A DNA stretch of 64,000 nt from Bispira polyomma (lineage: Eukaryota). The translations under genes were made by a program, and so were the position numbers. The notes below the pieces were generated by a model, which was given only the letters and a program-made list of their open reading frames with translations, ran no database searches and was not told the origin of the DNA. The stretch spans positions 7,502,001 through 7,566,000 of the forward strand of contig OZ287756.1 of NCBI GenBank assembly GCA_965649765.1. The letters run 5' to 3'. Positions 1 to 64,000 of this stretch are shown here, one piece after another. The stretch's first letter is position 1. Each line of letters opens with the position of its first letter.

Positions 1-1880
1 CCTGGTCTGAAGGTTGAATCTCATTGCCTTGTAGTGTGATTGGGATAACTGATCTTAAGTATACACTGTGTTTGTTGTTGCCCATTAAGATTAATTCCAT
101 TTTATCTGGGTTTAATTTCAGTTTGGAATAGTTCATCCACGCCTGAACTGAGGAGAGACAGTCAGCAAGTAAGTCAAGGTTGTTTCCGGCATTATGAGGA
201 TGAGAGATAGATTTGAGTGTCATAAGCATACATGTGATGTTTAACATTGTGATTAATTGATGACTGCACTTATAGGATGAGTATGGAGGGTAAAAAGTAG
301 AGGGCTGAGAACTGACCCCTGGGTACTCCAAAAGGTAGGTTAAAAAAGTATGAAAAATGGTCGCCCAATTTAAATTTGCGGGTTCTGAGAGCAAGGTACA
401 ATTTAATTCAATCAAGGACAGTACCATAAGGACTAAACCAGTGTTTTAGGGTGTCAAAGAGTAAGCCATGGTCGATGGTATCAAAAGCTGCAGAGAGATC
501 GAGAAGGGTGAGGGCTACAGTTTTATCACAATGCAAGGGTAATGCTACAACTAATTGAAAGGAGGGCTCTCTCTGTGGAGTGAACTTTTCTGTAGGCAGA
601 TTGGTGGGAGTTAGCTAGGTTTTGTTTATTAAGGTGGTCATGGATTTTTTTAGCAACAACTTTCTCAATAAGTTTAGATACAAAGCTGAGGTTAGAGACT
701 GGTTTATAGTTTTTAGCCCATTTTTGTCAATGCCTGGTTTTACCAAATTCTTCTGCAAGAAATGTGAGGCAATGATTATCAGGCAGAACTTGTGAACTCG
801 GCTGTGCGGTAAAGAATTTTATTTATGGAACTCCATAACCTTTTTGGTTTCTTTTTTCTCATTAATGATCGAATTATAGTGCTCTTTTTTGGCTCTGGTC
901 ATCATTGAAGTAGTTTGTGGCGATTCTGTAGCGCTTCCTATCAAATGTTGATTTAGTACGCCACCATAGCCGCTCAAGTTGCCGCTTACGTCTTTTACCT
1001 TCCTTGATGTCTGGGTTGGTCCATTCATAGGGGTCAGAAAGTGGGAGGGTTTTAGAAACCCAAGGAGCATGACTGTTAAGGATAGAGGACAAGGTAAGGT
1101 CATATTGTAGACTAAGACTATCCGCATTTTTACAAGAGTGTTTAATGAGGCGAGAAGCAAGTATGTCAACCCAAAATTTGAGAATGTTAATTTTCTTATG
1201 TTGCAGAATTTAATTATCTGTTTGTGTGACAATGGTTTAGGAAGAACAAGATGTGCAAAAATGGCAAGATGGTCAGACACCCATCAGTAACACATGCATC
1301 CTGTATCAGCTTGGGCTAGTCGAGCAATGATCAGGTCGAGAATGTGGTTGTGGAGGTAAGTGGGATAGGAAATAAACTGTTTGAATTTTAAAATATTAAA
1401 TAGGCTGTAGAAATCTTCGGTTGTAGTGTTTTTGATGTCAACTTTGATGTTAAAGTCACCAAGTACAATACACTCTAAAGGGAGGAGGTTTATTGATTTA
1501 AGGAAACCAGAAAAATATTGATTGAAGGCAGATATAGAAGGGCTCTGTGGACTAGAGAGGGAGGAAACTAGAAATGATTGAGATCCATTTGAAATTTTGC
1601 AGGTGATACATTTAAAAGATGGAGAATTATCAATATTGAGAATTTCACTGGAAAGAGTACTCTTGACAAAGATAGCAACACCCCACCCCACTTGACAGGC
1701 CTAGGAGAGTGGTGCAATCTATAACCTGAAGGTGTGATTTCAGATTTCAGGAATGCAGAAGTATCCTTGGGGCTGAGCCAGGTCTTAAACACACAGGCCA
1801 CATTAGGTCTTGGGTTTCGATAAGGGTGGTGACTGAAGGCACCTTGTTGCGGATAGGTCTAGCATTGAAAGCAACATTTT
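1..1880 (-). mobile_element. Decayed L2/CR1-group LINE ORF2 (APE endonuclease + reverse transcriptase), running off the window start
   Basis: Minus-strand fragments show APE motifs FNARPIRNK, GGVAIFVK, IVLGDFNIKVD, ILDLII and SDH. RT motifs follow: YKPVSNLSFVSKLIEK, LLDLSAAFDTIDH, GVPQGSVLSPLLF, YAYDTQ, LKLNPDK. Multiple frameshifts and stops. Confidence 0.93.
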
Positions 1881-3914
1881 TTTTTATTTGATTGGATAGG
1901 CCCAGTGTTTATTTGATCATTGCCACAGAGAGCGGTAAGTAAGGGAATCCAAAGGTTTCTGACACGGGGGTTCGAATGCCGAAAGAGATGGATTTTGAAA
2001 CAGAGAAAGCCAGTAGTTATGTTGTCTAATGGTGGTAAAAAAGAATGGTAAATTTTGATTTGAAAGGGATACTTTTGGTGAGAGTTTGTATACCATTATA
2101 TACTATGAAACCAAAAACAACAAAATATGAAAGGGCTTGGTAAACGATAGAGGGACAAAATTGGCAAAATTATTTACTGACTGTATTGAGAAAAACACAC
2201 ACCTACTCCCGCCAGACCCACTTTCACAAAAAGAAAAACAACAAAAATTGACAAAAATATTTACTCTACGGTAACGGTACACATTGTAAAATATTCTGTA
2301 CACAGAGACTAAATCAGTAATTTAAACACCTAAAATACAGTACCAAATATGCGGTACACAGTGCTAAATATGCTGTACGACCAACTTCCGCCAAAACGGA
2401 ATGGACGATAATAGGCTAACTACTAAAATGTACATATAAAAACATAAAAAGAGACTACATCAGGCAAACGTAGAAGAAAAAGGATATATAATTATGATTA
2501 ATGCATAAAATGTAACATAAACAATGATTGTAATAAATTTTGTGTTGTGTATCGTAAGTAATTCGGTAAGCGGCTTCTCCCAGTAAAGAATAAGAACCAT
2601 GAAGAATGAGCACCTTGGGAGATAATATATCAACAGGGCATTATATATGCATAGCGAATCTATGTAAAAGGTGTGTAGTCTGATATCATTGCTATTGATG
2701 TATTACCCTGCTTTACAATTTACACCCCCAGCCAGTGTGCTTTTATTTGTCAACCAGTTATTCACTCTCTTTGCACACTAGCCTTGCTGCCATATACAGC
2801 GCAAAGACTGAACACATACGCTGTTCAAGGGTCTTAATTTAGCCTTAAGATTAAGATTTTAATATTTAATGTTGGCAGAAATGTTTTAAGATTTTGGTTT
2901 CAGTTCCACTGACATTAAGGAAATATCTATGTTTAATGTTAACTTTGATATTAACACTAAGACTAACAGCAGACAGTTTGAGATATTTTAGACATAACTG
3001 TTTAGCTTAAGACAAAGTTGAGACAAAGACCTCTCGTGAATATGGCCCCAGAGCACATTATTTTCCAAATCACATCCTGAGGAAGGTCCCTGTCTATAAG
3101 AGGAGATGCATCTCATGTCCTTTGTCTCCTATTAGCTGAAATGAAGCTCAGTAGGACACAAAAGGTGTGTCTTCTATCAGAAGTCTAGGCAGGCCTTTCA
3201 TCTATACAAGGCTAATGTCTCCATCCTATTAGTTTCACAGATAAAAAGCAAGGGGTTTTGTTTTATCAGGCACAGCCTTATAATGTTGTCATTCTGAAGA
3301 GGATGCCACCATCTTAGAAAATGTGTAAGGCATTCCTGAATTGGTTGTAAGCCATCGAAACGGCTAAACTCAGGGGTGTCACATTTATTGCTATCAAACG
3401 CAGTATGTCTGAGTATCTAGTGGCCATATCAACGTTAGTGTATTCAACACTGCATGTCGATGTCGTTTTTATTAGACAACTCTTGTTTAGTAAAGAGGAT
3501 GAATAGTCTCAATCCAGGGTAAGTTATACAGCACAAATGAAAAATATAAATAGTTGCTAAAAATGGTAGTTAGCTGGAATTTATTTAGATATTATGTCAC
3601 TTTTAACAGCTTAGGTCATAATTCAATGGCCATATTCAATGGTGTAAGAATCCAGTGCTAAAGCCACTGAGTACCCAACAAAACTTTCTACATGAAGGAA
3701 CACACTAGATTCAAACCCACATTAGTGAGAGGCCAGGGATTGTGAAGCTATTACTTATATCCAGTGTGTCACAGCTAAACATACGTATAACTACACACAT
3801 TACACAACTTGTGACCATGATGTTCTTGTAATCCATTATGTTTTTTGTTATTCAAAAATTTTCCAGTCCCCTTCTTGCCCAATTGTTGGTCACAAAAAGA
3901 AATAAATAATGAAT

Positions 3915-4880
3915 AAATAGTGACTAATTGTGACTGCGGAATTCTTGGACTTCCTCTTTTTCTTTCCTACTCAATTTCTTTCAGGTCCCCTTTCGCCTGA
4001 TGTTGGGCAAAACTATAAATAAATAATATCCCTTCTTGGACACTTAACCATAGTTACTATACAAATAATACGCTATCTTACAGCCCTAATGGTCAGGTAT
4101 TATTTGTCAGTGTCTATGGTTTAATTATGATATATATATGTGCCCTTCAGGTGGATCCACATAAACAAAAATAACAACACATATTTTGTAATTACAAACA
4201 AAGGTATTTTAAAAAAGGAGATAATTTTAACAGTACATAGACAGCATCATCGTTGTACAAATATTTAGAGTTTCGAAAATGTTACTTTTGTTGGACCATT
4301 GCATCACTATCCTAAGTTAAATTTCGTTTTCCAATGTGAAGTAAATATTAGCATAAGTTATTAGTTTTCAGAAACTGTTAATGTTCCAAATGAATATTCA
4401 TATGTACAATTTTTGTTGTGTATATTCATCAAGTATATTCATCAAGTTAGATGTGAAGCCATATAGGAGGCATTCTTCCATTTACTTAAATTTTATTTCA
4501 AACGAAAACAATCTACTGTATTAAGGAGAGAAAATGAGTGGGATTAATTTTTTAATAATTTTTGACAAGGAGTATTTCAATATCAAAGCAGAAAATAATA
4601 ATATTACTAATAAACAGTAAAAATGTTGCTACAATGTTGCTATAGTTAATTTAAATAGGACAATGCCTGTCTGCTGTAGAAGGGAAATGAATCCTAAGTA
4701 GCTCTTCATTAATGCTGGGGATTAGATGCATTAACAATATGTTTGAGAGACAAAAATGATATTTTGAAAAAGTAGTGAATTCAGCTTAACTGATAAGGTA
4801 TTAAACAATAAATTTTTGGATCAAAGGTGACAATAACACACTATATGAGATTAAACTCTGAACTTTAATTATGGAAGCAA
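3915..4880. repeat. Old non-coding duplication, copy A (copy B at ~8365-9320)
   Basis: Colinear shared blocks AATAGTGACTAAT, GCTATCTTACAGC, GCCCTTCAGGTG, GGAAATGAAT...AAGTAGCTCTTCA and ATGAGATTAAACT, offset by ~4.45 kb. Confidence 0.75.
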
Positions 4881-5113
4881 CAGTAGATTTTATTAATTAC
4901 ATAGCAATTATTAATAGATCATGATGTTTTAACCTGGGTGTCTATTTATCAAAGATAACCTCACGAAATACTCCATTAGAAATTGTGAGTAGGTCAAGAT
5001 TTTCTTCCCAGCAAACCACCATGATTCAGCAAGTCTAGTTTCGACTTTCCTCCAGGAAGAGATGTAAATTTTTCATCAGTTTTAGCTTTATTATAAGGTA
5101 CATGCATATTTTT

Positions 5114-5530
5114 TTATATCATCCCAAATTCAGGAATATTTATAAACAAAGATGAAAACACAAGATATGGATTAAAATGGCCAGTTTATTCAACTGACAA
5201 AAATGTATATATTAAACCAAGCACGCAAGATCTTTACAATTGGATTACATCACACAAGTGACTTATAATTACATTATTTATTTACATAAATGTGGTGAGT
5301 GACACCAACCCAAAATACCGCAGGTATCACTCACCCCACGAAGAAAAAGGAAGGGAAACAGAAAACACATATTGGCATTGATATGGTTGGAATCCTAATG
5401 TATTTCTCCAAAATCAACTGACTTTATTTCAGAAAGGCCTATTTATATTAGTGATGGACTAAGCCTCACATACAGAGTTAGCCTTCCTTTGGCGATATGA
5501 ATGTGAATATATATTTGATATAATCGTTAT
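5114..5530 (-). mobile_element. Mini/solo derivative of the YR (Ngaro/DIRS-like) element at 33987-38407: only the two ends, joined
   Basis: 5114-5440 matches 33986-34335 and 5457-5530 matches 38332-38406. Both loci have termini TTATATCA...TGATATAATCRTTAT. Confidence 0.8.
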
Positions 5531-8364
5531 GTATTTGTGTTCATAATAAACACATGCAAACAATGACTCTCCAATGACCATGTTTGATCTCGACCCGACC
5601 TTTGATGGGAAGACTAGAAGTTTTTTAATGTCCTCTGTCAAGAATGTTATGTGTCTGTTTGTTTTTTGATATCAGTCAAAACTTTCATCATGACTTAGTG
5701 AATGAAAGCCATCCTTTTAAGTTATTCACTATAAGGTTAATTTCCTTTCATTTTTTCCCATATCCTTTGGACCAGGATTGCACAAAACTAGTGAACCAGC
5801 TTGCATGAAATGTGGTGGCGTGATGGGGATCATAAAATAGTCTATTTAATTTTGGAGCGAGGGAGGACGTAGAAGTTAATTTTGTGCACTGAAGTACCTG
5901 GCAGATGTTAGTACTCCACTGAGTGACCTTCTGGTTAACCATGGGATACCAGCAAAGTTATATGGTTTTAGAATAAATCATAATAATCAATATTGTATTA
6001 CGTATGCATACTTATCAGCTTCTTGTATTAATAATATTATTTCAAAATCTTTGATGTGCTTAATGCATCAGTAAAAATTGCAAAAAAAAACGTTTTTTAG
6101 GAGAAAAAGAGAAAATATGATTCATGTAAAAGCATTTAAATTAATTGACAAAAACAAGATCTCTACTATTTTGTGTTAAACATACTTGTCTGCCTTTTTA
6201 GTTTGCGTGCTGGTTCATTATGTTTATACAAAGAAATAAAGCATGCAGTATTCAATTGGATCAAAACAATGTTACAAGAATAGAGGAACAAAACAGAAAA
6301 GAGCACAGAGAGAAAGCAAGACTAGTTTATCTTTACTGTGTATACATTTTCTGAGGAACCTAATAGCATGTATATAAAAACAATATTTAAATAGGTGTAA
6401 ATATATATACATATGTAGAGTTAAACCAATGATATCACAATTTTCACTCATTGTCAAAATCGTGATATATATAAAATCTGTAAATGTGTATGCATGAACC
6501 ATTACCTTATGCAATATAAAAGCTAAGTGTAAGGTTATTTTAAAAGAAAGACAAACAATATAGAGTTGATGAGAATAGTGTGTCTATACAATATGTGGTT
6601 ATGAGACAAATGAGATTTAGGCTTGCAGAAGTAACTTCATTATACCAACATATAGCATTAAGTAAGACGAAGCGGATGGGCGAAAGAACAGAAAATTAAA
6701 TCACACAATGAATAGACATGGTTACAAGTCACTCTTCAAATAAGACAATATCATATTCCCTCAAAATACTGTTATATTCTCACAAAAAAAAACACAGAAA
6801 GTCTCCTGTGAAATGAAAGGTATTGAGTTATACCCACGTCACACACAGTCAAATCTAGATAGCAAATGATTCAATTCTCTGAGAAATCTTTTTGGTGTAG
6901 GCGACTATCCACTCAATCCATTACAATTCCTGAGCCATTGTGGTATAAACAGGAGTCTAACTGGGGACCTCATGATCACCAGACCAAGTCACTAACGCCA
7001 AGTCCAGAATCAACAACAAAAAATGGACCAGATACGGTCATGAGGGAACAAGATAATATGTTGTCGGAACCATTTGCTATCTTGATGGAACACAAAAAAT
7101 AGGATTGATATGTTTTTTACTATATCATTGGTTTAAAACCATGCATATGATTAAGTCTCATCAATAGTTCTATAGAATATTTCCCAAAAGGTGCTGTTTT
7201 ACAGTTGTTTCAAGATACAGTATATGTATCAATTTTATTAAGCAGGTATTATATAAATTGGAAATAATATTTCCTTATAATAAATTAAAATACATATGTT
7301 CGTATAATTTATTGATACGGTGAAAACCATAGTATGGGATTGTTAGATGGCTTTAAGTACTACTTCCTTCCCACTGATGTCAACTTCGCAAAGTGTCAGT
7401 ACCATAGCCAATGAGGTTTATCCGAGGCATGGTTATTGCTATTTGAACACTAATACTCTGTGCGGTCCAATCTGCAAAATGGTTGGGGCACACAATTTGC
7501 TGCTGTTCCTAAGAGAACGGATAATAGAAATAATAATAAAAGTTCTTAGAAGAGATTAACTTAGGACCAAGACAGATATGTTTCCTAGTTTTTCAAGACA
7601 TTGCAAAGAGAACAAACAACAGTGATGCGTTGATTGATTCTTAATATTAAATGTGAATTTTTTTGTAGCTCCTAATTTTAATGGTTTACCATTATGGCTG
7701 ACAAAGTGTAGAAATAAAAGCGTCCATTTTCGCTTACTTTTGCTTTAAATTTCTTTGTTTGAAAAATACAGTTTTAGTCTAGTTTCTCATAGTTGCCTGA
7801 CTTTTTGACAGTTGACTTTTCTGGCAACATAGGCTGTACATTATTTTTAGTGAAATTTATAAAAGCAACAGTTTGTGCTTGCCAATTAAACAAATGTAAA
7901 ATAGCTAGGATATATTTTATATTTTAGAAGTCAAACTTTACAGAATTAAGTGAGGAGAAAACAAAGAAAGCATTACTATTACAGGACACTCTTGTGTTTG
8001 CACTCTGTCAGAAGCCATACCTTTTTTGCACAGTTTAACTTGTTTAGTTTTTCAGTCCCACAAAGAATCCCCAAAGAGAATGGTTGACTGATGTGCTCAC
8101 GATAATGAATACCTTGGAGATAAAAGGTAGTTTGAAAAAATATTTCACTTTACCTTAAATATTTAAAGGCTTTCATTGTTCGAAACCATCAAGTGTGTGA
8201 GTATTGAACGAAATAAAGGCTTTGATATTTTGATTATGAAATAAAGCAGAACAGGATTGTTGGTTGATATTTCTGACAGAAAACCATCACCTTTCATTCG
8301 GTGGTGCCATCTTTTGTTGAAAAAAAGTCAGAGGAGTTATTTGATTAATGTACAAATTCTGGCA

Positions 8365-9320
8365 AATAGTGACTAATAGTGACTATGTCATTCTGGGGCT
8401 CCTAAAACCATAAATAAATATTGATCACATGGTTACTAGACTAAAACAAGGCTATCTTACAGCACTAGTTGACAGCTATCATTTGCTAGTGGCAATGTTT
8501 AATTAGGATACATGTATGCCCTTCAGGTGATTCTGTGTAAACAAAGACACAGGAAAATCTTTGGAATTCCATTTCATCTTTTACTATTTTGGCAGTGATC
8601 TTGGTGAAATATTGTCTGCCAATTTGAAATCAATATTAACAGAGGTTGTCATTATGTAGAATATGTTTTGTTACCAAACTACTGAAGTATTTATGTATGA
8701 ATATCAAGCCAGAGAGGAATTATAATGAATTTCCCAGTTTTCATGAATAATAAAGTAAGATGCAAACTATATGATTGTATTGTCAGTGTTTCTTTGCGCA
8801 ATAATGGGAACAATGCATAGTGTACTGGTGATGATTTTAGCTTGAAACAACATCTAAATTTAGTTACAAGTTTTACTTTTTCTGGGAATTAAGTTTCACA
8901 TTTTAAGCTTTTTATCCAAAAGATACCTAGTAAACATGGGTACATTTGCACCTGTGAAAGGTCGTCATGGTTACCTTTAATAAATAGCTGCAGCTTTTTG
9001 CAGCTTTATTAAGGTTAATTATTATGTCAGGACTGCCTAAGAATGTCATAAATTGGATTAAATTAGATTGAGATGTAATCAAAGAATGTCCCCACCAAAT
9101 AAAAAATGTTGCAAGAGTTAATATATTGAATCTGCTGTGTTAGGAAATGAATTCAAAGTAGCTCTTCAAAAATGCTAGGGATTTAAAAATTGCCAATATG
9201 ACAAATAAGACTGATTTTTTAAACAAATTACTAGATATTATGGCCTGAACATTTTCAGTAAGGAAAATTATAATACATTAGTTCACGTCAATAAATGAGA
9301 TTAAACTGTAAATTTTATTG
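8365..9320. repeat. Old non-coding duplication, copy B
   Basis: Colinear with 3915-4880. Confidence 0.75.
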
Positions 9321-9925
9321 ACTTTAAAAGTAATTTGGAATTACTGAAACTCAGTACAGAAGGGCAATCACAACTTATCTTACAGTGAAAATATTGGTAT
9401 CAATTATTCATTATTGCAGCTAGAAAGAGGTGTCATTTTTGTAATGGATTCTGTTATTGTGTGCTCTGTCCTAAAATAAGACTTGTATGTGGCTATGTAT
9501 AGCTAGACAGACCAAAAAGTATAGGTTTATTCCACGTACAAGGACTTATTTTGAGTTGAGTGTAAGCGTGAGTTAGTTGGCAGAACACAGTCTTGGATTA
9601 TGAAACAGCTAGCAAAGATGAGTTTCTTTTGCAAACCAACAGGTTTTGAGGTTTTCTCTTAAACGAAAGACAAAACTAGGTGGTATGGAGCCATGACAGG
9701 TATTTCCTACATCTGTGTATGTCACAGTAGTTGACAGTAGACTTGCTGAAGACCGGTGGTTTACAGTACAGAAAACTTGACCAACTATCCTTGTGCTGGT
9801 TTCCTCTACCTATAAACAACCCATTGTGATATAATATAAAGATGTTTTAAAGTGTGAGCAAAATTGAACTAAATCATATATTTTCAAAAAAAGTTTCTGT
9901 GTAAATTTCCAACTTTCATCTTTAA

Positions 9926-10490
9926 GATTGTTCGCTACCATTTTTTTTACCCCACAGATTTTCAAAAAAAGATTTTATGAAAAGCTTCATTAATATGTTG
10001 AACCAAAATATCAAAAATGCTATGTCACACCTGGCTCTTTCAAAAGCTACAGAGCTTTGAATGTGCTATGTATTTTCATTTATTTGCCTATAGTTTTCAA
10101 TGGAAAAGCCTGTTTTGGGAAGGAAAAATTCCATAAAAAGGTACTTTAAAAAGATTTCACCCCACAGAATATTATTTTTTTCCACAGTTGTGGTAAATTA
10201 TGAAATCCAACTAAATATGAGGAAAAAACAGAGGGTCACCGGGATAAATCTTTCAAAATCTTAGTTTGTTTAGAATTTTTAAGACCCAAAACCTTATGTT
10301 TCTATTGAAATAATGGGAAACATCTCGAATATTTCTAGAGATAAACATAATATTTATAGCAGAGTGGCTCATGAAAAGGCAAAATGACACATAATTCCCA
10401 ATAAACAATTTAATAAAGCACATTTTCTGCAATTTTCATGAAAAAATATTGAAATTTATTTTTTGGGGAAAAAAATGGTAGCGAACAACC
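9926..10490. mobile_element. MITE with TTAA target site (Kolobok-like)
   Basis: TIRs GATTGTTCGCTACCATTTTTT / AAAAAATGGTAGCGAACAACC, flanked by TTAA and TTGA; RR...YY ends; inverted second copy at 19174-19678. Confidence 0.8.
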
Positions 10491-11545
10491 TTGACTCATA
10501 CTTGCAATCAAAATCGTTTAGGCAAGGTTTATCTCTTCAGTTTGTTACTTTGATGAATAAAACACGTTATTTTTTTACATAACATCAAAAAACACGAAAA
10601 CAAACTCCTTCTGTTTTCTAAAATAGCATAGCATAAACACAACAATTTCCTTAGTAAAATCAGAGAAAAACTAAACAATTTCCTGGAGATCTTTGATGAG
10701 CATTTTCTAGACAGATTACAGACCCAATCCAATGAGCTCCTTGTTTCCTCAAAGATGCACGGATCATTCCACTTGAACTCTATTTGAATAGTATGAACAT
10801 TTTTTTTAGACTAGGTATAAGTTTGGGGTTTATCTTCCTTTACATACATACTGTCTATGAATAGTTGCATTGAACTGAAAAAAACACAATAAACTTGATT
10901 CATGTGAAAACATACAATAAACTGTATTTTATTACATATGACCTCAGAATAAACCCTTTTATAAATACCATATGTTGTGCTTTGATCTTCAAGAGAAGGG
11001 GGAAAACAGGAAATTCAATAATACCTGTATCTTAAGTAGGGTTTGTTTTTAAGGTAATGCATCTACATGGTTTACAATCATCTGTGTCAGAATAACATGG
11101 GGTTTTCAGTCTGTTGTTGATGAGACAGTTTTTTTTTACAAGGTCAGTTATCTATTTTAGACCGCAGAATGAGTAAAATCGAGATGTTTTGCCAAAAATA
11201 TAATCACTTTTTAAACCACAATATTTATGCTGAGAATGTTGCATGGTCCAAGGAAAACTTTGAAGTAGATCTGTGTTTATTGCTTTACTTTCTGTGCTAT
11301 GGGATGGACAAATTGTACAGCTTGAGTGACTGGAGCTTTCTAGGAAGAAATAACATTTAAAAAAAGGACATTGCAGTAGTTTTATGCATTTTTAGTAGCG
11401 ACAGCGGCTGTGACATTTTCATCAGGTAACATTTTTACTTAATAAGAATCATTTGACACACATGTTGGATCACCTCACATCCTCTTTTCAAAAGTAAATG
11501 ACTCTATATGCAATTCCATTAATGCTAGGAAGGTAGTAGTGGATT

Positions 11546-11763
11546 ATTACCTCCATCGAGGAGGTTATGTTTTCATGCATGACCATTGTTTGTTTATTAC
11601 TAGTTCACTGAACCAATTTACTTGTAACTTGGTTGGAAAGGGGATGTGGCAGCATGGGCCAAAGCAGAATCTTATATTTTTGGTGTCGAACAAATCTAGA
11701 ACAGTGGATGCAATATTTTCTTTTCAATTTCGAACTGTGTGGTGATTTGGCGGAGCCTTCTAG
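11546..11763 (+). mobile_element. Short non-autonomous Helentron-like (HINE-type) element
   Basis: Begins ATTACCTCCATCGAGGAGGTTATGTTTT and ends TTGGCGGAGCCTTCTAG|T, i.e. degenerate subterminal inverted repeats and a CTAG end. A related 5' fragment lies near 32630. Confidence 0.5.
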
Positions 11764-12299
11764 TGTATTTCTGCATTTATGCCAGTGACCATTACATGAT
11801 TCAGAAATCAATAACTCTTACCTCTAGGCCAACATATAGCTCCCTTCTATATCTTACATATACAATACCAAAATTTGTTGATTGCATGAGGTACAATGGT
11901 GGAAATTTAGCAGATTTTCTGCAATTCCCGGCACCTGATTGTGTTTTCCGGTATAATTTAGTGGAATCATAATGGAGTTATATAATACTTGAGGACAGAT
12001 ATTTGTAAAAGAGAGGTAAAGAAATCAAAATCCGCCTGAGGTGTAGAATTTCCATCTTTCTTTACACTAAGTTGTTTGAGTTCCCAAGCCATTGCATGGC
12101 ACTATACTGCATGTATGTTCATCAGTAATGAAGCATTTTGTGACTGGTGTCAAAGTACTCATTGTAGGTTTGGTAACACTCTATTGTATTGGATAACACA
12201 CCTTATTGATGCGAGAGATCTTACAGAATCAATCAACCAATTGGGTTGGGAAGTCCAACTAAACATAGTCAGCTTGTAAGAAATGATGTCGGGGGTACA

Positions 12300-12850
12300 G
12301 GGAGGGAATTAATGTGGGTAAGCAAGCTGGAAGAGATAGGTTTCAAGTTATATTCTAAACCTAAAAAGTGTTGGTAGTGATTTTTTTTTTTTTTTTTTAA
12401 TTTGGATATTTAACGTCCACTGTAGTACCTGTTTAGGTTATATTGGGACAGGTAGTTGGAAACGCTGGAGGAAACACTGCATACAGTTGATCAAGGTTCT
12501 GCACTGAAACCAGCAACCCACAGTAAGGAACTACTACCATTCCCACATAGGCATCGACGGCAGTCGAACTCACGCCCCCCAGAGGTGAGAGACCAGTGAT
12601 TGTGAAGCGCAATGCTTGCTAACCACTAGGCCACCGTGGCCCCTGCTAGTGATCTAAGCTCAACTGAAGAGACTATTCCATACAACATAGGGGCAGCGAT
12701 TGAGAAAACTCCAGATCTAGCCCTATGTGCTCATATAAGCTGGTGTTTTTATTAACATAAGAAGCAAAATTGCTCATTACTTGTTACACGTGATATGCTA
12801 CCACAAGATATACAAGAACGATCTATTAACCATAAAGATTTTCTTGTGAT
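12300..12850 (-). mobile_element. L2-type LINE 3' end remnant interrupted by a SINE
   Basis: Homologous to 27190-27550 and 45870-46240, whose minus strands read as a decayed FSMAAPML(W)NSLP...FRRKLK.YLF, the L2 ORF2 C-terminus. Confidence 0.7.
12381..12643 (-). mobile_element. tRNA-derived SINE, full length
   Basis: Reverse complement of 16760-17014 with A/B boxes and a poly(A) tail (T run at 12381-12398). TSD TGGTAGTGA / TGCTAGTGA. Confidence 0.92.
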
Positions 12851-14444
12851 CTTAAACAGAAACTGCAAAAACTGCAATACATTATGTTTAGTCACAAGTT
12901 AAGTGGACCATTTTTTTATCAGAATGCTTTTTTACTCACCCAGGAAAATGGTACTAGCAATTTAAACCCTGTGATGTTGCTAACAAGCAAATAATATATT
13001 CACAGTGGCTATTTGTACAAATGAAAAAAAAAACACCCTCGTAATTTCAAAGGGAACGTTAGATGATGATATACAACGCCATTAATACTGGGAAAATTGC
13101 TGAAAATTCTAATATTATTAATGAGCAATTCATCCTATGTTTTTTGGGCATTGCAAATAGATCTTGTTGACAAGACGTGGTAAATATTGTACTTTTATAT
13201 TTCAAAGTAACTTGTTAAACGGACAGCAATTTAAAGATTGTCACTACCTTTTACTTCTAAATTCTGTAAAACGAAGCCACTATGATATTAACCCGTTCTA
13301 CACATACTCCCAGTTGTTTTGTTACTCCCAGAGCCTGTGTCTATTTGCAAGCAGTCGACACCTAAAATATATGAATGTATTTTCCTTTAGTTCCTCGTTA
13401 TTATAAATTGTAAGTACAGCAGAATCCCTTATTAAAAATATTATACATGAGGCCATTATTGAGTGCCAGAATCAGTCTGTAACCAAATATCCGAAAATTT
13501 CCTTCAGTTCCCGCCGATAGTGTTTTCTTGTGATCAATAGGATTAAACAAACTGCAGAAGAATTCATAGGTTTTCACAAGCTTGTTTTAGCTGTAAATTC
13601 TGTAAAGTGAAGCCACTATGATACCAGTCCACAGGGAAGACCCCGGATGAAGGTCAAAGTGATATGAATGAGAACAACACCAGTGTAACACCTTTGGGCA
13701 TTTATTAAAATTTCTATTATCTTACACGTAATTAGTAGGTTAAACTTCTACTAAATATTTACAATAGTAACGAGGAGTGAGCATCTTTAAGTTTAAGGTC
13801 ACCTCAATTAATTTAGCTTAACATTAAACATGAAAATGAGTTAAGTTGACTTAAGGTCACCCTATCTTGAGAGTTTTTCATTAACTTTAGACTTAATGAG
13901 ACCACTGGCTATGACCTGAGGTAGTGAAAGCAACATAAAACCAAACTAAACTAAATTTATATTTCACTTACTTGTAACTTTGTCATAATGTTCCCACGTA
14001 ATGTTTTGCCAAATCTCCAATGGTTTTATTCTGAGGGTTCGTTTCCCTCTCTTAAAGTATTCAAGTGATCTTAGGAATAATTTAAACATAAATATTTATA
14101 AACCAAAACAGTCAGTTCAAGCAAATACAGTTACTTTAAACAAACACAGTTACTTAAAACAAAACATTTTAAACACACTTAACCCATGTGGCAGAAAAAT
14201 GTCCTCACTGGCCTTCACCTGGTCACTGAGGAATGAGGACAGCTTTTAGCATCAGTGAAGGTTACCATAATAATTATAATAATAATTACCATGTAATTTT
14301 AACAAAAATTATACGCGAGAGCATGAAATTTCAGCAGGATTAGGCAAAACTACTAAATAGATTCACAAGAAAATTTATTAGTAGTGGGATAGGATATGGT
14401 CTAAGGAATATGGTCTAAGGAATTTGAATTTAGGTAATAACAAC

Positions 14445-14622
14445 AGCTTTAGGTAATATCACGATGGCCAGATTTAATGGTGGAAGAAACCGGTGCTGAA
14501 GCCACTGTAAACCACCTACCTACGGCAACTACCTGCAAGTAACTTTCTCACATAAAGGAACAAACAGGATTCAAACCCACATTGGTGACAGCCCAATACT
14601 GCTAACCATTAGGCCACCGCGG
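14445..14622 (-). mobile_element. tRNA-derived SINE, second subfamily (other fragments ~3600-3775, 15610-15730, 28000-28095, 30200-30410, 46572-46635)
   Basis: Minus strand GCCGCGGTGGCCTAATGGTTAG (A box), GTGGGTTTGAATCC (B box-like), then the shared body TTCCTTTATGTGAGAAAG...GTGGTTTACAGT...TTTCTTCCACCATT. Confidence 0.75.
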
Positions 14623-15311
14623 CACTGCATGGGCAAAGGAAGAATCGGTTACAGTCGGTAGAATACCTGGTATTGCAAGGGTGGATTCAGGAATTGTTTT
14701 CCTTAATTTGTTATTGTGGCACCCAGGTGGAGTTAACACTCTATTGTGCGCCCCTGTAGCTCTTACTAAAATTCATATGTTCAGTATATCTTTACCAGAA
14801 TACATATCTTATTTACTGTGAACTTCCTTCAATGACCCAGAAATAGATAATAATATATATTCTTCTATGAGCTACATTAATAACCTCGAAGTCACGATAC
14901 TCTTCTTCTAAGTGGACCAGATACTATACCCTATTTGAATATAGTGAACTAGATATGTGTGGCAAACATTTGCCTGTGTGAAAAAGGGAAGTCCATATTT
15001 GGCAGGTGAGTTCTTAGTCATAGCCATGTGCTATTATGTACATTAATGTGTGATTTATCAACCACGCTTTAAAGGTAATATATTATGTGTATATGTATAA
15101 TGCCAGGATACTTTTCTTACCGTTTGTAATTACATTTTGTTATTTGTCGTAGTTTTTTTTTTCTGTATCAGGAATCATTGTTCCAGAACAACACAATTCA
15201 GTATACCCCATGGTTGTGTATTGTGATATAACAACACTGATAGTATACAGAGACTACTGACTAAAATACAACATTAAAATACCATTGGATATTAAAAGAT
15301 ACCTGCTATCA

Positions 15312-15428
15312 TGTATTCGGTGTGTGTGATTTTGTAAGCTTCTTAAAAAAAAAAAAACAGAATTGTCGAATCGTGTATTCGGTGTGTGTGATTTTGTAAG
15401 CTTTAAAAAAAACAACAACAGAATTGTC
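15312..15428. repeat. Tandem duplication, 2 x ~60 bp
   Basis: TGTATTCGGTGTGTGTGATTTTGTAAGCTT...CAGAATTGTC occurs twice. Confidence 0.9.
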
Positions 15429-16243
15429 TATTTTTAGAGTTATGGTGGGAGATCAGTTCACGCCCGGGTACCAATCGACGCCCACCCAGATTGAAACAGA
15501 TAAATCTTTATGGGAACATCCATTTCTAACAGGTTTTTTTTTGTTGTTGTAATTTAAACATATTGTTGATTTGACACAATCATTGCGTGTGCTTGGTTCC
15601 TTGTTAAAACAATAGTGGAAGAAATCAGTGATGAAGCTACTGTAAACCACCTACCTACGGCAACTACCTGCAAGAAACTTTCTCACATAAAGGAACAAAC
15701 AGGATTCAAAGACACAGTGGTGAGAGCCCAATGTGTTAAAAGAAAGATATTTACAAGGTGGCCGTCAATTCGTACCCGGGCGTAGACTGGTCTCTCATCA
15801 CTATATATTTAATATCATTTGATGTAATCAATGTAATCATTGTGCAGGCAATAGAATTATTGCATAAAAAGAAGTAACCAAAAATTTTTACAAAGCAATT
15901 TAATTTGTGTTTCTCTGGATTACCTTATATACTGTTTGTCCTAGAAATTATGGTCACCCCTATTTTCTAACACAAATTTCATGATTCCAAGACAGTTTGC
16001 TATGGCAGATCAAAGTAGATATCACGGGTGACCATAATTGGCCATAATTGGCCAATCAGTAATACTCTTAATTATATGCACACAAAGCAGGAAGCGACAT
16101 AATGTAAGACGTTTATGGAGAAAACCCCTATGATTTAATATTTTAAACATGCACAAGACAATCATACTGAAACACAAAAGGGATTTTAGTATGTTCACAT
16201 TCAAGATTACTCTCTGCACGATTGTGACGGATACTGTGTGAGG

Positions 16244-16316
16244 ATGGACTTTAAGCGCTGGATAATATGTCTGTGTACTTACTTGTCAAGGCACTGTGGC
16301 ATCACCGGAAGTACTG
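16244..16316 (+). CDS. Receptor exon 1 (MDFKRWIICLCTYLSRHCGITGST; signal-peptide-like)
   Basis: ATG in GAGGATGG context; strong donor G|GTGAGT; phase 1 fits exon 2. The hydrophobic core is short, so this is the least certain exon. Confidence 0.72.
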
Positions 16317-19300
16317 GTGAGTTGTTCTCTGTTCATGCTTTAGTGATGTCATGGTATGTACTTCAGATACAGATACATGTCTACTTTCAGGTTTTTTTTG
16401 GGTGTGTGTTATAAAGGTATTTCTGTATACAGATGAGTTAATAAATTGTATAATACAGAAATCAGAGTTGATAAAAACATTTTAAGATTATAAAGTGATC
16501 CCTGCCTAATATATAACATATTTTCGCAACTTTTAATCACAAGTTATATTATTTTTAAATTTGATCAAAGGAACATCTACACCATACAATATATATAACA
16601 TAACATTCCACAATAATACACATGTGTTTGTTATCAGTAACCACAAATAGTTGTCTTTTAACACAGACATCGGCACACAGTATGACTGACACCCTTCAGT
16701 TTCGCGGGGTCGATTGCTTCAAGTCAATCCATGAAGGCCTTACATATTATTTTCCAACAGGGGGCCGCGGTGGCCTAGTGGTTAGCAAACATTGCGCTTC
16801 ACAATCACTGGTCTCTCACCTCTGGGCGGCGTGAGTTCAAATCCCGTCGATGCCTATGTGGGAAAGGTGGTAGTTCCTTACTGTGGGCCGCGGGTTTCAG
16901 TGCAGAGCCTTGATCAAGTGTATGCAGTGTTTCCTCCGGCGTTTCCAACTACCTGTCCCAATATAACCTGAACAGGTACTAGAGTGGACATTAAATATCC
17001 AAATTTAAATTCAAATTATTTTCCAACATGGTGGCAATATCAGGCTATGTCTGATAATGGTCTAATAATATAAATCCAACACCTCTCAGTTTGGCATGAA
17101 CCATATATGAAGTATGATATGTCTCAATGGGACGTTAAGCTTTAAACATTGCTAAATAAACCTTAATTGTCACATTTGGGGTGATAGCTACACTTTAATA
17201 TTTGTTACATTTGTGGTTTATGGATTTACTACATTTGTGGTTATTACTTTTGTGGTTTCATAATTTGTTACATTTGTGGCTATAACCATTTTGAGATTAC
17301 TTCATTTGTTGTCGGACATTGCTACATATGTGGTTATTATTTTGTAGCAATCCTGGTGACAAACAATTAAGCAAACCTACAAACCAACAGATATGGTTAA
17401 AAAGAATATCTCCCTGGTAGAGGTATTTACTGGTTAAACCTTATACATACAACATACTTTCCACCGAATGTTGTAATAAGTCTAATGTATTTCTATTGTA
17501 GATGTTTCTCTGGCAAATGTGGAAGAAACAAGATCCTTTTGTGAAGGCAGTCTGGAGGATACAGCTCTGGTTTGTATAACCTTCTCAGTGAAGTGTGACA
17601 GCTTTGATGAAGAATGTATGAGAAAAATTAGACAAGATGCTGAATGGGAATCATGTCGTAGAAATAAGGTAAAGTGCACTATCTGCCATTGTCTTCTAGG
17701 AGGTAACAAGGAGCAATTGGTCTGGGTTTGAACTTTCTCATCCTCAGACCAACACCCTAACTACTGTGCTGTTATTTTTTTATTTCTACACTTCCAAATT
17801 CAACTCCCTCACAATATTGATCATGTCACTAATATAGAAACGTAGTCCTTAAACAAGGGATACATCCGGAGTGTAACCCTGAATAAGATGTAGTGTTGCG
17901 AGTAGTCTGCAACATATCAGTTTGAAAGGGTTTAATATACTTACACCAAAAACAACATTTGCTTGTTATAGGTTTGCCAAACACAGATCAAAGTAAAAAA
18001 GGGGGAAAAATTAGATCCATACAAGTCTGGCTGTGAAAAGGATTGTGAAAAAAAAGTTGACGATAACAACCCTGCTAGCTTTGACTGTACCGTGACAAAT
18101 GCACTGGCAAGGGGTGGGCAGGAAGAGTTGGAATGTTACCGCTGTGATCGAGGGCTTTCATTTACAGACCTCTGTAATGGTCTGTATATCAATACAAAAA
18201 GACGCTTGCTTATTTGTGGTCTCCCATAGTCTAGTGAGGAGCCTCAGTGTTGCAATGCAGCCCTTTCATAGCTGTCTTCTGGGTAGATCTGTTGATGTTA
18301 ATTATTTTCCATTTCATTGTTTATGCTATTTTGGATTTTGAATATTGTTTCATGTAGCGCCTTAGAGTTTAATATAATTAAAAATAAGCACTGACATTTA
18401 TTTTTGATATTGATAACAATAGCGATAACATGGTGGTTGATGAAACCGATCACCAATTTCCCTATCCCTGTTTCCTCCACTAGTGAACTGTTAAATGCGA
18501 AGTTAAATCTAAATTAACTATACCATGGCATAGTAGTGAGGGAGTTAATAGTAGGAGATAAAATCCTGGACGAGTGAATACATAACTAGTGATGTAGGAC
18601 CTGTTCCTTTTCTGAGAACATTAACCCTCGGAGATACATTCATCAATCTGTCCCTATATATGTTTTAAATTTGATGAAGAAATTTGAATTTTTATGTCAA
18701 ATATTTCTATATTTATTTTAAAAAAAGTATCCTTATTTTCTGCATAAAAGATAATCAGTATAGTAATAACAAATGCTTTTGTTGAGTAATGCTAGCTATT
18801 TTTAAATGTGTTTTTACTTTTGTCATCACATAACAGCTAACTTAAGCTTATTTACTATTTGTCATCACAAAACAGCTAACTTAAGCTTATTTACTATATT
18901 CTAAGATGTTTACTGATTCTCAAGTGTTTATTTATTACATGACATTTTTGTAAACATTTAGTATAAAGTGTGATTTAACTTTTTATCCAATTCTGTCTTG
19001 TTACTTTTCCTTTTAGGACAAACCAAGTTTTAGATCATGTCATTTGCATAACTTAATTTTCCCTGTAATGAGATAATTATATTATAAAAATATGACAATC
19101 AAGTTGTAATTAACCTTTGTAAATAAATGATTGATCTCGTTATAACAACATATACTCACAACATTTCACTTATGATTGTTCACTTCCCATTTTTCCCCCA
19201 AAATATAAATTTTAATACATTTTCATGAAAATTGCAGAAAATGTGCTTTGTTAAATTGTTTATTGGGAATGATGCGTCCCTTTGCCCTTTTATAAGCCAC

Positions 19301-22213
19301 TCTGGTATAAATATAAGGTTTATCTTCAGAAAAATTGGAGATGTTTTCTATTATTTTAATAGAAACATAAGGTTTTGGGCCCTAAAAATTCTTAACAAAC
19401 TGAGATTTAAATTTTTTTAGAACGGTGACCCCCTGTTTTTTCCTCATATTTAGTTACAGTATGTAATTTACCACAAGTACCTTTTTATAAAAAATTTTCT
19501 TCCCAAAACAGGCTTTTCCATTGAAATCAACATTTAAATAAATACCATATTCAAAGCTTTATAGGTTTCCAAAGAGCCTGGTAGTTTTTTGATATTTTTG
19601 TTCAGCACATTCTTCAAGCTTTTCATAATTTTTTTAAGGGGAAAATCTGTGGTGTAAAACAAATGTGATCAAACAACCTTAATCTTTGTATAACATCCGT
19701 CACCTTTTGCAATAGTTTGATAATTTATTTCATTACCAACTTCTACAGACTCCACAAGTGCAGCCACCACCTCCGAACAGTTTACAACTACACCAACAAA
19801 ACAGGGATCAACATTAACAGCCTCTTCTCCCACATCTTCAGTAAGTCCCCCAAAACACTCACCTACTGCATCTATAAAAGCGGGATCAACATCCAAAGAC
19901 CCACACGTCACAGATACTTACATCACTGCAACATCACTTATATCTGCTTCAGTGGGAACTGTTACCTCACAAACAACGGAGCCATCTACTTCAATCAGTA
20001 CATCTGCAGAAACTTCCACATACACCGGTGATGGTAGAGAGAGCAGTCTCCAATCAGGGGACATGGGTATAAACCTGAAGCTGGTAGTACCGGTTATAGG
20101 TAGGTATGATGCAGAGTGTTTCTTTCTAAAGGTCATTGCAGTTTGAAGTCCTAGTTTGTCACGGTGTTCCAATCAAAAATAAGACTTTCATACTGTATCA
20201 TAAATTGTGGATGGCATTCTGATGATCTAGACCGATCCAGCTTTTAGTAGAAAAATTTTGGACTTTGCAAAAAACTTTTGTTGATCTACAATGGCTGAAT
20301 CTTGTCCTTGATTTACCATTAAACATGGTACTACTACTGTTCAACCCCCTAAGTCCCTCATTCCTTATGCTACCACCATAAGTCCACCATCGCTACTCCC
20401 TTAATGATTGTCTCCAGGGTTAAAATTGGCCGTCAGCTGCACTGTAGAATTAATATTTCCTTTTTGCTTTCTTTTTGGGGTCATTATTGGGGCCAAATAT
20501 AGTCTAAGATATTGTGTGTCATATGTATTGGTTTGGTTTCTGGTTTCTTCTACCATTGAATCTGGTTGTTGTGATATGACATAAGTTATTGAAAATGATG
20601 TAAATCCCAACTAAACTCATATAAAATCAGGATTCATCTCATGAACAATTCAGTATGAAGGTGACTTGTGAGGTTGGTCTTGTGATCAGATGGTCCCCTC
20701 GGTTAGACTCCTACTAATGCTGCTATTAGGCTCATTGGTGGGATTAACATCCTTGGGCCAGATGTGAACACACCAAATGCCTAAGGATGGTGATTTAGGC
20801 TTTGTTGTTGTAGGACTATCCCTTGTGAGGAACGATTGCTGTAGAGGATGATATATCAATAGAGTGCTATACAAATGCTCCAATAATAATAATTGTACAG
20901 CTAAATGTAAGGTAAATGCTGTATAGAGTGGATACTTTTTCATATGTCTCTATGATTTTTCTGTTTGCAGTGACTTGTCTCCTGGTTGGTTCCATTATCT
21001 TGGCTATCCTGCTTATATACTGGAAAAGGTAACTAATATAAGTAGAGATTCATTGGAAAGAGTACACATATGGCATTACATTTCAAAATATTTTGACCTC
21101 AAGTTAATTTTTACAATGTCGTCAGCTCAAAACATTGATACACAACACTGCCAGAAACAGTGACAGTTTCACTTTGGAAACTCTGATATCAGTAATTGTG
21201 ACCCATATTTGTGTACTCATCAGTACAATTTGAAAATTAGTGACCATGTGAACAATATATTTGACCTAATTATTAAAAGTCTGCACTTTTTATATCTTCT
21301 GTATCTTATCAAGGAAATTTTGCCTGGTTCATTTGTTGTTTTCAGAATTACAAAATATATTAACAACTGATTTGCAAATTATTTAGTGGTCCTAGAGAGA
21401 ATACAATCAAATTTTAAGATAAAACCAGGTAGATTTAAAAAAAATGTATTACCTGGAAATATATGTTTAATTGTTAAATTTGGTACATTAAGAAGGTCAT
21501 ATATGCTTGTAAATTACAAAGACCCTATTAAGACTAAAAAATGTATATTAAATGTATAGCATATATTAATGTATACTTTATTTCTGAAATATAACTGGTA
21601 TATACTTTTTTAATGTCTCAAAAACAAATTTTATTGTTTATCTTTTTTAAAATTATATTTTAAATTTATTACAAATTTCTGCAGAGGCATGCACTATGTT
21701 ATTCTATTTGTCTTATATTTTTATGCTTCCAGAAAGAAAAAGAATGTGCAAACAAAAGATTCCCAAGCCCATCCATCTCCTGACCATAATGTTAACAGTC
21801 CCACCATTGCTAAAACAAGTGATCCAACTAACATCACAGAACAGTACGTAGGACTGGACCATTCCACTATGCATATTGACGGGCATCCACAATGTCAGCC
21901 ATATGAAACACTGCAGTCAGCGACATACGAGTCTTGTGAACCTGGTACAGAAAAAAATGGCTGTCGATTTGTACAGAACCCTGAATATGAAAGCTTTGAT
22001 GATGATGCAAAGGATACAAGTGATACCCTGTATTTTAGGGAAACTCAAGGCACTGAAGCAAAGAACTGCGGCAATTATGGAGAAATCACTGGAGGTACAC
22101 AGGACACTAACACAAGTGCTAACATTCCCAAAGACAATGTTCATGAGGAGGTGGAATATCTGGAGCTCTTGCAAGAAGATGATAAACTTACAACAACAAA
22201 ACATGGAACTTGA
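16244..22213 (+). CDS. Six-exon type I membrane receptor, 445 aa: signal peptide-like leader, 12-Cys three-finger(Ly6/uPAR)-like ectodomain, mucin stalk, TM, tyrosine-motif tail. Exons 16244-16316, 17502-17668, 17972-18179, 19749-20099, 20971-21028, 21733-22213
   Basis: All five introns are GT-AG with compatible phases (1,0,1,1,2). Exon lengths sum to 1338 nt (446 codons) with no internal stop. Domain order is coherent, and exon 2-4 splice sites recur in the paralogous copies. Confidence 0.88.
16760..17014 (+). mobile_element. tRNA-derived SINE in receptor intron 1, young insertion
   Basis: A box TGGCCTAGTGG (16771), B box GTTCAAATC (16835), perfect 14-bp TSD ATTATTTTCCAACA (16746-16759 and 17015-17028). 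Confidence 0.95.
17168..17345. repeat. Degenerate minisatellite (TACATTTGTGGTT-like)
   Basis: About 8 imperfect copies of ACATTTGTGGTT with variable spacing. Confidence 0.8.
17502..17668 (+). CDS. Receptor exon 2 (Cys-rich domain, Cys 1-5)
   Basis: ttctattgtag| ... AAG|gtaaag; reads DVSLANVEETRSFCEGSLEDTALVCITFSVKCDSFDEECMRKIRQDAEWESCRRNK. Confidence 0.9.
17972..18179 (+). CDS. Receptor exon 3 (Cys 6-12, SGC and DLCN motifs)
   Basis: cttgttatag| VCQTQIKVKKGEKLDPYKSGCEKDCEKKVDDNNPASFDCTVTNALARGGQEELECYRCDRGLSFTDLCN G|gtctgt. Paralogs have G|gtatgt at the same position. Confidence 0.9.
18818..18896. repeat. Tandem duplication, 2 x 39 bp
   Basis: TTTGTCATCACAWAACAGCTAACTTAAGCTTATTTACTA occurs twice. 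Confidence 0.9.
19174..19678. mobile_element. Kolobok-like MITE in receptor intron 3 (inverted copy of 9926-10490)
   Basis: Internal sequence is the reverse complement of 9926-10490 (CCCAAAACAGGCTTTTCCATTGAAA, AAACATAAGGTTTTGGG); ends AACAACC|TTAA. Confidence 0.8.
19749..20099 (+). CDS. Receptor exon 4 (Ser/Thr/Pro-rich mucin-like stalk and start of TM)
   Basis: cttctacag| DSTSAATTSEQFTTTPTK...GINLKLVVPVI G|gtaggt; 351 nt, open frame. Confidence 0.9.
20971..21028 (+). CDS. Receptor exon 5 (transmembrane helix)
   Basis: tttttctgtttgcag| VTCLLVGSIILAILLIYWKR |gtaact; followed after splicing by the basic stop-transfer KRKKK. Confidence 0.9.
21733..22213 (+). CDS. Receptor exon 6 (cytoplasmic tail with YVGL, YETL, YESC, NPEYESF, YFRE, YGEI, VEYLEL)
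   Basis: ttttatgcttccag| in phase 2; same frame as track ORF 21689-22213; TGA at 22211-22213. Confidence 0.9.
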
Positions 22214-24703
22214 GAGCTATTTTACATGGCATGTGGTATAGTACTTTTGTTGTTGTGTAAACATTTGAAGAGACTTGCTTCTGCTGGAATATGATTCCTG
22301 GATCTTGCAGATTTTGAGATTAAAGCTTGAGATTAAAGAGGAGACCCCGCAAACATTAGTGTTTAAGGCATTGATAGACACTACTATGATGTGTCTCTTC
22401 CACAAAAGCCTGTCCTCAGGTCTTATACTATTACATCAATATTCAACTTGCTTGGCTGAGAGATGGGGGGGGGGGGGGGGTAATGAGATCCCTGGATCTT
22501 GCTGGTCTTGAGATTAATAGTTGCTCACTTAACAGTTGAGCTAAAGGGGAGACCCTGAGTGTTTAATGCTTTGATATACCCTAATATTACAGTGACCACA
22601 TTTGGGTATATACAGTTAGAGTTTCCTCTAGATATTCGGCGATTGCCTTGAATCAGAGATTCTGGTTTGACATATGAAGACCATTTTTTTTACATATATA
22701 TTTATATAGTTATTTCTTTGTTCTATTGCAATACCTGGAATAGACAAATATGAATTTGAATTTAAAATTGCATGGTACAGTGGAATCTTTATTATATAAA
22801 CAATTTGCGAGAGCCAGACTATTTTCACATAAAATAATGATCATAAAATAGAATAGGCATTATATTACAAAACAAAAGGAAACATAAATGTGGGAGTTAA
22901 AAAAATCAAGTCTTCGGACAAGTTTGTATAATAGAGGTTCTACTGTACATATCTAGTTTTCAAATTGAAAGCTATGTTATACTTTTGCCTTATGTTTATC
23001 TGTGATGTATGTAACTATTTAAGCATAATATACGTTTCCTATATCAATAAAAAATTGTCTCATTGCTATAGCATCATTATCCATATAATATAAAGGAGTG
23101 TTGTCTTACTGCATGTGGTCACTTTTATATGAAGACTGATAATAACTTTTATTTAGTTTGGCTTTGACTAGTAAAGCTGAAACCTTTTCAGTAGTTTCTG
23201 ATATAGTTTAGATATTAGTTTAGTTAGTTTATCATCGCTTACAACATATGTTGTGTGATTTTACGACTTGCAGTTCACTAATGAAGAAATGACAGGGCAG
23301 TTGGTCAATGTTTTCAGCTCTAAGCAAACCATCTGCATTTACCAAGTGTACGTGCCAGGACTGAGAAATTCAAACCCATGGCAGCAGGTGGTGAAGGTGA
23401 GTGTAATATTTCTACTGCAACACTAAGGCCCCAGCTGTTGATACAAAATTAAGACCTCCTTACATGTGTTCATAGTTTTTTTTAATTCTTTTATTGGTAA
23501 AGATGTCATTTTAAAATAGAATAGGGCCTTGCTCAGTATATTCAGGCATTCAGACAGTTGAACCCTTTTGCCACCAATTAAGTGGCACTCCACAAAAAAC
23601 GAATACATTTATTTGGCAAAATGTCTCCACTTGTCCAGATAAGTTATACAGATGGAAAAGATGGAAATCAACTATTACTGGCAATAAGGTACAGTACTGG
23701 TACGGAAATACTCGTAAACAGTTAAAAACACACAACTACTGGGGAAAGATAAGATCCAGTAATGTTTTGGCAATACTCAAAAATGAGCCAAAGGATTTTT
23801 CTGCATTTTTCCGTCTCGACAAGGCAGAACTTTTGCCCCTACCCTCGAACCGCCGACAAGGTTTTGGAAGGAAGCTGAAGTTATGGGAAGTTCGAAATAG
23901 GTTTCCCCACATTACAAAGCAGTTTTCAAAACGTCTCTTACTGCCTCTACAGTTATAGTGTGAACCCCAAATAAAAGAAACTTTTATTGATTTGATACAT
24001 GATACATATTTTTTACAGTAAAATCATGTTATGTAACCAAACCTAATGAATCCTATGTATGCTAGAATTTTCTGAAAAAAAAAATGAAATTAAAGATAGA
24101 AAATATCTAGAATGGTCCCATATATAAATATGATTTCCGAATGACTACATTATAATTATGGTTGTGGCTTTGAGCTGAAAGAGTACCTAGTACAACTGTA
24201 CATTCTTGTGTTGAAATGTGGTATAAGCCATTATGTAAAAATTGAATTGTAAAAACAATGGTACAATTAGATTTGTACAGTTAACACATTGTATTATGTA
24301 ACCTGTAAAAATATATTATTATTTCGTTAATGTTAAGAAGTATAAACACAATTAAATAATAACCTTTTTCACCATAGATAGTTATCACAGTTGTGAATGT
24401 TACCAGCCATCAGTGTTATAAATGGTATATCAATCATATGTATTTTGGCACACAAGTCCTATGGGCAGGGAGTTACTGTAATAATAACAATCTTTATTCT
24501 CATGTACCTGAAACATGATACAGAAAGGTTATACCATCAAAGATGTAACTTTTTATATTTATGTTTGATAAACTATATTTAAACTAATCTTCTACAATGG
24601 ATCTATCGTTACACTGGAGTCCGGGTTCGATACCCAAATACACATTAAAATCTTTGCAAGATGACGACTAAATTTTACATAATTTTTACATTACATGTGC
24701 AGT

Positions 24704-24759
24704 TTATCGTAAGTATGGTGGTAAGTATCCTCGCCTGTCACGTGGGAGACCAGTGTTCT
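24704..24759 (+). pseudogene. Truncated tRNA-Asp(GTC)-derived sequence
   Basis: TCGTAAGTATGGTGGTAAGTATCCTCGCCTGTCACGTGGGAGACCAGTGTTC follows the eukaryotic tRNA-Asp consensus; anticodon GTC at 24737-24739; the 3' T-stem and acceptor strand are missing. Confidence 0.75.
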
Positions 24760-24990
24760 ATTAAAAGTACAATATATTTACCATTTGGTGAAAATTACCA
24801 GTTGGGTCAAGATTCAATATTAGTTTTAAATCTTAGTGTCAAGTCATGTAAACACATGACCGATTAGTCTGATACAACAGGTGCATAGTTATTATAATAT
24901 GAAGTATACCACAGTATAGTAGTCACATTTCATTGTTAATATGTCCACTGGATTAACTCATCTAATCTGAGCTTAGTTCATACAAAAAAA

Positions 24991-25670
24991 AAAGTCAGGA
25001 CTTGCATTAATCAAAACACACATTTTATTATAATTAATTAGTATTCAATCCACCAAAAAAAAGTTGGTAAAACAACAAAGTTACCATATTTTTGACAAAC
25101 TGGGCGTAGGATTTACTCATTGTTTGAAAGGCTTTTAATGTGGAGATTTAACCCCGTACACACTTGCATTAAACAGTACAGACAAAAATAGCAAAACCAC
25201 CATAAAGTATACAACACACTTATTCTCCTATAACCTAAATGTGCATCTTGTAAACAGTTTTAATAACTAGTCTCACCTTGTACAAACACAGTAACCACAT
25301 AATCCAGTCTTGTCGTGCAACATAATTAGCAAAGTCAGGACTTGCATTAATCAAAACACACATTTTATTATAATTAATTAGTATTCAATCCACCAAAAAA
25401 AAGTTGGTAAAACAACAAAGTTACCATATTTATTGACAAACTGGGCGTAGGATTTACTCATTCTTTGAAAGGCTTTAATGTGGAGATTTAACCCCGCACA
25501 CACTTGTATTAAACAGTACTGACAAAAATAGCAAAACCACCATAAAGTATACAACACACTTATTATCCTATAACCTAAATGTGCAGTCTTGTAACTAGTT
25601 TTAATGACTAGTCTCACCTTGTACAAACACAGTAACCACATAATCCAGTCTTGTCGTGCAACATAATTAG
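24991..25670. repeat. Recent tandem duplication, 2 x ~340 bp, in the GPCR pseudogene 3' flank
   Basis: AAAGTCAGGACTTGCATTAATC...CAACATAATTAGC at 24991-25330 and 25331-25670; single copy in the paralog at ~60654-61003. Confidence 0.95.
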
Positions 25671-25710
25671 CACAGTTCCTTTAACTTATGACTTTACTGA
25701 AAGTTACATG

Positions 25711-26658
25711 TTACCGGCATAATTGTGGGATATAGTTTTTGAGTTCTTTCTTGAAACATATTAATTATTATGAGTAATGTTATTGCTGGTAAGTAGAAGC
25801 AGACAAAGCAGAAGCATACAATGAACATTGTGACCAAGATATTAAGACTGCCTTTTGGAGAACCCTCCATTGGATGAGTCAGCTGAAAGTGGTGCTACTT
25901 TATGTTTATTTCTTAGTGTCAGAAAGATATTGGTGTAGACAAATAACATGAAACAAATAGGAAATAGTCATAAATAGACTAAAGGCAAAGATGATCTCGT
26001 GTAGGTCACTCCTCTAGAAGTACATGACTTTGCAAATGTCCTCTTGCATTCTGGACATACTGATCAAAAATATGCCAAAGAGGAGTGCAAACACAAAGAT
26101 GGCTAGTATCCCAATGCAGGCCAGTTTCTTATTCAAGTAGTTTTTATGCAGCACTGGCTTATCAACCATGAAGTATCTCTCTAAGGTAATCAGCAAACTG
26201 TTGTAGGTAGAGGCCATCAGGAATGTCTAATGCGGAAACTGTGACACCAAGATTCTGCAAATGATCTCGCTGTTGACAGCTAGGACATGCTGCAAGGTGC
26301 AAATGATGAGGAACAGCCCGCACAGACAATCAAACATAGACTAACTTTTGATGAAGATGTTGGTCAACTCTTGATTCATGGTTTTGCTCCTTGTCAAGAC
26401 AATCAAGACAAAGAGGATGCTAAAGGAAATGAAGAGACCAGTTGGGTAGTTGATGACAGAAATATCAATATCCCATTTTGTTCAACTTGGTAAAGGATCA
26501 TTCATTGCAGTTGTATTGCTGTCGGCAGCATTTGTAATGTTGGTAGCATCATCTGTGATAGTGACAGCCATCATCTGAGTACTCAAATACACAGTTAGGT
26601 TGATAATAGATTGAGTACATGATGACTTAGTAACTGTTGTTTGCTTTGCCATGTTCAT
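25711..26658 (-). pseudogene. Orphan class A GPCR pseudogene 1
   Basis: Colinear with 61043-62104. Stops at ~26482, ~26228 and ~26014; deletion in TM5; the TM7 NPxxY segment is deleted. LITLERYF is retained. Confidence 0.93.
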
Positions 26659-27189
26659 TTCTACTGAGCTGAACCCAATAGAATTTGCCCTTGTGATGCA
26701 AAATGCCCTTATGATGCAAAATGGAGCAATAATAACGGTGCTGGTTTTTAATTCCATGGCAGAAACAAAAAAAAAATGAGCAATGGCTGCATGGATTAAA
26801 GATATTAAGTGTTACTAATCCTAGGTCCATCAATAACCAGTATGTCAAGTAGAAGTTCATGTTTCCCACTGGTATGGAACTGGCTTCCGATAATGTCAAT
26901 TGCATCTAGGAGACTAATTATACATTAGTCTTTGTTACTTATAGAAAGGCCGGTACAATGTTCAATAGTCAACCTTTTTGTTTTCATTTTAATTCTTTTC
27001 AGCAGAAAAGAAAACATAAAGCTGGTTAATTGCATGCAATCACAAAATTATCCACATGCTGGAAATTTCTCTGCAATTAGATAATTATACTCAGTCTGAC
27101 AATTGCTTTACAAGTATGTCTACTTACAGCATATGCATTAGTAGAGGATAAAAGGTTTTATCTGACTGAGTGGGTGTGTGGGGGGCAAA

Positions 27190-27550
27190 GCAAATTTAAA
27201 GAGATAGGATATTTAAGTTTTCTCCTAAACCCAGAAAATGTTTCTAGTGATCCAAGGTAAACTAAGAGACTATTTCATAACATCGGGGCAGCCATATAGA
27301 AAGCCCTGGTTCCAGCCCTCTTAGTGGGTTTTACACAGGAATCAAAAAGTATTTTCCCTCTGTTTTGTGACGGACATTTTGTAGTTTGGAATCAAAACGA
27401 TTATCAACACAAACCTACACCAAGGTGCAAAAGGTTCTATCAATTGTAAAATGCCTATCATCTTTCTTACATTTGGGTCAACTCAATATTTGATGGATTC
27501 AACCTTGGCCTAAACCGCACCCCACCAAATTTCTTATAAATATCATAAGT
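27190..27550 (-). mobile_element. L2 LINE 3' fragment (duplicated at 45870-46240)
   Basis: Decayed L2 ORF2 C-terminal motif on the minus strand. Confidence 0.7.
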
Positions 27551-30500
27551 AGTTACCGTGTAATCCTGGTGACAAACAATTAAACCAACATAAAGAGACA
27601 AAAACAATATCCCCCAGAAGAGGTATTTACTGGTATATGCTCGTTAGACCTTTTACAAACAAATTATTTGTCACTGCATGTTGAAATAAGGCTAATCATG
27701 TGTTGTATTCCTTTATAGATGTTGCTCTGGCAGATGTGAAAAAACGGGCATTTTGTGAAGGGAATTTGTTTGACCTTCTCAGTAAAGTGTGATAATTTTG
27801 ATGACAAATGTATGATTGAAATTAAGGAGAAGAATGGAGTGTGTGTTTCAGAAGTGAGGTAAATGGTAAAGAGCACTTAGTACATCACAAATTGAGAATA
27901 ATAATTGAGAATTTAGTTTGGTATGACATCGCTTATGACAAGTTAGGTCAAATCACGACAGTCAGAATTTTTATGACGATAAAAACCTCCCACCTTTGGC
28001 GTAGTGAAAGAACAAACATGATTGAAACCCACAATGGTGAAAGGCCAGTCATTGTGAAGCAATCACATCAAACCCCTTGGGCCACAGCGGCCCCTGGAAT
28101 CACATTTGAATGAAAATGCAAAAAAAATTTGAGGTAGTATAATTTCAAATTTTTAACAGTCTAGTAAACATGCATATCGAAGTAATCATTCATGTATATA
28201 TATTTATTATATGTTTTGCCATAATTTGTTAGCCAATCAGAATCAATGACACAGGGTTATCATGTCTGAATACATCTTACACACATGACAAATGGTCAAG
28301 TTTGTTTCACTTTCTTTCAAAACTTATTAACCCTTTCGCAGCTGGTGCAACAATATTGCCCCATACTTTTACTGGGTGACAGATATCAGCACACCACTGA
28401 CTACTCCAGGAATTATATAAAACCCTTTTCTTTTATTCCTTACAAACATAGAATTCAGCAGTACTAACACACAAATGCACAGTCCTAAAATAATGCATGG
28501 TAATGGTCATAGTACCATTGTATGCTTTTATTATTAACTCTCTCACAATGTGGACTCAAAATGATTTATTAGTCATTTCAGTTATCTAGAAAAATCGTAG
28601 TCCTCAGACAAGCGGGCATTGTCAGGAATTAGAGTGAAACCTCAAATAAGTTGTGGTGTTGATTCATCAGAAATACATTAGTATGAAAGTAAATAAGAAA
28701 GAAATAAATCCTTACCAGTCAGGCTGTAAAGATGGTTGTGAAGAAGAGGTTGAGGACCACCACGTTGATGGCTTTAAATGTACAGTGGTTAATACAAGGG
28801 GTGGGCAGGAAGACTTTGAATGTTACCACTGTGGTCGAGGGCTTTTCATTTACAGACAGCTGTAATGGTATGTTTTTTATACTGTTGAAGACTGATTTAT
28901 TTGTACGTCTTCCATCACCTAATGCAGGGTCTCAGTGATGCATTGAGGGATCAACATTAACAGACATTTCTGTTACACCTTCAGCGATTCCCTCAAAAGA
29001 CACACAAACAACATCTATAAAATATAGATCTACATCCAAATATTCTTCAACCACAATTCCATCTTTTTCAACTCAAACCAAGTATCACATGTCACAGACA
29101 CCTTCATCTCAACTCCATTGTTTATATCTGCTACAGTGGGAACTCTTAGCTCACACACGTCAGAGCTATTTACTTCATTAAGTACATTTGCAGAAACTTC
29201 CACAGACACCAGTGATGGTAAAGACAACGGGATCCAATCAGGGGACACAGGTACAAACCTGAAGCTGGTGATACCAATTATAGGTTGGTGTGATCTAGAA
29301 GGTCCTTCAATCATGGTTTGAAATTATAGTTTATCACGGTATTTAAATGTTAAACAATGTAAATAACCCTTTGTGGTTGTGTCGAGTACTGCGGATAATA
29401 TAAAACCAATCCGGCTTTCATGGGAAAATCTTCGGTTTGGTTAAAACTGCTGTGGATATATTGCCATTGAATCTTGTCTGTGATTAACCATGATACCATC
29501 CGACCCCTAATTCCTCATTCTACCACCTTTTGTCCCTATAGTACCACCGTAAGTTCATCTTGACTAACCCTTGTTAACCTTCGCGAAAAGCTGTGCCTAT
29601 ATTCCATAAAAGCTGTAATTTTCCCTCATCACTTAAAACTCAATAACTCCCCCCAATGACACAGAACCATGATGATTTACTTCACCGTGGTCAAATGGGA
29701 CAGGCCTGGATTACCTTAAAAATTGACAGTCAACATTAACACTTATGATACCAAAATAAAACTATCAAAGGCAAGTGAAGGGAAATTTTTAGTAATAGCT
29801 TACAGATAGCTTGAGTCACTAAAGTATACCCCAACTGCTTTTGGCATTCAACAATGGCATTCAATAATGGACTAATTTTTTCAACAAAGAATTCTGCTGG
29901 GCTAACATTTCCTATTCGGAGAAACTGATGGAAAATTAAATTATAATTGTGTATTGTTGAATGCTTGCCAACAAACATGAGAGTCAGAATGGTTAATATT
30001 GGCCTTTGTTTTATTATCGAAGTCATTATTGAGGCAAAATATCTTGTAAGATTTTGTGTTCGTATGTATGTGTGTCCCTATATGTTATACTTACACCCAA
30101 ATACATGTTCTTTATATTAAATGTTACGTAATTGTACGTAGTTTGGTTATTGATCCCTGTTGTATATTCTACATTTACTTGCATCAAGAGGATGTTTTTG
30201 TGTGATTTTAGGCCACTGGTTTTCAGGAATTTTTAGGAATTATCTCTCTCCCCAATGTGGTTTTGAATGATTTATTTTTGTGTTCCTTTATGTGAGAAAG
30301 CATACCGTAAGTCTGTGGTTTACAGTGCTTAGTGTGCTGATTTCTTCCACCATTGAATATGACCGTCATGATATTACCTGAATTGTGGAAAATCACACGA
30401 AACCATAACTAAATTCATCCAAATTCATGATCTATATCATGAACAATTCAATACAAGAGGGTCTTTCACTAGTAAGACACTTTAGGGCACTACTTCTTTT

Positions 30501-30739
30501 GTCCTCATAGCAAACGTTATACCTCTACCTTAAATGTGTGAATTACACATAGCTATGCTTAGCAAATTTGTCTGACCATCCATAGACTGACTAATTAGAT
30601 TATTCCACCTGTAGCTTAATTCCCGCTTTTTGAGGGACCCCATATTGAATTTTCTACTGACATGGAAGCAACAGAAAATATTTTAAGCAAGCAAATAAAC
30701 ATTTTCATATAGTTTTTAGTCAACATTTTTAGTTTTTAT

Positions 30740-32280
30740 ACGTTTTTTTTGTGTTTATTATGTGTTGTTGACTGCTTGCAAGGATTTGTACTGCGTTCAA
30801 TATGAGACGAGCAACAAAGAAAACGCCGTCAGGTACACAATTAAAGAAATCAGCATGCCAAGGCAAAGCGACAGGGAAGATGGGATACAGGGGTCAACTG
30901 GTAAACACTTTATCTCCCAATTTACAGAGTATTCTGACGGAGGCCGTCGGTAACTACAGCAGTTCTACTCTTGTTGAACCTCATAACGTTTCCATTCTTG
31001 TCAGCACCATCGCTAGTCCACCACCTTCCTCTAAATCACCCCCATCGGGAGGAGCTACATCAGACAAAAAGTTGAATATATTAGGAGGTCTGGAATCTTC
31101 CAACACTGCCTTCTCACAGAGATTGGACAGAGTTCAGTCAGGCTTGTTCAACCAGCATGTTTGGGTGCAACCTCAGGGCCTGTCGGCCATGCAGGGACCG
31201 AGTATAGCTACAAACCCATTCCCGGTACACAATTTCACAAATGTTTAACAACAGCTACTGAACACAGCTTATGTCAACATGGCGACACAGCCACACGTTA
31301 TTCAGGTTATCCCTTCAGGAATTTGCTAGAGGCAGAATTGTGCCCAATCTGGATGCGCTAAGAACCATGCTATCAGTACAGGCAGCTGTAACACATCAAC
31401 TAACTCAGTATGAAATGGCAGCCATTAGGGAACTGAAACAAGGTAAGAGCCTTAAATCTGGTAGATTCAATAGTACTGACATTACTACTACTGATGCAAA
31501 GCATAGATGGCCTAACGAGGGCTAGGTCAGCGGAGCCACAAGCAAGCGACCTGCCTATGACAACTTATCACTGCCAAAATGGGCAGCAGGTCAGCTATCA
31601 AACACCTTACTTGTCACCGACGTCAATGAGATGCGCAGTATAATGTAACCACTTGTTCATGCCTTCCGAGATGCATCCTCGCTACCATGGCCCGTCGTTC
31701 GTGCCGCGTGGGCGTTAAACATAAAGGAAATAGAGGAGGGCAGACTGGCCTGCACATATAATACGCAGTGGGCTACTGACAGGCTCAATGCATCTCAACT
31801 TGCCATGGCAAACAGCCACCCATGGGGAAATGGCAATCTTACTAGTAACAGCACCACATGAGAGGGGAAGACAATTTGCAAACATTTTAACAGTGGAAAG
31901 TGTACATAAAAAACTGATCATGGCATTTACAAACACAATTGTTGGCACTGTGCCAAGGTTGTGGGAAAGGAATCAAGTCATCCAGAGTTTAAGTACTTTA
32001 AGGCCAATGCCAGTAAGATTGAGAATAATACCAATACTAAATAGGTAGCTTACGGACAATGTAAAATTGAGAACAATAACAGTGTTTTAAGTGTCAATGT
32101 AAATAATGAAAACGATTAGGATATTCGGGACGAAAAGTGTAGTTTCTTAAATGAGTGCATAGTAAATGTTGAAGGTTACAAAAATGTTACAAACAGTATA
32201 AATAATATGCCTTCTGTCATTACAGAACCAGAATTTTTAGGTTGCAAAATGACCAACACCAAAAGGTTGGTTATCTCTTC
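30740..32280 (+). mobile_element. DIRS/Ngaro-like retroelement 5' part (gag), decayed
   Basis: Fragments LKSGRFN, WPNEG, YDNLSLPKWAAGQL, DASSLPWPVVRAAWA and a C-terminal CKHFNSGKC..H...H.C..C zinc-finger-like motif; in-frame stops. Confidence 0.75.
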
Positions 32281-35200
32281 CCCGAAGAGAGATGAAGGGC
32301 AGAAAATTCACCTCACAAGCTCCAGCCTAGCAAAACAACGGTAACACAAAGCGTACATAATCCTGATATAGATAGAGGGCATGTTATTGTAGGTAGCACT
32401 GACCAGTTCTTCAAGCAGGATGAGTTCTGATAAATAAAAAAAAAATAACCCCTATGACCCAGACACTATTTTGTATTGTGTATAAAGAAAACTATAGAAT
32501 AATTACCCATAGAAACATTGCCAATGTCACTTTGGAAACTGTGACCCACATCGGTGTTCTCATCTGTACATTTTCAAAAATAATGACACTGTTTATTTAT
32601 AGTCTGCACTTTTTATATCTTCCATATCTATTACCTCCTTCGAGGAGTTTTGCCTTTTTCTGATGGTTGGTTTGTTTGTCTTCAGAATTCAAATGATATA
32701 ACTGATTTGCAAAATATTTGGTGTAGCATGAAATAATAAAATAACATGTGGAGACAAAACTATACATAGACAAAACTATATTAGATTAGCCATGAAAAAT
32801 AATTTAATTGTTTAAAGAAGCTCATAAATGATTGTAAAATAAATACAACAATGAACACTACTGGAAGGACTGAAAGGTGTATCTTAAAGGTATAGCAGAT
32901 ATTAATGTATACTTTAGTTCTGAACTATAACTGTTTTACTTTTTATATAACACTGTCTCAAATACAACTTTTGATATTTCTCTTTTTCAAAATTTTATTT
33001 AAAATATTAAAGACAAGAAGACAATAAGTGAGAGGAAATTACAACAACGGAACATGGATCTTGCTGGTCTTGAGATTAATAGTCACTTGCTTAACAGTTG
33101 AGCTAAAAGGGAGAAGCTGAGTGTTTAATGCTTTGATATACCCCTATATTACAGTGACCACATTTAGGTATACAGTGAAAGTTTTCCCCTGGACATATAT
33201 TTATTAGGGATTGCCTTGAATCAGAGATTTTGCTTTGACATATGTAGACATATATAGACCATTTTGCATTAAGCATTTACAATGTACATATATATTTATG
33301 TAATTATTTCTCTATCCTATCTCAACACCTGGAAAGGACTAATACAAATTAGATTTTAAACTAGCATGGTGCAGTAGAACCTTTATTATCCAAATATCTT
33401 GGGAGAGCCAGATTCTGTTTAGATATTATAATTGTCATAAAACAGAAGAGACATTTCAGTAAAAAGCAATAGAAAAACATAAATGTGGGAGTTGTCAGAA
33501 TTTTAGTCTGGAACTTAGACTGCCTGTCTCTTCAAGCAATGGCGAGTAATATCTTTAACCCCTTCTGGAAGGAAGTTTTCATATCCTGGTCAAAGTATAA
33601 GACAACATTTACTAAGCAAATCGATATTAGAACCTATCCTATATGGAATAGTCACTTTTTAACAAATAGAAATCTTTTACAGCATAAAACGTTTTTCACT
33701 GAGAAAGGCCTAACATCATAAATGATCTGTTAGATGAACAAGGGTTATTGTATGGTTACGACAGTTTTGTCATATCCTTCAAGTTGCCTTAACTTGTGTT
33801 GATTATTTTAGCTTGATCTATTCTGTTCCTTAGGAGTGAAGAAATATTATTGCCACAGAAAAGAGAAAGCTTAAGTTAAGTGAACTAGAACAGAAATCAT
33901 TAGTCAATGTTAAAAATATGAAGAAGGAATGCCAAGGAACTTATTGGATATTTGTGAATTTGACATCTGGATTAAATAATTTTATTTATATCAGCCCAAA
34001 TTCAGGAATATTTATAAACAAAGATAAAAACACGAGATGTGGATTGAAATGGCCAGTTTATTCAACTGACAAAAATGTATATATTAAAGCAAGCATACAA
34101 CATCTTTAAAATTTGATTACATCACACAAGTGACTTATATATACATTATTTATTTACATAAATGTGGTGAGGGACACAAACCCAAAATACCGCAGGTCTC
34201 CCTCACCCCACACAGAAAAAGGAAGGGAAAAAGAAGACACATATTGACATTATTATGGTTGGAATCCTAATGTATTCTCCAATGCATCAGATTTTCAAAC
34301 TCCACTAACGTTATTTCAGAAGCAGAGAGGCCTACTTTGGCCAAGTGGGTAAGGAATGGCTATTAATGCTTAATGGGCATTGGATGTAAATGTACAATCT
34401 AGAAATGTTTCTATCCGGATCATGGATCTGTATAAATTTGACAAAAATAAAACAGTATAAGCATCCACACAAAGGATGGATCCAGATAAAAAAATACATG
34501 ATTTCTCCCAATAGGAAGAATATATACAGTTTTATAAGGTATTGTCTCATTTGATTTAGTGATATCTTTAGATATACAACAAAATAACAATTCAGTTTTT
34601 TTTTCAATAATAATGACACTTATATTTTATCACTGATCAAACAGATGTTAAATGCGCCTTACATCAGATTATAATCCCCATTACTAACAAGAATATAATG
34701 CATTTCTAAAACACACAGAGTGAAAAATGTAATAAAATTCCCATTTTTTAACATTCTGTAACAAATTTGGGAAGATTTTCTGGTGAGTGTGAGATTTTCT
34801 GGTGAGTGTGAGTATAAACAATATCCGATTTGGAAGAAGTACACTGATCTGAATCCCGATCCAGATCAATCACAGTGTGAATCCACCTTAAGCTGGAAAC
34901 TGTGCAATTGTTGTGTTATATGAGATGGGGAACTCCGTAGTAAATTCAATGCAGTGGAGCTGCTTCCCAGAGAAGGATGGAGGAGGGAAGTACAGCACTC
35001 TCCAGAGGCTTGCCAGGGAGCAAGGTGTCAAGCTGGGAAAGTGTAATAAAAATCAAACCTATTAAATTTGGCAAGAGGCATATATAATATTGGTATCCAC
35101 CAGTACTGCGTGCCCACCAATAATAAATGAAAAACCTGTCTGGAAACCGTCTTTTAAGAACTGGAGGTCACTGGACTTGTAATGACTAGTAACTGTTCAG

Positions 35201-35913
35201 TAGCTGTCCCATTTTGTCACGTGTCATGGGTACACATAAGGGTAGATCTGACTCCTAGAACGGAATGACTCATCATATTTAAGGTAAGCAGTGCCCCCAA
35301 ATTTTGTGCATATATCAGTGATGTAGGTAAACAGTTCCTAGGCCTGCAATGGATGTCGTTTAAGCGGTATATAGAGGCAAATATCAGAAAGGATCTAGTC
35401 TACAAGGCAAGATGATTTATCCTGGATTTTGGTGTCTGTGTAATGTTGAAGGCTGGATGGCTGATGAAACAGTGGTAGCTCCAATCTCCACCTATTCATT
35501 CATTCACCTAGTAAAAGTGGAAAGTCAGATACACATTGGACCAAATGATACACGTAAGTATTGGCAAAGTAACATGGCCTAATCTCTCATTGGTAGACTG
35601 GTTGTGTAAACTTGCAATTGCCCAGGTTGTGGTCCTAGTTCTGCTGGTGAGACATTTGTCCCCCCATTGGCTTCTAACTGCATCCGAACAGTGCTAGTAA
35701 TGATGTCAGCAAAGACTCGGACCTTCTCCTATGACAGCAAGGCTGGTGGGGTGGAGGATTGTTCTTTGGAAGTGTCTGAACTCTGACCCGTGGTTGACAA
35801 TGCGGCTGAGGACACCGCTACAGGGTAGTGTGTTGTAAAGTGACATCGTGGACTAGACCTTGTAGCAGATTGAATTGTCATGGTTATCTGTGAAAGCAGA
35901 ATGTAGAAGAGTA

Positions 35914-36830
35914 GGTTAGATATGTAAATCACATTACTACAGTGGTATAGGCAAACCGTAGGTAACCATAAAGATGAAGCCATACTTTAATTAAACGGAT
36001 AAATAAAGTAAGAATTGATCATAACAATTCAATATACAAAAAAAAAAAAAAAAAAAATCAGAGTTTTAAATAAACTGTCAATAGGTATGAGTAAGATAAG
36101 TTAAATGAATATGAATAAAATTGAAGGAATAATAAAATTTCCTTAAGTAGTAGAAAGTATGATCCTATGAGGTGATACACAAAACATAAAAGGATGGTCC
36201 ACAAAACTACAAAATACATGGCATAACATGTAATGCAGTATAAATAAATGGGATGTATCCTAAAACTCCACACAACATGGTATAACATGTATAAAGGAGA
36301 GAAAAAAATGGGATAATGTACAAACACCACAAATATATGGCATAACATGTTGGATATGTAAATCACATTACTACAGTGGTACTTTAATTAATCTGATGAA
36401 TAAAGTAAGAATTGATCATAACAATTCAATATACAGATGGAGAAGTATGGTAAAAATGAAAAAAAGTCAGAGTTTTAAATAAACTGTCAATAGGTATGAG
36501 TAAGATAAGTTAAATGAATAAGAATAAAAGTGAAGGAATAATAAAATTTCCTTAAGTAGTAGAAAGTATGATCCTATGAGGTGATACACAAAACATAAAA
36601 GGATGATCCACAAAACTACAAAATACATGGCATAACATGTAATGCAGTATAAATAAATGGGATGTATCCTAAAACTCCACACAACATGGCATAACATGTA
36701 TAAAGGAGAGAAAAAAATTGGGATAATCCACAAACACCACAAATACATGGCATAACATGTAAGCAGTAAAACAGGATATATCCACTAAGGAAAAACTGCA
36801 AAATACATGGCATAACATGTAATGCAGTAG
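35914..36830. repeat. ~410-440 bp tandem duplication with nested ATACATGGCATAACATGT sub-repeats; third partial copy at 37915-38050
   Basis: 36058-36350 is nearly identical to 36467-36760; the CATGGCATAACATGT motif recurs every ~55-60 bp. Confidence 0.92.
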
Positions 36831-36999
36831 GAAATGTATCACACTCAAAGGAACATATAAAACACAATATGTAGGGTAAAGACAAATTGAGGAAGGGTAC
36901 ATTAGAAAGATGAACTGGTAGAATAGTTATATGAAAATTATAAATAAATAAATGGATAGACTTCCATATAAAATAAACAATGAAAATTGTACACCTTCC

Positions 37000-37915
37000 A
37001 GTTATGGACAACTACAATAAAACACATTGTAACAGTAGGTGAAAGAGACATAATGGCAAATGTGAAATGTATGAACAAATTAAAATGCTAAAGTTGCAGA
37101 CATAGAAGAATACAAGCACATTAAATTGTATATTATCTAGATATGGACAATTAAAATTAAAACACAAACAGTGTAACAGTAGTTATGATACATATAAAGG
37201 TAAATATGAAATGGATGAATAAAATAAACTGCTATAGTTGCAGACATAGAATAATACAACCAAATTAAGTTGTACACAGTCCAGTTATGGACAATTAAAA
37301 TTAAAACTCAAGCAGTGTAACAGTAGCCCTCATATACATAAAATATAAAGGTGAATATGAAATGGATGAATAAATTAAACTGCTAAAGTTGCAGACATAG
37401 AAGAATACAGCCAAAATAAATTTTAAATCATCTACCTATGGACAATTAAAATGAAACACAAACAGTGTAACAGTAGTTGTATTAGATGTAAAGGTGAATA
37501 TGAAATGTATGAATAAAATAAACTGCTAAAGTTGCAGACATACAACCAAATTAAATTATACATTGTCCAGTTATGGACAAGTAAAATGAAACACAAACAG
37601 TGCAACAGTAGTGGTATTACATATAAAGGTCAATACGAAATGGAAGAATAAAATAAACTGCTAAAGTTGCAGACATACAACCAAATTAAATTATACATTG
37701 TCTAGTTATGGACAATTAAAATGAAAACACAAACAGTGTAACAGTAGTGGTATTAGATATACATGTAAAGGTGAATATGAAAATGTATAAATAAAATAAA
37801 CTGCTAAAGTTGCAGATATACAACCAAATTAAATAAGACTTTGTCTAGTTATGGACAATTAAAAATAAAACACAGTGTAACAGTAGTTGTAATAGATATA
37901 CAGGTAAATATGTGA
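37000..37915. repeat. Tandem array, ~6.5 copies of a 135-150 bp unit
   Basis: ATGGACAA...CAGTGTAACAGTAG...CTGCTAAAGTTGCAGACATA recurs near 37005, 37143, 37287, 37438, 37573, 37708 and 37851. Confidence 0.95.
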
Positions 37916-40900
37916 AGATGAAGCCATACTTTGATTAAACTGATGAATGAAGTAAGAATTGATCGTAACAATTCAACATACAAATGGAGAAGTATGGTAA
38001 AAATGAAAAAAGACAGAGTTTTTAATAAACTGTCAACAGGTATGAGTAAGACCATATGAATAAAATGTACTTAACTGAAATGGAGTATCCAAGGATAAAG
38101 CAAACTGTATAACTGTGTAACTTCACAAACAGTACAGTAGGTAGTAAGCACAATATGTAGTTCAATGGTAACATAAAAAAGAAGTAAATGTTACTTTTTC
38201 CACTAGTATTAATTCATAAAAGGGAAGAACAATATAATAATATATATCTGTGTCAGTGAAGAGCAAAGCTTCAACTGATTACACACACAGGTTTTTCAAC
38301 AGTTCAACTACATCTGGTAAATATCAGTGAAGGACTAAGCCTCACATACAAGGTTAGCCTTTCTTTCGCGATATAAATGTGATTATATATTTGATATAAT
38401 CATTATTGAAAAGTGGAATAGGATTTTACCTGCACAAAGAACAAAAAAGCAATGGCGAACTGTAAGTAACCAATTGAAGGTAAAATGCGAGCTCTCCAGT
38501 ATAAAATATTACCAAATGTACTTGTAACTAAAAGTTGGTTATTTCTGGTCAAAATTTCAGCGGATGACTTCTGCTATTTTTGTGGGTAGGAAAGTTAAAT
38601 AATTGGACACGTCTTTTGGACATGTTCTAAGGTAACCGAATTGTTAGGTAGTATTAAAAAGAGTTTGTCAATTTTTATCTCCTGGAATAATACCTTTTCA
38701 TATAAAAACTTTCTATTAGGAGCAGTAGATAGAGAAAATGCTCCATTAATAAATCACATTTTCAATATTATAAAAAGATATATATATGTAAAAAATGTTC
38801 GGAAGGAAAACTCTTTGAAAATAAGTTAATGGAATATCTTAAGTATCATTAAAAATTTAGAAAAAATCTTTTTAAGCAGGGACGAAACAATGTTTTTGAA
38901 AAAAATGGAAACCATTAATTCAGTTGTTTGACTTGTAGATTTTCTAATAGATGTACTTTGTTTATTATTTGAAATAGGTTTAAATTTTTGTTTTATGTAA
39001 TTAAGTTTTTTTCTGTTATGACAATTTTGGTCTTGTTAAAAAATTTAAAAGTTATGAAATTTTAATATACAGTGAAATATTTCTGACATAAACTACTACC
39101 AGTAACTAATGACAATTTAAAAATTGATATACTCTGTAAGATACATACTGCATGATGTTTTGAATAATGCACATGTTTTTGTTGTGTTTTTTTCTTTATT
39201 TTCTGTATGTAACATAAAATGTACAAAAAAAGGCAACAAAACAAAAAAAATAAAAAAAAAATGTTGGGATAGGTTTGGATAACAGAGGTTATACTGTACA
39301 TATCTTTTTTCGAAAATGAAACTAATGTTGAATACTTTTGCTTTATGTTTATCTGTATATAACTATTTAAGCATAATACAAGTTTACTATGTCAATACAA
39401 AAATATCTCATTACTATAGCATCAACAGACAGAAATGAGTATCAGTTTATACATATAGTGCATGTGGTCATTTTTATATGAAGACTTGTAATAACTTTCA
39501 GTCAGGCTTTGACAAGTAAAGCTGCAACCTTTTCAGTAGTTTGTCATATATTGTAGATATTAGTTTAGTTGGATTATCATTGCTTATAACAACATCGCTT
39601 GTGTTATATCATGACTAGCAGTTCACTGGTGGAAGAAATCAGACCAGGGGCCTGTAAATCGAAGCCTTTGTTACACTTACAAGTTTGTTAGGTCTTCGTT
39701 AAGGATTAGTTAGTGAAGTGTGGTGTAAATCAAAGCCTTAGACAGTTTACTCTTGATTAATTTTGTTCATAAAACCCCCAAAATTGACAACTTATACCCT
39801 GTTGTTAGGTATCAGTTAGTTAATGTATTCAACAATAATTCATTAAAAACAATAGTTAAAAGCACAAAATAAGTCCAATTAAACACTATATTTGACTTTG
39901 TTGCGGTGAATGCATTGTCACTACTACAACACTGAGGCCCTGGCTGTTGATAGAAAACTAAGCCCTCCTGACATGGGTTCATACTTTTTTTCAAATTCTT
40001 CGATTGGTAGAGATGTTATTTTAAAAGTGCAAAGAGACTTGGGTCAGTATATTCAGGCATTCAAACAGTTTTGACCCCTTTTCCAGCAATATAGCGGCAT
40101 TCCACTATTACTGGAAAAATGTTTCTGGCAAAATATTCCAAATAGAAACTAAAAACACCACAGATAATTATTGGCCTATAATGCTTTGATAACAAAAAAA
40201 AAACATTGCAGTACAAACATGTTGCAAATGCATGGTGCTGAAGAAAAGTATATTTTGCGGGTGTTTGCTGTGGACATAACACTTGCGAATACGCATTAAT
40301 CAGTACAATAATTGTTTTTCTTTTATGTAAAGAGGTTAGGGACAGTGGTGATATAGCTTCAACTGGTCATTGGATAGTTTATTTTAGACGTGCCTCATTA
40401 TTGGAGTTAATATGATTTGGAAAATTATAAGATACACATTGGTAAAAGAAAATCCTATTTATCAGATGTTTTCCAAACTGAGAAACCTTTTAAGTACTTT
40501 GTTATTCCCAGGAAACGTCTGGCCTGATTATTTATGTACAGCAAGTAAATCAAGTAGACCCTCGGTTTGTTGTAGAAAGCCAATGGACCAACCACTATTA
40601 TGTTGCTTGAGGAGACCTATTCTAAAGACTGCTTTTACACTTTAGAGATGCAATTTTTCAAATGTGTAACCTGATGTTTAAAAAAAATGTTGATTTGAAG
40701 TAGAATATTCATCAGTAAAAAAACTGTTGTAACAAGTCACTTCACAAAAATGTGCAATTCATTGCAAAAAAAACTATACTAATGCCTTCACTAATTTGAT
40801 TATATTTGCATCTAAATATGTATTGTGGAGTCATTCCTTAGCGATAGATCCCTGGACCCAACAACAATAATGTGACGTCACCATAACCATACATATAAAG

Positions 40901-42287
40901 ATGTATTCCTTTTAGTTTGCACAGTAAGATAAAATCTGATAAATAGCTCATGAAATAATGAATCTAGTTTCAGGAAGTTTTTAAAGAAAAGAACAATTGT
41001 GAGTTACCTGACGTTCCTTAGTAACAGTTAATACACCCCTGGTTGGATAACATTTGATGGGTTGTATGATTTCTTTTTCCCAAGATGAAAATGATTTAAC
41101 TTTTTATTTTACAATAGTGGACACTTTTTCAATGGTTAGAACCTGGAAAACATGGAAGATTATCAAAAACCAAAAATCCACATATTTATAACAGGCTAAT
41201 GTAAAAAAGAAATTACACCAGACAAGATGTGCAGTTGACCCATTTAAAGCTAATATTATGTTTTGTATATAACGAAATGCACTTTCATATTATCTAAAAC
41301 TAGGGAAGATCTATTGACCAGTTTTGAAAACAAATGAAGAATGCTATCATACAGACCCCTGTATCTACTCCTGTGGCAATACCTATATGAGAACTTAAAA
41401 AAAATAATGCCCCTACTACGAGGTAGCAGAAGGTACTGTAACTTGTCATTTTCGCCTATTAAATTAATTGCCCCCTTCTATGTGTCCAAATAAGTACAGA
41501 CGGAAAAAGACGGAATCGACTATTACTATTACTGCTACTGAAGAGTTACAGTTGTGATACGAAAATACTTATAACCACACAGAAACACACAATTACTGGA
41601 ATGTAAACAAGGGATGTAAAATAGTTTGTCCACTATTATACATTCAATATCAAGAGTAGTAACAAATACCTAAACATATTCCAAATCGAATTCACTATAA
41701 GAAAGATTTCACTTCACACTCACAACTAATTCACAGAAATAAATTAACAATATATAAAACGTTTATGACATTTTTAGGACAGTCATTTTGGCAATATAAA
41801 TATATTTTTTTGTAGAAGGTGCTCTTAAATTACTCACCCCTACCATTTATGATATTATGCAATCTGATTTTGGAGCTGGCATGTTCCATGATGAAATCTC
41901 ACTGTCAGTGCCTCCTCAAAGTGTGGATTTATGAATTAATATATAAATAAAACATCATTCTTTGGGCATATTAGTTTAATTCACTAAAGTTAGATCTACA
42001 GATGATGTACAAATTGTAATATCATTAACTAAAAGATTAAGACCACCTTAAATTAATATTGAAGTTAAGAGCATGAGTTTAAGTCCATGCCTGAGTTTAA
42101 GATGTTGACTTAACTTCATTTAAGATTACATTAAATTTACGTATAGTTACTAATCTTATTACTTCATTTAAGATTACATTACAGTTTAAGTTACGTAAAG
42201 TTAAGGTGGCCTTAAGTATTGACTAATATATAGTGTATATAAATGCCATTTAAGTTTATTGTCTGAACTAAAAACACCAAACCCCAA

Positions 42288-43280
42288 CTAGTAGGTAGAA
42301 GAGGAAGGTTGATGTAGTGAATTTTGAAAGGCCAACGCCACCTGGTCAGAGGAGTCATGGTCTTGTGTAATGTAGCGCCAGACGCATTCTGAGGTCCAAG
42401 TGCCATGACTTTGAATATTTTGAATGGAAACATTGTTGTTAAAGGCCCACGTGGCTCCAGAACGTCTAAAAGAATGAAAAGTGATTTTAGAATTTTGCAA
42501 ACCGAGATCTTTAAGAAAGATAGCGAAGTTACGCCTGACTTTAGTGTCAGTCATAGGGAGCCACGTGGCCAAGCTTTTACATTGAAACAGAGGCGAGATT
42601 TTTTGACCAGGAGTGATGGCAAGCATATTGGAAATGGCAGCCACTGGACACAGTGGGGAACCCCCAAGTGAGGGTATTTTTAAAAGTCTAACTGTATCCC
42701 TGCTCTGTAATGTCTTACTCCATTTAATCAATACTTGAAGACCAGGAGGTGCAAATATGATGTCACCTCTGGCTAGGTGTTGTAGGGGTGAGTAAGTAGA
42801 GTTAGAGTGGGGAACCAAATTTGATATTCTCAAGAATGAGAAAAATGCAAAGAGGTAGATGGCCTTGTAGACCTGACCCATGTACATAAAGTCACATTTT
42901 TTGATAATTTGGATCAGCAGAGGAATGTGAATGATGGATTTAAGTTGTACTTTAAAGGGATTATGCAATGCAATTGCCTTTTGGAAATACTTTACTCTAG
43001 GGTCCATGAAGGCTGAGGTGTCAAGGCCATATAGGGCAGCCAAGTAATTTGCTATACCAGAGTGAGAGGTGTTGTTTTCAGCCAAAACCTCGAGGAAAGC
43101 TAAGAGAATAGTAGCCGTGATTGGTTGTATTGCAATATTTGCAAACACACAGTAAGCTAGGAAGTTTCTGAACATAAAGTTATAAGATTTTTGAGTGGAG
43201 GGTCTGAAGGCTGTATGAGCCCTTCCAGCTGCTCTGCCAGCTGCCTTTGCCAGCCAGGAGTTTGTACCTAAAGAATACAA
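42288..43280 (-). CDS. Tyrosine recombinase of the DIRS/Ngaro-like element (~330 aa)
   Basis: Catalytic residues are present: FSFLRISNL (R), IKWSKT (K), HSFRRSGAT (HxxR), HGTWTS (W), VWRY (Y). Confidence 0.93.
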   Translation of the reverse strand: MYSLGTNSWLAKAAGRAAGRAHTAFRPSTQKSYNFMFRNFLAYCVFANIAIQPITATILLAFLEVLAENNTSHSGIANYLAALYGLDTSAFMDPRVKYFQKAIALHNPFKVQLKSIIHIPLLIQIIKKCDFMYMGQVYKAIYLFAFFSFLRISNLVPHSNSTYSPLQHLARGDIIFAPPGLQVLIKWSKTLQSRDTVRLLKIPSLGGSPLCPVAAISNMLAITPGQKISPLFQCKSLATWLPMTDTKVRRNFAIFLKDLGLQNSKITFHSFRRSGATWAFNNNVSIQNIQSHGTWTSECVWRYITQDHDSSDQVALAFQNSLHQPSSSTY

Positions 43281-44000
43281 TCAAACATTCCAGTCAAGAT
43301 GGGTGGCTTCCACCAATACAGGTAACCATATTGGTTCTACTATAAATTTCCTTAACCTGTTTGAAGGTTCGCTGGTTATTGCCCGTCTAGATAGCAAGTC
43401 TGCTACTTCATTATTTTTACCTAAGACATGTACTACTCGTAGGTCAATATCTGCCCTGGCAGTTTCCATCTGGATGTTTCGAGCCATGGCTGCCAGAGTA
43501 AGATCCCTAGTTTTGCCATTGGTAAGTACCGAGACTACTGCCTGATTGTCGCACAATACCACAATTTTATTTCCTGCCCAATGGCAACCCCGTAACCGGA
43601 TAGCCACGATAATATTGATCATCTCCAAGTAAACAATAGAGTAATTTTGAAAGCGTAGAGGAAGTTGAAGTGTGTACACCTGATTACCCCATCGCCCACC
43701 CAGACCTTGCAAGCATGTATCTAGCTCTATACCCATTTTGGGGATTCTATGGTCGAAGAAAGCAACACCATTGAATTGTGAAATGAATTTACTGAACCAT
43801 GCAAGGTCTTGTTTGAATTCAATTGTTGATTGTATGGACCTGTCATCATGTGCCGAGCGAAGTACATCAAGCATTCTGTTTAGAAAAAAGCGTGAAACTT
43901 TAACACACTTGGATACATATAATAGGCTGCCTAGTAACGATTGGAGATCTCGTTTTGAACAGTGTGTCTTTTTATGCCACTTTAGGCATACATTCTTGAC
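43281..44000 (-). CDS. RT thumb/connection + RNase H of the DIRS/Ngaro-like element
   Basis: LQSLLGSL; IELDTCLQGLGG; YLEMINI; VLCDNQAVV; HVLGKNNEVADLLSR. Confidence 0.9.
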   Translation of the reverse strand, partial: VKNVCLKWHKKTHCSKRDLQSLLGSLLYVSKCVKVSRFFLNRMLDVLRSAHDDRSIQSTIEFKQDLAWFSKFISQFNGVAFFDHRIPKMGIELDTCLQGLGGRWGNQVYTLQLPLRFQNYSIVYLEMINIIVAIRLRGCHWAGNKIVVLCDNQAVVSVLTNGKTRDLTLAAMARNIQMETARADIDLRVVHVLGKNNEVADLLSRRAITSEPSNRLRKFIVEPIWLPVLVEATHLDWNV

Positions 44001-44001
44001 A

Positions 44002-44856
44002 TCATTTCAGTTTTTCCAGTGGAATTGAGACAGTGAAATTTTCTGTGTTTATTAGTACACCCAGACATGTAACACTAGTAGCTGGGCTAATGAGTTTTTT
44101 CTGGCTAATTGCAAAACCCAAATCTACTAAAAGTTTATGGAGCATTTTAAAAGACTTTTCTGCCGTATTGGGCGTACCGTACCCTATGACATCATCAATG
44201 TAATTCGTGACTTTAAAGCCCTTTTTAGACATAATGAAGCGGACAGCGTCACTTAGGTGTTGGAATATTGCACTTCCGTGCCTGAACCCAAAGGGCAGGC
44301 ACGTGTCCACATAATAGTCGTCGAGTTTTAAACCTAAAAGGTCATAGTCTTTAGGGTCCATTTTGACGTGCCGGAATGCCCGGCTGACATCAATTTTGTA
44401 CAAAAGGGAGCCTTTGCCTAAGCATCTAACTTTATTTGTGACATCATCTATAGTAGGTAAGGTAAGTATGAAGGGAGTGCCTAGGTAGCTATTTCTTAGA
44501 ACTCCTGCATTGACAGATTCACCTAATGGAAAGCTGAGATCAATTATGACTCTTCTATGTGCACCCCCAGGCTTCTCCCTGGTCATGAAGGGTGATATAT
44601 GTAAGTATTTTATTGGAGGTTTCTTAAATGGACCTAGTATAGCTTTGAACTGCTTTTCTTCTTCTAAATATGCTTCAACATCTTTAGTGTAAAATTTTGC
44701 AGAATTGTGATTTGTATCTTTATGAGATAGCATATTTGATCTATCAAAGTCAACTGGAAAGCCATAGCGTATTAGGAAGGGGAGTTGTTTATCCCAATAG
44801 TCACCTAGCAATTCTACCCATTTGTCTGGTTTTAATTCAGATTCTATTTGAGCCAC
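44002..44856 (-). CDS. Reverse transcriptase of the DIRS/Ngaro-like element (frameshifted from RNase H)
   Basis: RVIIDLSFP..SVNAG; KIDVSRAFRHV; LPFGFRHGSAIFQ; YIDD; CLGVLI. Confidence 0.93.
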   Translation of the reverse strand: MAQIESELKPDKWVELLGDYWDKQLPFLIRYGFPVDFDRSNMLSHKDTNHNSAKFYTKDVEAYLEEEKQFKAILGPFKKPPIKYLHISPFMTREKPGGAHRRVIIDLSFPLGESVNAGVLRNSYLGTPFILTLPTIDDVTNKVRCLGKGSLLYKIDVSRAFRHVKMDPKDYDLLGLKLDDYYVDTCLPFGFRHGSAIFQHLSDAVRFIMSKKGFKVTNYIDDVIGYGTPNTAEKSFKMLHKLLVDLGFAISQKKLISPATSVTCLGVLINTENFTVSIPLEKLK

Positions 44857-45356
44857 AAAAGTTATGCTGTTTATCAGCTGTTATGATCTCATGCAGTTTG
44901 CACATAGATGCACTACTTTTATTTTTCCTGTCTCGTGTTGGTATTTTTAAATCCCCTAGGGGAACAAACCCAAATTTGTCAGTGCTTTGGTCATACCATT
45001 CCCTGAAGGTGGCATTATCTACTGCTGTACGCATAAGATCCTTGTGCTTTGGCTTCACCTGTAATTGAAACTCATATTTATCCTCAGTCTTTATATTACT
45101 GTTGCCTTTTAAGTTAAGTTCACCTCGTCCCATGAGTTTAACTTTGGTTTTAGCAGTGTAAATAACCTGATTTTTTGAGTCACCCATTTGTTTTGTATTA
45201 GTCATGTTATGACCCCTATGGGGTTCCGCAGTGGGATCATTTACTATTTCTCCTTGGTTACCTATCCTTATGGTTTCTTCACATTGAAATTGTTCTAGGG
45301 GGGGGGAAACCTGTTGTGTTGGTTCTTTGAGTTACCCGTTTGTTTTGTATTAGTCA

Positions 45357-47890
45357 TGGATTAAAGATATTAAGTCTTGTTATTCTTAGGTCCATCAATT
45401 ACCAGTCTGTCAAGTAGAAGTTTGTGCTTCCCATTGGTATGGAACTGGCTTCCAATGATGCCAATTACTTTTAGTAGGGGACTAATTATCCATTAGTCTT
45501 CATTACTAATAGGGAGGCCGGTTCAAAGTTTGTTGTCAACTATGGTTTGATTTAATTTTAATTCTTTTCAGCAGAAAAGAAAACATGAAGCTAGTTTTGT
45601 AGAATAACAGTGAAAGATAAAATAGCTGAGTTAATATATTCAAATTAGCCTCATCATGTAGCTGATATTTACTGTCAAATACACTTCACTAATAGTCATT
45701 GTTTAAACTTTATAACTAAAGGTTTAGCTTTTCCTATTAACTTAAATTGCATGCAATCACAAAATTATCCACATTCTGGAAATTATGTCTCACTACAGTG
45801 TATGCATTAGTAGAGGACTTGATTGATTAGTAGAGATTTGATCTGACTGTGGAGGGGGGGGGGGCTAAGCAAGTATGATGAAATGAGATGGGATTTATGT
45901 TTCCTCCTAAACCCAGAAAACATTTCTAGTGATCTAAGCTCAACTGGGAGACTATTTCATAACATAGGGGCAGCCATAGAGAAAGCTCTAGATCCAAGAT
46001 CCAGCCCTCTTAGCAGGTTTTACAGAGGAAACAGAAAGTATTTTCCCTCTGTTTTGTGACGGGCATTTTGTAGTTTGCCATCAAAAATGATTAACAGCAC
46101 AAACCTACACCAAGGTGCGAAAGGTTCCATCAATTGTGTAATGCCTACCAGCTTCCTTCCATTCAGGTCAACTCAAAATTTAATGAATTCATCCTTGGAA
46201 TAAACTGCATCCTCCAACAAATTTGTTATAAATATGTTATGTAGTTTCCGTGTAATCCTGGTAACAAACAATTAAACCAAAAAAAGAGACAAAAACAATA
46301 TGCCCCAGAGTAGGTATTTACTGGTATATTTTCGTTAGACCTTATACAAACAAAATATTTGTCAGTACAATTTGAATTTGTTTGACCTTCTAAGTAAAGT
46401 GTGATCATTTTGATGACAAATGTATGATTGAAATGGAGTGTCTGAATGGAGTGTGTGTTCCAGAAATGAGGAAAATGGACTACACGAGCACTTAGTACAT
46501 CACAAATTGAGAATAATAAATGAGAATTTAGTTTGGTATGATGTCGCTTTTGACAGGTTAGGTCAAATCACATTGGTGAAAGGCCAGTCATTGTGAAGCA
46601 ATCACTTTTAACCCCTAGGGCCACAGCGGCCCCTGGAGTCACATACGAATGAAAATATGAAAAAATCATTTGAGGTAGTATAAATTCAAATTTTTAACAG
46701 TCTAGTAAACATGCATATCGAAGTAATTATTTATGTATATATATGTTTTATATTTATTATATGTTTTGCCATAATTTGTTAGCCAATCAGAATCAATGAC
46801 ACGGGGTTATCATGCCAGAATGCATCTTACACACATAACAAATGATCAAGTTTGTTTCACTTCCTTTCACAACTTATTAACCCTTTCATAGCTGGGGCAA
46901 CAATATTGCACCATACTGAAGGAAATTCCCTAGGTAACAAATAATAGCACACTACCTACAACTCCAGGAATTATATAACACCCTTTTCTTTTATTCCTTA
47001 CAAACATAGAATTCAGCAGTACCAACACAGAAATGCACCATTGTATGGTTTTATTATTTGCTGTAACACTCTCACAATGTGGACTCAAAGTGATATTGAT
47101 GGCTTTAACTATACAGTGCTTAATGCAAGGGGTGGGCAGAAATACTTTGAATGTTACCGCTGTGATTGGGGGCTTGCATTTATAGGCCGCTGTAATGGTA
47201 TGTATATTAGTACAGATGAAGGCTGACTTATTTGTACGTCTCCCATTACCTAATGCAGGGTCTCAGTAATGCATTGAGGGATCAACATTAAATGTTAGAC
47301 AATGTAAATAACCCTTTTTGGCTGTGTCGAGATCCGTGGATAATATAAGACCAATCCGGCATTCATGAGGAAAATCTTGGGTTTGGTTAAAACTGCTGTG
47401 GATATATTGCCATTGAATCTTGTCTGTGATTAACCATGATACCATCTAACCCCTAATTCCTCATTCTTCCACCTTTTGTCCCCATGGTACCACCATAAGT
47501 TCACCCTCACTAACCCTTGTTAACCCTTACAAAAAGCTGTACCTCTATTCCACAAAAGCTGTAAATTCCCCTCATCACTTAAAACTCAATAACTCCCCCC
47601 ACAATGGCACAGAACCATGATGATTTTCAGCATGGCTCTCGCCAGTTTACTTCACCGTGGTCATATGGGACAGGCCTGGATTACCTTGAAAATTGACCAT
47701 CAACATTAACACTTCTGATACCAAGATAAAACTAAATAAATAAAAGTACACCCCAACTACTTTTGGCATTCAATAATGGCATTCAATAATGGACTAATTT
47801 TTTCAACAGAGAATTCTGCTGGGCTAATATTTCCTATTGGGAGAAACTGATGGAAAATTAAATAATAATTTTGTATTGTTGAATGCTTGT
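45357..47890. repeat. Segmental duplicate of ~26790-29970 (GPCR upstream block + L2 fragment + receptor remnant)
   Basis: Long near-identical colinear blocks, e.g. CATGGATTAAAGATATTAAGT, CACAAATTGAGAATAATA, GGGACAGGCCTGGATTACCTT. Confidence 0.93.
46250..47890 (+). pseudogene. Receptor pseudogene copy 3 (exon 2 remnant ~46372-46470; exon 3 remnant ~47090-47197)
   Basis: DGFNYTVLNARGGQKYFECYRCDWGLAFIGRCN G|gtatgt. Exon 4 is deleted at a TTAA microhomology; truncated by the Gypsy remnant. Confidence 0.85.
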
Positions 47891-47894
47891 CACT

Positions 47895-50420
47895 TTTCCC
47901 AGCCACTTTTCAGCGGCTTATGGAGCACTGTATGGGTAGGTGACTTGCATCTTTCATATTGTTTACTGTACCTAGATGATATTATTATGTATAGGAAAAC
48001 ATATGAGGAGCATTTGGTATGCCTGGAGCATTTGTGGTACACTAAAGAGAACTAGAATAAACCTCAATCACAACTGGTTCTACCAAGGAAGTGCTGGGGG
48101 TAGCTCTAGGATATGTGCACAATGAAATCGGTCATCTTGGAAGGTATTACTGAACTAGCATGCACCAATCAGTTGTTGATTACATAGCAAAGTGTGGAAG
48201 GTGTATAAGACGAAAGAACTGGAATCCCCAATGTGCGCTACTTGTGAACACAGAGACGACTCAACCAATAGAGTTAGTCTGTATGAACTTTCTGAAGTTG
48301 TAGCCATCTAAAGGTGGTATTGAGAACATACTGGTTGTAACTGATCATTTTACAAAGTATGTGCAAGCCTATGGGACTCACAACCAGACTGCAGAGACAA
48401 CCGCTCGGGTATTGTTTAAAAAGTTTTTGATTATTTTTGATTTTGATCATTCATTATGGTTTCCCGAGACGCTTACACAGTGACCAAGGAAGGAACTTTG
48501 AGAGCAAGCTGATCGTGGAGTTATGTTAGCTGGCAAACATTAAGAAGAGTAGGACCACCCCATGCCATCCTATGGGCAACGGGATCGCAGAGCGGTTTAA
48601 TTTGACTTGAGTATGCTTGGTACTTTGGATCCAAAGAAAAAAATTGACTGGAAATTTCCAGTCATTTGGGATCCTTAGTTCATGCTTACAATTGCACCAA
48701 GCATGATACCACTTGGTTGTCACCCTACTACTTAATGTTTTGTCGCCATCCATGCATCGCAGTTGATTTAGTTATTGGTCAGGCTCAACAGAAAGCCAAT
48801 ACAACTACGGATGGTTACATAAATCGACTTAAGGAGCAGCTAGCAAAAGCCTACGAGTTGGCTGAGTCCAATAAGCTGACCAGAAACATAGGTATGACAG
48901 ACAAGTTGGAGGTGCTGTATTAACTGTGGGAGACAGAGTACTAGTCAGGAATGTTAAATGTGCACATAAGATTGCGGATAAATGGAGTGAGAAGGTTTTC
49001 TTGGTGATGAAACAACCAAGCCTAGATATACCAGTCTCTGAGGTGAAACCTGAATGTGGGAATGGCAGGACACGGGTGCTTCACCACAACCTATTGTTGC
49101 CAATTCCTGGTATTCCTATGGAGACTACGGCTCGTCAATCAAAGGCCAAAGTACGCTTGAAACCAAATTTGAATGCACGTCAAGATGATTTTAGTAGCTC
49201 AGATAAACAATCGGTAGTTCCAACAGCGGTGCTTTACTTATAGAAGTAAGAGTTAGAAGAGCTCTTATATCTGCTGCAAGAAATTTAAGGAATCAGAATC
49301 GTTTACTGACTTCAAGAGATGAAACACCTGTTTGAACTGTTAATGTCGAGCCACATTTAGATGTGGGTGAAAGTTTCTTTCCTGGTGATGGGACCGATGT
49401 TCCCATAGGGAACCTGTTTGATATATCTGGAGGGGTTGTTAATCGTGACCTAACCTTTGATGAGACTCAGGCTGTGCTCACTGAAGAACAAAGGAGCTCA
49501 CATCAAGGAACAATGAGTGAAGGAGATGGATTTAGTGCTGAGGACATTGTCGATGAGATTACCCTTAAGCAGCAATCACCTGCTGCCACTTCAAGAGAGT
49601 TCGCAACCAGCCTTTAGGTAAGCCATGATAAAACTGAGCACTCTCAGCAGCCTCCTGTACCTGCTCCTGGAAAGTCGAGTAAAGTCAACGGCTCATTTAC
49701 GGCGTGACTTCGTTTACAATTACCAACATGGTACAGAAGACGATCAGAAGAGTGCTGAAGTTGTATAGAAGATCACCTTTCTAAAGCAGATGATAAAGTT
49801 ATAATGAGAAACGTTTCTTCAGATTGACTTTTTTCAAGTTTAGAAGATTAGTTTCAGTCGTCAGTTCGTTTTTTTATCATCTGTGTCAAGAAGTTTGTTT
49901 TACTATATAACCATTAGTGTATAGTGTTTTTTTTTATATTTATTAAAGAAAACAACTGTGATGGCAAAGGTAGAAGCGAGTTTTGAAGATTTCAGAAAGC
50001 ATTTCTGAGCAAATTCGGACATTCAGTTGTGCTGAGATTTAAATGTTAGGATGATATTTCCCAACCCAGGGAAGTATGTGACAATTGTTCGTAGCTGGAT
50101 AGCGAAAGCCGATAACAATTTCATTTAAATGGCTATGAGTTGAGAGATAAATATTCAAGCGGCAAAAATAACAAGGTAAAACTGGACCTGGGTGCTTGTT
50201 TAAAAGGTACTTTTGTTTGTGATTGCCATGGTCACTGGTATGACTGTTTGATCTGTTAGGAAGAGTGATGTGTTTGTCGATGTGAATGGCTGTGTGCAGG
50301 TGTTTTTGTCTACGGTGTTCACCCAGCTGTGTGGTGCTCCTATGAGTCAGTGGTGACGGCCGGACTGGTATGTTAAAGAACAATAAAGGTTTTTAATCAA
50401 GCCATACTGGTGTTACTTAA
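47895..50420 (+). mobile_element. Ty3/Gypsy LTR retrotransposon remnant (RT fragment, integrase, probable 3' LTR from 50077)
   Basis: CLLYLDDII; HNEIGHLG...CGRC; VVTDHFTKY; [11 protein letters not shown]; NGIAERFN; AYNCTKH..T..SPYYLMF; GDRVLVRN. Purine-rich AGGGAAGTA then TGTGAC at 50077; AATAAA at 50382. Confidence 0.92.
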
Positions 50421-50464
50421 GAAGTTGCATCCCCTGGTTAAGTGCTATGATGTTGATCTATTAT

Positions 50465-50830
50465 CTATTCATTGAATGAAAGTACTTCTCCTTCATTATC
50501 TACTATGTCAGCTATGAATAGTATTCCAGGTTGATGCCACTTGGTTATGTAAAGATCATATTCAATTGTATTGTTGTTATACCATAATATAGATGAAGAC
50601 ATTTCTTCAGTCATTTTCGGTTTAACATTATTAACAACCATTATCCAAGCATTAAGAACTGATTTCCAAAAATCATTACTAGTCCTTGATATCAATTGTG
50701 TATACCATAGAGAGCCTTTGCTTGTGAAGTTTTTATTGTTGCTAATGATTCTTTCAAATAGTTGTGTCCAAGATTGTTGACAAGCTTGTACTAACCTTCT
50801 TATCAATGTAATATTTTTAATTTTGCCTAC
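50465..50830 (-). mobile_element. L1/Tx1-type LINE ORF2 fragment
   Basis: NDFWKSVLNAW, ILWYNNN, W..GILFIADIVD...LSFNE. Confidence 0.75.
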
Positions 50831-50994
50831 CCACCGTAGTTCTCTTCTGTACAACACTATATTTTTTCTTACGACCTTGCTATGTCCATAGACTACACGA
50901 TTGGATCAATGATTCTGCTGTTGTGCTCTAGAAGATGCCTAGCATCAATAAACCATTCAGCATTTGATTAACCATACACAGTCACATGAGTTAT

Positions 50995-53900
50995 TAGTCC
51001 AGTAGAAATTTGAAAAAGTATTATATTAGTATTTAGTATGAACAAGCTTTTTTGCAGAAATCAAATCTTTAGAGGGCCTAAATGAATAATCTGACAAGTG
51101 CCACTCTGGCAATGTTGAGCAATTTTAGCGAAATTAAAGATGGCCGCCATAGAGATCCTAGTATATCAAAAATGCTCATTAAATCGTTATTTATTTGTCA
51201 CTTATAATATTTAATATATCATTTTCTTTATATCAGGGAAATTCAAGATGACTACCATCTAAAACTAACAAAGCCCAGCTAAAAATCACATGACATTGTA
51301 ATTTTTGTTGAAGTGTCAATTAGAATGCTTGTGCTTTATTTAAATGAGTTTAATAAAGCAAATTTAATGTTTAAGTGCAGAGGAGGGTGTTTAGTCTTGC
51401 AACTGTAAAGTAGTTTGATTAACTGCCTCTTGTTGAAGTCAATCTTTATAATGACATCTCACGGAGGAAAAGGTGTATCAAGAGTTAGTTAATGTTGTTT
51501 TTTGTGGACAATTCCACCAGCACGCTTGCTTCGTTCATGGGTTTTAGTTGAATTTGGCAAATAATTGTCAAAAATAATATTAGTTATGTGGGCTTTGACA
51601 AGAAAAGCATTATTAATTCATTAAAGTTCTTGACAGAGTCCATTTTGTGCCAAACAACATGGTATAATGCTCATTACCATCTATAAGTTGTAAATCTACT
51701 GGCATCATAGATCTTGTAGCAAAGCATGCCAATTTGTCAAATAAAGTATGCTTTGCTCTTTTTCTCGTTTCCCTGTATTTATCAAATAAAGATAAAGGTA
51801 CAGAAGAAAGTTCATACTTTAGTAGGTCTTGTAAGTTTATGTCTCTTTTGGTGAAATTACCAATAGTCTTGCATAGAGTTTTTCTGTGTTGTTTCCCTGT
51901 TCCAACCTTCAAATTATTTTTGCTTACTACTTCCGTTGTTGTCACACTTTTTTTTCTTAAAGGTGAATAAAAATCTCCTGGAAGGGCAGAACTAAACATC
52001 TAGTGATTCACCAATTGCAAGAGCATTGTCCACATTTACTATTGCTAGGGCCACACGGCCTGTCACAACATTTGTAAGCGGATCTTGTTCTTTAGTTGAC
52101 AGTTGATTTGTGCATTTTTAAGTGCTGTAAAGATTTTACTTCGCATCAACTCTTCTTACTTGTAGGTTTCTGGGTTGTATCCTTCAAGAGACTTGTCATA
52201 CATTTTATCATAAACTAGAGAAAATATCTTGTAAAGATGATGAGATAATGTACAGCTAGCTACTTGTTCTTCGAAAATGCTTTTTCCAACAAAACCACCC
52301 TTGCCTTTCCCATACCTTATGTATGTTTTCTCTCCAAATTGATCCATAAACAAAGCATTCCACACCACTTTTTATGACGGCACAAATGTTCCCCCCTCAC
52401 AAATTTCTCTATTATACCTTGACGAAGAACAGCAATTTCCAAAAGATGCCACTGGATATATTGTGCATTGTTTCAATGAGAAGCAGAAAAAAAGCATTCC
52501 TTTTAAGTGTAGCAACCAGTCATATTCTCTCTCTCTGCTCTGATCAAAAAGAGAATAATAATAACTGGATCTATTAGACAGTCCACCCATAAACAGCTAG
52601 TTTGTGAGAGTCTTGCACTTACAAGGACTTATTCCATCTGGTCTAGGCCTATGCTGTTAGATTTTACAAAGTGTTCAAGAAGGGCTTCAACAACCATTCA
52701 CAGACCCTGCATAGCTTTTGACCAGGACATTCCCAGTAACATGTTTGTGACATCTTTGTATGTCTCTTCCAAATTCTCTTCCAAAATCTTTTCTAGACCA
52801 GTGCTTGCCATTAGGGTACCAATGCAGGGTATGACAGACATAATTGTGTGCATCCTACCAGAACGTACAACTAGATGTTACCATCTACTGGGATTTGAAC
52901 ATTTCATCTGCATAACACTTTGTAGAGTTGCACATCTGCACAAATGTAGATGGTCTGTTGTTTCATCAAGTGCTCAATGTACAATAAAGTGATTATAACC
53001 ATGTCAGGGTGTGATGGTGGAGAATCTTTTAATGGCTCAAACAGTTATTTGGTTGCAGGACTAGAGTTTTAGTTTTCATTTTTAACCATTGATGCCACAA
53101 AGCCAGACCATTCTGATAAAAGTGATATAAGGGGTTTTCCATTACTTTCTAACAGTGTTACCAACTAAGATAAATCTGATTGAAGTTCAGATGTAATTCT
53201 CTCACTTGTGTTCTTGCCCATATAAAACTCAAAACCTATCCAAGAGGTAATTCCTGCCTAAAACGTCCTTACATTAGTTTGTATTTAGTACCTTCTAAGC
53301 CCTAAAGGAAATTTGTAAACTAGGTAGAAGGCACAAAATACATCCTGTGATGGTTGCGTGTACTCTACAGCCATGCAATGAGATTATCTGGTGTCATTTG
53401 GGGTCTAAACATTCAAATCTAAGTTTTCAAAGCAGGCACTTGACTTTCAGTGCATGAAGTCCTTGTGAACACTTGTGTCTTGGGCCGTCATCTTAGCTGC
53501 TGATTTCTTAAATCTCAGGACCTCGCCATAAGATGTAATGAAACCACTGGCATATAAAGTGTCTTCCCTTAACCCAAATTGGTGATGTAGTTTGATGGCA
53601 AGGCCAAGTGTGGTTTGATTAAATGTGCCACTCATCAAACTTTGTATTGATTGTGAAATGCAAAGAGATTTCATGGTAACAGAGTCTGATGAAACTACAT
53701 AACTAATAACTACTAATAAGATGCAAAAGGGTACTACTGATAGATTCTATTGTGTTACTAAGAGTGAGCATATTAATGCCATAGTGTGGAGACTTTTGTA
53801 CTTCATTCACTTCATTTGAGACAATTTTGAGAACATCTCCAATATAGTCTTTGTCATTTTCAGATATAATCTTGAGATTATCAGGCACATGATCTCTCAA

Positions 53901-54731
53901 ACAGAGTAGACTTGCACATCCATTGATTTTCATTATTATTTATTTGTCACCAAAATAGGTTTCAAGCTTTTTTATCAATGATACACGTTTATTGCTTTTA
54001 CACTGACCAGAAATTTCTGTTTCGTCACCACACATTTCCAGAGAAAAGATATCATAAAGTTGGACAGAATTCAAAATTCTTGCAGGATTATTCTGAATTG
54101 CTGTCAAGACACTTTGAAAAGCTATATCAGGTTATTTTTCGCCAAGCTTGGCAGTTGATACATTTCTTCTTGTGCCAAAGGATTTATAATATTCCAGTGG
54201 TATTGTGCATCAGAGAGTCAGAGACCGCTCCAAGAATACAAAGTCGCACTTCTAAGGCTTGTTTGTCAGCTCTAACAGTTTTTCAATTTGAAACATATTT
54301 TGGATGATTTATCGCAAGAACACAAAAATTAAATTGAAGTAATTGAATCAAAAAAAATTCTTAAAATGTTTATGTAAAAAGCAGCCTTTACGGTTAAAAA
54401 AATGCAAAAAATATCATTTTGAATCCCCTAATATCTATAAATTTTTTGGAATGTATCAGAGCGTAAATTTCAGAAGCAAATGATATATTACACTTAAAAA
54501 TTGACAAAGAAATAACGATTTAATAAGCATTTTTGATATACTGGTGTCTGTATGGCGACCATCTTGAATTTCATTGAATAACAAAGAATTGCTCAAAAAT
54601 GCTAGAGTGGCAAACGTCAGATTATTGATCTAGACGCTGTAAAGATTTGATTTCTGAAACTGAAAAACAAAAACGTTGTTCTTACTAAATTTTACGCTTC
54701 AGCTAATTTTTGGGGTTTGTCTACTGGACTA
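50995..54731 (-). mobile_element. Academ-like DNA transposon, both ends intact, transposase decayed
   Basis: Termini TAGTCCAGTAGA...TCTACTGGACTA; ~230-bp imperfect TIRs; 3-bp TSD TAT (50992-50994, 54732-54734). Minus-strand fragments LGLAIKLHHQFG...SYGEVLRF, GLEKIL..MLLGMSWSKA, REYDWLLHL, DQFGEKTYIRYGKGKGG, YELSSVPLSLFD, LIDG. Confidence 0.82.
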
Positions 54732-55717
54732 TATATATCATGTGATAAAAAGATAATTTCAAGAATTTTTAATATTTGCTAATGATATGGTGTTACGCTG
54801 TCTGGTATTGGAGCTGGCATGTTCTAAAGTGTGGACAAAAAATACATGAGACTTAATCTCTAAATTAAATCGTTATCAAAGCTTTTTCAAAGCACCCCAA
54901 AGAATTAACCACAGCTAGACGATTTTAATAACTATGATATTTACATGGATATTTAGGGGATGGGGATACACAGTTCCATGAACCCTGTCACAACATCATC
55001 TTACTTTGACCTTGACATTTGACCTCGATATTTGTCCAATTCAGGTAAAACAAAAGTAGAAGAAATTACCATTTGGTGGTAATTTAAATAGGGTCAAGAT
55101 CCAGACATGAGTGGCAGATACCTCAGTTTGTAAGTTTAGGAAGTTTTTGGAGGTTTAGTAAGATTCCTACTTTAATTTGCGCCACAAGTGATGTGACATG
55201 TTAATAATAATCAAATGTAAAGATTTAAATATACATATAATGAATACATAATCTATTATTACCATATAACAGGTGCACATCAATAATATCAACTATAAAC
55301 TAACATATCATTCAGATTTTACATTTAATTTTCTGAACATTTTATACCACAGACAATTACAACTTACATCTATCAGATTACAATTCCATTATATACTGAC
55401 AAGTATGGAAATCAGAAACACAATAACGTTACCATATCTATAAATTAATTGAGTATAACATATATTTTATTGCATGAAATTATTTGTTTAAAGTTTATAC
55501 ACACTTACAATAATTTGTATTGAATAGACAATAACTAAAACTAAATGCAAACCAAGAACCAAACCTAAACAAACTTTTACAAAACACTTGTTTTGCTGTT
55601 AGATAACGCTGGAATCTTCATCAACTAGTTTTAATGACTAGCAACCACATCCAGTATTGTCGTGCAACATAATAAGCACGGTTTTTATTAACTGATGACT
55701 TCACTAAGAGCTATATA

Positions 55718-56747
55718 TTATCGGCATAATTGGGGAATATAGTTTTTGAGTTCTTTTTTAAAGCTGTCATATTTTAATGTGTATATGATTGGATTTAATC
55801 CACAGTTGACAAATATGAGGATATTTGCCACTCTGTGCAAATGCCACATAATCAGGCCGAAAGCCAAACATACCAACCACTATCAGTAATGTCGCTGGTA
55901 GCTAGCATAAGATAAAGCAGAAACATAAGATGAACATGGTGATCAAGATATTAGACTGCCTTTTGGATAGACCTCCGTTTGACATGTTAGGCGAGAACGG
56001 TGCTACTTTGCGCTTATTTCTCAGTGTCAAAAAGATCTTAGTGTAGACAAACACCATGAAAACCATAGGAAATCCCTGCACAGTCAAGAAAAAACCAAGG
56101 CCAAAGATTGTCTTAAGTAGGTCACTCTTCCAGAAGTGGAGGACTTCACAAATACCCTCTTTCATCGAGGATGTAATGATCAGAACAATGCCAAATATGA
56201 TTCCAAATGCAAAGATGGCTACTATCCCACTGTATGCGAGTTTCCTACTCAGGTAGTTCTTATGTAGCACAGGCCTGGCCACCATGAAGAACCTCTCCAA
56301 GGTAATAAGCAGAATATTGTACGTGGAGGCAATCAGGAATGTCCATAGCAGAAACTGTGACCCTAAAATTCTGCAAATTATCTCGTCAGCCACGGCTAGG
56401 TCATGTGGCAAGGTGCAAATGATGAGCAAGAGCCCACACAGGCAATCAAACATAGATTGGCTTTTGATGAAGATGTTGCTCAACTCTTGGTTCATGGTTT
56501 TGCTCCTTGACAAGACAATCAAGACAAAGAGATTGCCAAAGAAAATGAAGACACCAGTTGGGTAGTTGTATACAGTATATCCCACTGTGTTCCACTTGGT
56601 AAAGGATCAGTGTTGTTGTTGTTGGCAGTATTTGTAATAGTGGCGACATCATCAGTGACATTCATCATCTGAATACTCACATTTGTAGATTGGTTCATGG
56701 ATGACTGAGTGAATGATTCAGTAACTTGTTTTATTTGCAATCTTCAT
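55718..56747 (-). pseudogene. Orphan class A GPCR pseudogene 2
   Basis: Full length but with frameshifts near 56725, 56575 and 55833 and TAG at 55902 (CYLP position). GNLFV, SQSMFD, LERFF and NPIIY are recognisable. Confidence 0.93.
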
Positions 56748-57889
56748 TTCCACTAAGCAGTCCTGGTAAAAGTTGCTCTCAGGATGTAAAAGAGACCCTT
56801 GGCAGAGACACGAGCAAAAAAAAAACATTGTCAGCATGGGTTCTTAAAGAATAAAGGTTGCTGACCAGTGTATTAATTAGCAGTTTTAGCTTCCAACTGG
56901 TATGGAACCGGCCTATTATGGTACCAATTACTAGCACTAGGCGCCTAATTTGTAATTTGCTTTTGTTATTTAGAGAAAAGCCTGCTGCTCCAACGTTTGT
57001 CATCAAGCAAGGCTATATCTGATTTTGATTATTTTTAGCAGAACAGGAAACAATAAACACACAGCAGGCTTGGAAGAAAAAATTATCCACTTTCTGAAAA
57101 TTGATCCCCAATTATTTTTACTACAATCTTACTGAGAAAGTTGTCATTCAGGAAATTACAACTCACACATTTTAGCGGATTTTGCAAATTGCTGGGGGCT
57201 TTTTGTCGCGTCTTCTTTGTGTATTCATTATTAAGCTTGAAACCAAGCAGTAAACATATATAATTTTCTTCTACTGGAAGCCATATTGGATTTTAAAATA
57301 TTAGTGCTTTACTGTTTTTAGTTTCTTATAGAAATGTTTTAATCTAGTCATATTTTAAACCTTTATGTGCTTATACATAATAGCAATAGTGCAGTTAAAT
57401 TTCTAATATGCAAAGTCAACTACGGTGACTCATTAAGGTGAAATAATTTAGTATGCAAAGTCAACTGCTGTGACCCACTAGGGTCAAAACAACTTATGAC
57501 TAATTATAAACGACTGCAGTTAACAAACATATGTAATAAATTTTCTTTTCATTTTTACATTTTACATAGACCTCTGTTGTACCTAATTTGAAGAGATATT
57601 TTCTAGTTCCTAAAATTTAGTACACCATTTTGAATTGGAACCATATCAGGTCATTATTTGATATAGATTTGTTTTGTTTTCTATGTTGTATTATCTAGTG
57701 ATGTATCTAGTATATTTCCCATTTTATGGTCATCATATTGCTTCTGCTATAAAATATAATAACACTTCTGGCACCTTTTTGACACTTTTCAAGAATATGA
57801 ATTTTAGTTGGCATTATTGGTCAAATGATTTTTAGGTTTTCACTTTTCTTTGTTTGATTCATATTTGTCACTATTATTCGAACACGCAA

Positions 57890-58885
57890 ATCAAAACAAA
57901 TAATCATTGTCAGCATGGATTAAAGATAATAAGTGTTGCTAATCTAAGATCCACTAATTACCAGTCTGCAAAGAAGCAGTTATTGTTCTTACTAGTATGA
58001 AACTGGCCTCCCATTATACCTGTTACAATTATTTTTAGTATAAGACTAATTTTCCATTAGCTTTTGTTACTTGTAAGAAGACTTGCAGAGTGGCTGAATA
58101 TCACAATGGTTTTATTAAATGTTTAGTCTTTTTAGCAGAAAAGAAAACAGTGTACATGAAGCTATTTTTGAAGAGTAATAGTACAAATTTTTAAAGTTGC
58201 AAAAGTAATGTATTTAAATTAGTCTCATAAAACAAAGTTGCAGCTGATATTTACTGCTAACACAAACTTCAGTAACAGTTTTTTGATAACTTCATAACTA
58301 AAGGTTTAGTCTAACTGACAAAGTTAAAACCTACGCTATAACAAAATTATCTACATTTTTAATATTTCTATGCAATTATATAATTGTCCAATTATGCCTC
58401 ACTACAGTCTATGCATTAGTATATGACAAAAAGTTTGGTCTCATTGGCCAAGTTAGCAGGCAGGCAATCACAAATCACATTTGTCTCAACAATGAAAATT
58501 GCTGTGTAATTGTTCTCACTATGTACACAATTTTAGCTAATGATCTTATGTACGGTAAATTATAGTTGCCAGTGAAGATATAAAACTGTAATAATGGTTC
58601 ACCAGAAATGGCCAATGGTGCAAATTAATTCCAGGTAATTTTTTAAAAGATGTGAATTAGTGAATTTCTTGCAGTTAAAATTCCGCTAAGAATGTTTATT
58701 ATTTGAAAAACAGAATCAAAATTAAGAAATATGTTTTGTACCCTAATATAATCAACAAAGATGATGATATCCAACTTTCCATAATTTCCATGCACAATGT
58801 TATAAACACATTTTCTATGCAAACATTTTCCATTGTTAGTTGATTCAATTTTGACTAGTTTTTACTGATACACTGATATAAAGGA
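57890..58885 (-). repeat. GPCR upstream block without a coding region (paralog of 62200-63547, 26760-27150, 45357-45815, 56790-57130)
   Basis: Shared blocks CATGGATTAAAGATA, AATTACCAGTCT, TTTTAGCAGAAAAGAAAAC, ACAAAATTATC, TATGCATTAGTA, CTAGTTTTTASTGATASACTGATATAAA. Confidence 0.8.
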
Positions 58886-61042
58886 GACACTAGTAACAAT
58901 AAAACGTTGATGACAAGTTATTGTACAAATGGCAAAAACTTATAACAAAGACACTCAAGACACAACATTTAATTACACCAATAATTTTAACTAAACCGTA
59001 ACTACTCTAATTGCGCAAACTTTGATATTTTGTTGTAGATTAAACACAACTTATTTTTTTACAATAAAAGCAGAAAAAAAAAAAGAAACTAACACACAAA
59101 AAAAAAAAATTATACAGTTGTGATGCAAAAATATTTTTACATTGGTAACAATATCATATTTTGTAAATCTATTTACATTGGCATTCAAGTTATCTCTCAA
59201 GTTGAGACTGAATATTTTTTTTATTGTTAACAATGTCATTACTTTTGCAGTCTGCTGGAACATTCTGAAAATATTACTGAAATTTACACGACAAACACGA
59301 TCAAAAGGAATTTTACAATGATATAACAGATATATAAAGGATCTAGATACTTCAGATTTACTACTATTCAAGTTTTCCACATAAACTAACAACATGGTTT
59401 TCACTCTCTAAGAGACGCTTTATGAATTTATAAAATATTTTATGTAACTGAGCCTCTACAGGGATATCATCAAATATTAAAGTTACTAAAGTTAATTACT
59501 GGGAATGTGTTCGGAATTGCAAACTAATAAACTTGCGAATAGACTTTCTCCAAGTTACATAAAATTTATTGGTATCTCGACTGCTTAAGTCCCACAGGAC
59601 ATATAATGTCATACAATACCGTTTAATAATGTTATATTTTAAATTAGAGTTACAACTATTGAGGTTACTGAGAAGTACAAATTATTCTCATTACATTATT
59701 GACATTTTTACCTCCAACTTAATGTCCAATTATATGACCCAAATGATTGGCACAACAAGAGGCACAATTGACAAACCATTACAACCTTTTTTTTACATCT
59801 TGTGTGTTGACATTACCAAAAGCAAGCAGCTGGCATTTTTCGAGTAAAGTATAACTATATTCAGAACCAAATTATTTAACAATATTGAGCATCATTTTTA
59901 AACTATATACTGCAATGTCACATCATCAGCAAAGCCAAGAGCCGTTACAGAACAATTACCAATATGGCCTCTAAACCCTGAAAATTTTAATATTGTTAAC
60001 ATTTCATCAAAAAGTAAACAGAAAAAGTACAGGAAAAAGAATCCCATCCTTGCTTGACGCCATTAATAGCTGTAAACTCAGCTAAAGTTACAATACCCAT
60101 CTGATGCTTAATTTTTTAGATATATACATATTAATTAGGAATCGTGATATCAAAGGGCATAAACCTTTATTTATTTATTTTTATTTCACAAAACTTTTAT
60201 GTTGCTGTTATTTCTGAGAGTGTCTAATAATCCTTACTGTTTTCACAATTTTTTGTCTTTGTAAAACATGTTACTAATTGTGGCTTTTGTTATGTAATTT
60301 TTTCACTGAAACAAAGTTATAAATACAATTACTATTCATTAGTTTGAGAAGTATTGTTAAGAGAATGGTGATTTCTTGAATCTTGACTTTTGTCTATTTT
60401 ATTTGGTACAAAAGAACAATATATTTACCATTTGGTAAAAATTACAATCGGGCCAAGATCCATAATTAGTTTTATATCTAATAGTCAAGACATGTAAATA
60501 CACGACCTATTAGTCTGATACATCCGGTGCACAGTTAATATAATATGAAGTATACAACAGTATAGTAGTCACATTTTATATTTCATAGTAAATATATCCA
60601 CTGGACCAATTTATCCTATCTGTGCTTAGTCTAAACCAACAAAAAGTAATGAAAAGTCAGGACTTGTATTGATAAAAACACACATTTTATTATAATGAAT
60701 TCATATTCAAACCAACAAATAAGAAAGTTGGTAAAACAACAAAGTTACCATATCTATTGATTAATGAGGCTTAAAATTTACTCATCGTTTGAAAGGCTTT
60801 AATGTTGAGATTTAACCCTGTACACACTTACATTAAATGGTACAGATGAAAACAGCAAAACCACCCTAAGGTTCACAACACACTTATTTACCTATAATCT
60901 AAATGTGCACACTTAAGAACTTGCAACTAGTTTCAATGACTAGTCTTACCTTGTACACAGACAGTAACCACAAAATCCAGTTTTGTCTTGTAACATAATT
61001 AGCACAGTTCCTTTAACTTACAACTTCACTGAGAGTTTCATA

Positions 61043-62104
61043 TTATCGGCACAATTGTGGGATATAATTCCTGAGTTCTTTCTTGAAGCTCTCATATTTG
61101 AGAGTGTATATAACTGGATTCAATCCACAGTTGACAAATATGAGTATATTTGCCAATTTATGTGCAAATTCCAGATGATCCACTTGAAAACTTGATGTAC
61201 TAATCAGTATGAGCGATATTGTTGCTGGTAAATAGCAGCAGATAAAGCAGAAACATACAATAAACATTGTGACCAAGATATTCGACTGCCTTTTGGAGAG
61301 CCCTCCATTAGATGAGTTAGCTGAAAGTGGTGCTACTTTACGCTTATTTCTCAGTGTCAGAAAGATATTGGCGTAGACAAATATCATAAAACAAGTAGGA
61401 AATACTTGCACAGTCACAAACACACTAAAGGAAAAGATGGCCCTGTGTAGGTCACTCCTCCAGAAGTACATAAGTTTGCAAGTGCCCTCTTGCATTCCGG
61501 TCGTAATGATCGTAATTATGCCAAAGAAGAGCGCAAACACAAAGATGGTTAGTATCCCAATGTAGGCAATTTTCTTACTCAAGTAGTTCTTATACAGCAC
61601 TGGCTTAGCAACCATGAAGTGTCTCTCTAAGGTTATCAGCACAATGTTGTAGGTAGAGGCAATCAGGAATGTCCATTGCGGAAACTGTGACCCTAAGATT
61701 CTGCAAATGATCTTGTTGTTGACAGCTAGGCTATACGGCAAGGAGCAAATGATGAGGAACAGCCCGCAAAGACAATCAAAAATAGACTGGCTTTTGATTA
61801 AGATGTTGGTCAACTCTTGGTTCATGGTTTTGCTCCTTGACAAGACAATCAAGACAAAGAGGTTGCCAAAGAAAATGAAGAGACCAGTTGGGTAGTTGAT
61901 GACAGAAACATCAATATGCCATTTTGTTCCACTCGGTAAAGGATGATTCATTGCAGTTTTATTGCTGTCGGCAGCATTTGTAATGTTGGTGGCATCATCT
62001 GTGATAGTGACAGCCGTTATCTGAGTAGTCATATACGCAGTTAGGTTTATGGCTGATTGAATAAAAGATGACTCAGTAACTGTTGTTTGATTTGCCATTT
62101 TCAT
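61043..62104 (-). CDS. Intact orphan class A (rhodopsin-like) GPCR, 353 aa from the first ATG, single coding exon
   Basis: Seven hydrophobic segments: TM1 GN, TM2 SQSIFD, TM3 Cys and LITLERH, ECL2 Cys, TM5 FP, TM6 CYLP, TM7 NCGLNPVIY, helix 8 FKKEL. N-glycosylation sequons NQT/NLT/NIT/NKT. The track start at 62140 is GTG with an in-frame TAA further upstream. Confidence 0.96.
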   Translation of the reverse strand: MKMANQTTVTESSFIQSAINLTAYMTTQITAVTITDDATNITNAADSNKTAMNHPLPSGTKWHIDVSVINYPTGLFIFFGNLFVLIVLSRSKTMNQELTNILIKSQSIFDCLCGLFLIICSLPYSLAVNNKIICRILGSQFPQWTFLIASTYNIVLITLERHFMVAKPVLYKNYLSKKIAYIGILTIFVFALFFGIITIITTGMQEGTCKLMYFWRSDLHRAIFSFSVFVTVQVFPTCFMIFVYANIFLTLRNKRKVAPLSANSSNGGLSKRQSNILVTMFIVCFCFICCYLPATISLILISTSSFQVDHLEFAHKLANILIFVNCGLNPVIYTLKYESFKKELRNYIPQLCR

Positions 62105-62195
62105 TTGTACTGAGATGAAGCCAATAAAAGTTGCACTCACGACGCAAAAAGGAGCAATGATAACTTTCCATTCTGACGGTTCTGGTTTTTATACC

Positions 62196-62240
62196 CTTGG
62201 CCGAGACAAAAACAAATAATCTTTGGCAGGATTAATTAAA
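62196..62240 (-). promoter_or_regulatory. Probable 5'-UTR intron acceptor of the GPCR gene
   Basis: Minus strand TTTGTTTTTGTCTCGGCCAAG|GG. The paralog at ~56796-56833 has CTGAC + T-tract + CTGCCAAG|GG. Confidence 0.5.
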
Positions 62241-63554
62241 TATATTAAGGGTTGCTAATCCTAGGTCTGTCAATTACCAGTCTTTCAAGTAGAAGTTCAT
62301 GTTTCCTACTGGTAATGAAATTGCTTCCAATTATTGTTTTAACTTCATGACTTAAGGTGTAGTTTTTCCAACAAACTTGCATGCAATCACAAAATTATTC
62401 ACAATCACAAAATTATCCATATTCTGGAAATTACTTTGCGATTACGTTATTATGCACAGTTTGAAAATTGCTATGCAAGTTTCTCTTACTATACTGTATG
62501 CATTAGTAGGGGACAAAAGGCAATTACAAATCGAATATTTATCTTAATTTTGAAAATTGCTGTTTTATTGTTCGCACTACAATTACACATGAGTGTTGCA
62601 AATATAAGCAATTCGGTTAATAGGTGTTCACTGTGGTATCACAAATTGTTACCCCAAATCAGTAATGAATTTTGGAATTCTCTCCTAAAAGCTTTGCTCA
62701 GTGCACAGCAAAACCGAGATCACAAAGTACTTGTCATCATCTGTTGTCTGGTATTTCTCAGGTATATCAGAATGTAGTCTTTTTTTGCAAAATGGTATCA
62801 GACTGGAATACATTTTGTAGCTGATCTAGTAGATGATAAAATATAAATATTGCACGATATTTAAAGAATCTATGGTATATCATTAGCATCTATTTTTATA
62901 CTATTACAGAGTACGAGGTTTGGTAGGTAATTTGATCTCAAACAATATTCAAAATGAAATTGTAACTAAATGATAAATATAGACTGTGCAGTATAAAAGA
63001 GGAATCGCTATTACTGTGAACAAACTTCACATTTTTTTTAATTAATAAGCTAATGAACAGAAGGCTATTTTAAGTTTATAATACCAGTATCCGTGTTAAA
63101 TGCTATTATGGGCCATTTGCAATATGACAAAAACTTCATACCCATCAACTTACTTTATATTTTAATGAAGCATTACCTATTCTACTGTGCCTATTCAAAC
63201 CGCCCTAATCTAATGGACTTTAGATTAAGGTTTCTAATGTAGTTAACTGAACGAGAAATTCTATTAAAAATAAACCATAGTAATGAAAAGTTCAACAACC
63301 CCTTTGAAAGATGGCAGCCACTTTATACCAAAAATAAAATAATACTGACATAAAATAAACAGGGGGAACTAATGCTGTTCTTTAGTTTTTCGAAAGTATT
63401 GAAAAATAGTACAAACAATATTTAATCATATGATAGAACTTTTATCATCCACATTTCCAAGACCAGATTGCTTAATATTATGAACTTACTACTACTCTCC
63501 CTAGTTGACTCAATTTTTACTAGTTTTTAGTGATAGACTGATATAAACCTTGCA

Positions 63555-64000
63555 TTGGACACCATCGTCGGAGTGACCCTCATCGTTTTAGATCTCTTAG
63601 CAGCTTCCTACACCATCGACCATGGCCTACTTTGTGACACCCTCAAAAAAATGGTTCGGACTAAATGACATTGTAATTAAATTTCTTTCTCTCAGATAAA
63701 ATAAACTAATAAACTACATGATCACTGATCATGTTTCTTAAGCTTACTATATGAAGCAACCCAAGGGTCTGTCCCTGGGCCTCTACTTTTTTATCCTCTA
63801 TGCACAATAACCTTAATATGAAACACCACATGTATGCAAACAACACCCAAGTCTGTCAATCTCCTAACCCTAAAAATACACATAAAATAGTGATCTACTG
63901 GCTGGACTGTTTGTCCTTCGTGGATGAAATACTTCAAATTGAAATGAAATCCTGACAAAACTGAATTCATTGTCATTTGAGACAAGAAACACAGTGAGCT
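63555..64000 (+). mobile_element. L2/CR1-group LINE RT fragment, related to 1-1880, running off the window end
   Basis: LDLLAASYTIDHGLL; QGSVPGPLLF; HMYANNTQ; NPDKTEFIVI. Confidence 0.85.

Follow-up and report, generated by a model that had tools for sequence, protein, structure and literature searches.

Layout of the locus

We analyzed a window of 64,000 nucleotides from Bispira polyomma (contig OZ287756.1, positions 7,502,001 to 7,566,000 of the forward strand) in which two unrelated gene families are interleaved. The first is a predicted single-pass membrane receptor, whose copies (R1, R2 and R3) all lie on the + strand; the second is a G-protein-coupled receptor (GPCR), whose copies (G1, G2, G3 and G4) all lie on the - strand. 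The features are listed below in window coordinates, except for G4.

16244..22213, +, R1, predicted intact single-pass membrane gene (open frame, GT-AG introns)
22214..23742, +, R1 3' flank, duplicated in R2 (sequence comparison)
24083..25713, -, 3' flank of the GPCR copy G1, adjoining that of R1 tail-to-tail (sequence matches)
25714..26658, -, G1 (GPCR-psi1), pseudogene (4 premature stops)
26769..27155, -, GPCR upstream block of G1 (sequence comparison)
27156..27543, no strand, putative duplication junction (a 186-bp filler and, at 27182-27359, a dispersed repeat)
27544..41599, +, R2, copy of the receptor, broken (homology to R1)
41728..41870, -, GPCR 3'-flank remnant immediately downstream of R2 (match to 69549-69688)
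42288..45331, -, presumed DIRS-type retrotransposon with reverse transcriptase, RNase H-like and tyrosine-recombinase ORFs (Pfam)
45355..47892, +, second junction copy, with R3, the filler and a GPCR upstream block that has no GPCR behind it (as given by the assembly)
55721..56746, -, G2 (GPCR-psi2), pseudogene of an older array branch (1 premature stop)
57893..59062, -, orphan upstream block of the GPCR family, lacking both GPCR and receptor exon (sequence matches)
61043..62104, -, G3, class A GPCR of 353 aa, intact and intronless (7tm_1)
G000:C9:7572071-7573126, -, G4, intact GPCR, 352 aa (7tm_1)

The interleaved order proposed in an earlier, sequence-only reading was recovered: R1, GPCR-psi1, R2, GPCR upstream block with R3, GPCR-psi2, GPCR upstream block (57893-58357), intact GPCR. 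That reading also had a single intact copy of either family surviving, each at its own end of the cluster. This proved to be an edge effect, since another intact GPCR, G4 (76% identity), stands 6 kb past the window end, at 70071-71126 in continued window coordinates. R1 and the nearest intact GPCR inside the window are tail-to-tail, 38.8 kb apart. Over 100 kb on the left side, most ORFs of at least 120 aa have the look of transposon sequence.

Pieces of the R1 3' flank are 77-78% identical to 33055-33493, 39251-39639 and 39905-40134, and its end (23632-23742) matches 41483-41599. The G1 3' flank matches that of G4 (24083-24434 against 69021-69395; score 100, best of 30 shuffles 50) and that of G3 (24763-25755, 81-84% identity), while the remnant downstream of R2 matches 69549-69688 with a score of 98, the best of 30 shuffles reaching 47. 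The element at 42288-45331, which we take to be a DIRS from its ORF set, matches the Pfam models RVT_1 (E 1e-10), RVT_3 (E 4e-4) and Phage_integrase (E 8e-5).

An assembly artefact was considered and rejected: the copies differ by 8-35%, and contigs from public runs match the stretches that they cover. These contigs, which come from a single study that is possibly the assembly's own source and hence are not independent, agree letter for letter with R1 exons 2-6 and with 27223-27900.

The intact single-pass gene

R1 has six predicted exons (16244-16316, 17502-17668, 17972-18179, 19749-20099, 20971-21028 and 21733-22213). The frame is open throughout a predicted protein of 445 aa, and all five introns are GT-AG, splicing being read from the sequence. 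The predicted architecture comprises a weak signal peptide, a 12-cysteine domain encoded by exons 2-3, a Ser/Thr stalk, a single transmembrane helix (hydropathy peak of 2.9 at residues 261-283) and a 161-aa tail. When neutral evolution was simulated at 0.09 substitutions per site, the frame was still open in only 28 of 2000 cases. The tail holds seven tyrosines, four of them in YxxI/L/V motifs, a number reached by 16 of 5000 shuffles. By the definition [ILVS]xYxx[IVL], given in the Hydractinia Alr report (PMC9546547), the tail contains one ITIM at residues 426-431, as do 600 of 5000 shuffles; a search of the tail for the ITAM pattern Yxx[IL]x(6-9)Yxx[LI] gave no match.

We predict that R1 is a kinase-free cell-surface receptor or adhesion protein, gene model and function both being predictions. 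Its disulfide-rich domain, carried on the Ser/Thr stalk, may bind an extracellular ligand or matrix, and the YxxI/L/V motifs of the tail may recruit SH2 or endocytic adaptors.

The 12-cysteine domain and its relatives

The cysteines of the R1 domain are spaced 10, 6, 6, 12, 5, 18, 3, 13, 15, 2 and 9. Receptor exons were found in the same genome only at this locus and on contig C14 (5 of 7 candidates matched, and 3 of 3 in a second search), although own-genome searches score the best candidates only and may miss remote relatives beside other GPCRs. On C14 the domain occurs five times, close to chitin-binding exons.

Outside this genome, a protein-database search with R1 exon 3 returned none of 31 candidates at E <= 0.01, and a search with an exon-3 alignment none of 2592 at E <= 0.1. 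An exon-2 profile run against 1.84 billion representatives gave three matches, two of which, P0001 and P0003, are exon-sized relatives of the domain from another assembly; the third, a 993-aa repeat protein, was judged a chance match. No usable match came from an Atlas search with exon 3, nothing better than E 0.2 from PDB sequence searches, and no match for the cysteine-rich domain from a Pfam scan of single R1 exons. Exon 3 alone, which is half of the domain, folded with low confidence (mean pLDDT 49.6), and the best fold-search hit had a Z of 3.7.

The R1 ectodomain may bear some resemblance to three-finger (Ly6/uPAR/QVR) domains: it is small and disulfide-rich, with a Cys-Asn end after Cys-x2-Cys. 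However, it has 12 cysteines, against 10 in the QVR matches of the same genome. None of these 10 matches lies at the R1 locus or on C14, and comparison of the R1 domain with QVR (9 loci, shallow profiles) gave an HHalign probability of 0.3%, 15 of 60 shuffles being equally good.

The GPCR array

G1 carries frameshifting gaps of 8, 1 and 107 bp in addition to its stops; G2 has several small frameshifting gaps and a dN/dS of 0.31. G3 and G4 match Pfam 7tm_1 with 100.3 bits (E 1.6e-28) and 104.6 bits (E 8e-30), for a cut-off of 30.5, and show a dN/dS of 0.38 between them. Class A receptors are marked by D/ERY, CWxP and NPxxY motifs; the counterparts here are ERH (G3) or ERY (G4) at 160, CYLP at 290 and NPVIY at 329/328. 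Both are orphan receptors of class A within a local array. None of 1715 database candidates reached E 1e-30, and in the Atlas these GPCRs have as neighbours, at 0.96-0.97, invertebrate 7tm_1 clusters with no name or a loose one. Several comparable arrays exist in the same genome, for example at C2:10.05-10.11 Mb, C11:48.71-48.75 Mb and C10:53.15-53.63 Mb. As in intronless 7tm_1 (PF00001) tandem arrays generally, G3 and G4 are single-exon genes in tandem with pseudogenes; unlike in other such arrays, an unrelated neighbour gene has been carried along in some duplications.

The 3' flanks pair G1 with G3 (p 0.145) and G2 with G4 (p 0.221), with p 0.33-0.35 between pairs. The coding tree, (((G1,G3),G4),G2) with 61% support, conflicts with this grouping, and G2 stands between R3 and G3, which makes any order of the duplication events tentative. 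When the two gene histories are compared, R1-R2 (p 0.178) falls near G1-G3, whereas the G2-G4 split and the deeper ones have no clear receptor counterpart beyond a faint trace near G4. The GPCR array appears to include duplications older than that of R1-R2 in which no receptor copy took part, and these older events would speak against a coupled pair.

Broken receptor copies and the seam

R2, split by insertions, retains the end of intron 1, frameshifted exons 2-4, intron 5 and pieces of the 3' flank; exons 1, 5 and 6 were not found in it. R3 consists of exon 2-3 remnants. Exons are no better conserved between R1 and R2 than non-coding DNA (132 differences in 617 positions against 289 in 1622), with a pooled dN of 0.25 and dS of 0.30 over 201 codons.

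It had been claimed that GPCR upstream blocks lie head-to-head with receptor exon 2 within about 1 kb in two units that were copied together. Both parts stand: the start of GPCR-psi1 is 1061 bp from R2 exon 2, and 26790-29970 and 45355-47892 form a genuine co-duplicated block of six collinear pieces at 81-89% identity. The 186-bp filler occurs only at the two junction copies (two matches from two candidates in an own-genome DNA search). Receptor homology begins inside intron 1, position 27544 corresponding to R1 17325. R1 15000-16760 scored 31 and 32 against the DNA before R2 and R3 (best shuffles 37 and 37), and R1 exon 1, sought in 23700-76000, scored 32 against 38 for the best of five shuffles. 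Exon 1, the promoter and the 5' part of intron 1 are therefore undetected in both R2 and R3.

The two broken copies have lesions in common: exon 2 shows the same 4-bp deletion and one shared deletion edge, exon 3 the same 6-bp deletion, and most of intron 3 is gone from both. Because these inactivating deletions are shared, the two head-to-head units would go back to one event. Judging from the shared frameshifts and junction DNA, the seam was most likely created once and then duplicated once.

Origin of the interleaved arrangement

We consider it very probable that the interleaving reflects ordinary tandem duplication of two unrelated tail-to-tail neighbours, the head-to-head arrangement being the seam. 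The sequence-only reading had allowed for simply co-duplicated neighbours, and two observations bear this out: GPCR 3'-flank homology lies within 130-340 bp of the 3' flanks of both R1 and R2, and the R1-R2 divergence (p 0.178 +- 0.010) is near that of the GPCR blocks of G1, G3 and the R3 side (p 0.12-0.21). We propose that a segment holding the receptor and the GPCR tail-to-tail was duplicated with a breakpoint within intron 1 of the single-pass gene, which would explain why the receptor copies have no exon 1. The seam may then have been copied once by unequal crossing-over or local duplication, and the copies eroded by deletions and transposons; the intronless GPCR array would also have duplicated by itself, without the receptor.

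The same reading had also raised a co-regulated or functionally coupled pair as a possibility, which the evidence does not support. Both head-to-head units are broken on the receptor and the GPCR sides, while the intact genes are tail-to-tail. As for a bidirectional promoter, no homology to the receptor's exon 1 or promoter was seen before R2 or R3, and the DNA 5' of R1 has no homology to a GPCR upstream block. Nor does linkage of the families recur at three further loci (140 kb of C14; C9:57.38-57.41 and 66.22-66.25 Mb), none of which holds both. In the 140 kb of C14 a profile search found no GPCR better than E 0.96, and none of 98 own-genome GPCR matches falls on that contig; in the 30 kb surrounding either of the next two GPCR relatives, a profile search found no receptor exon.

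A true ancestral head-to-head pair sharing a promoter, co-regulated without any need for binding, is an unlikely alternative. R1 would have lost its GPCR partner, and R2 and R3 would have lost exon 1 after duplication, for which the many later deletions in R2 offer a precedent. In its favor is a faint receptor-like trace about 1.2 kb upstream of G4, at 72290-72394 and 73131-73316 in continued coordinates, where R1 exon 2 and R2 exon 3 each beat all 304 real-DNA control windows and the exon-2-like and exon-3-like matches come in the right order and spacing. However, R2 exon 2 lacks this match (149 of 304 controls reach its score), R1 exon 3 scores best elsewhere, unrelated R1 pieces match the same spots (exon 5, reached by 0 of 304 controls; intron 5, by 3 of 304), and an exon-3 DNA profile finds nothing upstream of G4. 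Furthermore, five GPCR upstream blocks were compared with 8000-16243 and none matched (scores 30-47; best shuffles 39-50), and the promoter and exon-1 pieces of R1 match no GPCR upstream block. Two contrary points should be kept in view: R2 lost other exons by deletion, so that exon 1 may likewise be a post-duplication loss; and if the trace near G4 is real, the head-to-head arrangement predates R2 and could be ancestral.

That the families duplicated independently, GPCR copies being interleaved later by insertion or gene conversion, deserves hardly any credence. The flanks of G1 and G3 differ less (p 0.145) than R1 and R2 do (p 0.178), and the closest relative of G1 lies past G2; but that difference in p is only about two standard errors, R1 and R2 are both followed immediately by DNA of a GPCR 3' flank, and 26790-29970, with DNA of both families, was copied as a single block.

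Under tandem duplication of neighbours, the two families most likely function independently. It is very doubtful that R1 is a GPCR accessory subunit or co-receptor of the RAMP or MRAP kind whose linkage is maintained by selection. One single-pass gene and the nearest intact GPCRs do survive within 55 kb, next to a left flank whose longer ORFs look mostly transposon-derived. Yet their fates are uncoupled: G1 is dead beside R1, G2 shows its dN/dS of 0.31 beside dead receptor copies, and one receptor is left for two GPCRs. The copies of the domain on C14 lie near chitin-binding exons with no GPCR match, and R1 has a long stalk and a tyrosine-motif tail of its own. Equally improbable is the combined proposal that R1 founds an unnamed family of 12-cysteine, kinase-free receptors with tyrosine motifs, descends from an ancestral head-to-head pairing with the GPCR family and acts as a co-expressed co-receptor; under it the domain would be shared with a chitin-binding multi-repeat protein, and the trace upstream of G4 would be real.

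Comparison with known systems

RAMP and MRAP are single-pass GPCR accessory proteins; the RAMP ectodomain is disulfide-bonded and RAMP tails are very short. To our knowledge, gene linkage is not a feature of RAMP/MRAP-GPCR pairs. R1 shares the single-pass topology but differs from RAMP by its mucin-like stalk and the 161 aa of its tail. The Pfam RAMP and MRAP models gave no match to R1 exons 2, 3, 4 and 6 taken singly, nor to exons 2-3 at E <= 5.

In the SudRes1 region of Biomphalaria sudanica (PMC12297450), each of three receptor-type PTP genes adjoins an unrelated antistasin-like gene, so that there too unrelated neighbours are repeated together in a receptor cluster. Those receptors have MEGF as well as phosphatase domains, and their region has been linked to a phenotype (PMC12297450), whereas the duplicated receptor copies described here are dead fragments. 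The Hydractinia Alr proteins (PMC9546547) are single-pass with tyrosine motifs in unalignable tails and pseudogenes nearby; R1 is likewise single-pass, with tyrosine motifs and one ITIM by that paper's definition in its tail. The Alr proteins differ in having Ig/Fn3-like ectodomains and in forming a large family (PMC9546547), while R1 has an unnamed 12-cysteine domain, one intact copy and no ITAM.

Significance

Our literature search met no report of a co-duplicated GPCR/single-pass pair. Were the pair coupled after all, it would add a new class to the GPCR accessory proteins and offer a way into an orphan family of invertebrate GPCRs. As we read it, the locus shows cleanly how a duplication seam can mimic two genes arranged head-to-head, and how the edge of a window can mimic a single survivor per family; it is more a warning for genome scans than a piece of new biology. 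Its lasting value, a modest one, would be a cysteine-rich two-exon domain without a Pfam, PDB or Atlas match, found in one predicted membrane receptor and, on C14, in five copies close to exons for chitin-binding domains.

Organization of the locus

We examined the window (C9:7502001-7566000) together with 100 kb of flank to either side, a 140-kb stretch of contig C14 and a 30-kb stretch surrounding each of the next two GPCR relatives, all within an animal genome of 1.04 Gb in 75 contigs. Self-alignment of the window bears out the element order proposed in the sequence-only reading, in which Cys-rich receptor copies (R) alternate with GPCR copies (G). Positions beyond 64000 continue the window numbering into the right flank.

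16244-22213 (+): R1, intact predicted single-pass Cys-rich gene
24991-25676: recent (96.5%) 340-bp tandem duplication in the 3' flank of G1
25714-26658 (-): G1, GPCR pseudogene with four premature stops and frameshifts
27544-41599: R2, broken receptor copy
35971-38051: satellite of 135-bp period, inside an insertion splitting the 3' flank of R2
42288-45331 (-): DIRS-type retrotransposon carrying three long ORFs, at a position expected to hold a GPCR copy
within 45355-47892: R3, broken receptor copy
47900-55300: transposon-like remnants truncating R3
~55721-56746 (-): G2, GPCR pseudogene with one premature stop and small frameshifts
61043-62104 (-): G3, intact 7tm_1 receptor
70071-71126 (-): G4, intact GPCR of 352 aa, 76% identical to G3
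L005:8274-8789 (+), an additional sequence piece: exon with a weak match (E 0.003, under the cut-off) to the neurotransmitter-gated channel TM family
L007:6321-7412 (-), an additional sequence piece, further to the right: tandem ORFs that by eye look transporter-like, with no Pfam match

The repeated block (26790-29970 versus 45355-47892) is real, with six collinear pieces at 81-89% identity. The claim of one intact copy per family fails, as G4 sits just past the window edge; the repeat map places further duplicated upstream-type blocks between G3 and G4 and past them. By eye, more decayed elements resembling the DIRS-type retrotransposon occur in both flanks, and an integrase-like stretch lies near 48200-49600; apart from one weak DUF, the pieces tested from 47900-55300 had no Pfam match at E 0.1.

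Predicted products

G3 and G4 are orphan receptors that retain class A motifs and show purifying selection (dN/dS = 0.38). None of 1715 database candidates was a close relative at E 1e-30.

R1 splices in silico into six exons, with five GT-AG introns, giving an open frame of 445 codons. The predicted protein has a weak hydrophobic stretch at its N-terminus and 12 Cys within residues 38-148. Its stalk is 46% Ser+Thr, and a single TM helix precedes the 161-aa tail, which carries 7 Tyr. R1 appears to be maintained, because its frame remained open in only 28 of 2000 neutral simulations, run without indels. Of the seven tyrosines in the tail, four fall within YxxI/L/V motifs, a number reached by 16 of 5000 shuffles. 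One motif satisfies the ITIM definition of PMC9546547, as does a single motif in 600/5000 shuffles; a search of the tail for an ITAM found none. R1 is predicted to be a receptor or adhesion protein lacking a kinase; it would bind a ligand or matrix on its extracellular side and adaptors on its cytoplasmic side.

A tail-to-tail repeat unit

Homology between the receptor 3' flanks ends at 23742 for R1 and 41599 for R2, and DNA resembling the GPCR 3' flank begins 130-340 bp after each. The stretch following R1 (24083-24434) matches 69021-69395 with a score of 100 (best of 30 shuffles, 50), and that following R2 (41728-41870) matches 69549-69688 with a score of 98 (best of 30 shuffles, 47). In orientation, the repeated unit is tail-to-tail. 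Tandem copying of a segment that extends from R intron 1 across the R 3' end and the convergent GPCR to the GPCR upstream region would yield exactly the observed alternation, each receptor copy being born without exon 1. Alternatively, exon 1 may have been removed by deletion after duplication; R2 lacks exons 5 and 6 as well.

Most probably, what looks like a head-to-head arrangement marks the seam of such a duplication. R2 homology to R1 begins at 27544, corresponding to R1 17325, within intron 1. The R1 promoter, exon 1 and start of intron 1 (15000-16760) score 31 and 32 against the DNA preceding R2 and R3 (best shuffles, 37); a match should be readily visible at about 18% divergence. Exon 1 has no match anywhere in 23700-76000, and none of five GPCR upstream blocks exceeds shuffle level against the 8 kb preceding R1 (scores 30-47; shuffles 39-50). 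A dispersed repeat and a 186-bp filler separate GPCR-upstream from R homology, the filler's two genome-wide matches being the two junction copies.

In exon 2, R2 and R3 have a 4-bp deletion and one deletion edge in common; in exon 3 they share a 6-bp deletion, and most of intron 3 is missing from both. They evidently derive from a single, already broken copy, so the two head-to-head units of the sequence-only reading represent one event.

One observation counts against this reading: a faint R-like trace upstream of G4, which, if real, would make the head-to-head layout older and perhaps ancestral. R1 exon 2 matches 72290-72394, about 1.2 kb upstream of G4 (score 46), and R2 exon 3 matches 73131-73316 (score 40), both scores exceeding those of all 304 control windows of real DNA; the matches are collinear, with the order and spacing of R exons 2 and 3, and an exon-2 DNA profile also outscores all controls. 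However, the R2 exon 2 score was reached by 149/304 controls, the exon-3 profile found nothing there, and among 21 x 12 comparisons unrelated R1 pieces match the same spots (exon 5, 0/304 controls; intron 5, 3/304).

Divergence

R1 and R2 differ at 289/1622 non-coding and 132/617 exon positions (pooled dN 0.25, dS 0.30), and R2 and R3 at a proportion (p) of 0.08-0.15. For GPCR 3' flanks, p is 0.145 for G1-G3, 0.221 for G2-G4 and 0.33-0.35 between the two pairs; among the upstream blocks of G1, R3 and G3, compared over 105 bp, p is 0.12-0.21. The coding tree, with two distant outgroups, is (((G1,G3)100,G4)61,G2). One GPCR split thus appears similar in age to the R1-R2 split, in keeping with co-duplication, while for the older GPCR splits there is no clear counterpart among the R copies.

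Linkage of the two families elsewhere

In genome searches, which score only the best candidates so that counts are lower bounds, R1 exons 2 and 3 matched only the present locus and C14:10.84-10.85 Mb (5/7 and 3/3 candidates), and the tail and TM exons matched R1 alone. Two C14 exons used as queries returned only C14, plus R1 exon 3 for one of them. None of 98 genome matches to the GPCRs fell on C14, where the best GPCR profile hit over 140 kb had E 0.96, and the 30 kb surrounding each of the next two GPCR relatives (at C9:57.39 Mb and C9:66.23 Mb, 38-40% identity) contained no R exon. The proposed linkage is thus absent from these loci. The two relatives (C9:57394706-57395720 and 66234961-66235974) share 87% DNA identity, 9 Mb apart on opposite strands.

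On C14 (10815000-10850000), the two-exon Cys-rich domain occurs in five tandem copies, all on the minus strand and joined by Pro/Thr/Glu linkers; five Cys and one Trp of the first exon are invariant. These copies are followed, on that strand, by two CBM_14 chitin-binding exons (E 6e-7, 5e-7) and a long acidic repeat, accompanied by further Cys-rich exons. The domains, CBM_14 exons and acidic repeat may form one gene, likely encoding one large predicted extracellular matrix or peritrophin-like protein. Scanned singly, the domain exons matched nothing in Pfam, PDB or Atlas. Exon-sized relatives of both exon-2 subtypes (P0001, P0003) come from another public assembly; the domain therefore occurs outside this genome. 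It may resemble three-finger domains; a comparison of shallow profiles with this genome's QVR matches gave an HHalign probability of 0.3% (15 of 60 shuffles as good), and a low-confidence model of exon 3 had a best fold match of Z 3.7. A separate young tandem array at C4:31883000-31929000 comprises nine or more QVR-like three-finger genes, nearly identical and intronless, with a signal peptide and hydrophobic C-terminus.

Probably co-duplicated neighbours rather than a coupled pair

Intronless GPCR tandem arrays are common in this genome, so a neighbour copied along is unsurprising. The closest kinds of locus are arrays of this type that undergo birth-and-death turnover, and receptor clusters in which genes of unrelated families recur side by side, as in the RPTP/antistasin-like blocks of PMC12297450. 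The parts of the literature returned by our search held no report of a comparable GPCR/single-pass pair.

Of the two readings first offered, simply co-duplicated neighbours is supported by the GPCR 3'-flank DNA after R1 and R2 and by the similar split age. The coupled receptor/co-receptor pair finds no support and is very improbable. The two families have had uncoupled fates: G1, the neighbour of R1, is dead, neither partner survives in either head-to-head unit, and R1 and G3 lie tail-to-tail at a distance of 38.8 kb.

What the first reader, a model, noticed from the sequence alone, without database searches (positions are those of the whole stretch)
16244..22213. Hidden six-exon receptor: three-finger-like Cys domain on a mucin stalk, wired to a kinase-less NPxY/ITIM tail
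Seen: six phase-compatible GT-AG exons give an uninterrupted 445-aa protein that the ORF track does not assemble. It has a 12-Cys ectodomain with SGC and terminal CYRC...DLCN, ~110 aa of Ser/Thr stalk, TM LVVPVIVTCLLVGSIILAILLIYW, KRKKK, and a 159-aa tail. Known: a GC dipeptide and terminal DxCN typify three-finger (Ly6/uPAR, activin-receptor ectodomain) folds; these are usually secreted, GPI-anchored, or linked to a Ser/Thr kinase. Inference: a three-finger-like domain joined to a phosphotyrosine docking tail is an architecture I do not recognise. It resembles the logic of immune/allorecognition receptors and is the best candidate for an undescribed system in this window.
Basis: partly seen in the sequence, partly recalled or inferred. 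Interest (0 to 1): 0.9.

Follow-up and report, generated by a model that had tools for sequence, protein, structure and literature searches.

The report
Worm receptor with orphan cysteine module
A marine worm gene encodes a cell-surface protein whose outer tip is an unclassified 12-cysteine module, also used five times in a chitin-binding surface protein, and whose inner tail carries tyrosine docking signals; it probably binds a matrix or protein partner and is internalised or signals through adaptors, but no expression, ligand or fold is shown.

Summary
The six-exon, 445-aa model is correct (exon 4 starts at 19749). The host is an annelid by mitochondrial gene order. The 12-Cys head is a real module: five more copies, with all 12 cysteines and the same 1-0-1 exon phases, are tandem repeats in a predicted GPI-anchored chitin-binding (CBM_14)/TSP1 mosaic gene on contig C14, under purifying selection. 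No relative was found outside this genome. The three-finger claim is unproven: core cysteine spacing fits, but both end signatures differ, 'DLCN' is absent from three of six copies, and no Pfam, profile or fold test was significant (only exon halves could be folded). The tail is enriched in YxxΦ motifs (5 of 7 Tyr, P=0.0007); the single ITIM is chance-level. An immune/allorecognition role is poorly supported: one intact gene, two decayed neighbours, no positive selection. Best reading: a lineage-specific adhesion/uptake receptor built by exon shuffling. The scan already noted the same head-stalk-TM-tyrosine-tail layout, with other heads, elsewhere in this genome. No RNA evidence could be obtained.

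The parts
16244..16316 (+). Exon 1: start codon and probable (weak) signal peptide, aa 1-25, phase-1 donor
   Evidence: donor rank 3/438; only such ATG exon in 2-17.5 kb
17502..17668 (+). Exon 2: first half of the 12-Cys module (5 Cys, invariant W-x2-C), phase 1-0
   Evidence: five Cys, Val and Trp invariant in six copies
17972..18179 (+). Exon 3: second half of the module (7 Cys, C-Y-R-C-x9-C-N), phase 0-1; weak donor GTCTGT
19749..20099 (+). Exon 4: Ser/Thr stalk (46% S+T) and start of the TM helix; in-frame alternative acceptor 19842 and donor 20027 possible
   Evidence: homologous 3' half in copy 2 at 60% identity
20971..21028 (+). Exon 5: rest of TM helix (to W284) and start of basic stop-transfer run
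21733..22213 (+). Exon 6: 159-aa acidic cytoplasmic tail, 7 Tyr, five YxxΦ; no catalytic domain; stop at 22211-22213
21977..21988 (+). NPxY motif (NPEY, aa 368-371), overlapping YxxΦ YESF
   Evidence: shuffle P=0.03
22151..22168 (+). ITIM-consensus VEYLEL (aa 426-431)
   Evidence: shuffle P=0.13
22319..22337 (+). Two ATTAAA hexamers, candidate polyadenylation signals
   Evidence: untested
27562..33493 (+). Decayed tandem copy 2: no exon 1 found, frameshifts in exons 2, 3 and 4, exon 5 and most of exon 6 deleted
46374..47437 (+). Decayed copy 3: fragments of exons 2 (in-frame stop, 4-nt deletion) and 3

Best explanation
A lineage-specific annelid type I membrane receptor made by exon shuffling. 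Shown: a 12-Cys, acidic extracellular module flanked by phase-1 introns sits on a Ser/Thr stalk, one TM helix and a catalytically empty tail rich in YxxΦ motifs; the same module is repeated five times in a separate gene predicted to encode a GPI-anchored chitin-binding mosaic protein. Inferred: the O-glycosylated stalk lifts the module above the glycocalyx, where it binds a protein of the apical matrix (cuticle, chaetal, tube or gut-lining matrix), the setting implied by the C14 protein; the tail then couples to clathrin adaptors (YxxΦ to AP-2 mu2, NPxY to PTB proteins such as Dab/Numb) and, after Src-family phosphorylation, to SH2 proteins. It therefore works as an adhesion/uptake receptor with adaptor signalling. 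The module is more likely than not (about 0.55-0.6) a highly diverged three-finger domain with an extra disulfide.
For: Intact frame and splice sites. Module conserved in six copies with identical Cys count and near-identical spacing, dN/dS 0.25-0.55 between intact copies. C14 gene carries CBM_14 exons (E=5e-7), a TSP1-like exon and a terminal hydrophobic GPI-type exon. YxxΦ enrichment P=0.0007. For three-finger ancestry: C-x5-C-x17/18-C-x3/5-C core matches the worm's ordinary LU domains (x5-7, x12-18); exon-3 model has the two-hairpin strand order and its top Foldseek hit of 350,542 chains is a BMP-receptor ectodomain chain (7ppc_J, E=2.0, TM 0.43); a sixth C14 domain with a canonical C-x2-C-x8-C start shares RV-x-C, W-x2-C, the same phase-0 intron, x18/x5 spacing and YRC.
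Against: No transcript, ligand, tissue or localisation data. Exon-3 donor and exon-4 acceptor are weak, and dN/dS against the decayed copy is 0.98 for exon 3 and 0.81 for exon 4, so recent decay of this copy is not excluded. The tail has no homologue, so motif conservation could not be tested. All fold and profile tests are non-significant. Chitin association belongs to the other gene, not to this one.
Confidence: 0.5

Rival explanations
1. Immune or allorecognition receptor: the module senses microbes or non-self and the ITIM/NPxY tail delivers an inhibitory or activating signal, like Hydractinia Alr or Botryllus fester receptors.
For: ITIM-consensus VEYLEL and several YE-type tyrosines; local birth-and-death duplication; no relatives outside this genome; exon-3 loops differ strongly from copy 2.
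Against: One intact receptor gene in the genome; no dN/dS above 1; ITIM at chance level, no ITSM; allorecognition systems described in PMC12582321 and bioRxiv 10.1101/2022.03.04.482883 are polymorphic multigene families. Genome search scores only top candidates, so distant paralogues may be missed.
Confidence: 0.2
2. BAMBI-like decoy or co-receptor: a three-finger ectodomain that binds a TGF-beta/BMP ligand or receptor and modulates or clears it.
For: Kinase-less single-pass layout; best, non-significant, Foldseek hit is a BMP-receptor ectodomain; endocytic motifs would suit ligand clearance.
Against: The worm has a separate BAMBI-like gene (L034, Pfam BAMBI E=5e-7); no Activin_recp or BAMBI match for the module; long mucin stalk is unlike TGF-beta receptors (own knowledge); tandem use in a chitin-binding mosaic.
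Confidence: 0.08
3. The gene is a recently inactivated or partly mis-spliced relic, like its two neighbours, or makes mainly a secreted module by read-through of the weak exon-3 donor.
For: Weak exon-3 donor and exon-4 acceptor, marginal signal peptide; neighbours are pseudogenes; dN/dS near 1 in exon 3 versus copy 2.
Against: 445 codons without stop or frameshift while both copies, about 20-25% diverged, carry several lesions; all 12 Cys kept; tail motif enrichment; exon 2 dN/dS 0.24.
Confidence: 0.12
4. The 12-Cys module is not three-finger at all but an undescribed alpha/beta disulfide fold (this rival concerns the fold and is compatible with the functions above).
For: First two spacings are x6-7 and x5-7 after an extra Cys rather than C-x1/2-C; end is C-x2-C-x8/9-C rather than CC- or CxC-x4-CN; a helix is predicted where finger 1 should return; about 111-125 aa against 60-90 for LU domains (PMC13719153); intron falls before, not after, the fifth core Cys, unlike ordinary LU exons here; all tests negative.
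Against: Core spacing, beta-hairpin pattern, and the bridging sixth C14 domain.
Confidence: 0.4

Closest known systems
Ly6/uPAR (three-finger, LU) proteins with a C-terminal TM helix or Ser/Thr stalk (Pfam clan CL0117; e.g. LYPD3/C4.4A from own knowledge)
   Same: Small disulfide-rich surface module on a membrane anchor; core C-x5-C-x18-C-x3-C spacing; terminal CN in this copy. LU+TM proteins occur across metazoans, about 54 LU genes per annelid genome (PMC13719153).
   Different: 12 Cys with non-canonical spacing at both ends, larger size, no HMM match, different intron position; a long tyrosine-motif tail is not described for LU proteins in the survey or in my paper searches.
BAMBI (three-finger ectodomain, TM, kinase-less tail)
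   Same: Single-pass, no kinase.
   Different: No BAMBI/Activin_recp match; the worm has its own BAMBI-like gene (L034); mucin stalk and multi-tyrosine tail here.
Invertebrate ITIM/ITAM-tailed receptors (Hydractinia Alr, Botryllus fester family)
   Same: Lineage-specific ectodomain, TM and non-catalytic tyrosine tail.
   Different: Those are polymorphic multigene families with Ig, sushi or EGF domains; this is one intact gene with no sign of diversifying selection.
Head-mucin stalk-TM-tyrosine tail receptors (CD34/podocalyxin, TIM, LDLR-type NPxY tails from own knowledge; CBM14-headed versions noted elsewhere in this genome)
   Same: Overall layout and tail logic.
   Different: The head is the unclassified 12-Cys module.
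Insect Retroactive (Rtv)
   Same: Three-finger protein tied to chitin matrix organisation (PMC3561106), as the C14 context suggests for this module.
   Different: Rtv is a 15-kDa, 10-Cys protein with a hydrophobic C-terminus and no tail; no sequence similarity detected.

Membership tests
Three-finger / Ly6-uPAR superfamily | Match to a CL0117 profile (UPAR_LY6, Toxin_TOLIP, QVR, Activin_recp, BAMBI, CD59) | tested here: not met
   No hit at E up to 10 for 13 exon pieces; genome scans with three of these profiles do not list the module. Single exons of ordinary worm LU genes do hit at 1e-4 to 1e-7 (controls were picked by those profiles). Only exon halves were tested.
Three-finger / Ly6-uPAR superfamily | N-terminal C-x1/2-C start | tested here: not met
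   Spacing is x9-14, x6-7, x5-7 in all six copies against x1-2 in the worm's LU domains.
Three-finger / Ly6-uPAR superfamily | Core C-x5/6-C-x~15-20-C-x3/5-C | tested here: met
   x5, x17-18, x3-5 in all six copies; x5-7 and x12-18 in worm LU domains.
Three-finger / Ly6-uPAR superfamily | C-terminal CC- or CxC-x4-CN | tested here: not met
   C-x2-C-x8/9-C; Asn follows in only 3 of 6 copies.
Three-finger / Ly6-uPAR superfamily | Three beta-hairpin fingers from a disulfide core (3D fold) | tested here: inconclusive
TGF-beta family receptor / BAMBI | Activin_recp or BAMBI ectodomain; Ser/Thr kinase for true receptors | tested here: not met
   No profile match; exon 6 ends in a stop with no kinase.
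ITIM-bearing inhibitory receptors | [SIVL]xYxx[ILV] in the tail | tested here: met
   One, VEYLEL; expected 0.13 by shuffle, P=0.13; no second ITIM or ITSM.
ITIM-bearing inhibitory receptors | Phospho-dependent recruitment of SHP/SHIP phosphatases | not testable with these tools
   Needs biochemistry.
Invertebrate allorecognition receptors | Multigene expansion and diversifying selection | tested here: not met
   One intact gene plus two decayed copies; dN/dS 0.24-0.98.
Invertebrate allorecognition receptors | Extreme allelic polymorphism and allele-specific binding | not testable with these tools
   One assembly, no reads.
Endocytic receptors with NPxY/YxxΦ tails | Sorting motifs in an unstructured tail | tested here: met
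   NPEY and five YxxΦ, enrichment P=0.0007; function untested.

The most novel reading that the evidence does not exclude
An undescribed 12-Cys extracellular module (either a new disulfide fold or the most diverged three-finger branch) is a mobile exon cassette used both as the sole head of a phosphotyrosine-signalling receptor and as a five-fold repeat in a GPI-anchored chitin-binding protein, the two forming a matrix-sensing receptor/partner pair in tube-dwelling annelids.
Probability: 0.15. Interest if true: 0.65.

Novelty: new variant of a known kind. Interest (0 to 1): 0.4.

Why it matters
The module has no detectable relative among 1.84 billion protein representatives, Pfam, PDB sequences or the ESM Atlas, yet is conserved and shuffled between two very different surface proteins. 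It is a clean, small target for defining a new extracellular domain family. If three-finger, it shows that profile-based surveys of LU proteins miss diverged annelid branches and adds two architectures not listed in the 2026 survey (LU plus tyrosine tail; LU repeats plus CBM14). It does not, on present evidence, reveal a new immune system: the layout is common in this genome.

Tried and rejected
Representatives search with exon 3 gave three repeat artefacts (CBM14, cadherin and Cna_B repeat proteins), rejected. No hits: homologue searches with the exon-3 alignment and the tail, metagenome contigs, ESM Atlas twice, PDB sequences (RNase A and ferredoxin-like hits are chance). Profile comparisons with the worm's LU exons and with the sixth C14 domain were non-significant. 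The two halves of the module are not internal repeats. The C14 hits, first taken for paralogous receptors, are repeats in one gene. GPCR search to name the host failed. No extra upstream modules found on C9.

Full report
Observation. The model assembles as described, with exon 4 starting at 19749: six exons, phases 1-0-1-1-2, all GT-AG, 445 codons without a stop. Twelve cysteines lie in aa 38-148, the next 109 residues are 46% Ser/Thr, one TM helix spans about aa 261-284, KRKKK follows, and exon 6 encodes a 159-aa tail. A splice matrix trained on another gene ranks most sites near the top of the region and finds exon 1 as the only plausible signal-peptide exon in 15 kb upstream. Three soft spots remain: the exon-3 donor GTCTGT (paralogous copies have GTATGT), the exon-4 acceptor (in-frame alternative at 19842) and a short signal-peptide core.

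Host. The genome is 1.04 Gb. Its mitochondrion uses the invertebrate code and keeps the blocks atp6-R-H-nad5-F-nad4L-nad4 and cox1-cox2-atp8-Y-cox3, which from my own knowledge are annelid blocks.

The head is a real, mobile module. Exon-wise genome searches found two neighbours in the window and five copies on contig C14. The neighbours are pseudogenes: copy 2 lacks exon 1, has frameshifts in exons 2-4 and has lost exon 5 and most of exon 6; copy 3 is a fragment with a stop. The C14 copies are tandem repeats in one gene, separated by Glu-Pro-Pro-Thr linker exons and followed by CBM_14 chitin-binding exons (E about 5e-7), an acidic repeat exon, a TSP1-like exon, one more Cys domain and a terminal hydrophobic exon of GPI-signal type. 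This C14 model is my own exon reading and its first exon is not fixed. All six intact copies have 12 cysteines with spacing x9-14, x6-7, x5-7, x12-18, x5, x17-18, x3-5, x9-18, x14-22, x2, x8-9, an invariant Trp three residues before the fifth Cys, 20-27% acidic residues, and the same 1-0-1 exon phases. dN/dS between intact copies is 0.25-0.55. Phase-1 flanks make it a classic shuffling cassette (established knowledge). Nothing related was found outside this genome; these searches used exon halves and have length or word limits, so absence is not proven.

Is it three-finger? For: the core x5, x17-18, x3-5 spacing agrees with ordinary LU domains of this worm; the exon-3 model shows two hairpins in the expected order and its best Foldseek match among 350,542 chains is a BMP-receptor ectodomain chain, though at E=2.0; the last Cys domain of the C14 protein starts with a canonical C-x2-C-x8-C yet shares RV-x-C, W-x2-C, the phase-0 intron between the fourth and fifth core cysteines, x18/x5 spacing and YRC with the module, which looks like a bridge (hhalign E=0.008, probability 5%; shuffle P=0.045). 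Both models have pLDDT near 50, so the structural tests carry little weight. The joined domain was not searched or folded. I put a diverged three-finger origin at 0.55-0.6 and do not file it as a member.

The tail. It is single-copy and has no homologue. Five of seven tyrosines have a bulky hydrophobic residue at +3 (0.95 expected, P=0.0007), one is in NPEY (P=0.03), one fits the ITIM consensus (P=0.13), none is an ITSM. These tests were chosen after seeing the sequence; only the first is strong. YxxΦ is both the AP-2 sorting signal and the commonest SH2 site, and NPxY binds PTB adaptors (established knowledge), so the tail supports 'adaptor-coupled receptor' but does not single out immunity.

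How it most likely works. Shown: anatomy, module conservation, motif enrichment, sharing of the module with a chitin-binding surface mosaic. Inferred: the glycosylated stalk presents the module at a distance; the module binds a matrix or surface protein in the chitin-containing apical compartment where the C14 protein would act; the tail drives clathrin uptake and, when phosphorylated, recruits SH2/PTB adaptors (0.5). Insect Retroactive gives a precedent for a three-finger protein in chitin matrix organisation (PMC3561106). Rivals: immune or allorecognition receptor (0.2; lacks expansion and positive selection, unlike Alr and fester families), BAMBI-like decoy (0.08; the worm has a separate BAMBI-like gene), recently dead or mainly secreted form (0.12).

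Comparison and novelty. LU proteins with a TM helix are common, and BAMBI is kinase-less, so the broad architecture is not new; the 2026 invertebrate survey (PMC13719153) lists neither LU with a tyrosine tail nor LU with CBM14 among its named architectures, and my paper searches found no description. Earlier notes of this scan report the same head-stalk-TM-tyrosine-tail layout with CBM14, lectin or Ig heads in this genome, in expanded clusters; I did not check them, but they make the layout ordinary here. What is new is the head module and its reuse. Verdict: real gene, new variant of a known kind, interest 0.4.

Noticed in passing
G000:C14:10813300-10849711 minus (L011-L013, L015): Predicted GPI-anchored mosaic gene: five 12-Cys modules with EPPT linkers, two CBM_14 exons, a 360-aa acidic repeat exon, TSP1-like exon, an LU-like domain, hydrophobic C-terminus. 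One repeat appears to use a GC donor; first exon not fixed.
   Followed up: partly
window 61043-62104, 55640-56791, 24763-26894 (minus): One intact single-exon class A GPCR with no close database relative and two decayed copies; their upstream DNA is fused to the 5' ends of receptor copies 2 and 3, so both genes were duplicated together.
   Followed up: partly
window 42291-44880 (minus): Tyrosine-recombinase (DIRS-type) retrotransposon with RT, RNase H-like and integrase frames.
   Followed up: no
window 7382-7517 (+): U4 spliceosomal RNA gene, 70 bits, full length.
   Followed up: no
G000:C4:31883184-31928398 (L040-L048): Tandem array of at least nine near-identical single-exon Quiver-type LU genes with GPI-like ends.
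   Followed up: no
L034 (G000:C12:45386755-45386994): BAMBI-like ectodomain exon (Pfam BAMBI E=5e-7).
   Followed up: partly
G000:C75 (L023-L024): 15.5-kb mitochondrial genome with protein genes on both strands (cox1, cox2, atp8, cox3, nad3 inverted), unusual for annelids from my own knowledge.
   Followed up: partly
window 18180-18229: Read-through of the weak exon-3 donor would end the protein 16 residues after the module, giving a secreted form; untested.
   Followed up: no

Follow-up and report, generated by a model that had tools for sequence, protein, structure and literature searches.

Does a single exon with seven tyrosines in recognisable contexts encode the cytoplasmic tail of a signalling receptor and, if so, of what kind? 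The exon (21733..22213, forward strand) lies in the window, by which we mean the whole 64,000-nucleotide stretch of Bispira polyomma DNA that was analysed. The first-pass annotation described it as a mixed activating, inhibitory and endocytic array, and all seven tyrosine contexts that it listed are present in frame on the forward strand of this one exon: EQYVGL (Tyr at 21845), QPYETL (21902), TYESC (21926), NPEYESF (21986), LYFRE (22031), NYGEI (22076) and VEYLEL (22157). Its description of the tail as acidic and of low complexity applies in the first respect only: the tail is acidic to a moderate degree (D+E 18%, K+R 9%) but its entropy, 4.02 bits, is not that of a low-complexity segment.

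Analysis of frames and splice sites places the exon at the end of a predicted six-exon gene for a type I membrane protein of 445 amino acids, with an intact 1338-nt frame, GT-AG ends and phases that close across all five introns. From its N-terminus the predicted protein has a signal peptide, an unclassified 12-cysteine domain, a Ser/Thr stalk, a transmembrane helix and a tail of 161 residues, a complete type I topology. Exon 1 (16244..16316; this and all further exons on the forward strand) is predicted to supply the ATG and a signal-peptide-like segment of 24 residues with a short hydrophobic core; of the candidates in 5000-17400 that run from an ATG to a phase-1 donor, it alone combines a hydrophobic core with a strong donor (score 9.8), and its frame joins that of exon 2 in phase. 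Exon 2 (17502..17668), open in frame between AG and GT ends, encodes the first half of the extracellular 12-Cys domain with five of its cysteines, and exon 3 (17972..18179) the second half with seven, ending in C-Y-R-C-x9-C-N. Exon 4 (19749..20099) contributes a Ser/Thr/Pro-rich, mucin-like stalk and the start of the transmembrane helix, which continues in exon 5 (20971..21028; 19-residue Kyte-Doolittle mean 2.9) and is followed by basic stop-transfer residues, KRKKK spanning the splice. Exon 6, the tail, begins after a polypyrimidine/CAG acceptor, in a phase that keeps it in frame with the transmembrane exon before it, and finishes at a TGA (22211-22213); an open frame of 159 codons would be expected by chance at its composition with a probability of 4e-5 per frame. 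The mRNA is presumed to follow this splicing model.

Runs X1 and X2, which belong to one sample, yield genomic contigs that span 19497-22555, and a contig from X3 spans 20746-22555; the letters are identical in all, so exon 6 is not an assembly error. All three runs, which are possibly the source samples, behave as DNA. Comparison of contigs at 80% likeness over 21690-22290, through a filter that leaves records out and with exact-match contigs also absent, gave no diverged second tail. The exon is predicted to be the last in a single-copy animal gene that likely encodes a cell-surface protein.

Two broken tandem copies lie downstream on the same strand, and the tyrosine motifs are missing from both. 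In copy 2 (27704..33063) exons 2-4 are frameshifted, exon 1 and the transmembrane exon are not detectable, and the tail exon is deleted, although some 30-40 bases from its end probably survive (33022-33054, matching 22172-22203; P=0.014 with shared flank excluded). Copy 3 (46377..47207) retains only parts of exons 2 and 3, with a stop codon in exon 2. Such a neighbourhood, in which three GPCR stretches are broken too, would suit a decaying or recently silenced paralogue, or a gene whose product is mainly a secreted 12-Cys protein and whose tail is rarely or never made. The secreted form is suggested by the weakness of the exon 3 donor, GTCTGT, which scores 3.4 where the other four donors reach 7.9-9.8, and in place of which the broken copies have GTATGT; read-through here would reach a stop near 18227, yielding a predicted short protein without the tail. 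The dN/dS calculated against copy 2 from 149 codons in exons 3-4 is also 1.03, so that no purifying selection is visible at the substitution level; exon 3 changes polarised with the repeats of a homologous gene on another contig (C14, described below) number 7 versus 5, an uninformative split. The ratio is, however, noisy here (GPCR controls gave 0.28, 0.63 and 1.33), and a stalk compared with a pseudogene should in any case give a value near 1. Against decay, the intact copy, unlike its two broken sisters, has kept its frame, all 12 cysteines and all ten splice ends despite some 25% divergence from copy 2. Neutral drift since the tandem duplication should have brought in about 7.7 nonsense changes, if half of the divergence of ~0.25 is assigned to the intact copy, and none is seen (P=5e-4). 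We consider silencing or predominant secretion distinctly unlikely, and the gene likely to encode a real, fast-evolving orphan receptor whose signalling design has precedents among invertebrate immune-type receptors.

Seven tyrosines are in themselves ordinary for this exon, 5.7 being expected from its base composition. It is at the +3 position that their context exceeds chance. In 100,000 residue shuffles of the tail, used to assess nine patterns, Leu or Ile at Tyr+3 (four of the seven) gave P=0.00055 and any of L/I/V/M/F (five of the seven) P=0.0005. Since nine patterns were tested, only these +3 results hold after correction, and not the threefold occurrence of the Y-E dipeptide (P=0.02, uncorrected) or the presence of NPxY, found as NPEY in agreement with the annotation (P=0.027, uncorrected); acidic residues next to Tyr gave P=0.12. 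Against a crude background of 260 tyrosines in long open reading frames of the fetched DNA, 13% of which have Leu or Ile at +3, the enrichment gave P=0.007, and within the same protein the two stalk tyrosines of exon 4 contrast with the tail in having Thr and Asp there. Internal duplication was also considered as the source of the array, but the only repeats, two short ones of 16 and 19 nt with two copies each, are likely due to chance.

The enrichment at +3 is no proof of SH2 binding, because YxxL/I/F sequences also serve as AP-2 sorting signals. The five YxxPhi motifs and one NPxY would fit equally well a mucin-like surface or lysosomal protein whose tail holds unphosphorylated AP-2 and PTB sorting signals and takes no part in SH2 signalling, as would the lack of significant acidic enrichment at the tyrosines. 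For sorting, a signal or two close to the membrane or to the C-terminus is usually enough, whereas the five signals here are spread over 105 residues; the three Y-E starts and the closeness of VEYLEL to an SHP2 site of Gab1 likewise argue against trafficking as the sole role. That CED-6 can bind NPxY without phosphorylation, according to the available part of PMC8092387, favours it, and overall we regard a trafficking-only tail as rather unlikely.

We think it on balance probable, from the sequence, that the tail is a multi-site phosphotyrosine docking platform of a single-pass surface receptor, with SHP2 binding at VEYLEL as the likeliest partnership. VEYLEL (22151..22168) fits the ITIM consensus (I/L/V/S)xYxx(I/L/V), as annotated, a match that arises in 13% of shuffles (P=0.13), and five of its six residues are those of the Gab1 site VEYLDL; the +5 residue is Gln here and Leu in Gab1. 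In the portions of the Gab1 literature available to us, VEYLDL is seen in the SHP2 N-SH2 complex 4QSY, Y627 is named as the SHP2 site, and SHP2 bound on Gab1 promotes ERK signalling. The genome contains an SHP2-type N-SH2 exon (best PDB matches PTPN11, E=1.5e-16) and, 1.4 kb from it, another SH2 exon, and recruitment of SHP2 is the best-grounded step in this sequence-derived interpretation of the tail. Since SHP2 activates ERK in the closest precedent, the label "inhibitory" attached to the motif is not warranted. YGEI (22076..22087), 27 residues before the last Tyr, could by analogy with the Gab1 Y627/Y659 pair form the second arm of a two-site SHP2 ligand.

The proposed activating half fares less well. 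The 15-residue spacing of YVGL-x15-YETL (21845..21913) was correctly reported, with 19 residues from Tyr to Tyr, as was the fact that it exceeds the canonical 6-12: the ITAM pattern with a 6-12 spacer has no match in the tail. Nor does any tail Tyr fit the hemITAM [ED][ED][ED]xYxxL as defined in the available part of PMC12582321, the nearest approach being E-E-V-E-Y. What stands of the suggestion that both Syk/Shark kinases and SHP phosphatases are recruited is the enrichment for SH2-type hydrophobics at +3 and the presence in the genome of both types of SH2 exon, the Syk/Shark type being a single exon with best PDB matches to Syk/ZAP-70 (E=8e-15).

These observations also bear on a switch like that of Draper/MEGF10, in which YVGL-x15-YETL would act as a long-spacer ITAM, NPEY would bind CED-6/GULP and VEYLEL would be an inhibitory ITIM, giving phagocytic activation with a built-in shut-off. 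The tail has a look-alike for each of the three Draper-type motif classes (modules in the accessible part of PMC8092387), the genome has the Syk-family SH2 exon, the tandem SH2 of Syk can take pYxxI pairs separated by up to ~50 angstrom (PMC6771651, as far as available), and oyster CgIgR signals via ITAM and Syk (PMC6994640, likewise). Set against these are the spacer of 15, compared with 6-8, 6-9 or 6-12 in the ITAM consensus as variously given in the source portions available, the want of a hemITAM acidic triad ahead of any YxxL, an ectodomain without EMI or EGF, the chance frequency of the ITIM match and, in the same part of PMC8092387, the location of Draper's own ITIM on another isoform. 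We judge such a switch unlikely.

Returning to the docking platform, a plausible sequence of events would begin with binding of ligand by the 12-Cys domain, extended on a glycosylated stalk, leading to receptor clustering. The tail has no catalytic domain, and a Src-family kinase is therefore invoked, which would phosphorylate the tyrosines in their acidic context. SHP2 might then bind pY-LEL, perhaps jointly with pY-GEI, with an output that may be positive (ERK) and not inhibitory; single-SH2 adaptors could bind YETL, YESF and YVGL; and NPEYESF (21977..21997), where an NPxY (candidate PTB site) overlaps a YxxF (candidate SH2 or AP-2 site), could engage a PTB adaptor or AP-2 for uptake. Engagement of Syk/Shark across the 15-residue spacer is possible but would be the weakest step.

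Relatives of the tail were sought widely. In its own genome it matched only itself, whether as protein, DNA, the 22-residue NPEY piece or a 17-nt pattern, the second match to this last sitting in an unrelated 34-residue frame. None of 100 candidates was confirmed in a 5.8-billion protein set (a search that covered longer proteins only), nor any of 158 pattern matches in metagenome contigs, and the last 30 residues had no match among PDB sequences. Feature neighbours in the ESM Atlas, weak in all cases (recognition 1341), were a cluster of mainly molluscan members at 0.93, with poxvirus A36 and the transmembrane adaptor SCIMP (0.76) scoring below 0.9.

The ectodomain, of ~240 residues, has only the 12 cysteines, over ~110 residues. 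The same 12-Cys domain recurs five times in the chitin-binding gene on contig C14: between exon 2 and the five homologous exons there, five Cys, a Val and a Trp are invariant, and exon 3 is 42-46% identical to its counterparts. Elsewhere, exons 2, 3 and 4 scanned singly had no Pfam match at E<=1, no longer proteins with the domain were found, and the ectodomain had no usable match in the ESM Atlas and none among PDB sequences. An exon 2 profile run against 1.84 billion representatives gave three matches. Two, P0001 (E=7e-10) and P0003 (E=9e-5), come from one ENA assembly and are homologues of the size of an exon; P0002 was dismissed as a repeat-rich, bacterial-looking chance match. AlphaFold models of the two exon halves, made separately, had pLDDT of 49 and 55, and fold searches with them produced no usable match (best Z 3.7). 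By eye, the Cys-rich end C-x-x-C...C-N and the C-x5-C...K-S-G-C core recall the three-finger fold of Ly6/uPAR and activin-receptor-type ectodomains. Local profile comparison with Ly6/uPAR, however, gave a probability of about 1% in the wrong register, and a QVR profile from the genome did not match the domain. The Ly6/uPAR signature in the available part of PMC4839075 comprises N-terminal LxCxxC, C-terminal CCxxxxCN and ten Cys in ~80 residues; here there is no N-terminal CxxC and the C-terminus is C-Y-R-C-x9-C-N. The resemblance to Ly6/uPAR and activin-receptor ectodomains is that of small Cys-rich domains, the difference being 12 Cys over ~110 residues. An Ig-like ectodomain gave no Pfam match with exons scanned singly, a scan that divergent Ig folds can escape, and 12 Cys in ~110 residues would be unlike an Ig domain.

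Mixed tyrosine motifs have been published for the tails of Alr, FcoR, CgIgR and Draper, and this tail alone is consequently one more example; the new element is its partner, the unclassified 12-Cys domain held in common with a chitin-binding protein. A more ambitious proposal, which we consider very unlikely, is that an undescribed module, used five times in this chitin-binding protein (itself probably matrix- or GPI-associated), was joined by shuffling to mucin stalk, helix and tail, creating a new non-Ig, non-EGF receptor class, sensing chitinous matrix or partners and signalling via both Syk/Shark and SHP2. Were the protein expressed and signalling, exon shuffling would have brought a structural-matrix module into a phosphotyrosine receptor, and the gene would offer a test, outside the Ig and EGF classes, of whether recruiting SHP2 is inhibitory or activating in invertebrates.

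Among known systems, Draper/MEGF10/CED-1 are likewise single-pass and non-catalytic, with NPxY and YxxL/I in the tail and, as here, Syk/Shark and SHP2/Corkscrew-type readers in the genome. The comparison to a Draper-type tail on a different ectodomain is apt in those respects: it is the predicted cytoplasmic tail of a single-pass protein, and one 12-Cys domain with a mucin stalk stands in place of EMI and EGF/NIM repeats. Membership of the family is excluded, no EMI, EGF-like or NIM domain appearing in the Pfam scan of single exons and the ectodomain having only 12 Cys. There is also no canonical ITAM, and NPxY follows the YxxL pair, whereas in Draper it precedes it. The comparison fails too over the ITIM-like site, which here shares the exon, whereas that of Draper sits on a separate splice isoform (PMC8092387, part available). 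Botryllus FcoR, Hydractinia Alr, and oyster CgIgR and NCAM1 are, in the available portions of their descriptions (PMC12582321, bioRxiv 2022.03.04.482883, PMC6994640, PMC11841013), type I proteins restricted to particular lineages and encoded in tandem clusters that include pseudogenes; their divergent tails mix ITIM, ITAM/hemITAM and bare YxxI/L/V. The present gene shares the type I topology, the tandem cluster with pseudogenes and the Tyr-motif tail, but those proteins have Ig-superfamily ectodomains in large polymorphic families, as opposed to a Cys-rich domain and the one intact copy found. Transmembrane adaptor proteins (TRAPs) have just a few extracellular residues (PMC4861716), unlike the ~240 predicted here, and the protein is not one of them. 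Gab/DOS proteins are cytosolic, in contrast to a protein with a substantial ectodomain and a tail without YxN (Grb2) or YxxM (PI3K) motifs. With Gab/DOS, LAT, PAG and SCIMP, nevertheless, the tail has in common a disordered multi-Tyr scaffold, VEYLEL approximating VEYLDL of Gab1 and its last two motifs lying 27 residues apart, compared with 32 for Gab1 Y627/Y659.

The seven tyrosines listed in the first-pass annotation, together with the contexts claimed for them, lie in frame on the forward strand at 21733-22213. This exon has a polypyrimidine/CAG acceptor at its 5' side and ends with TGA at 22211-22213. Contigs from three public runs (one study) match the DNA here with zero differing letters, so that assembly error is excluded; these runs behave as DNA, may represent the source samples and are uninformative on expression. 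With five further predicted forward-strand exons it forms a gene, hereafter copy 1, having GT-AG at every intron and phases that close to give a 445-residue protein. The predicted order is a signal-peptide-like start (exon 1, 16244-16316, the sole strong candidate in the 12 kb searched upstream), a 12-Cys domain (exons 2 and 3, 17502-17668 and 17972-18179), a Ser/Thr stalk of ~110 residues (exon 4, 19749-20099), a transmembrane helix (exon 5, 20971-21028; 19-residue hydropathy 2.9, KRKKK directly after) and a 161-residue tail (exon 6). Exon 3 has a weak donor, GTCTGT (GTATGT in the sister copies): its score is 3.4, whereas the other four donors score 7.9-9.8. Read-through at this site (18179-18229) meets a stop 16 codons on and would yield a secreted 12-Cys protein, making a soluble isoform possible. 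A very high-copy 249-bp repeat with a tRNA-like start, probably a SINE, is present as two inverted copies, 93% alike (12395-12643 and 16761-17009), one of them inside intron 1.

The number of tyrosines in the tail is unremarkable (7 against 5.7 expected) and, at an entropy of 4.02 bits, the tail is not the low-complexity sequence it had been called. Chance was assessed through 100,000 residue shuffles of the tail, with nine patterns tried. Leu or Ile occupies Tyr+3 in 4/7 cases (P=0.00055), and one of L/I/V/M/F in 5/7 (P=0.0005). A cruder background, Tyr in long ORFs of the fetched DNA, has L/I at +3 in 34/260 (P=0.007) and, as an internal contrast, the two stalk tyrosines carry T and D there. 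Given nine patterns, the excess of NPxY (P=0.027) or of Y-E (P=0.02) is borderline, and acidic neighbours show no significant excess in the shuffles (P=0.12). VEYLEL does match the ITIM consensus, as proposed, but not beyond chance (P=0.13). A canonical ITAM is absent: the 15-residue spacer between YVGL and YETL, rightly described as wider than canonical, falls outside each of the ITAM consensuses compared. A Draper-like activating/inhibitory switch in one tail is thus unlikely, even though Syk tolerates pYxxI pairs as far as ~50 Å apart (PMC6771651). With the +3 results significant and the named motifs marginal, non-significant or absent, the non-random signal is therefore the set of YxxPhi motifs (Tyr with a hydrophobic residue at +3), and no single named motif.

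The tail is single-copy in its own genome (the animal assembly searched, 1.04 Gb in 75 contigs), and has no relatives among longer database proteins or metagenome contigs. Within the window, copy 1 and two broken tandem duplicates alternate with GPCR genes on the opposite strand. Copy 2 (27.7-33.1 kb) is frameshifted and has neither the transmembrane exon nor the tail exon, apart from what is probably a trace of the final 30-40 bases of the latter (P=0.014, shared flank left out); this trace suggests that the tail exon is older than the duplication. Portions of two exons are left of copy 3 (46.4-47.2 kb). Comparison of copies 1 and 2 over 149 codons gives dS 0.25 and dN/dS 1.03, so purifying selection on residues is not apparent. 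Copy 1 nevertheless contains 0 stops against ~7.7 expected under drift, assuming that half of the divergence fell on it. Copy 1 is probably a functional, fast-evolving gene; that it is decaying, or makes the secreted form only, seems unlikely.

The GPCR genes (25714-26754, 55721-56606 and 61046-62188 on the reverse strand of the window, and G000:C9:7572071-7573132 in the assembly) are single-exon, tandem members of the rhodopsin family (7tm_1, E=1.6e-28); one is intact inside the window, one apparently intact just past it and two are broken. Overlapping reverse-strand ORFs at 42291-45331 resemble a DIRS/Ngaro-type retrotransposon, with RT, RNase H and tyrosine recombinase; a related forward-strand remnant (~30770-32340) occupies the place of copy 2's missing transmembrane exon. 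Immediately after copy 3 lie broken fragments (47828-49614) that resemble an LTR-retrotransposon pol gene, and 35971-38051 is occupied by tandem repeats that are degenerate and strongly AT-skewed.

Exons 2 and 3 of the 12-Cys domain have no match in Pfam, PDB sequences or Atlas clusters. This two-exon module recurs five times (10.835-10.850 Mb, reverse strand) in a large multi-exon gene, G000:C14:10813000-10850000, whose exons putatively belong to one transcript; after the modules come two CBM_14 chitin-binding exons (E ~5e-7), an acidic ETTESPEE-repeat exon (364-residue open frame) and, further on, an exon resembling a GPI signal, and PTEP linkers are also present. Chitin-binding domains of this peritrophin type suggest that the animal is an invertebrate. 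Two exon-sized homologues are present in another assembly. In its Cys spacing the 12-Cys domain is reminiscent of Ly6/three-finger domains, yet it lacks the N-terminal LxCxxC that defines these. Local profile comparison with Ly6 gave a probability of ~1%, AlphaFold models of the two exon halves, folded separately, are of low confidence, and the copy 1 locus is not among the 27 matches listed in a QVR search of the genome. The literature searched, partial in coverage, showed no receptor that joins a Tyr-motif tail to a Ly6/three-finger ectodomain, a fold that is unproven here. Elsewhere in the genome, a tandem cluster (G000:C4:31883184-31928398) consists of nine single-exon genes of QVR/Ly6 type, almost identical to one another and each ending in a GPI-like C-terminus, and at G000:C12:38250266-38253397 (reverse strand) a QVR/Ly6 C-terminal half runs into ~310 hydrophilic Tyr/Asp/Asn/Gln-rich residues instead of a GPI signal.

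The genome encodes an SH2 exon with best PDB matches to SHP2 (E=1.5e-16), a second SH2 exon 1.4 kb from it, and another whose best PDB matches are Syk/ZAP-70 (E=8e-15). VEYLEL is identical at 5/6 residues to VEYLDL of Gab1, the peptide bound by the SHP2 N-SH2 domain in PDB 4QSY (PMC7345789; PMC3637500). Two such sites in Gab proteins activate SHP2, the best-known result being stronger ERK signalling (PMC2747914). These readers, the Gab1 match and the Gab precedent lead us to favour, with moderate confidence, a phosphotyrosine docking platform with SHP2 at the last site, each step of which we infer. The ectodomain would cluster the receptor and a Src-family kinase would phosphorylate the tail tyrosines; SHP2 would dock at VEYLEL, perhaps jointly with YGEI, adaptors would dock at the remaining sites, and NPEYESF would drive uptake. 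That the tail serves sorting only is unlikely.

The tail would work in the manner of the Tyr-motif tails of Draper/MEGF10 (PMC8092387), Botryllus FcoR (PMC12582321), Hydractinia Alr (bioRxiv 2022.03.04.482883) and oyster CgIgR (PMC6994640), and in that of transmembrane adaptors (PMC4861716). The copy 1 protein belongs to none of these, since it has no canonical ITAM, no EMI or EGF domains, bearing out the ectodomain different from Draper/MEGF10 that had been claimed, no Ig ectodomain such as those of FcoR, Alr and CgIgR and, unlike the adaptors, a large ectodomain. This orphan receptor tail is real and probably functional, and of a design already known from such systems; what is new is the undescribed 12-Cys ectodomain to which it is joined.
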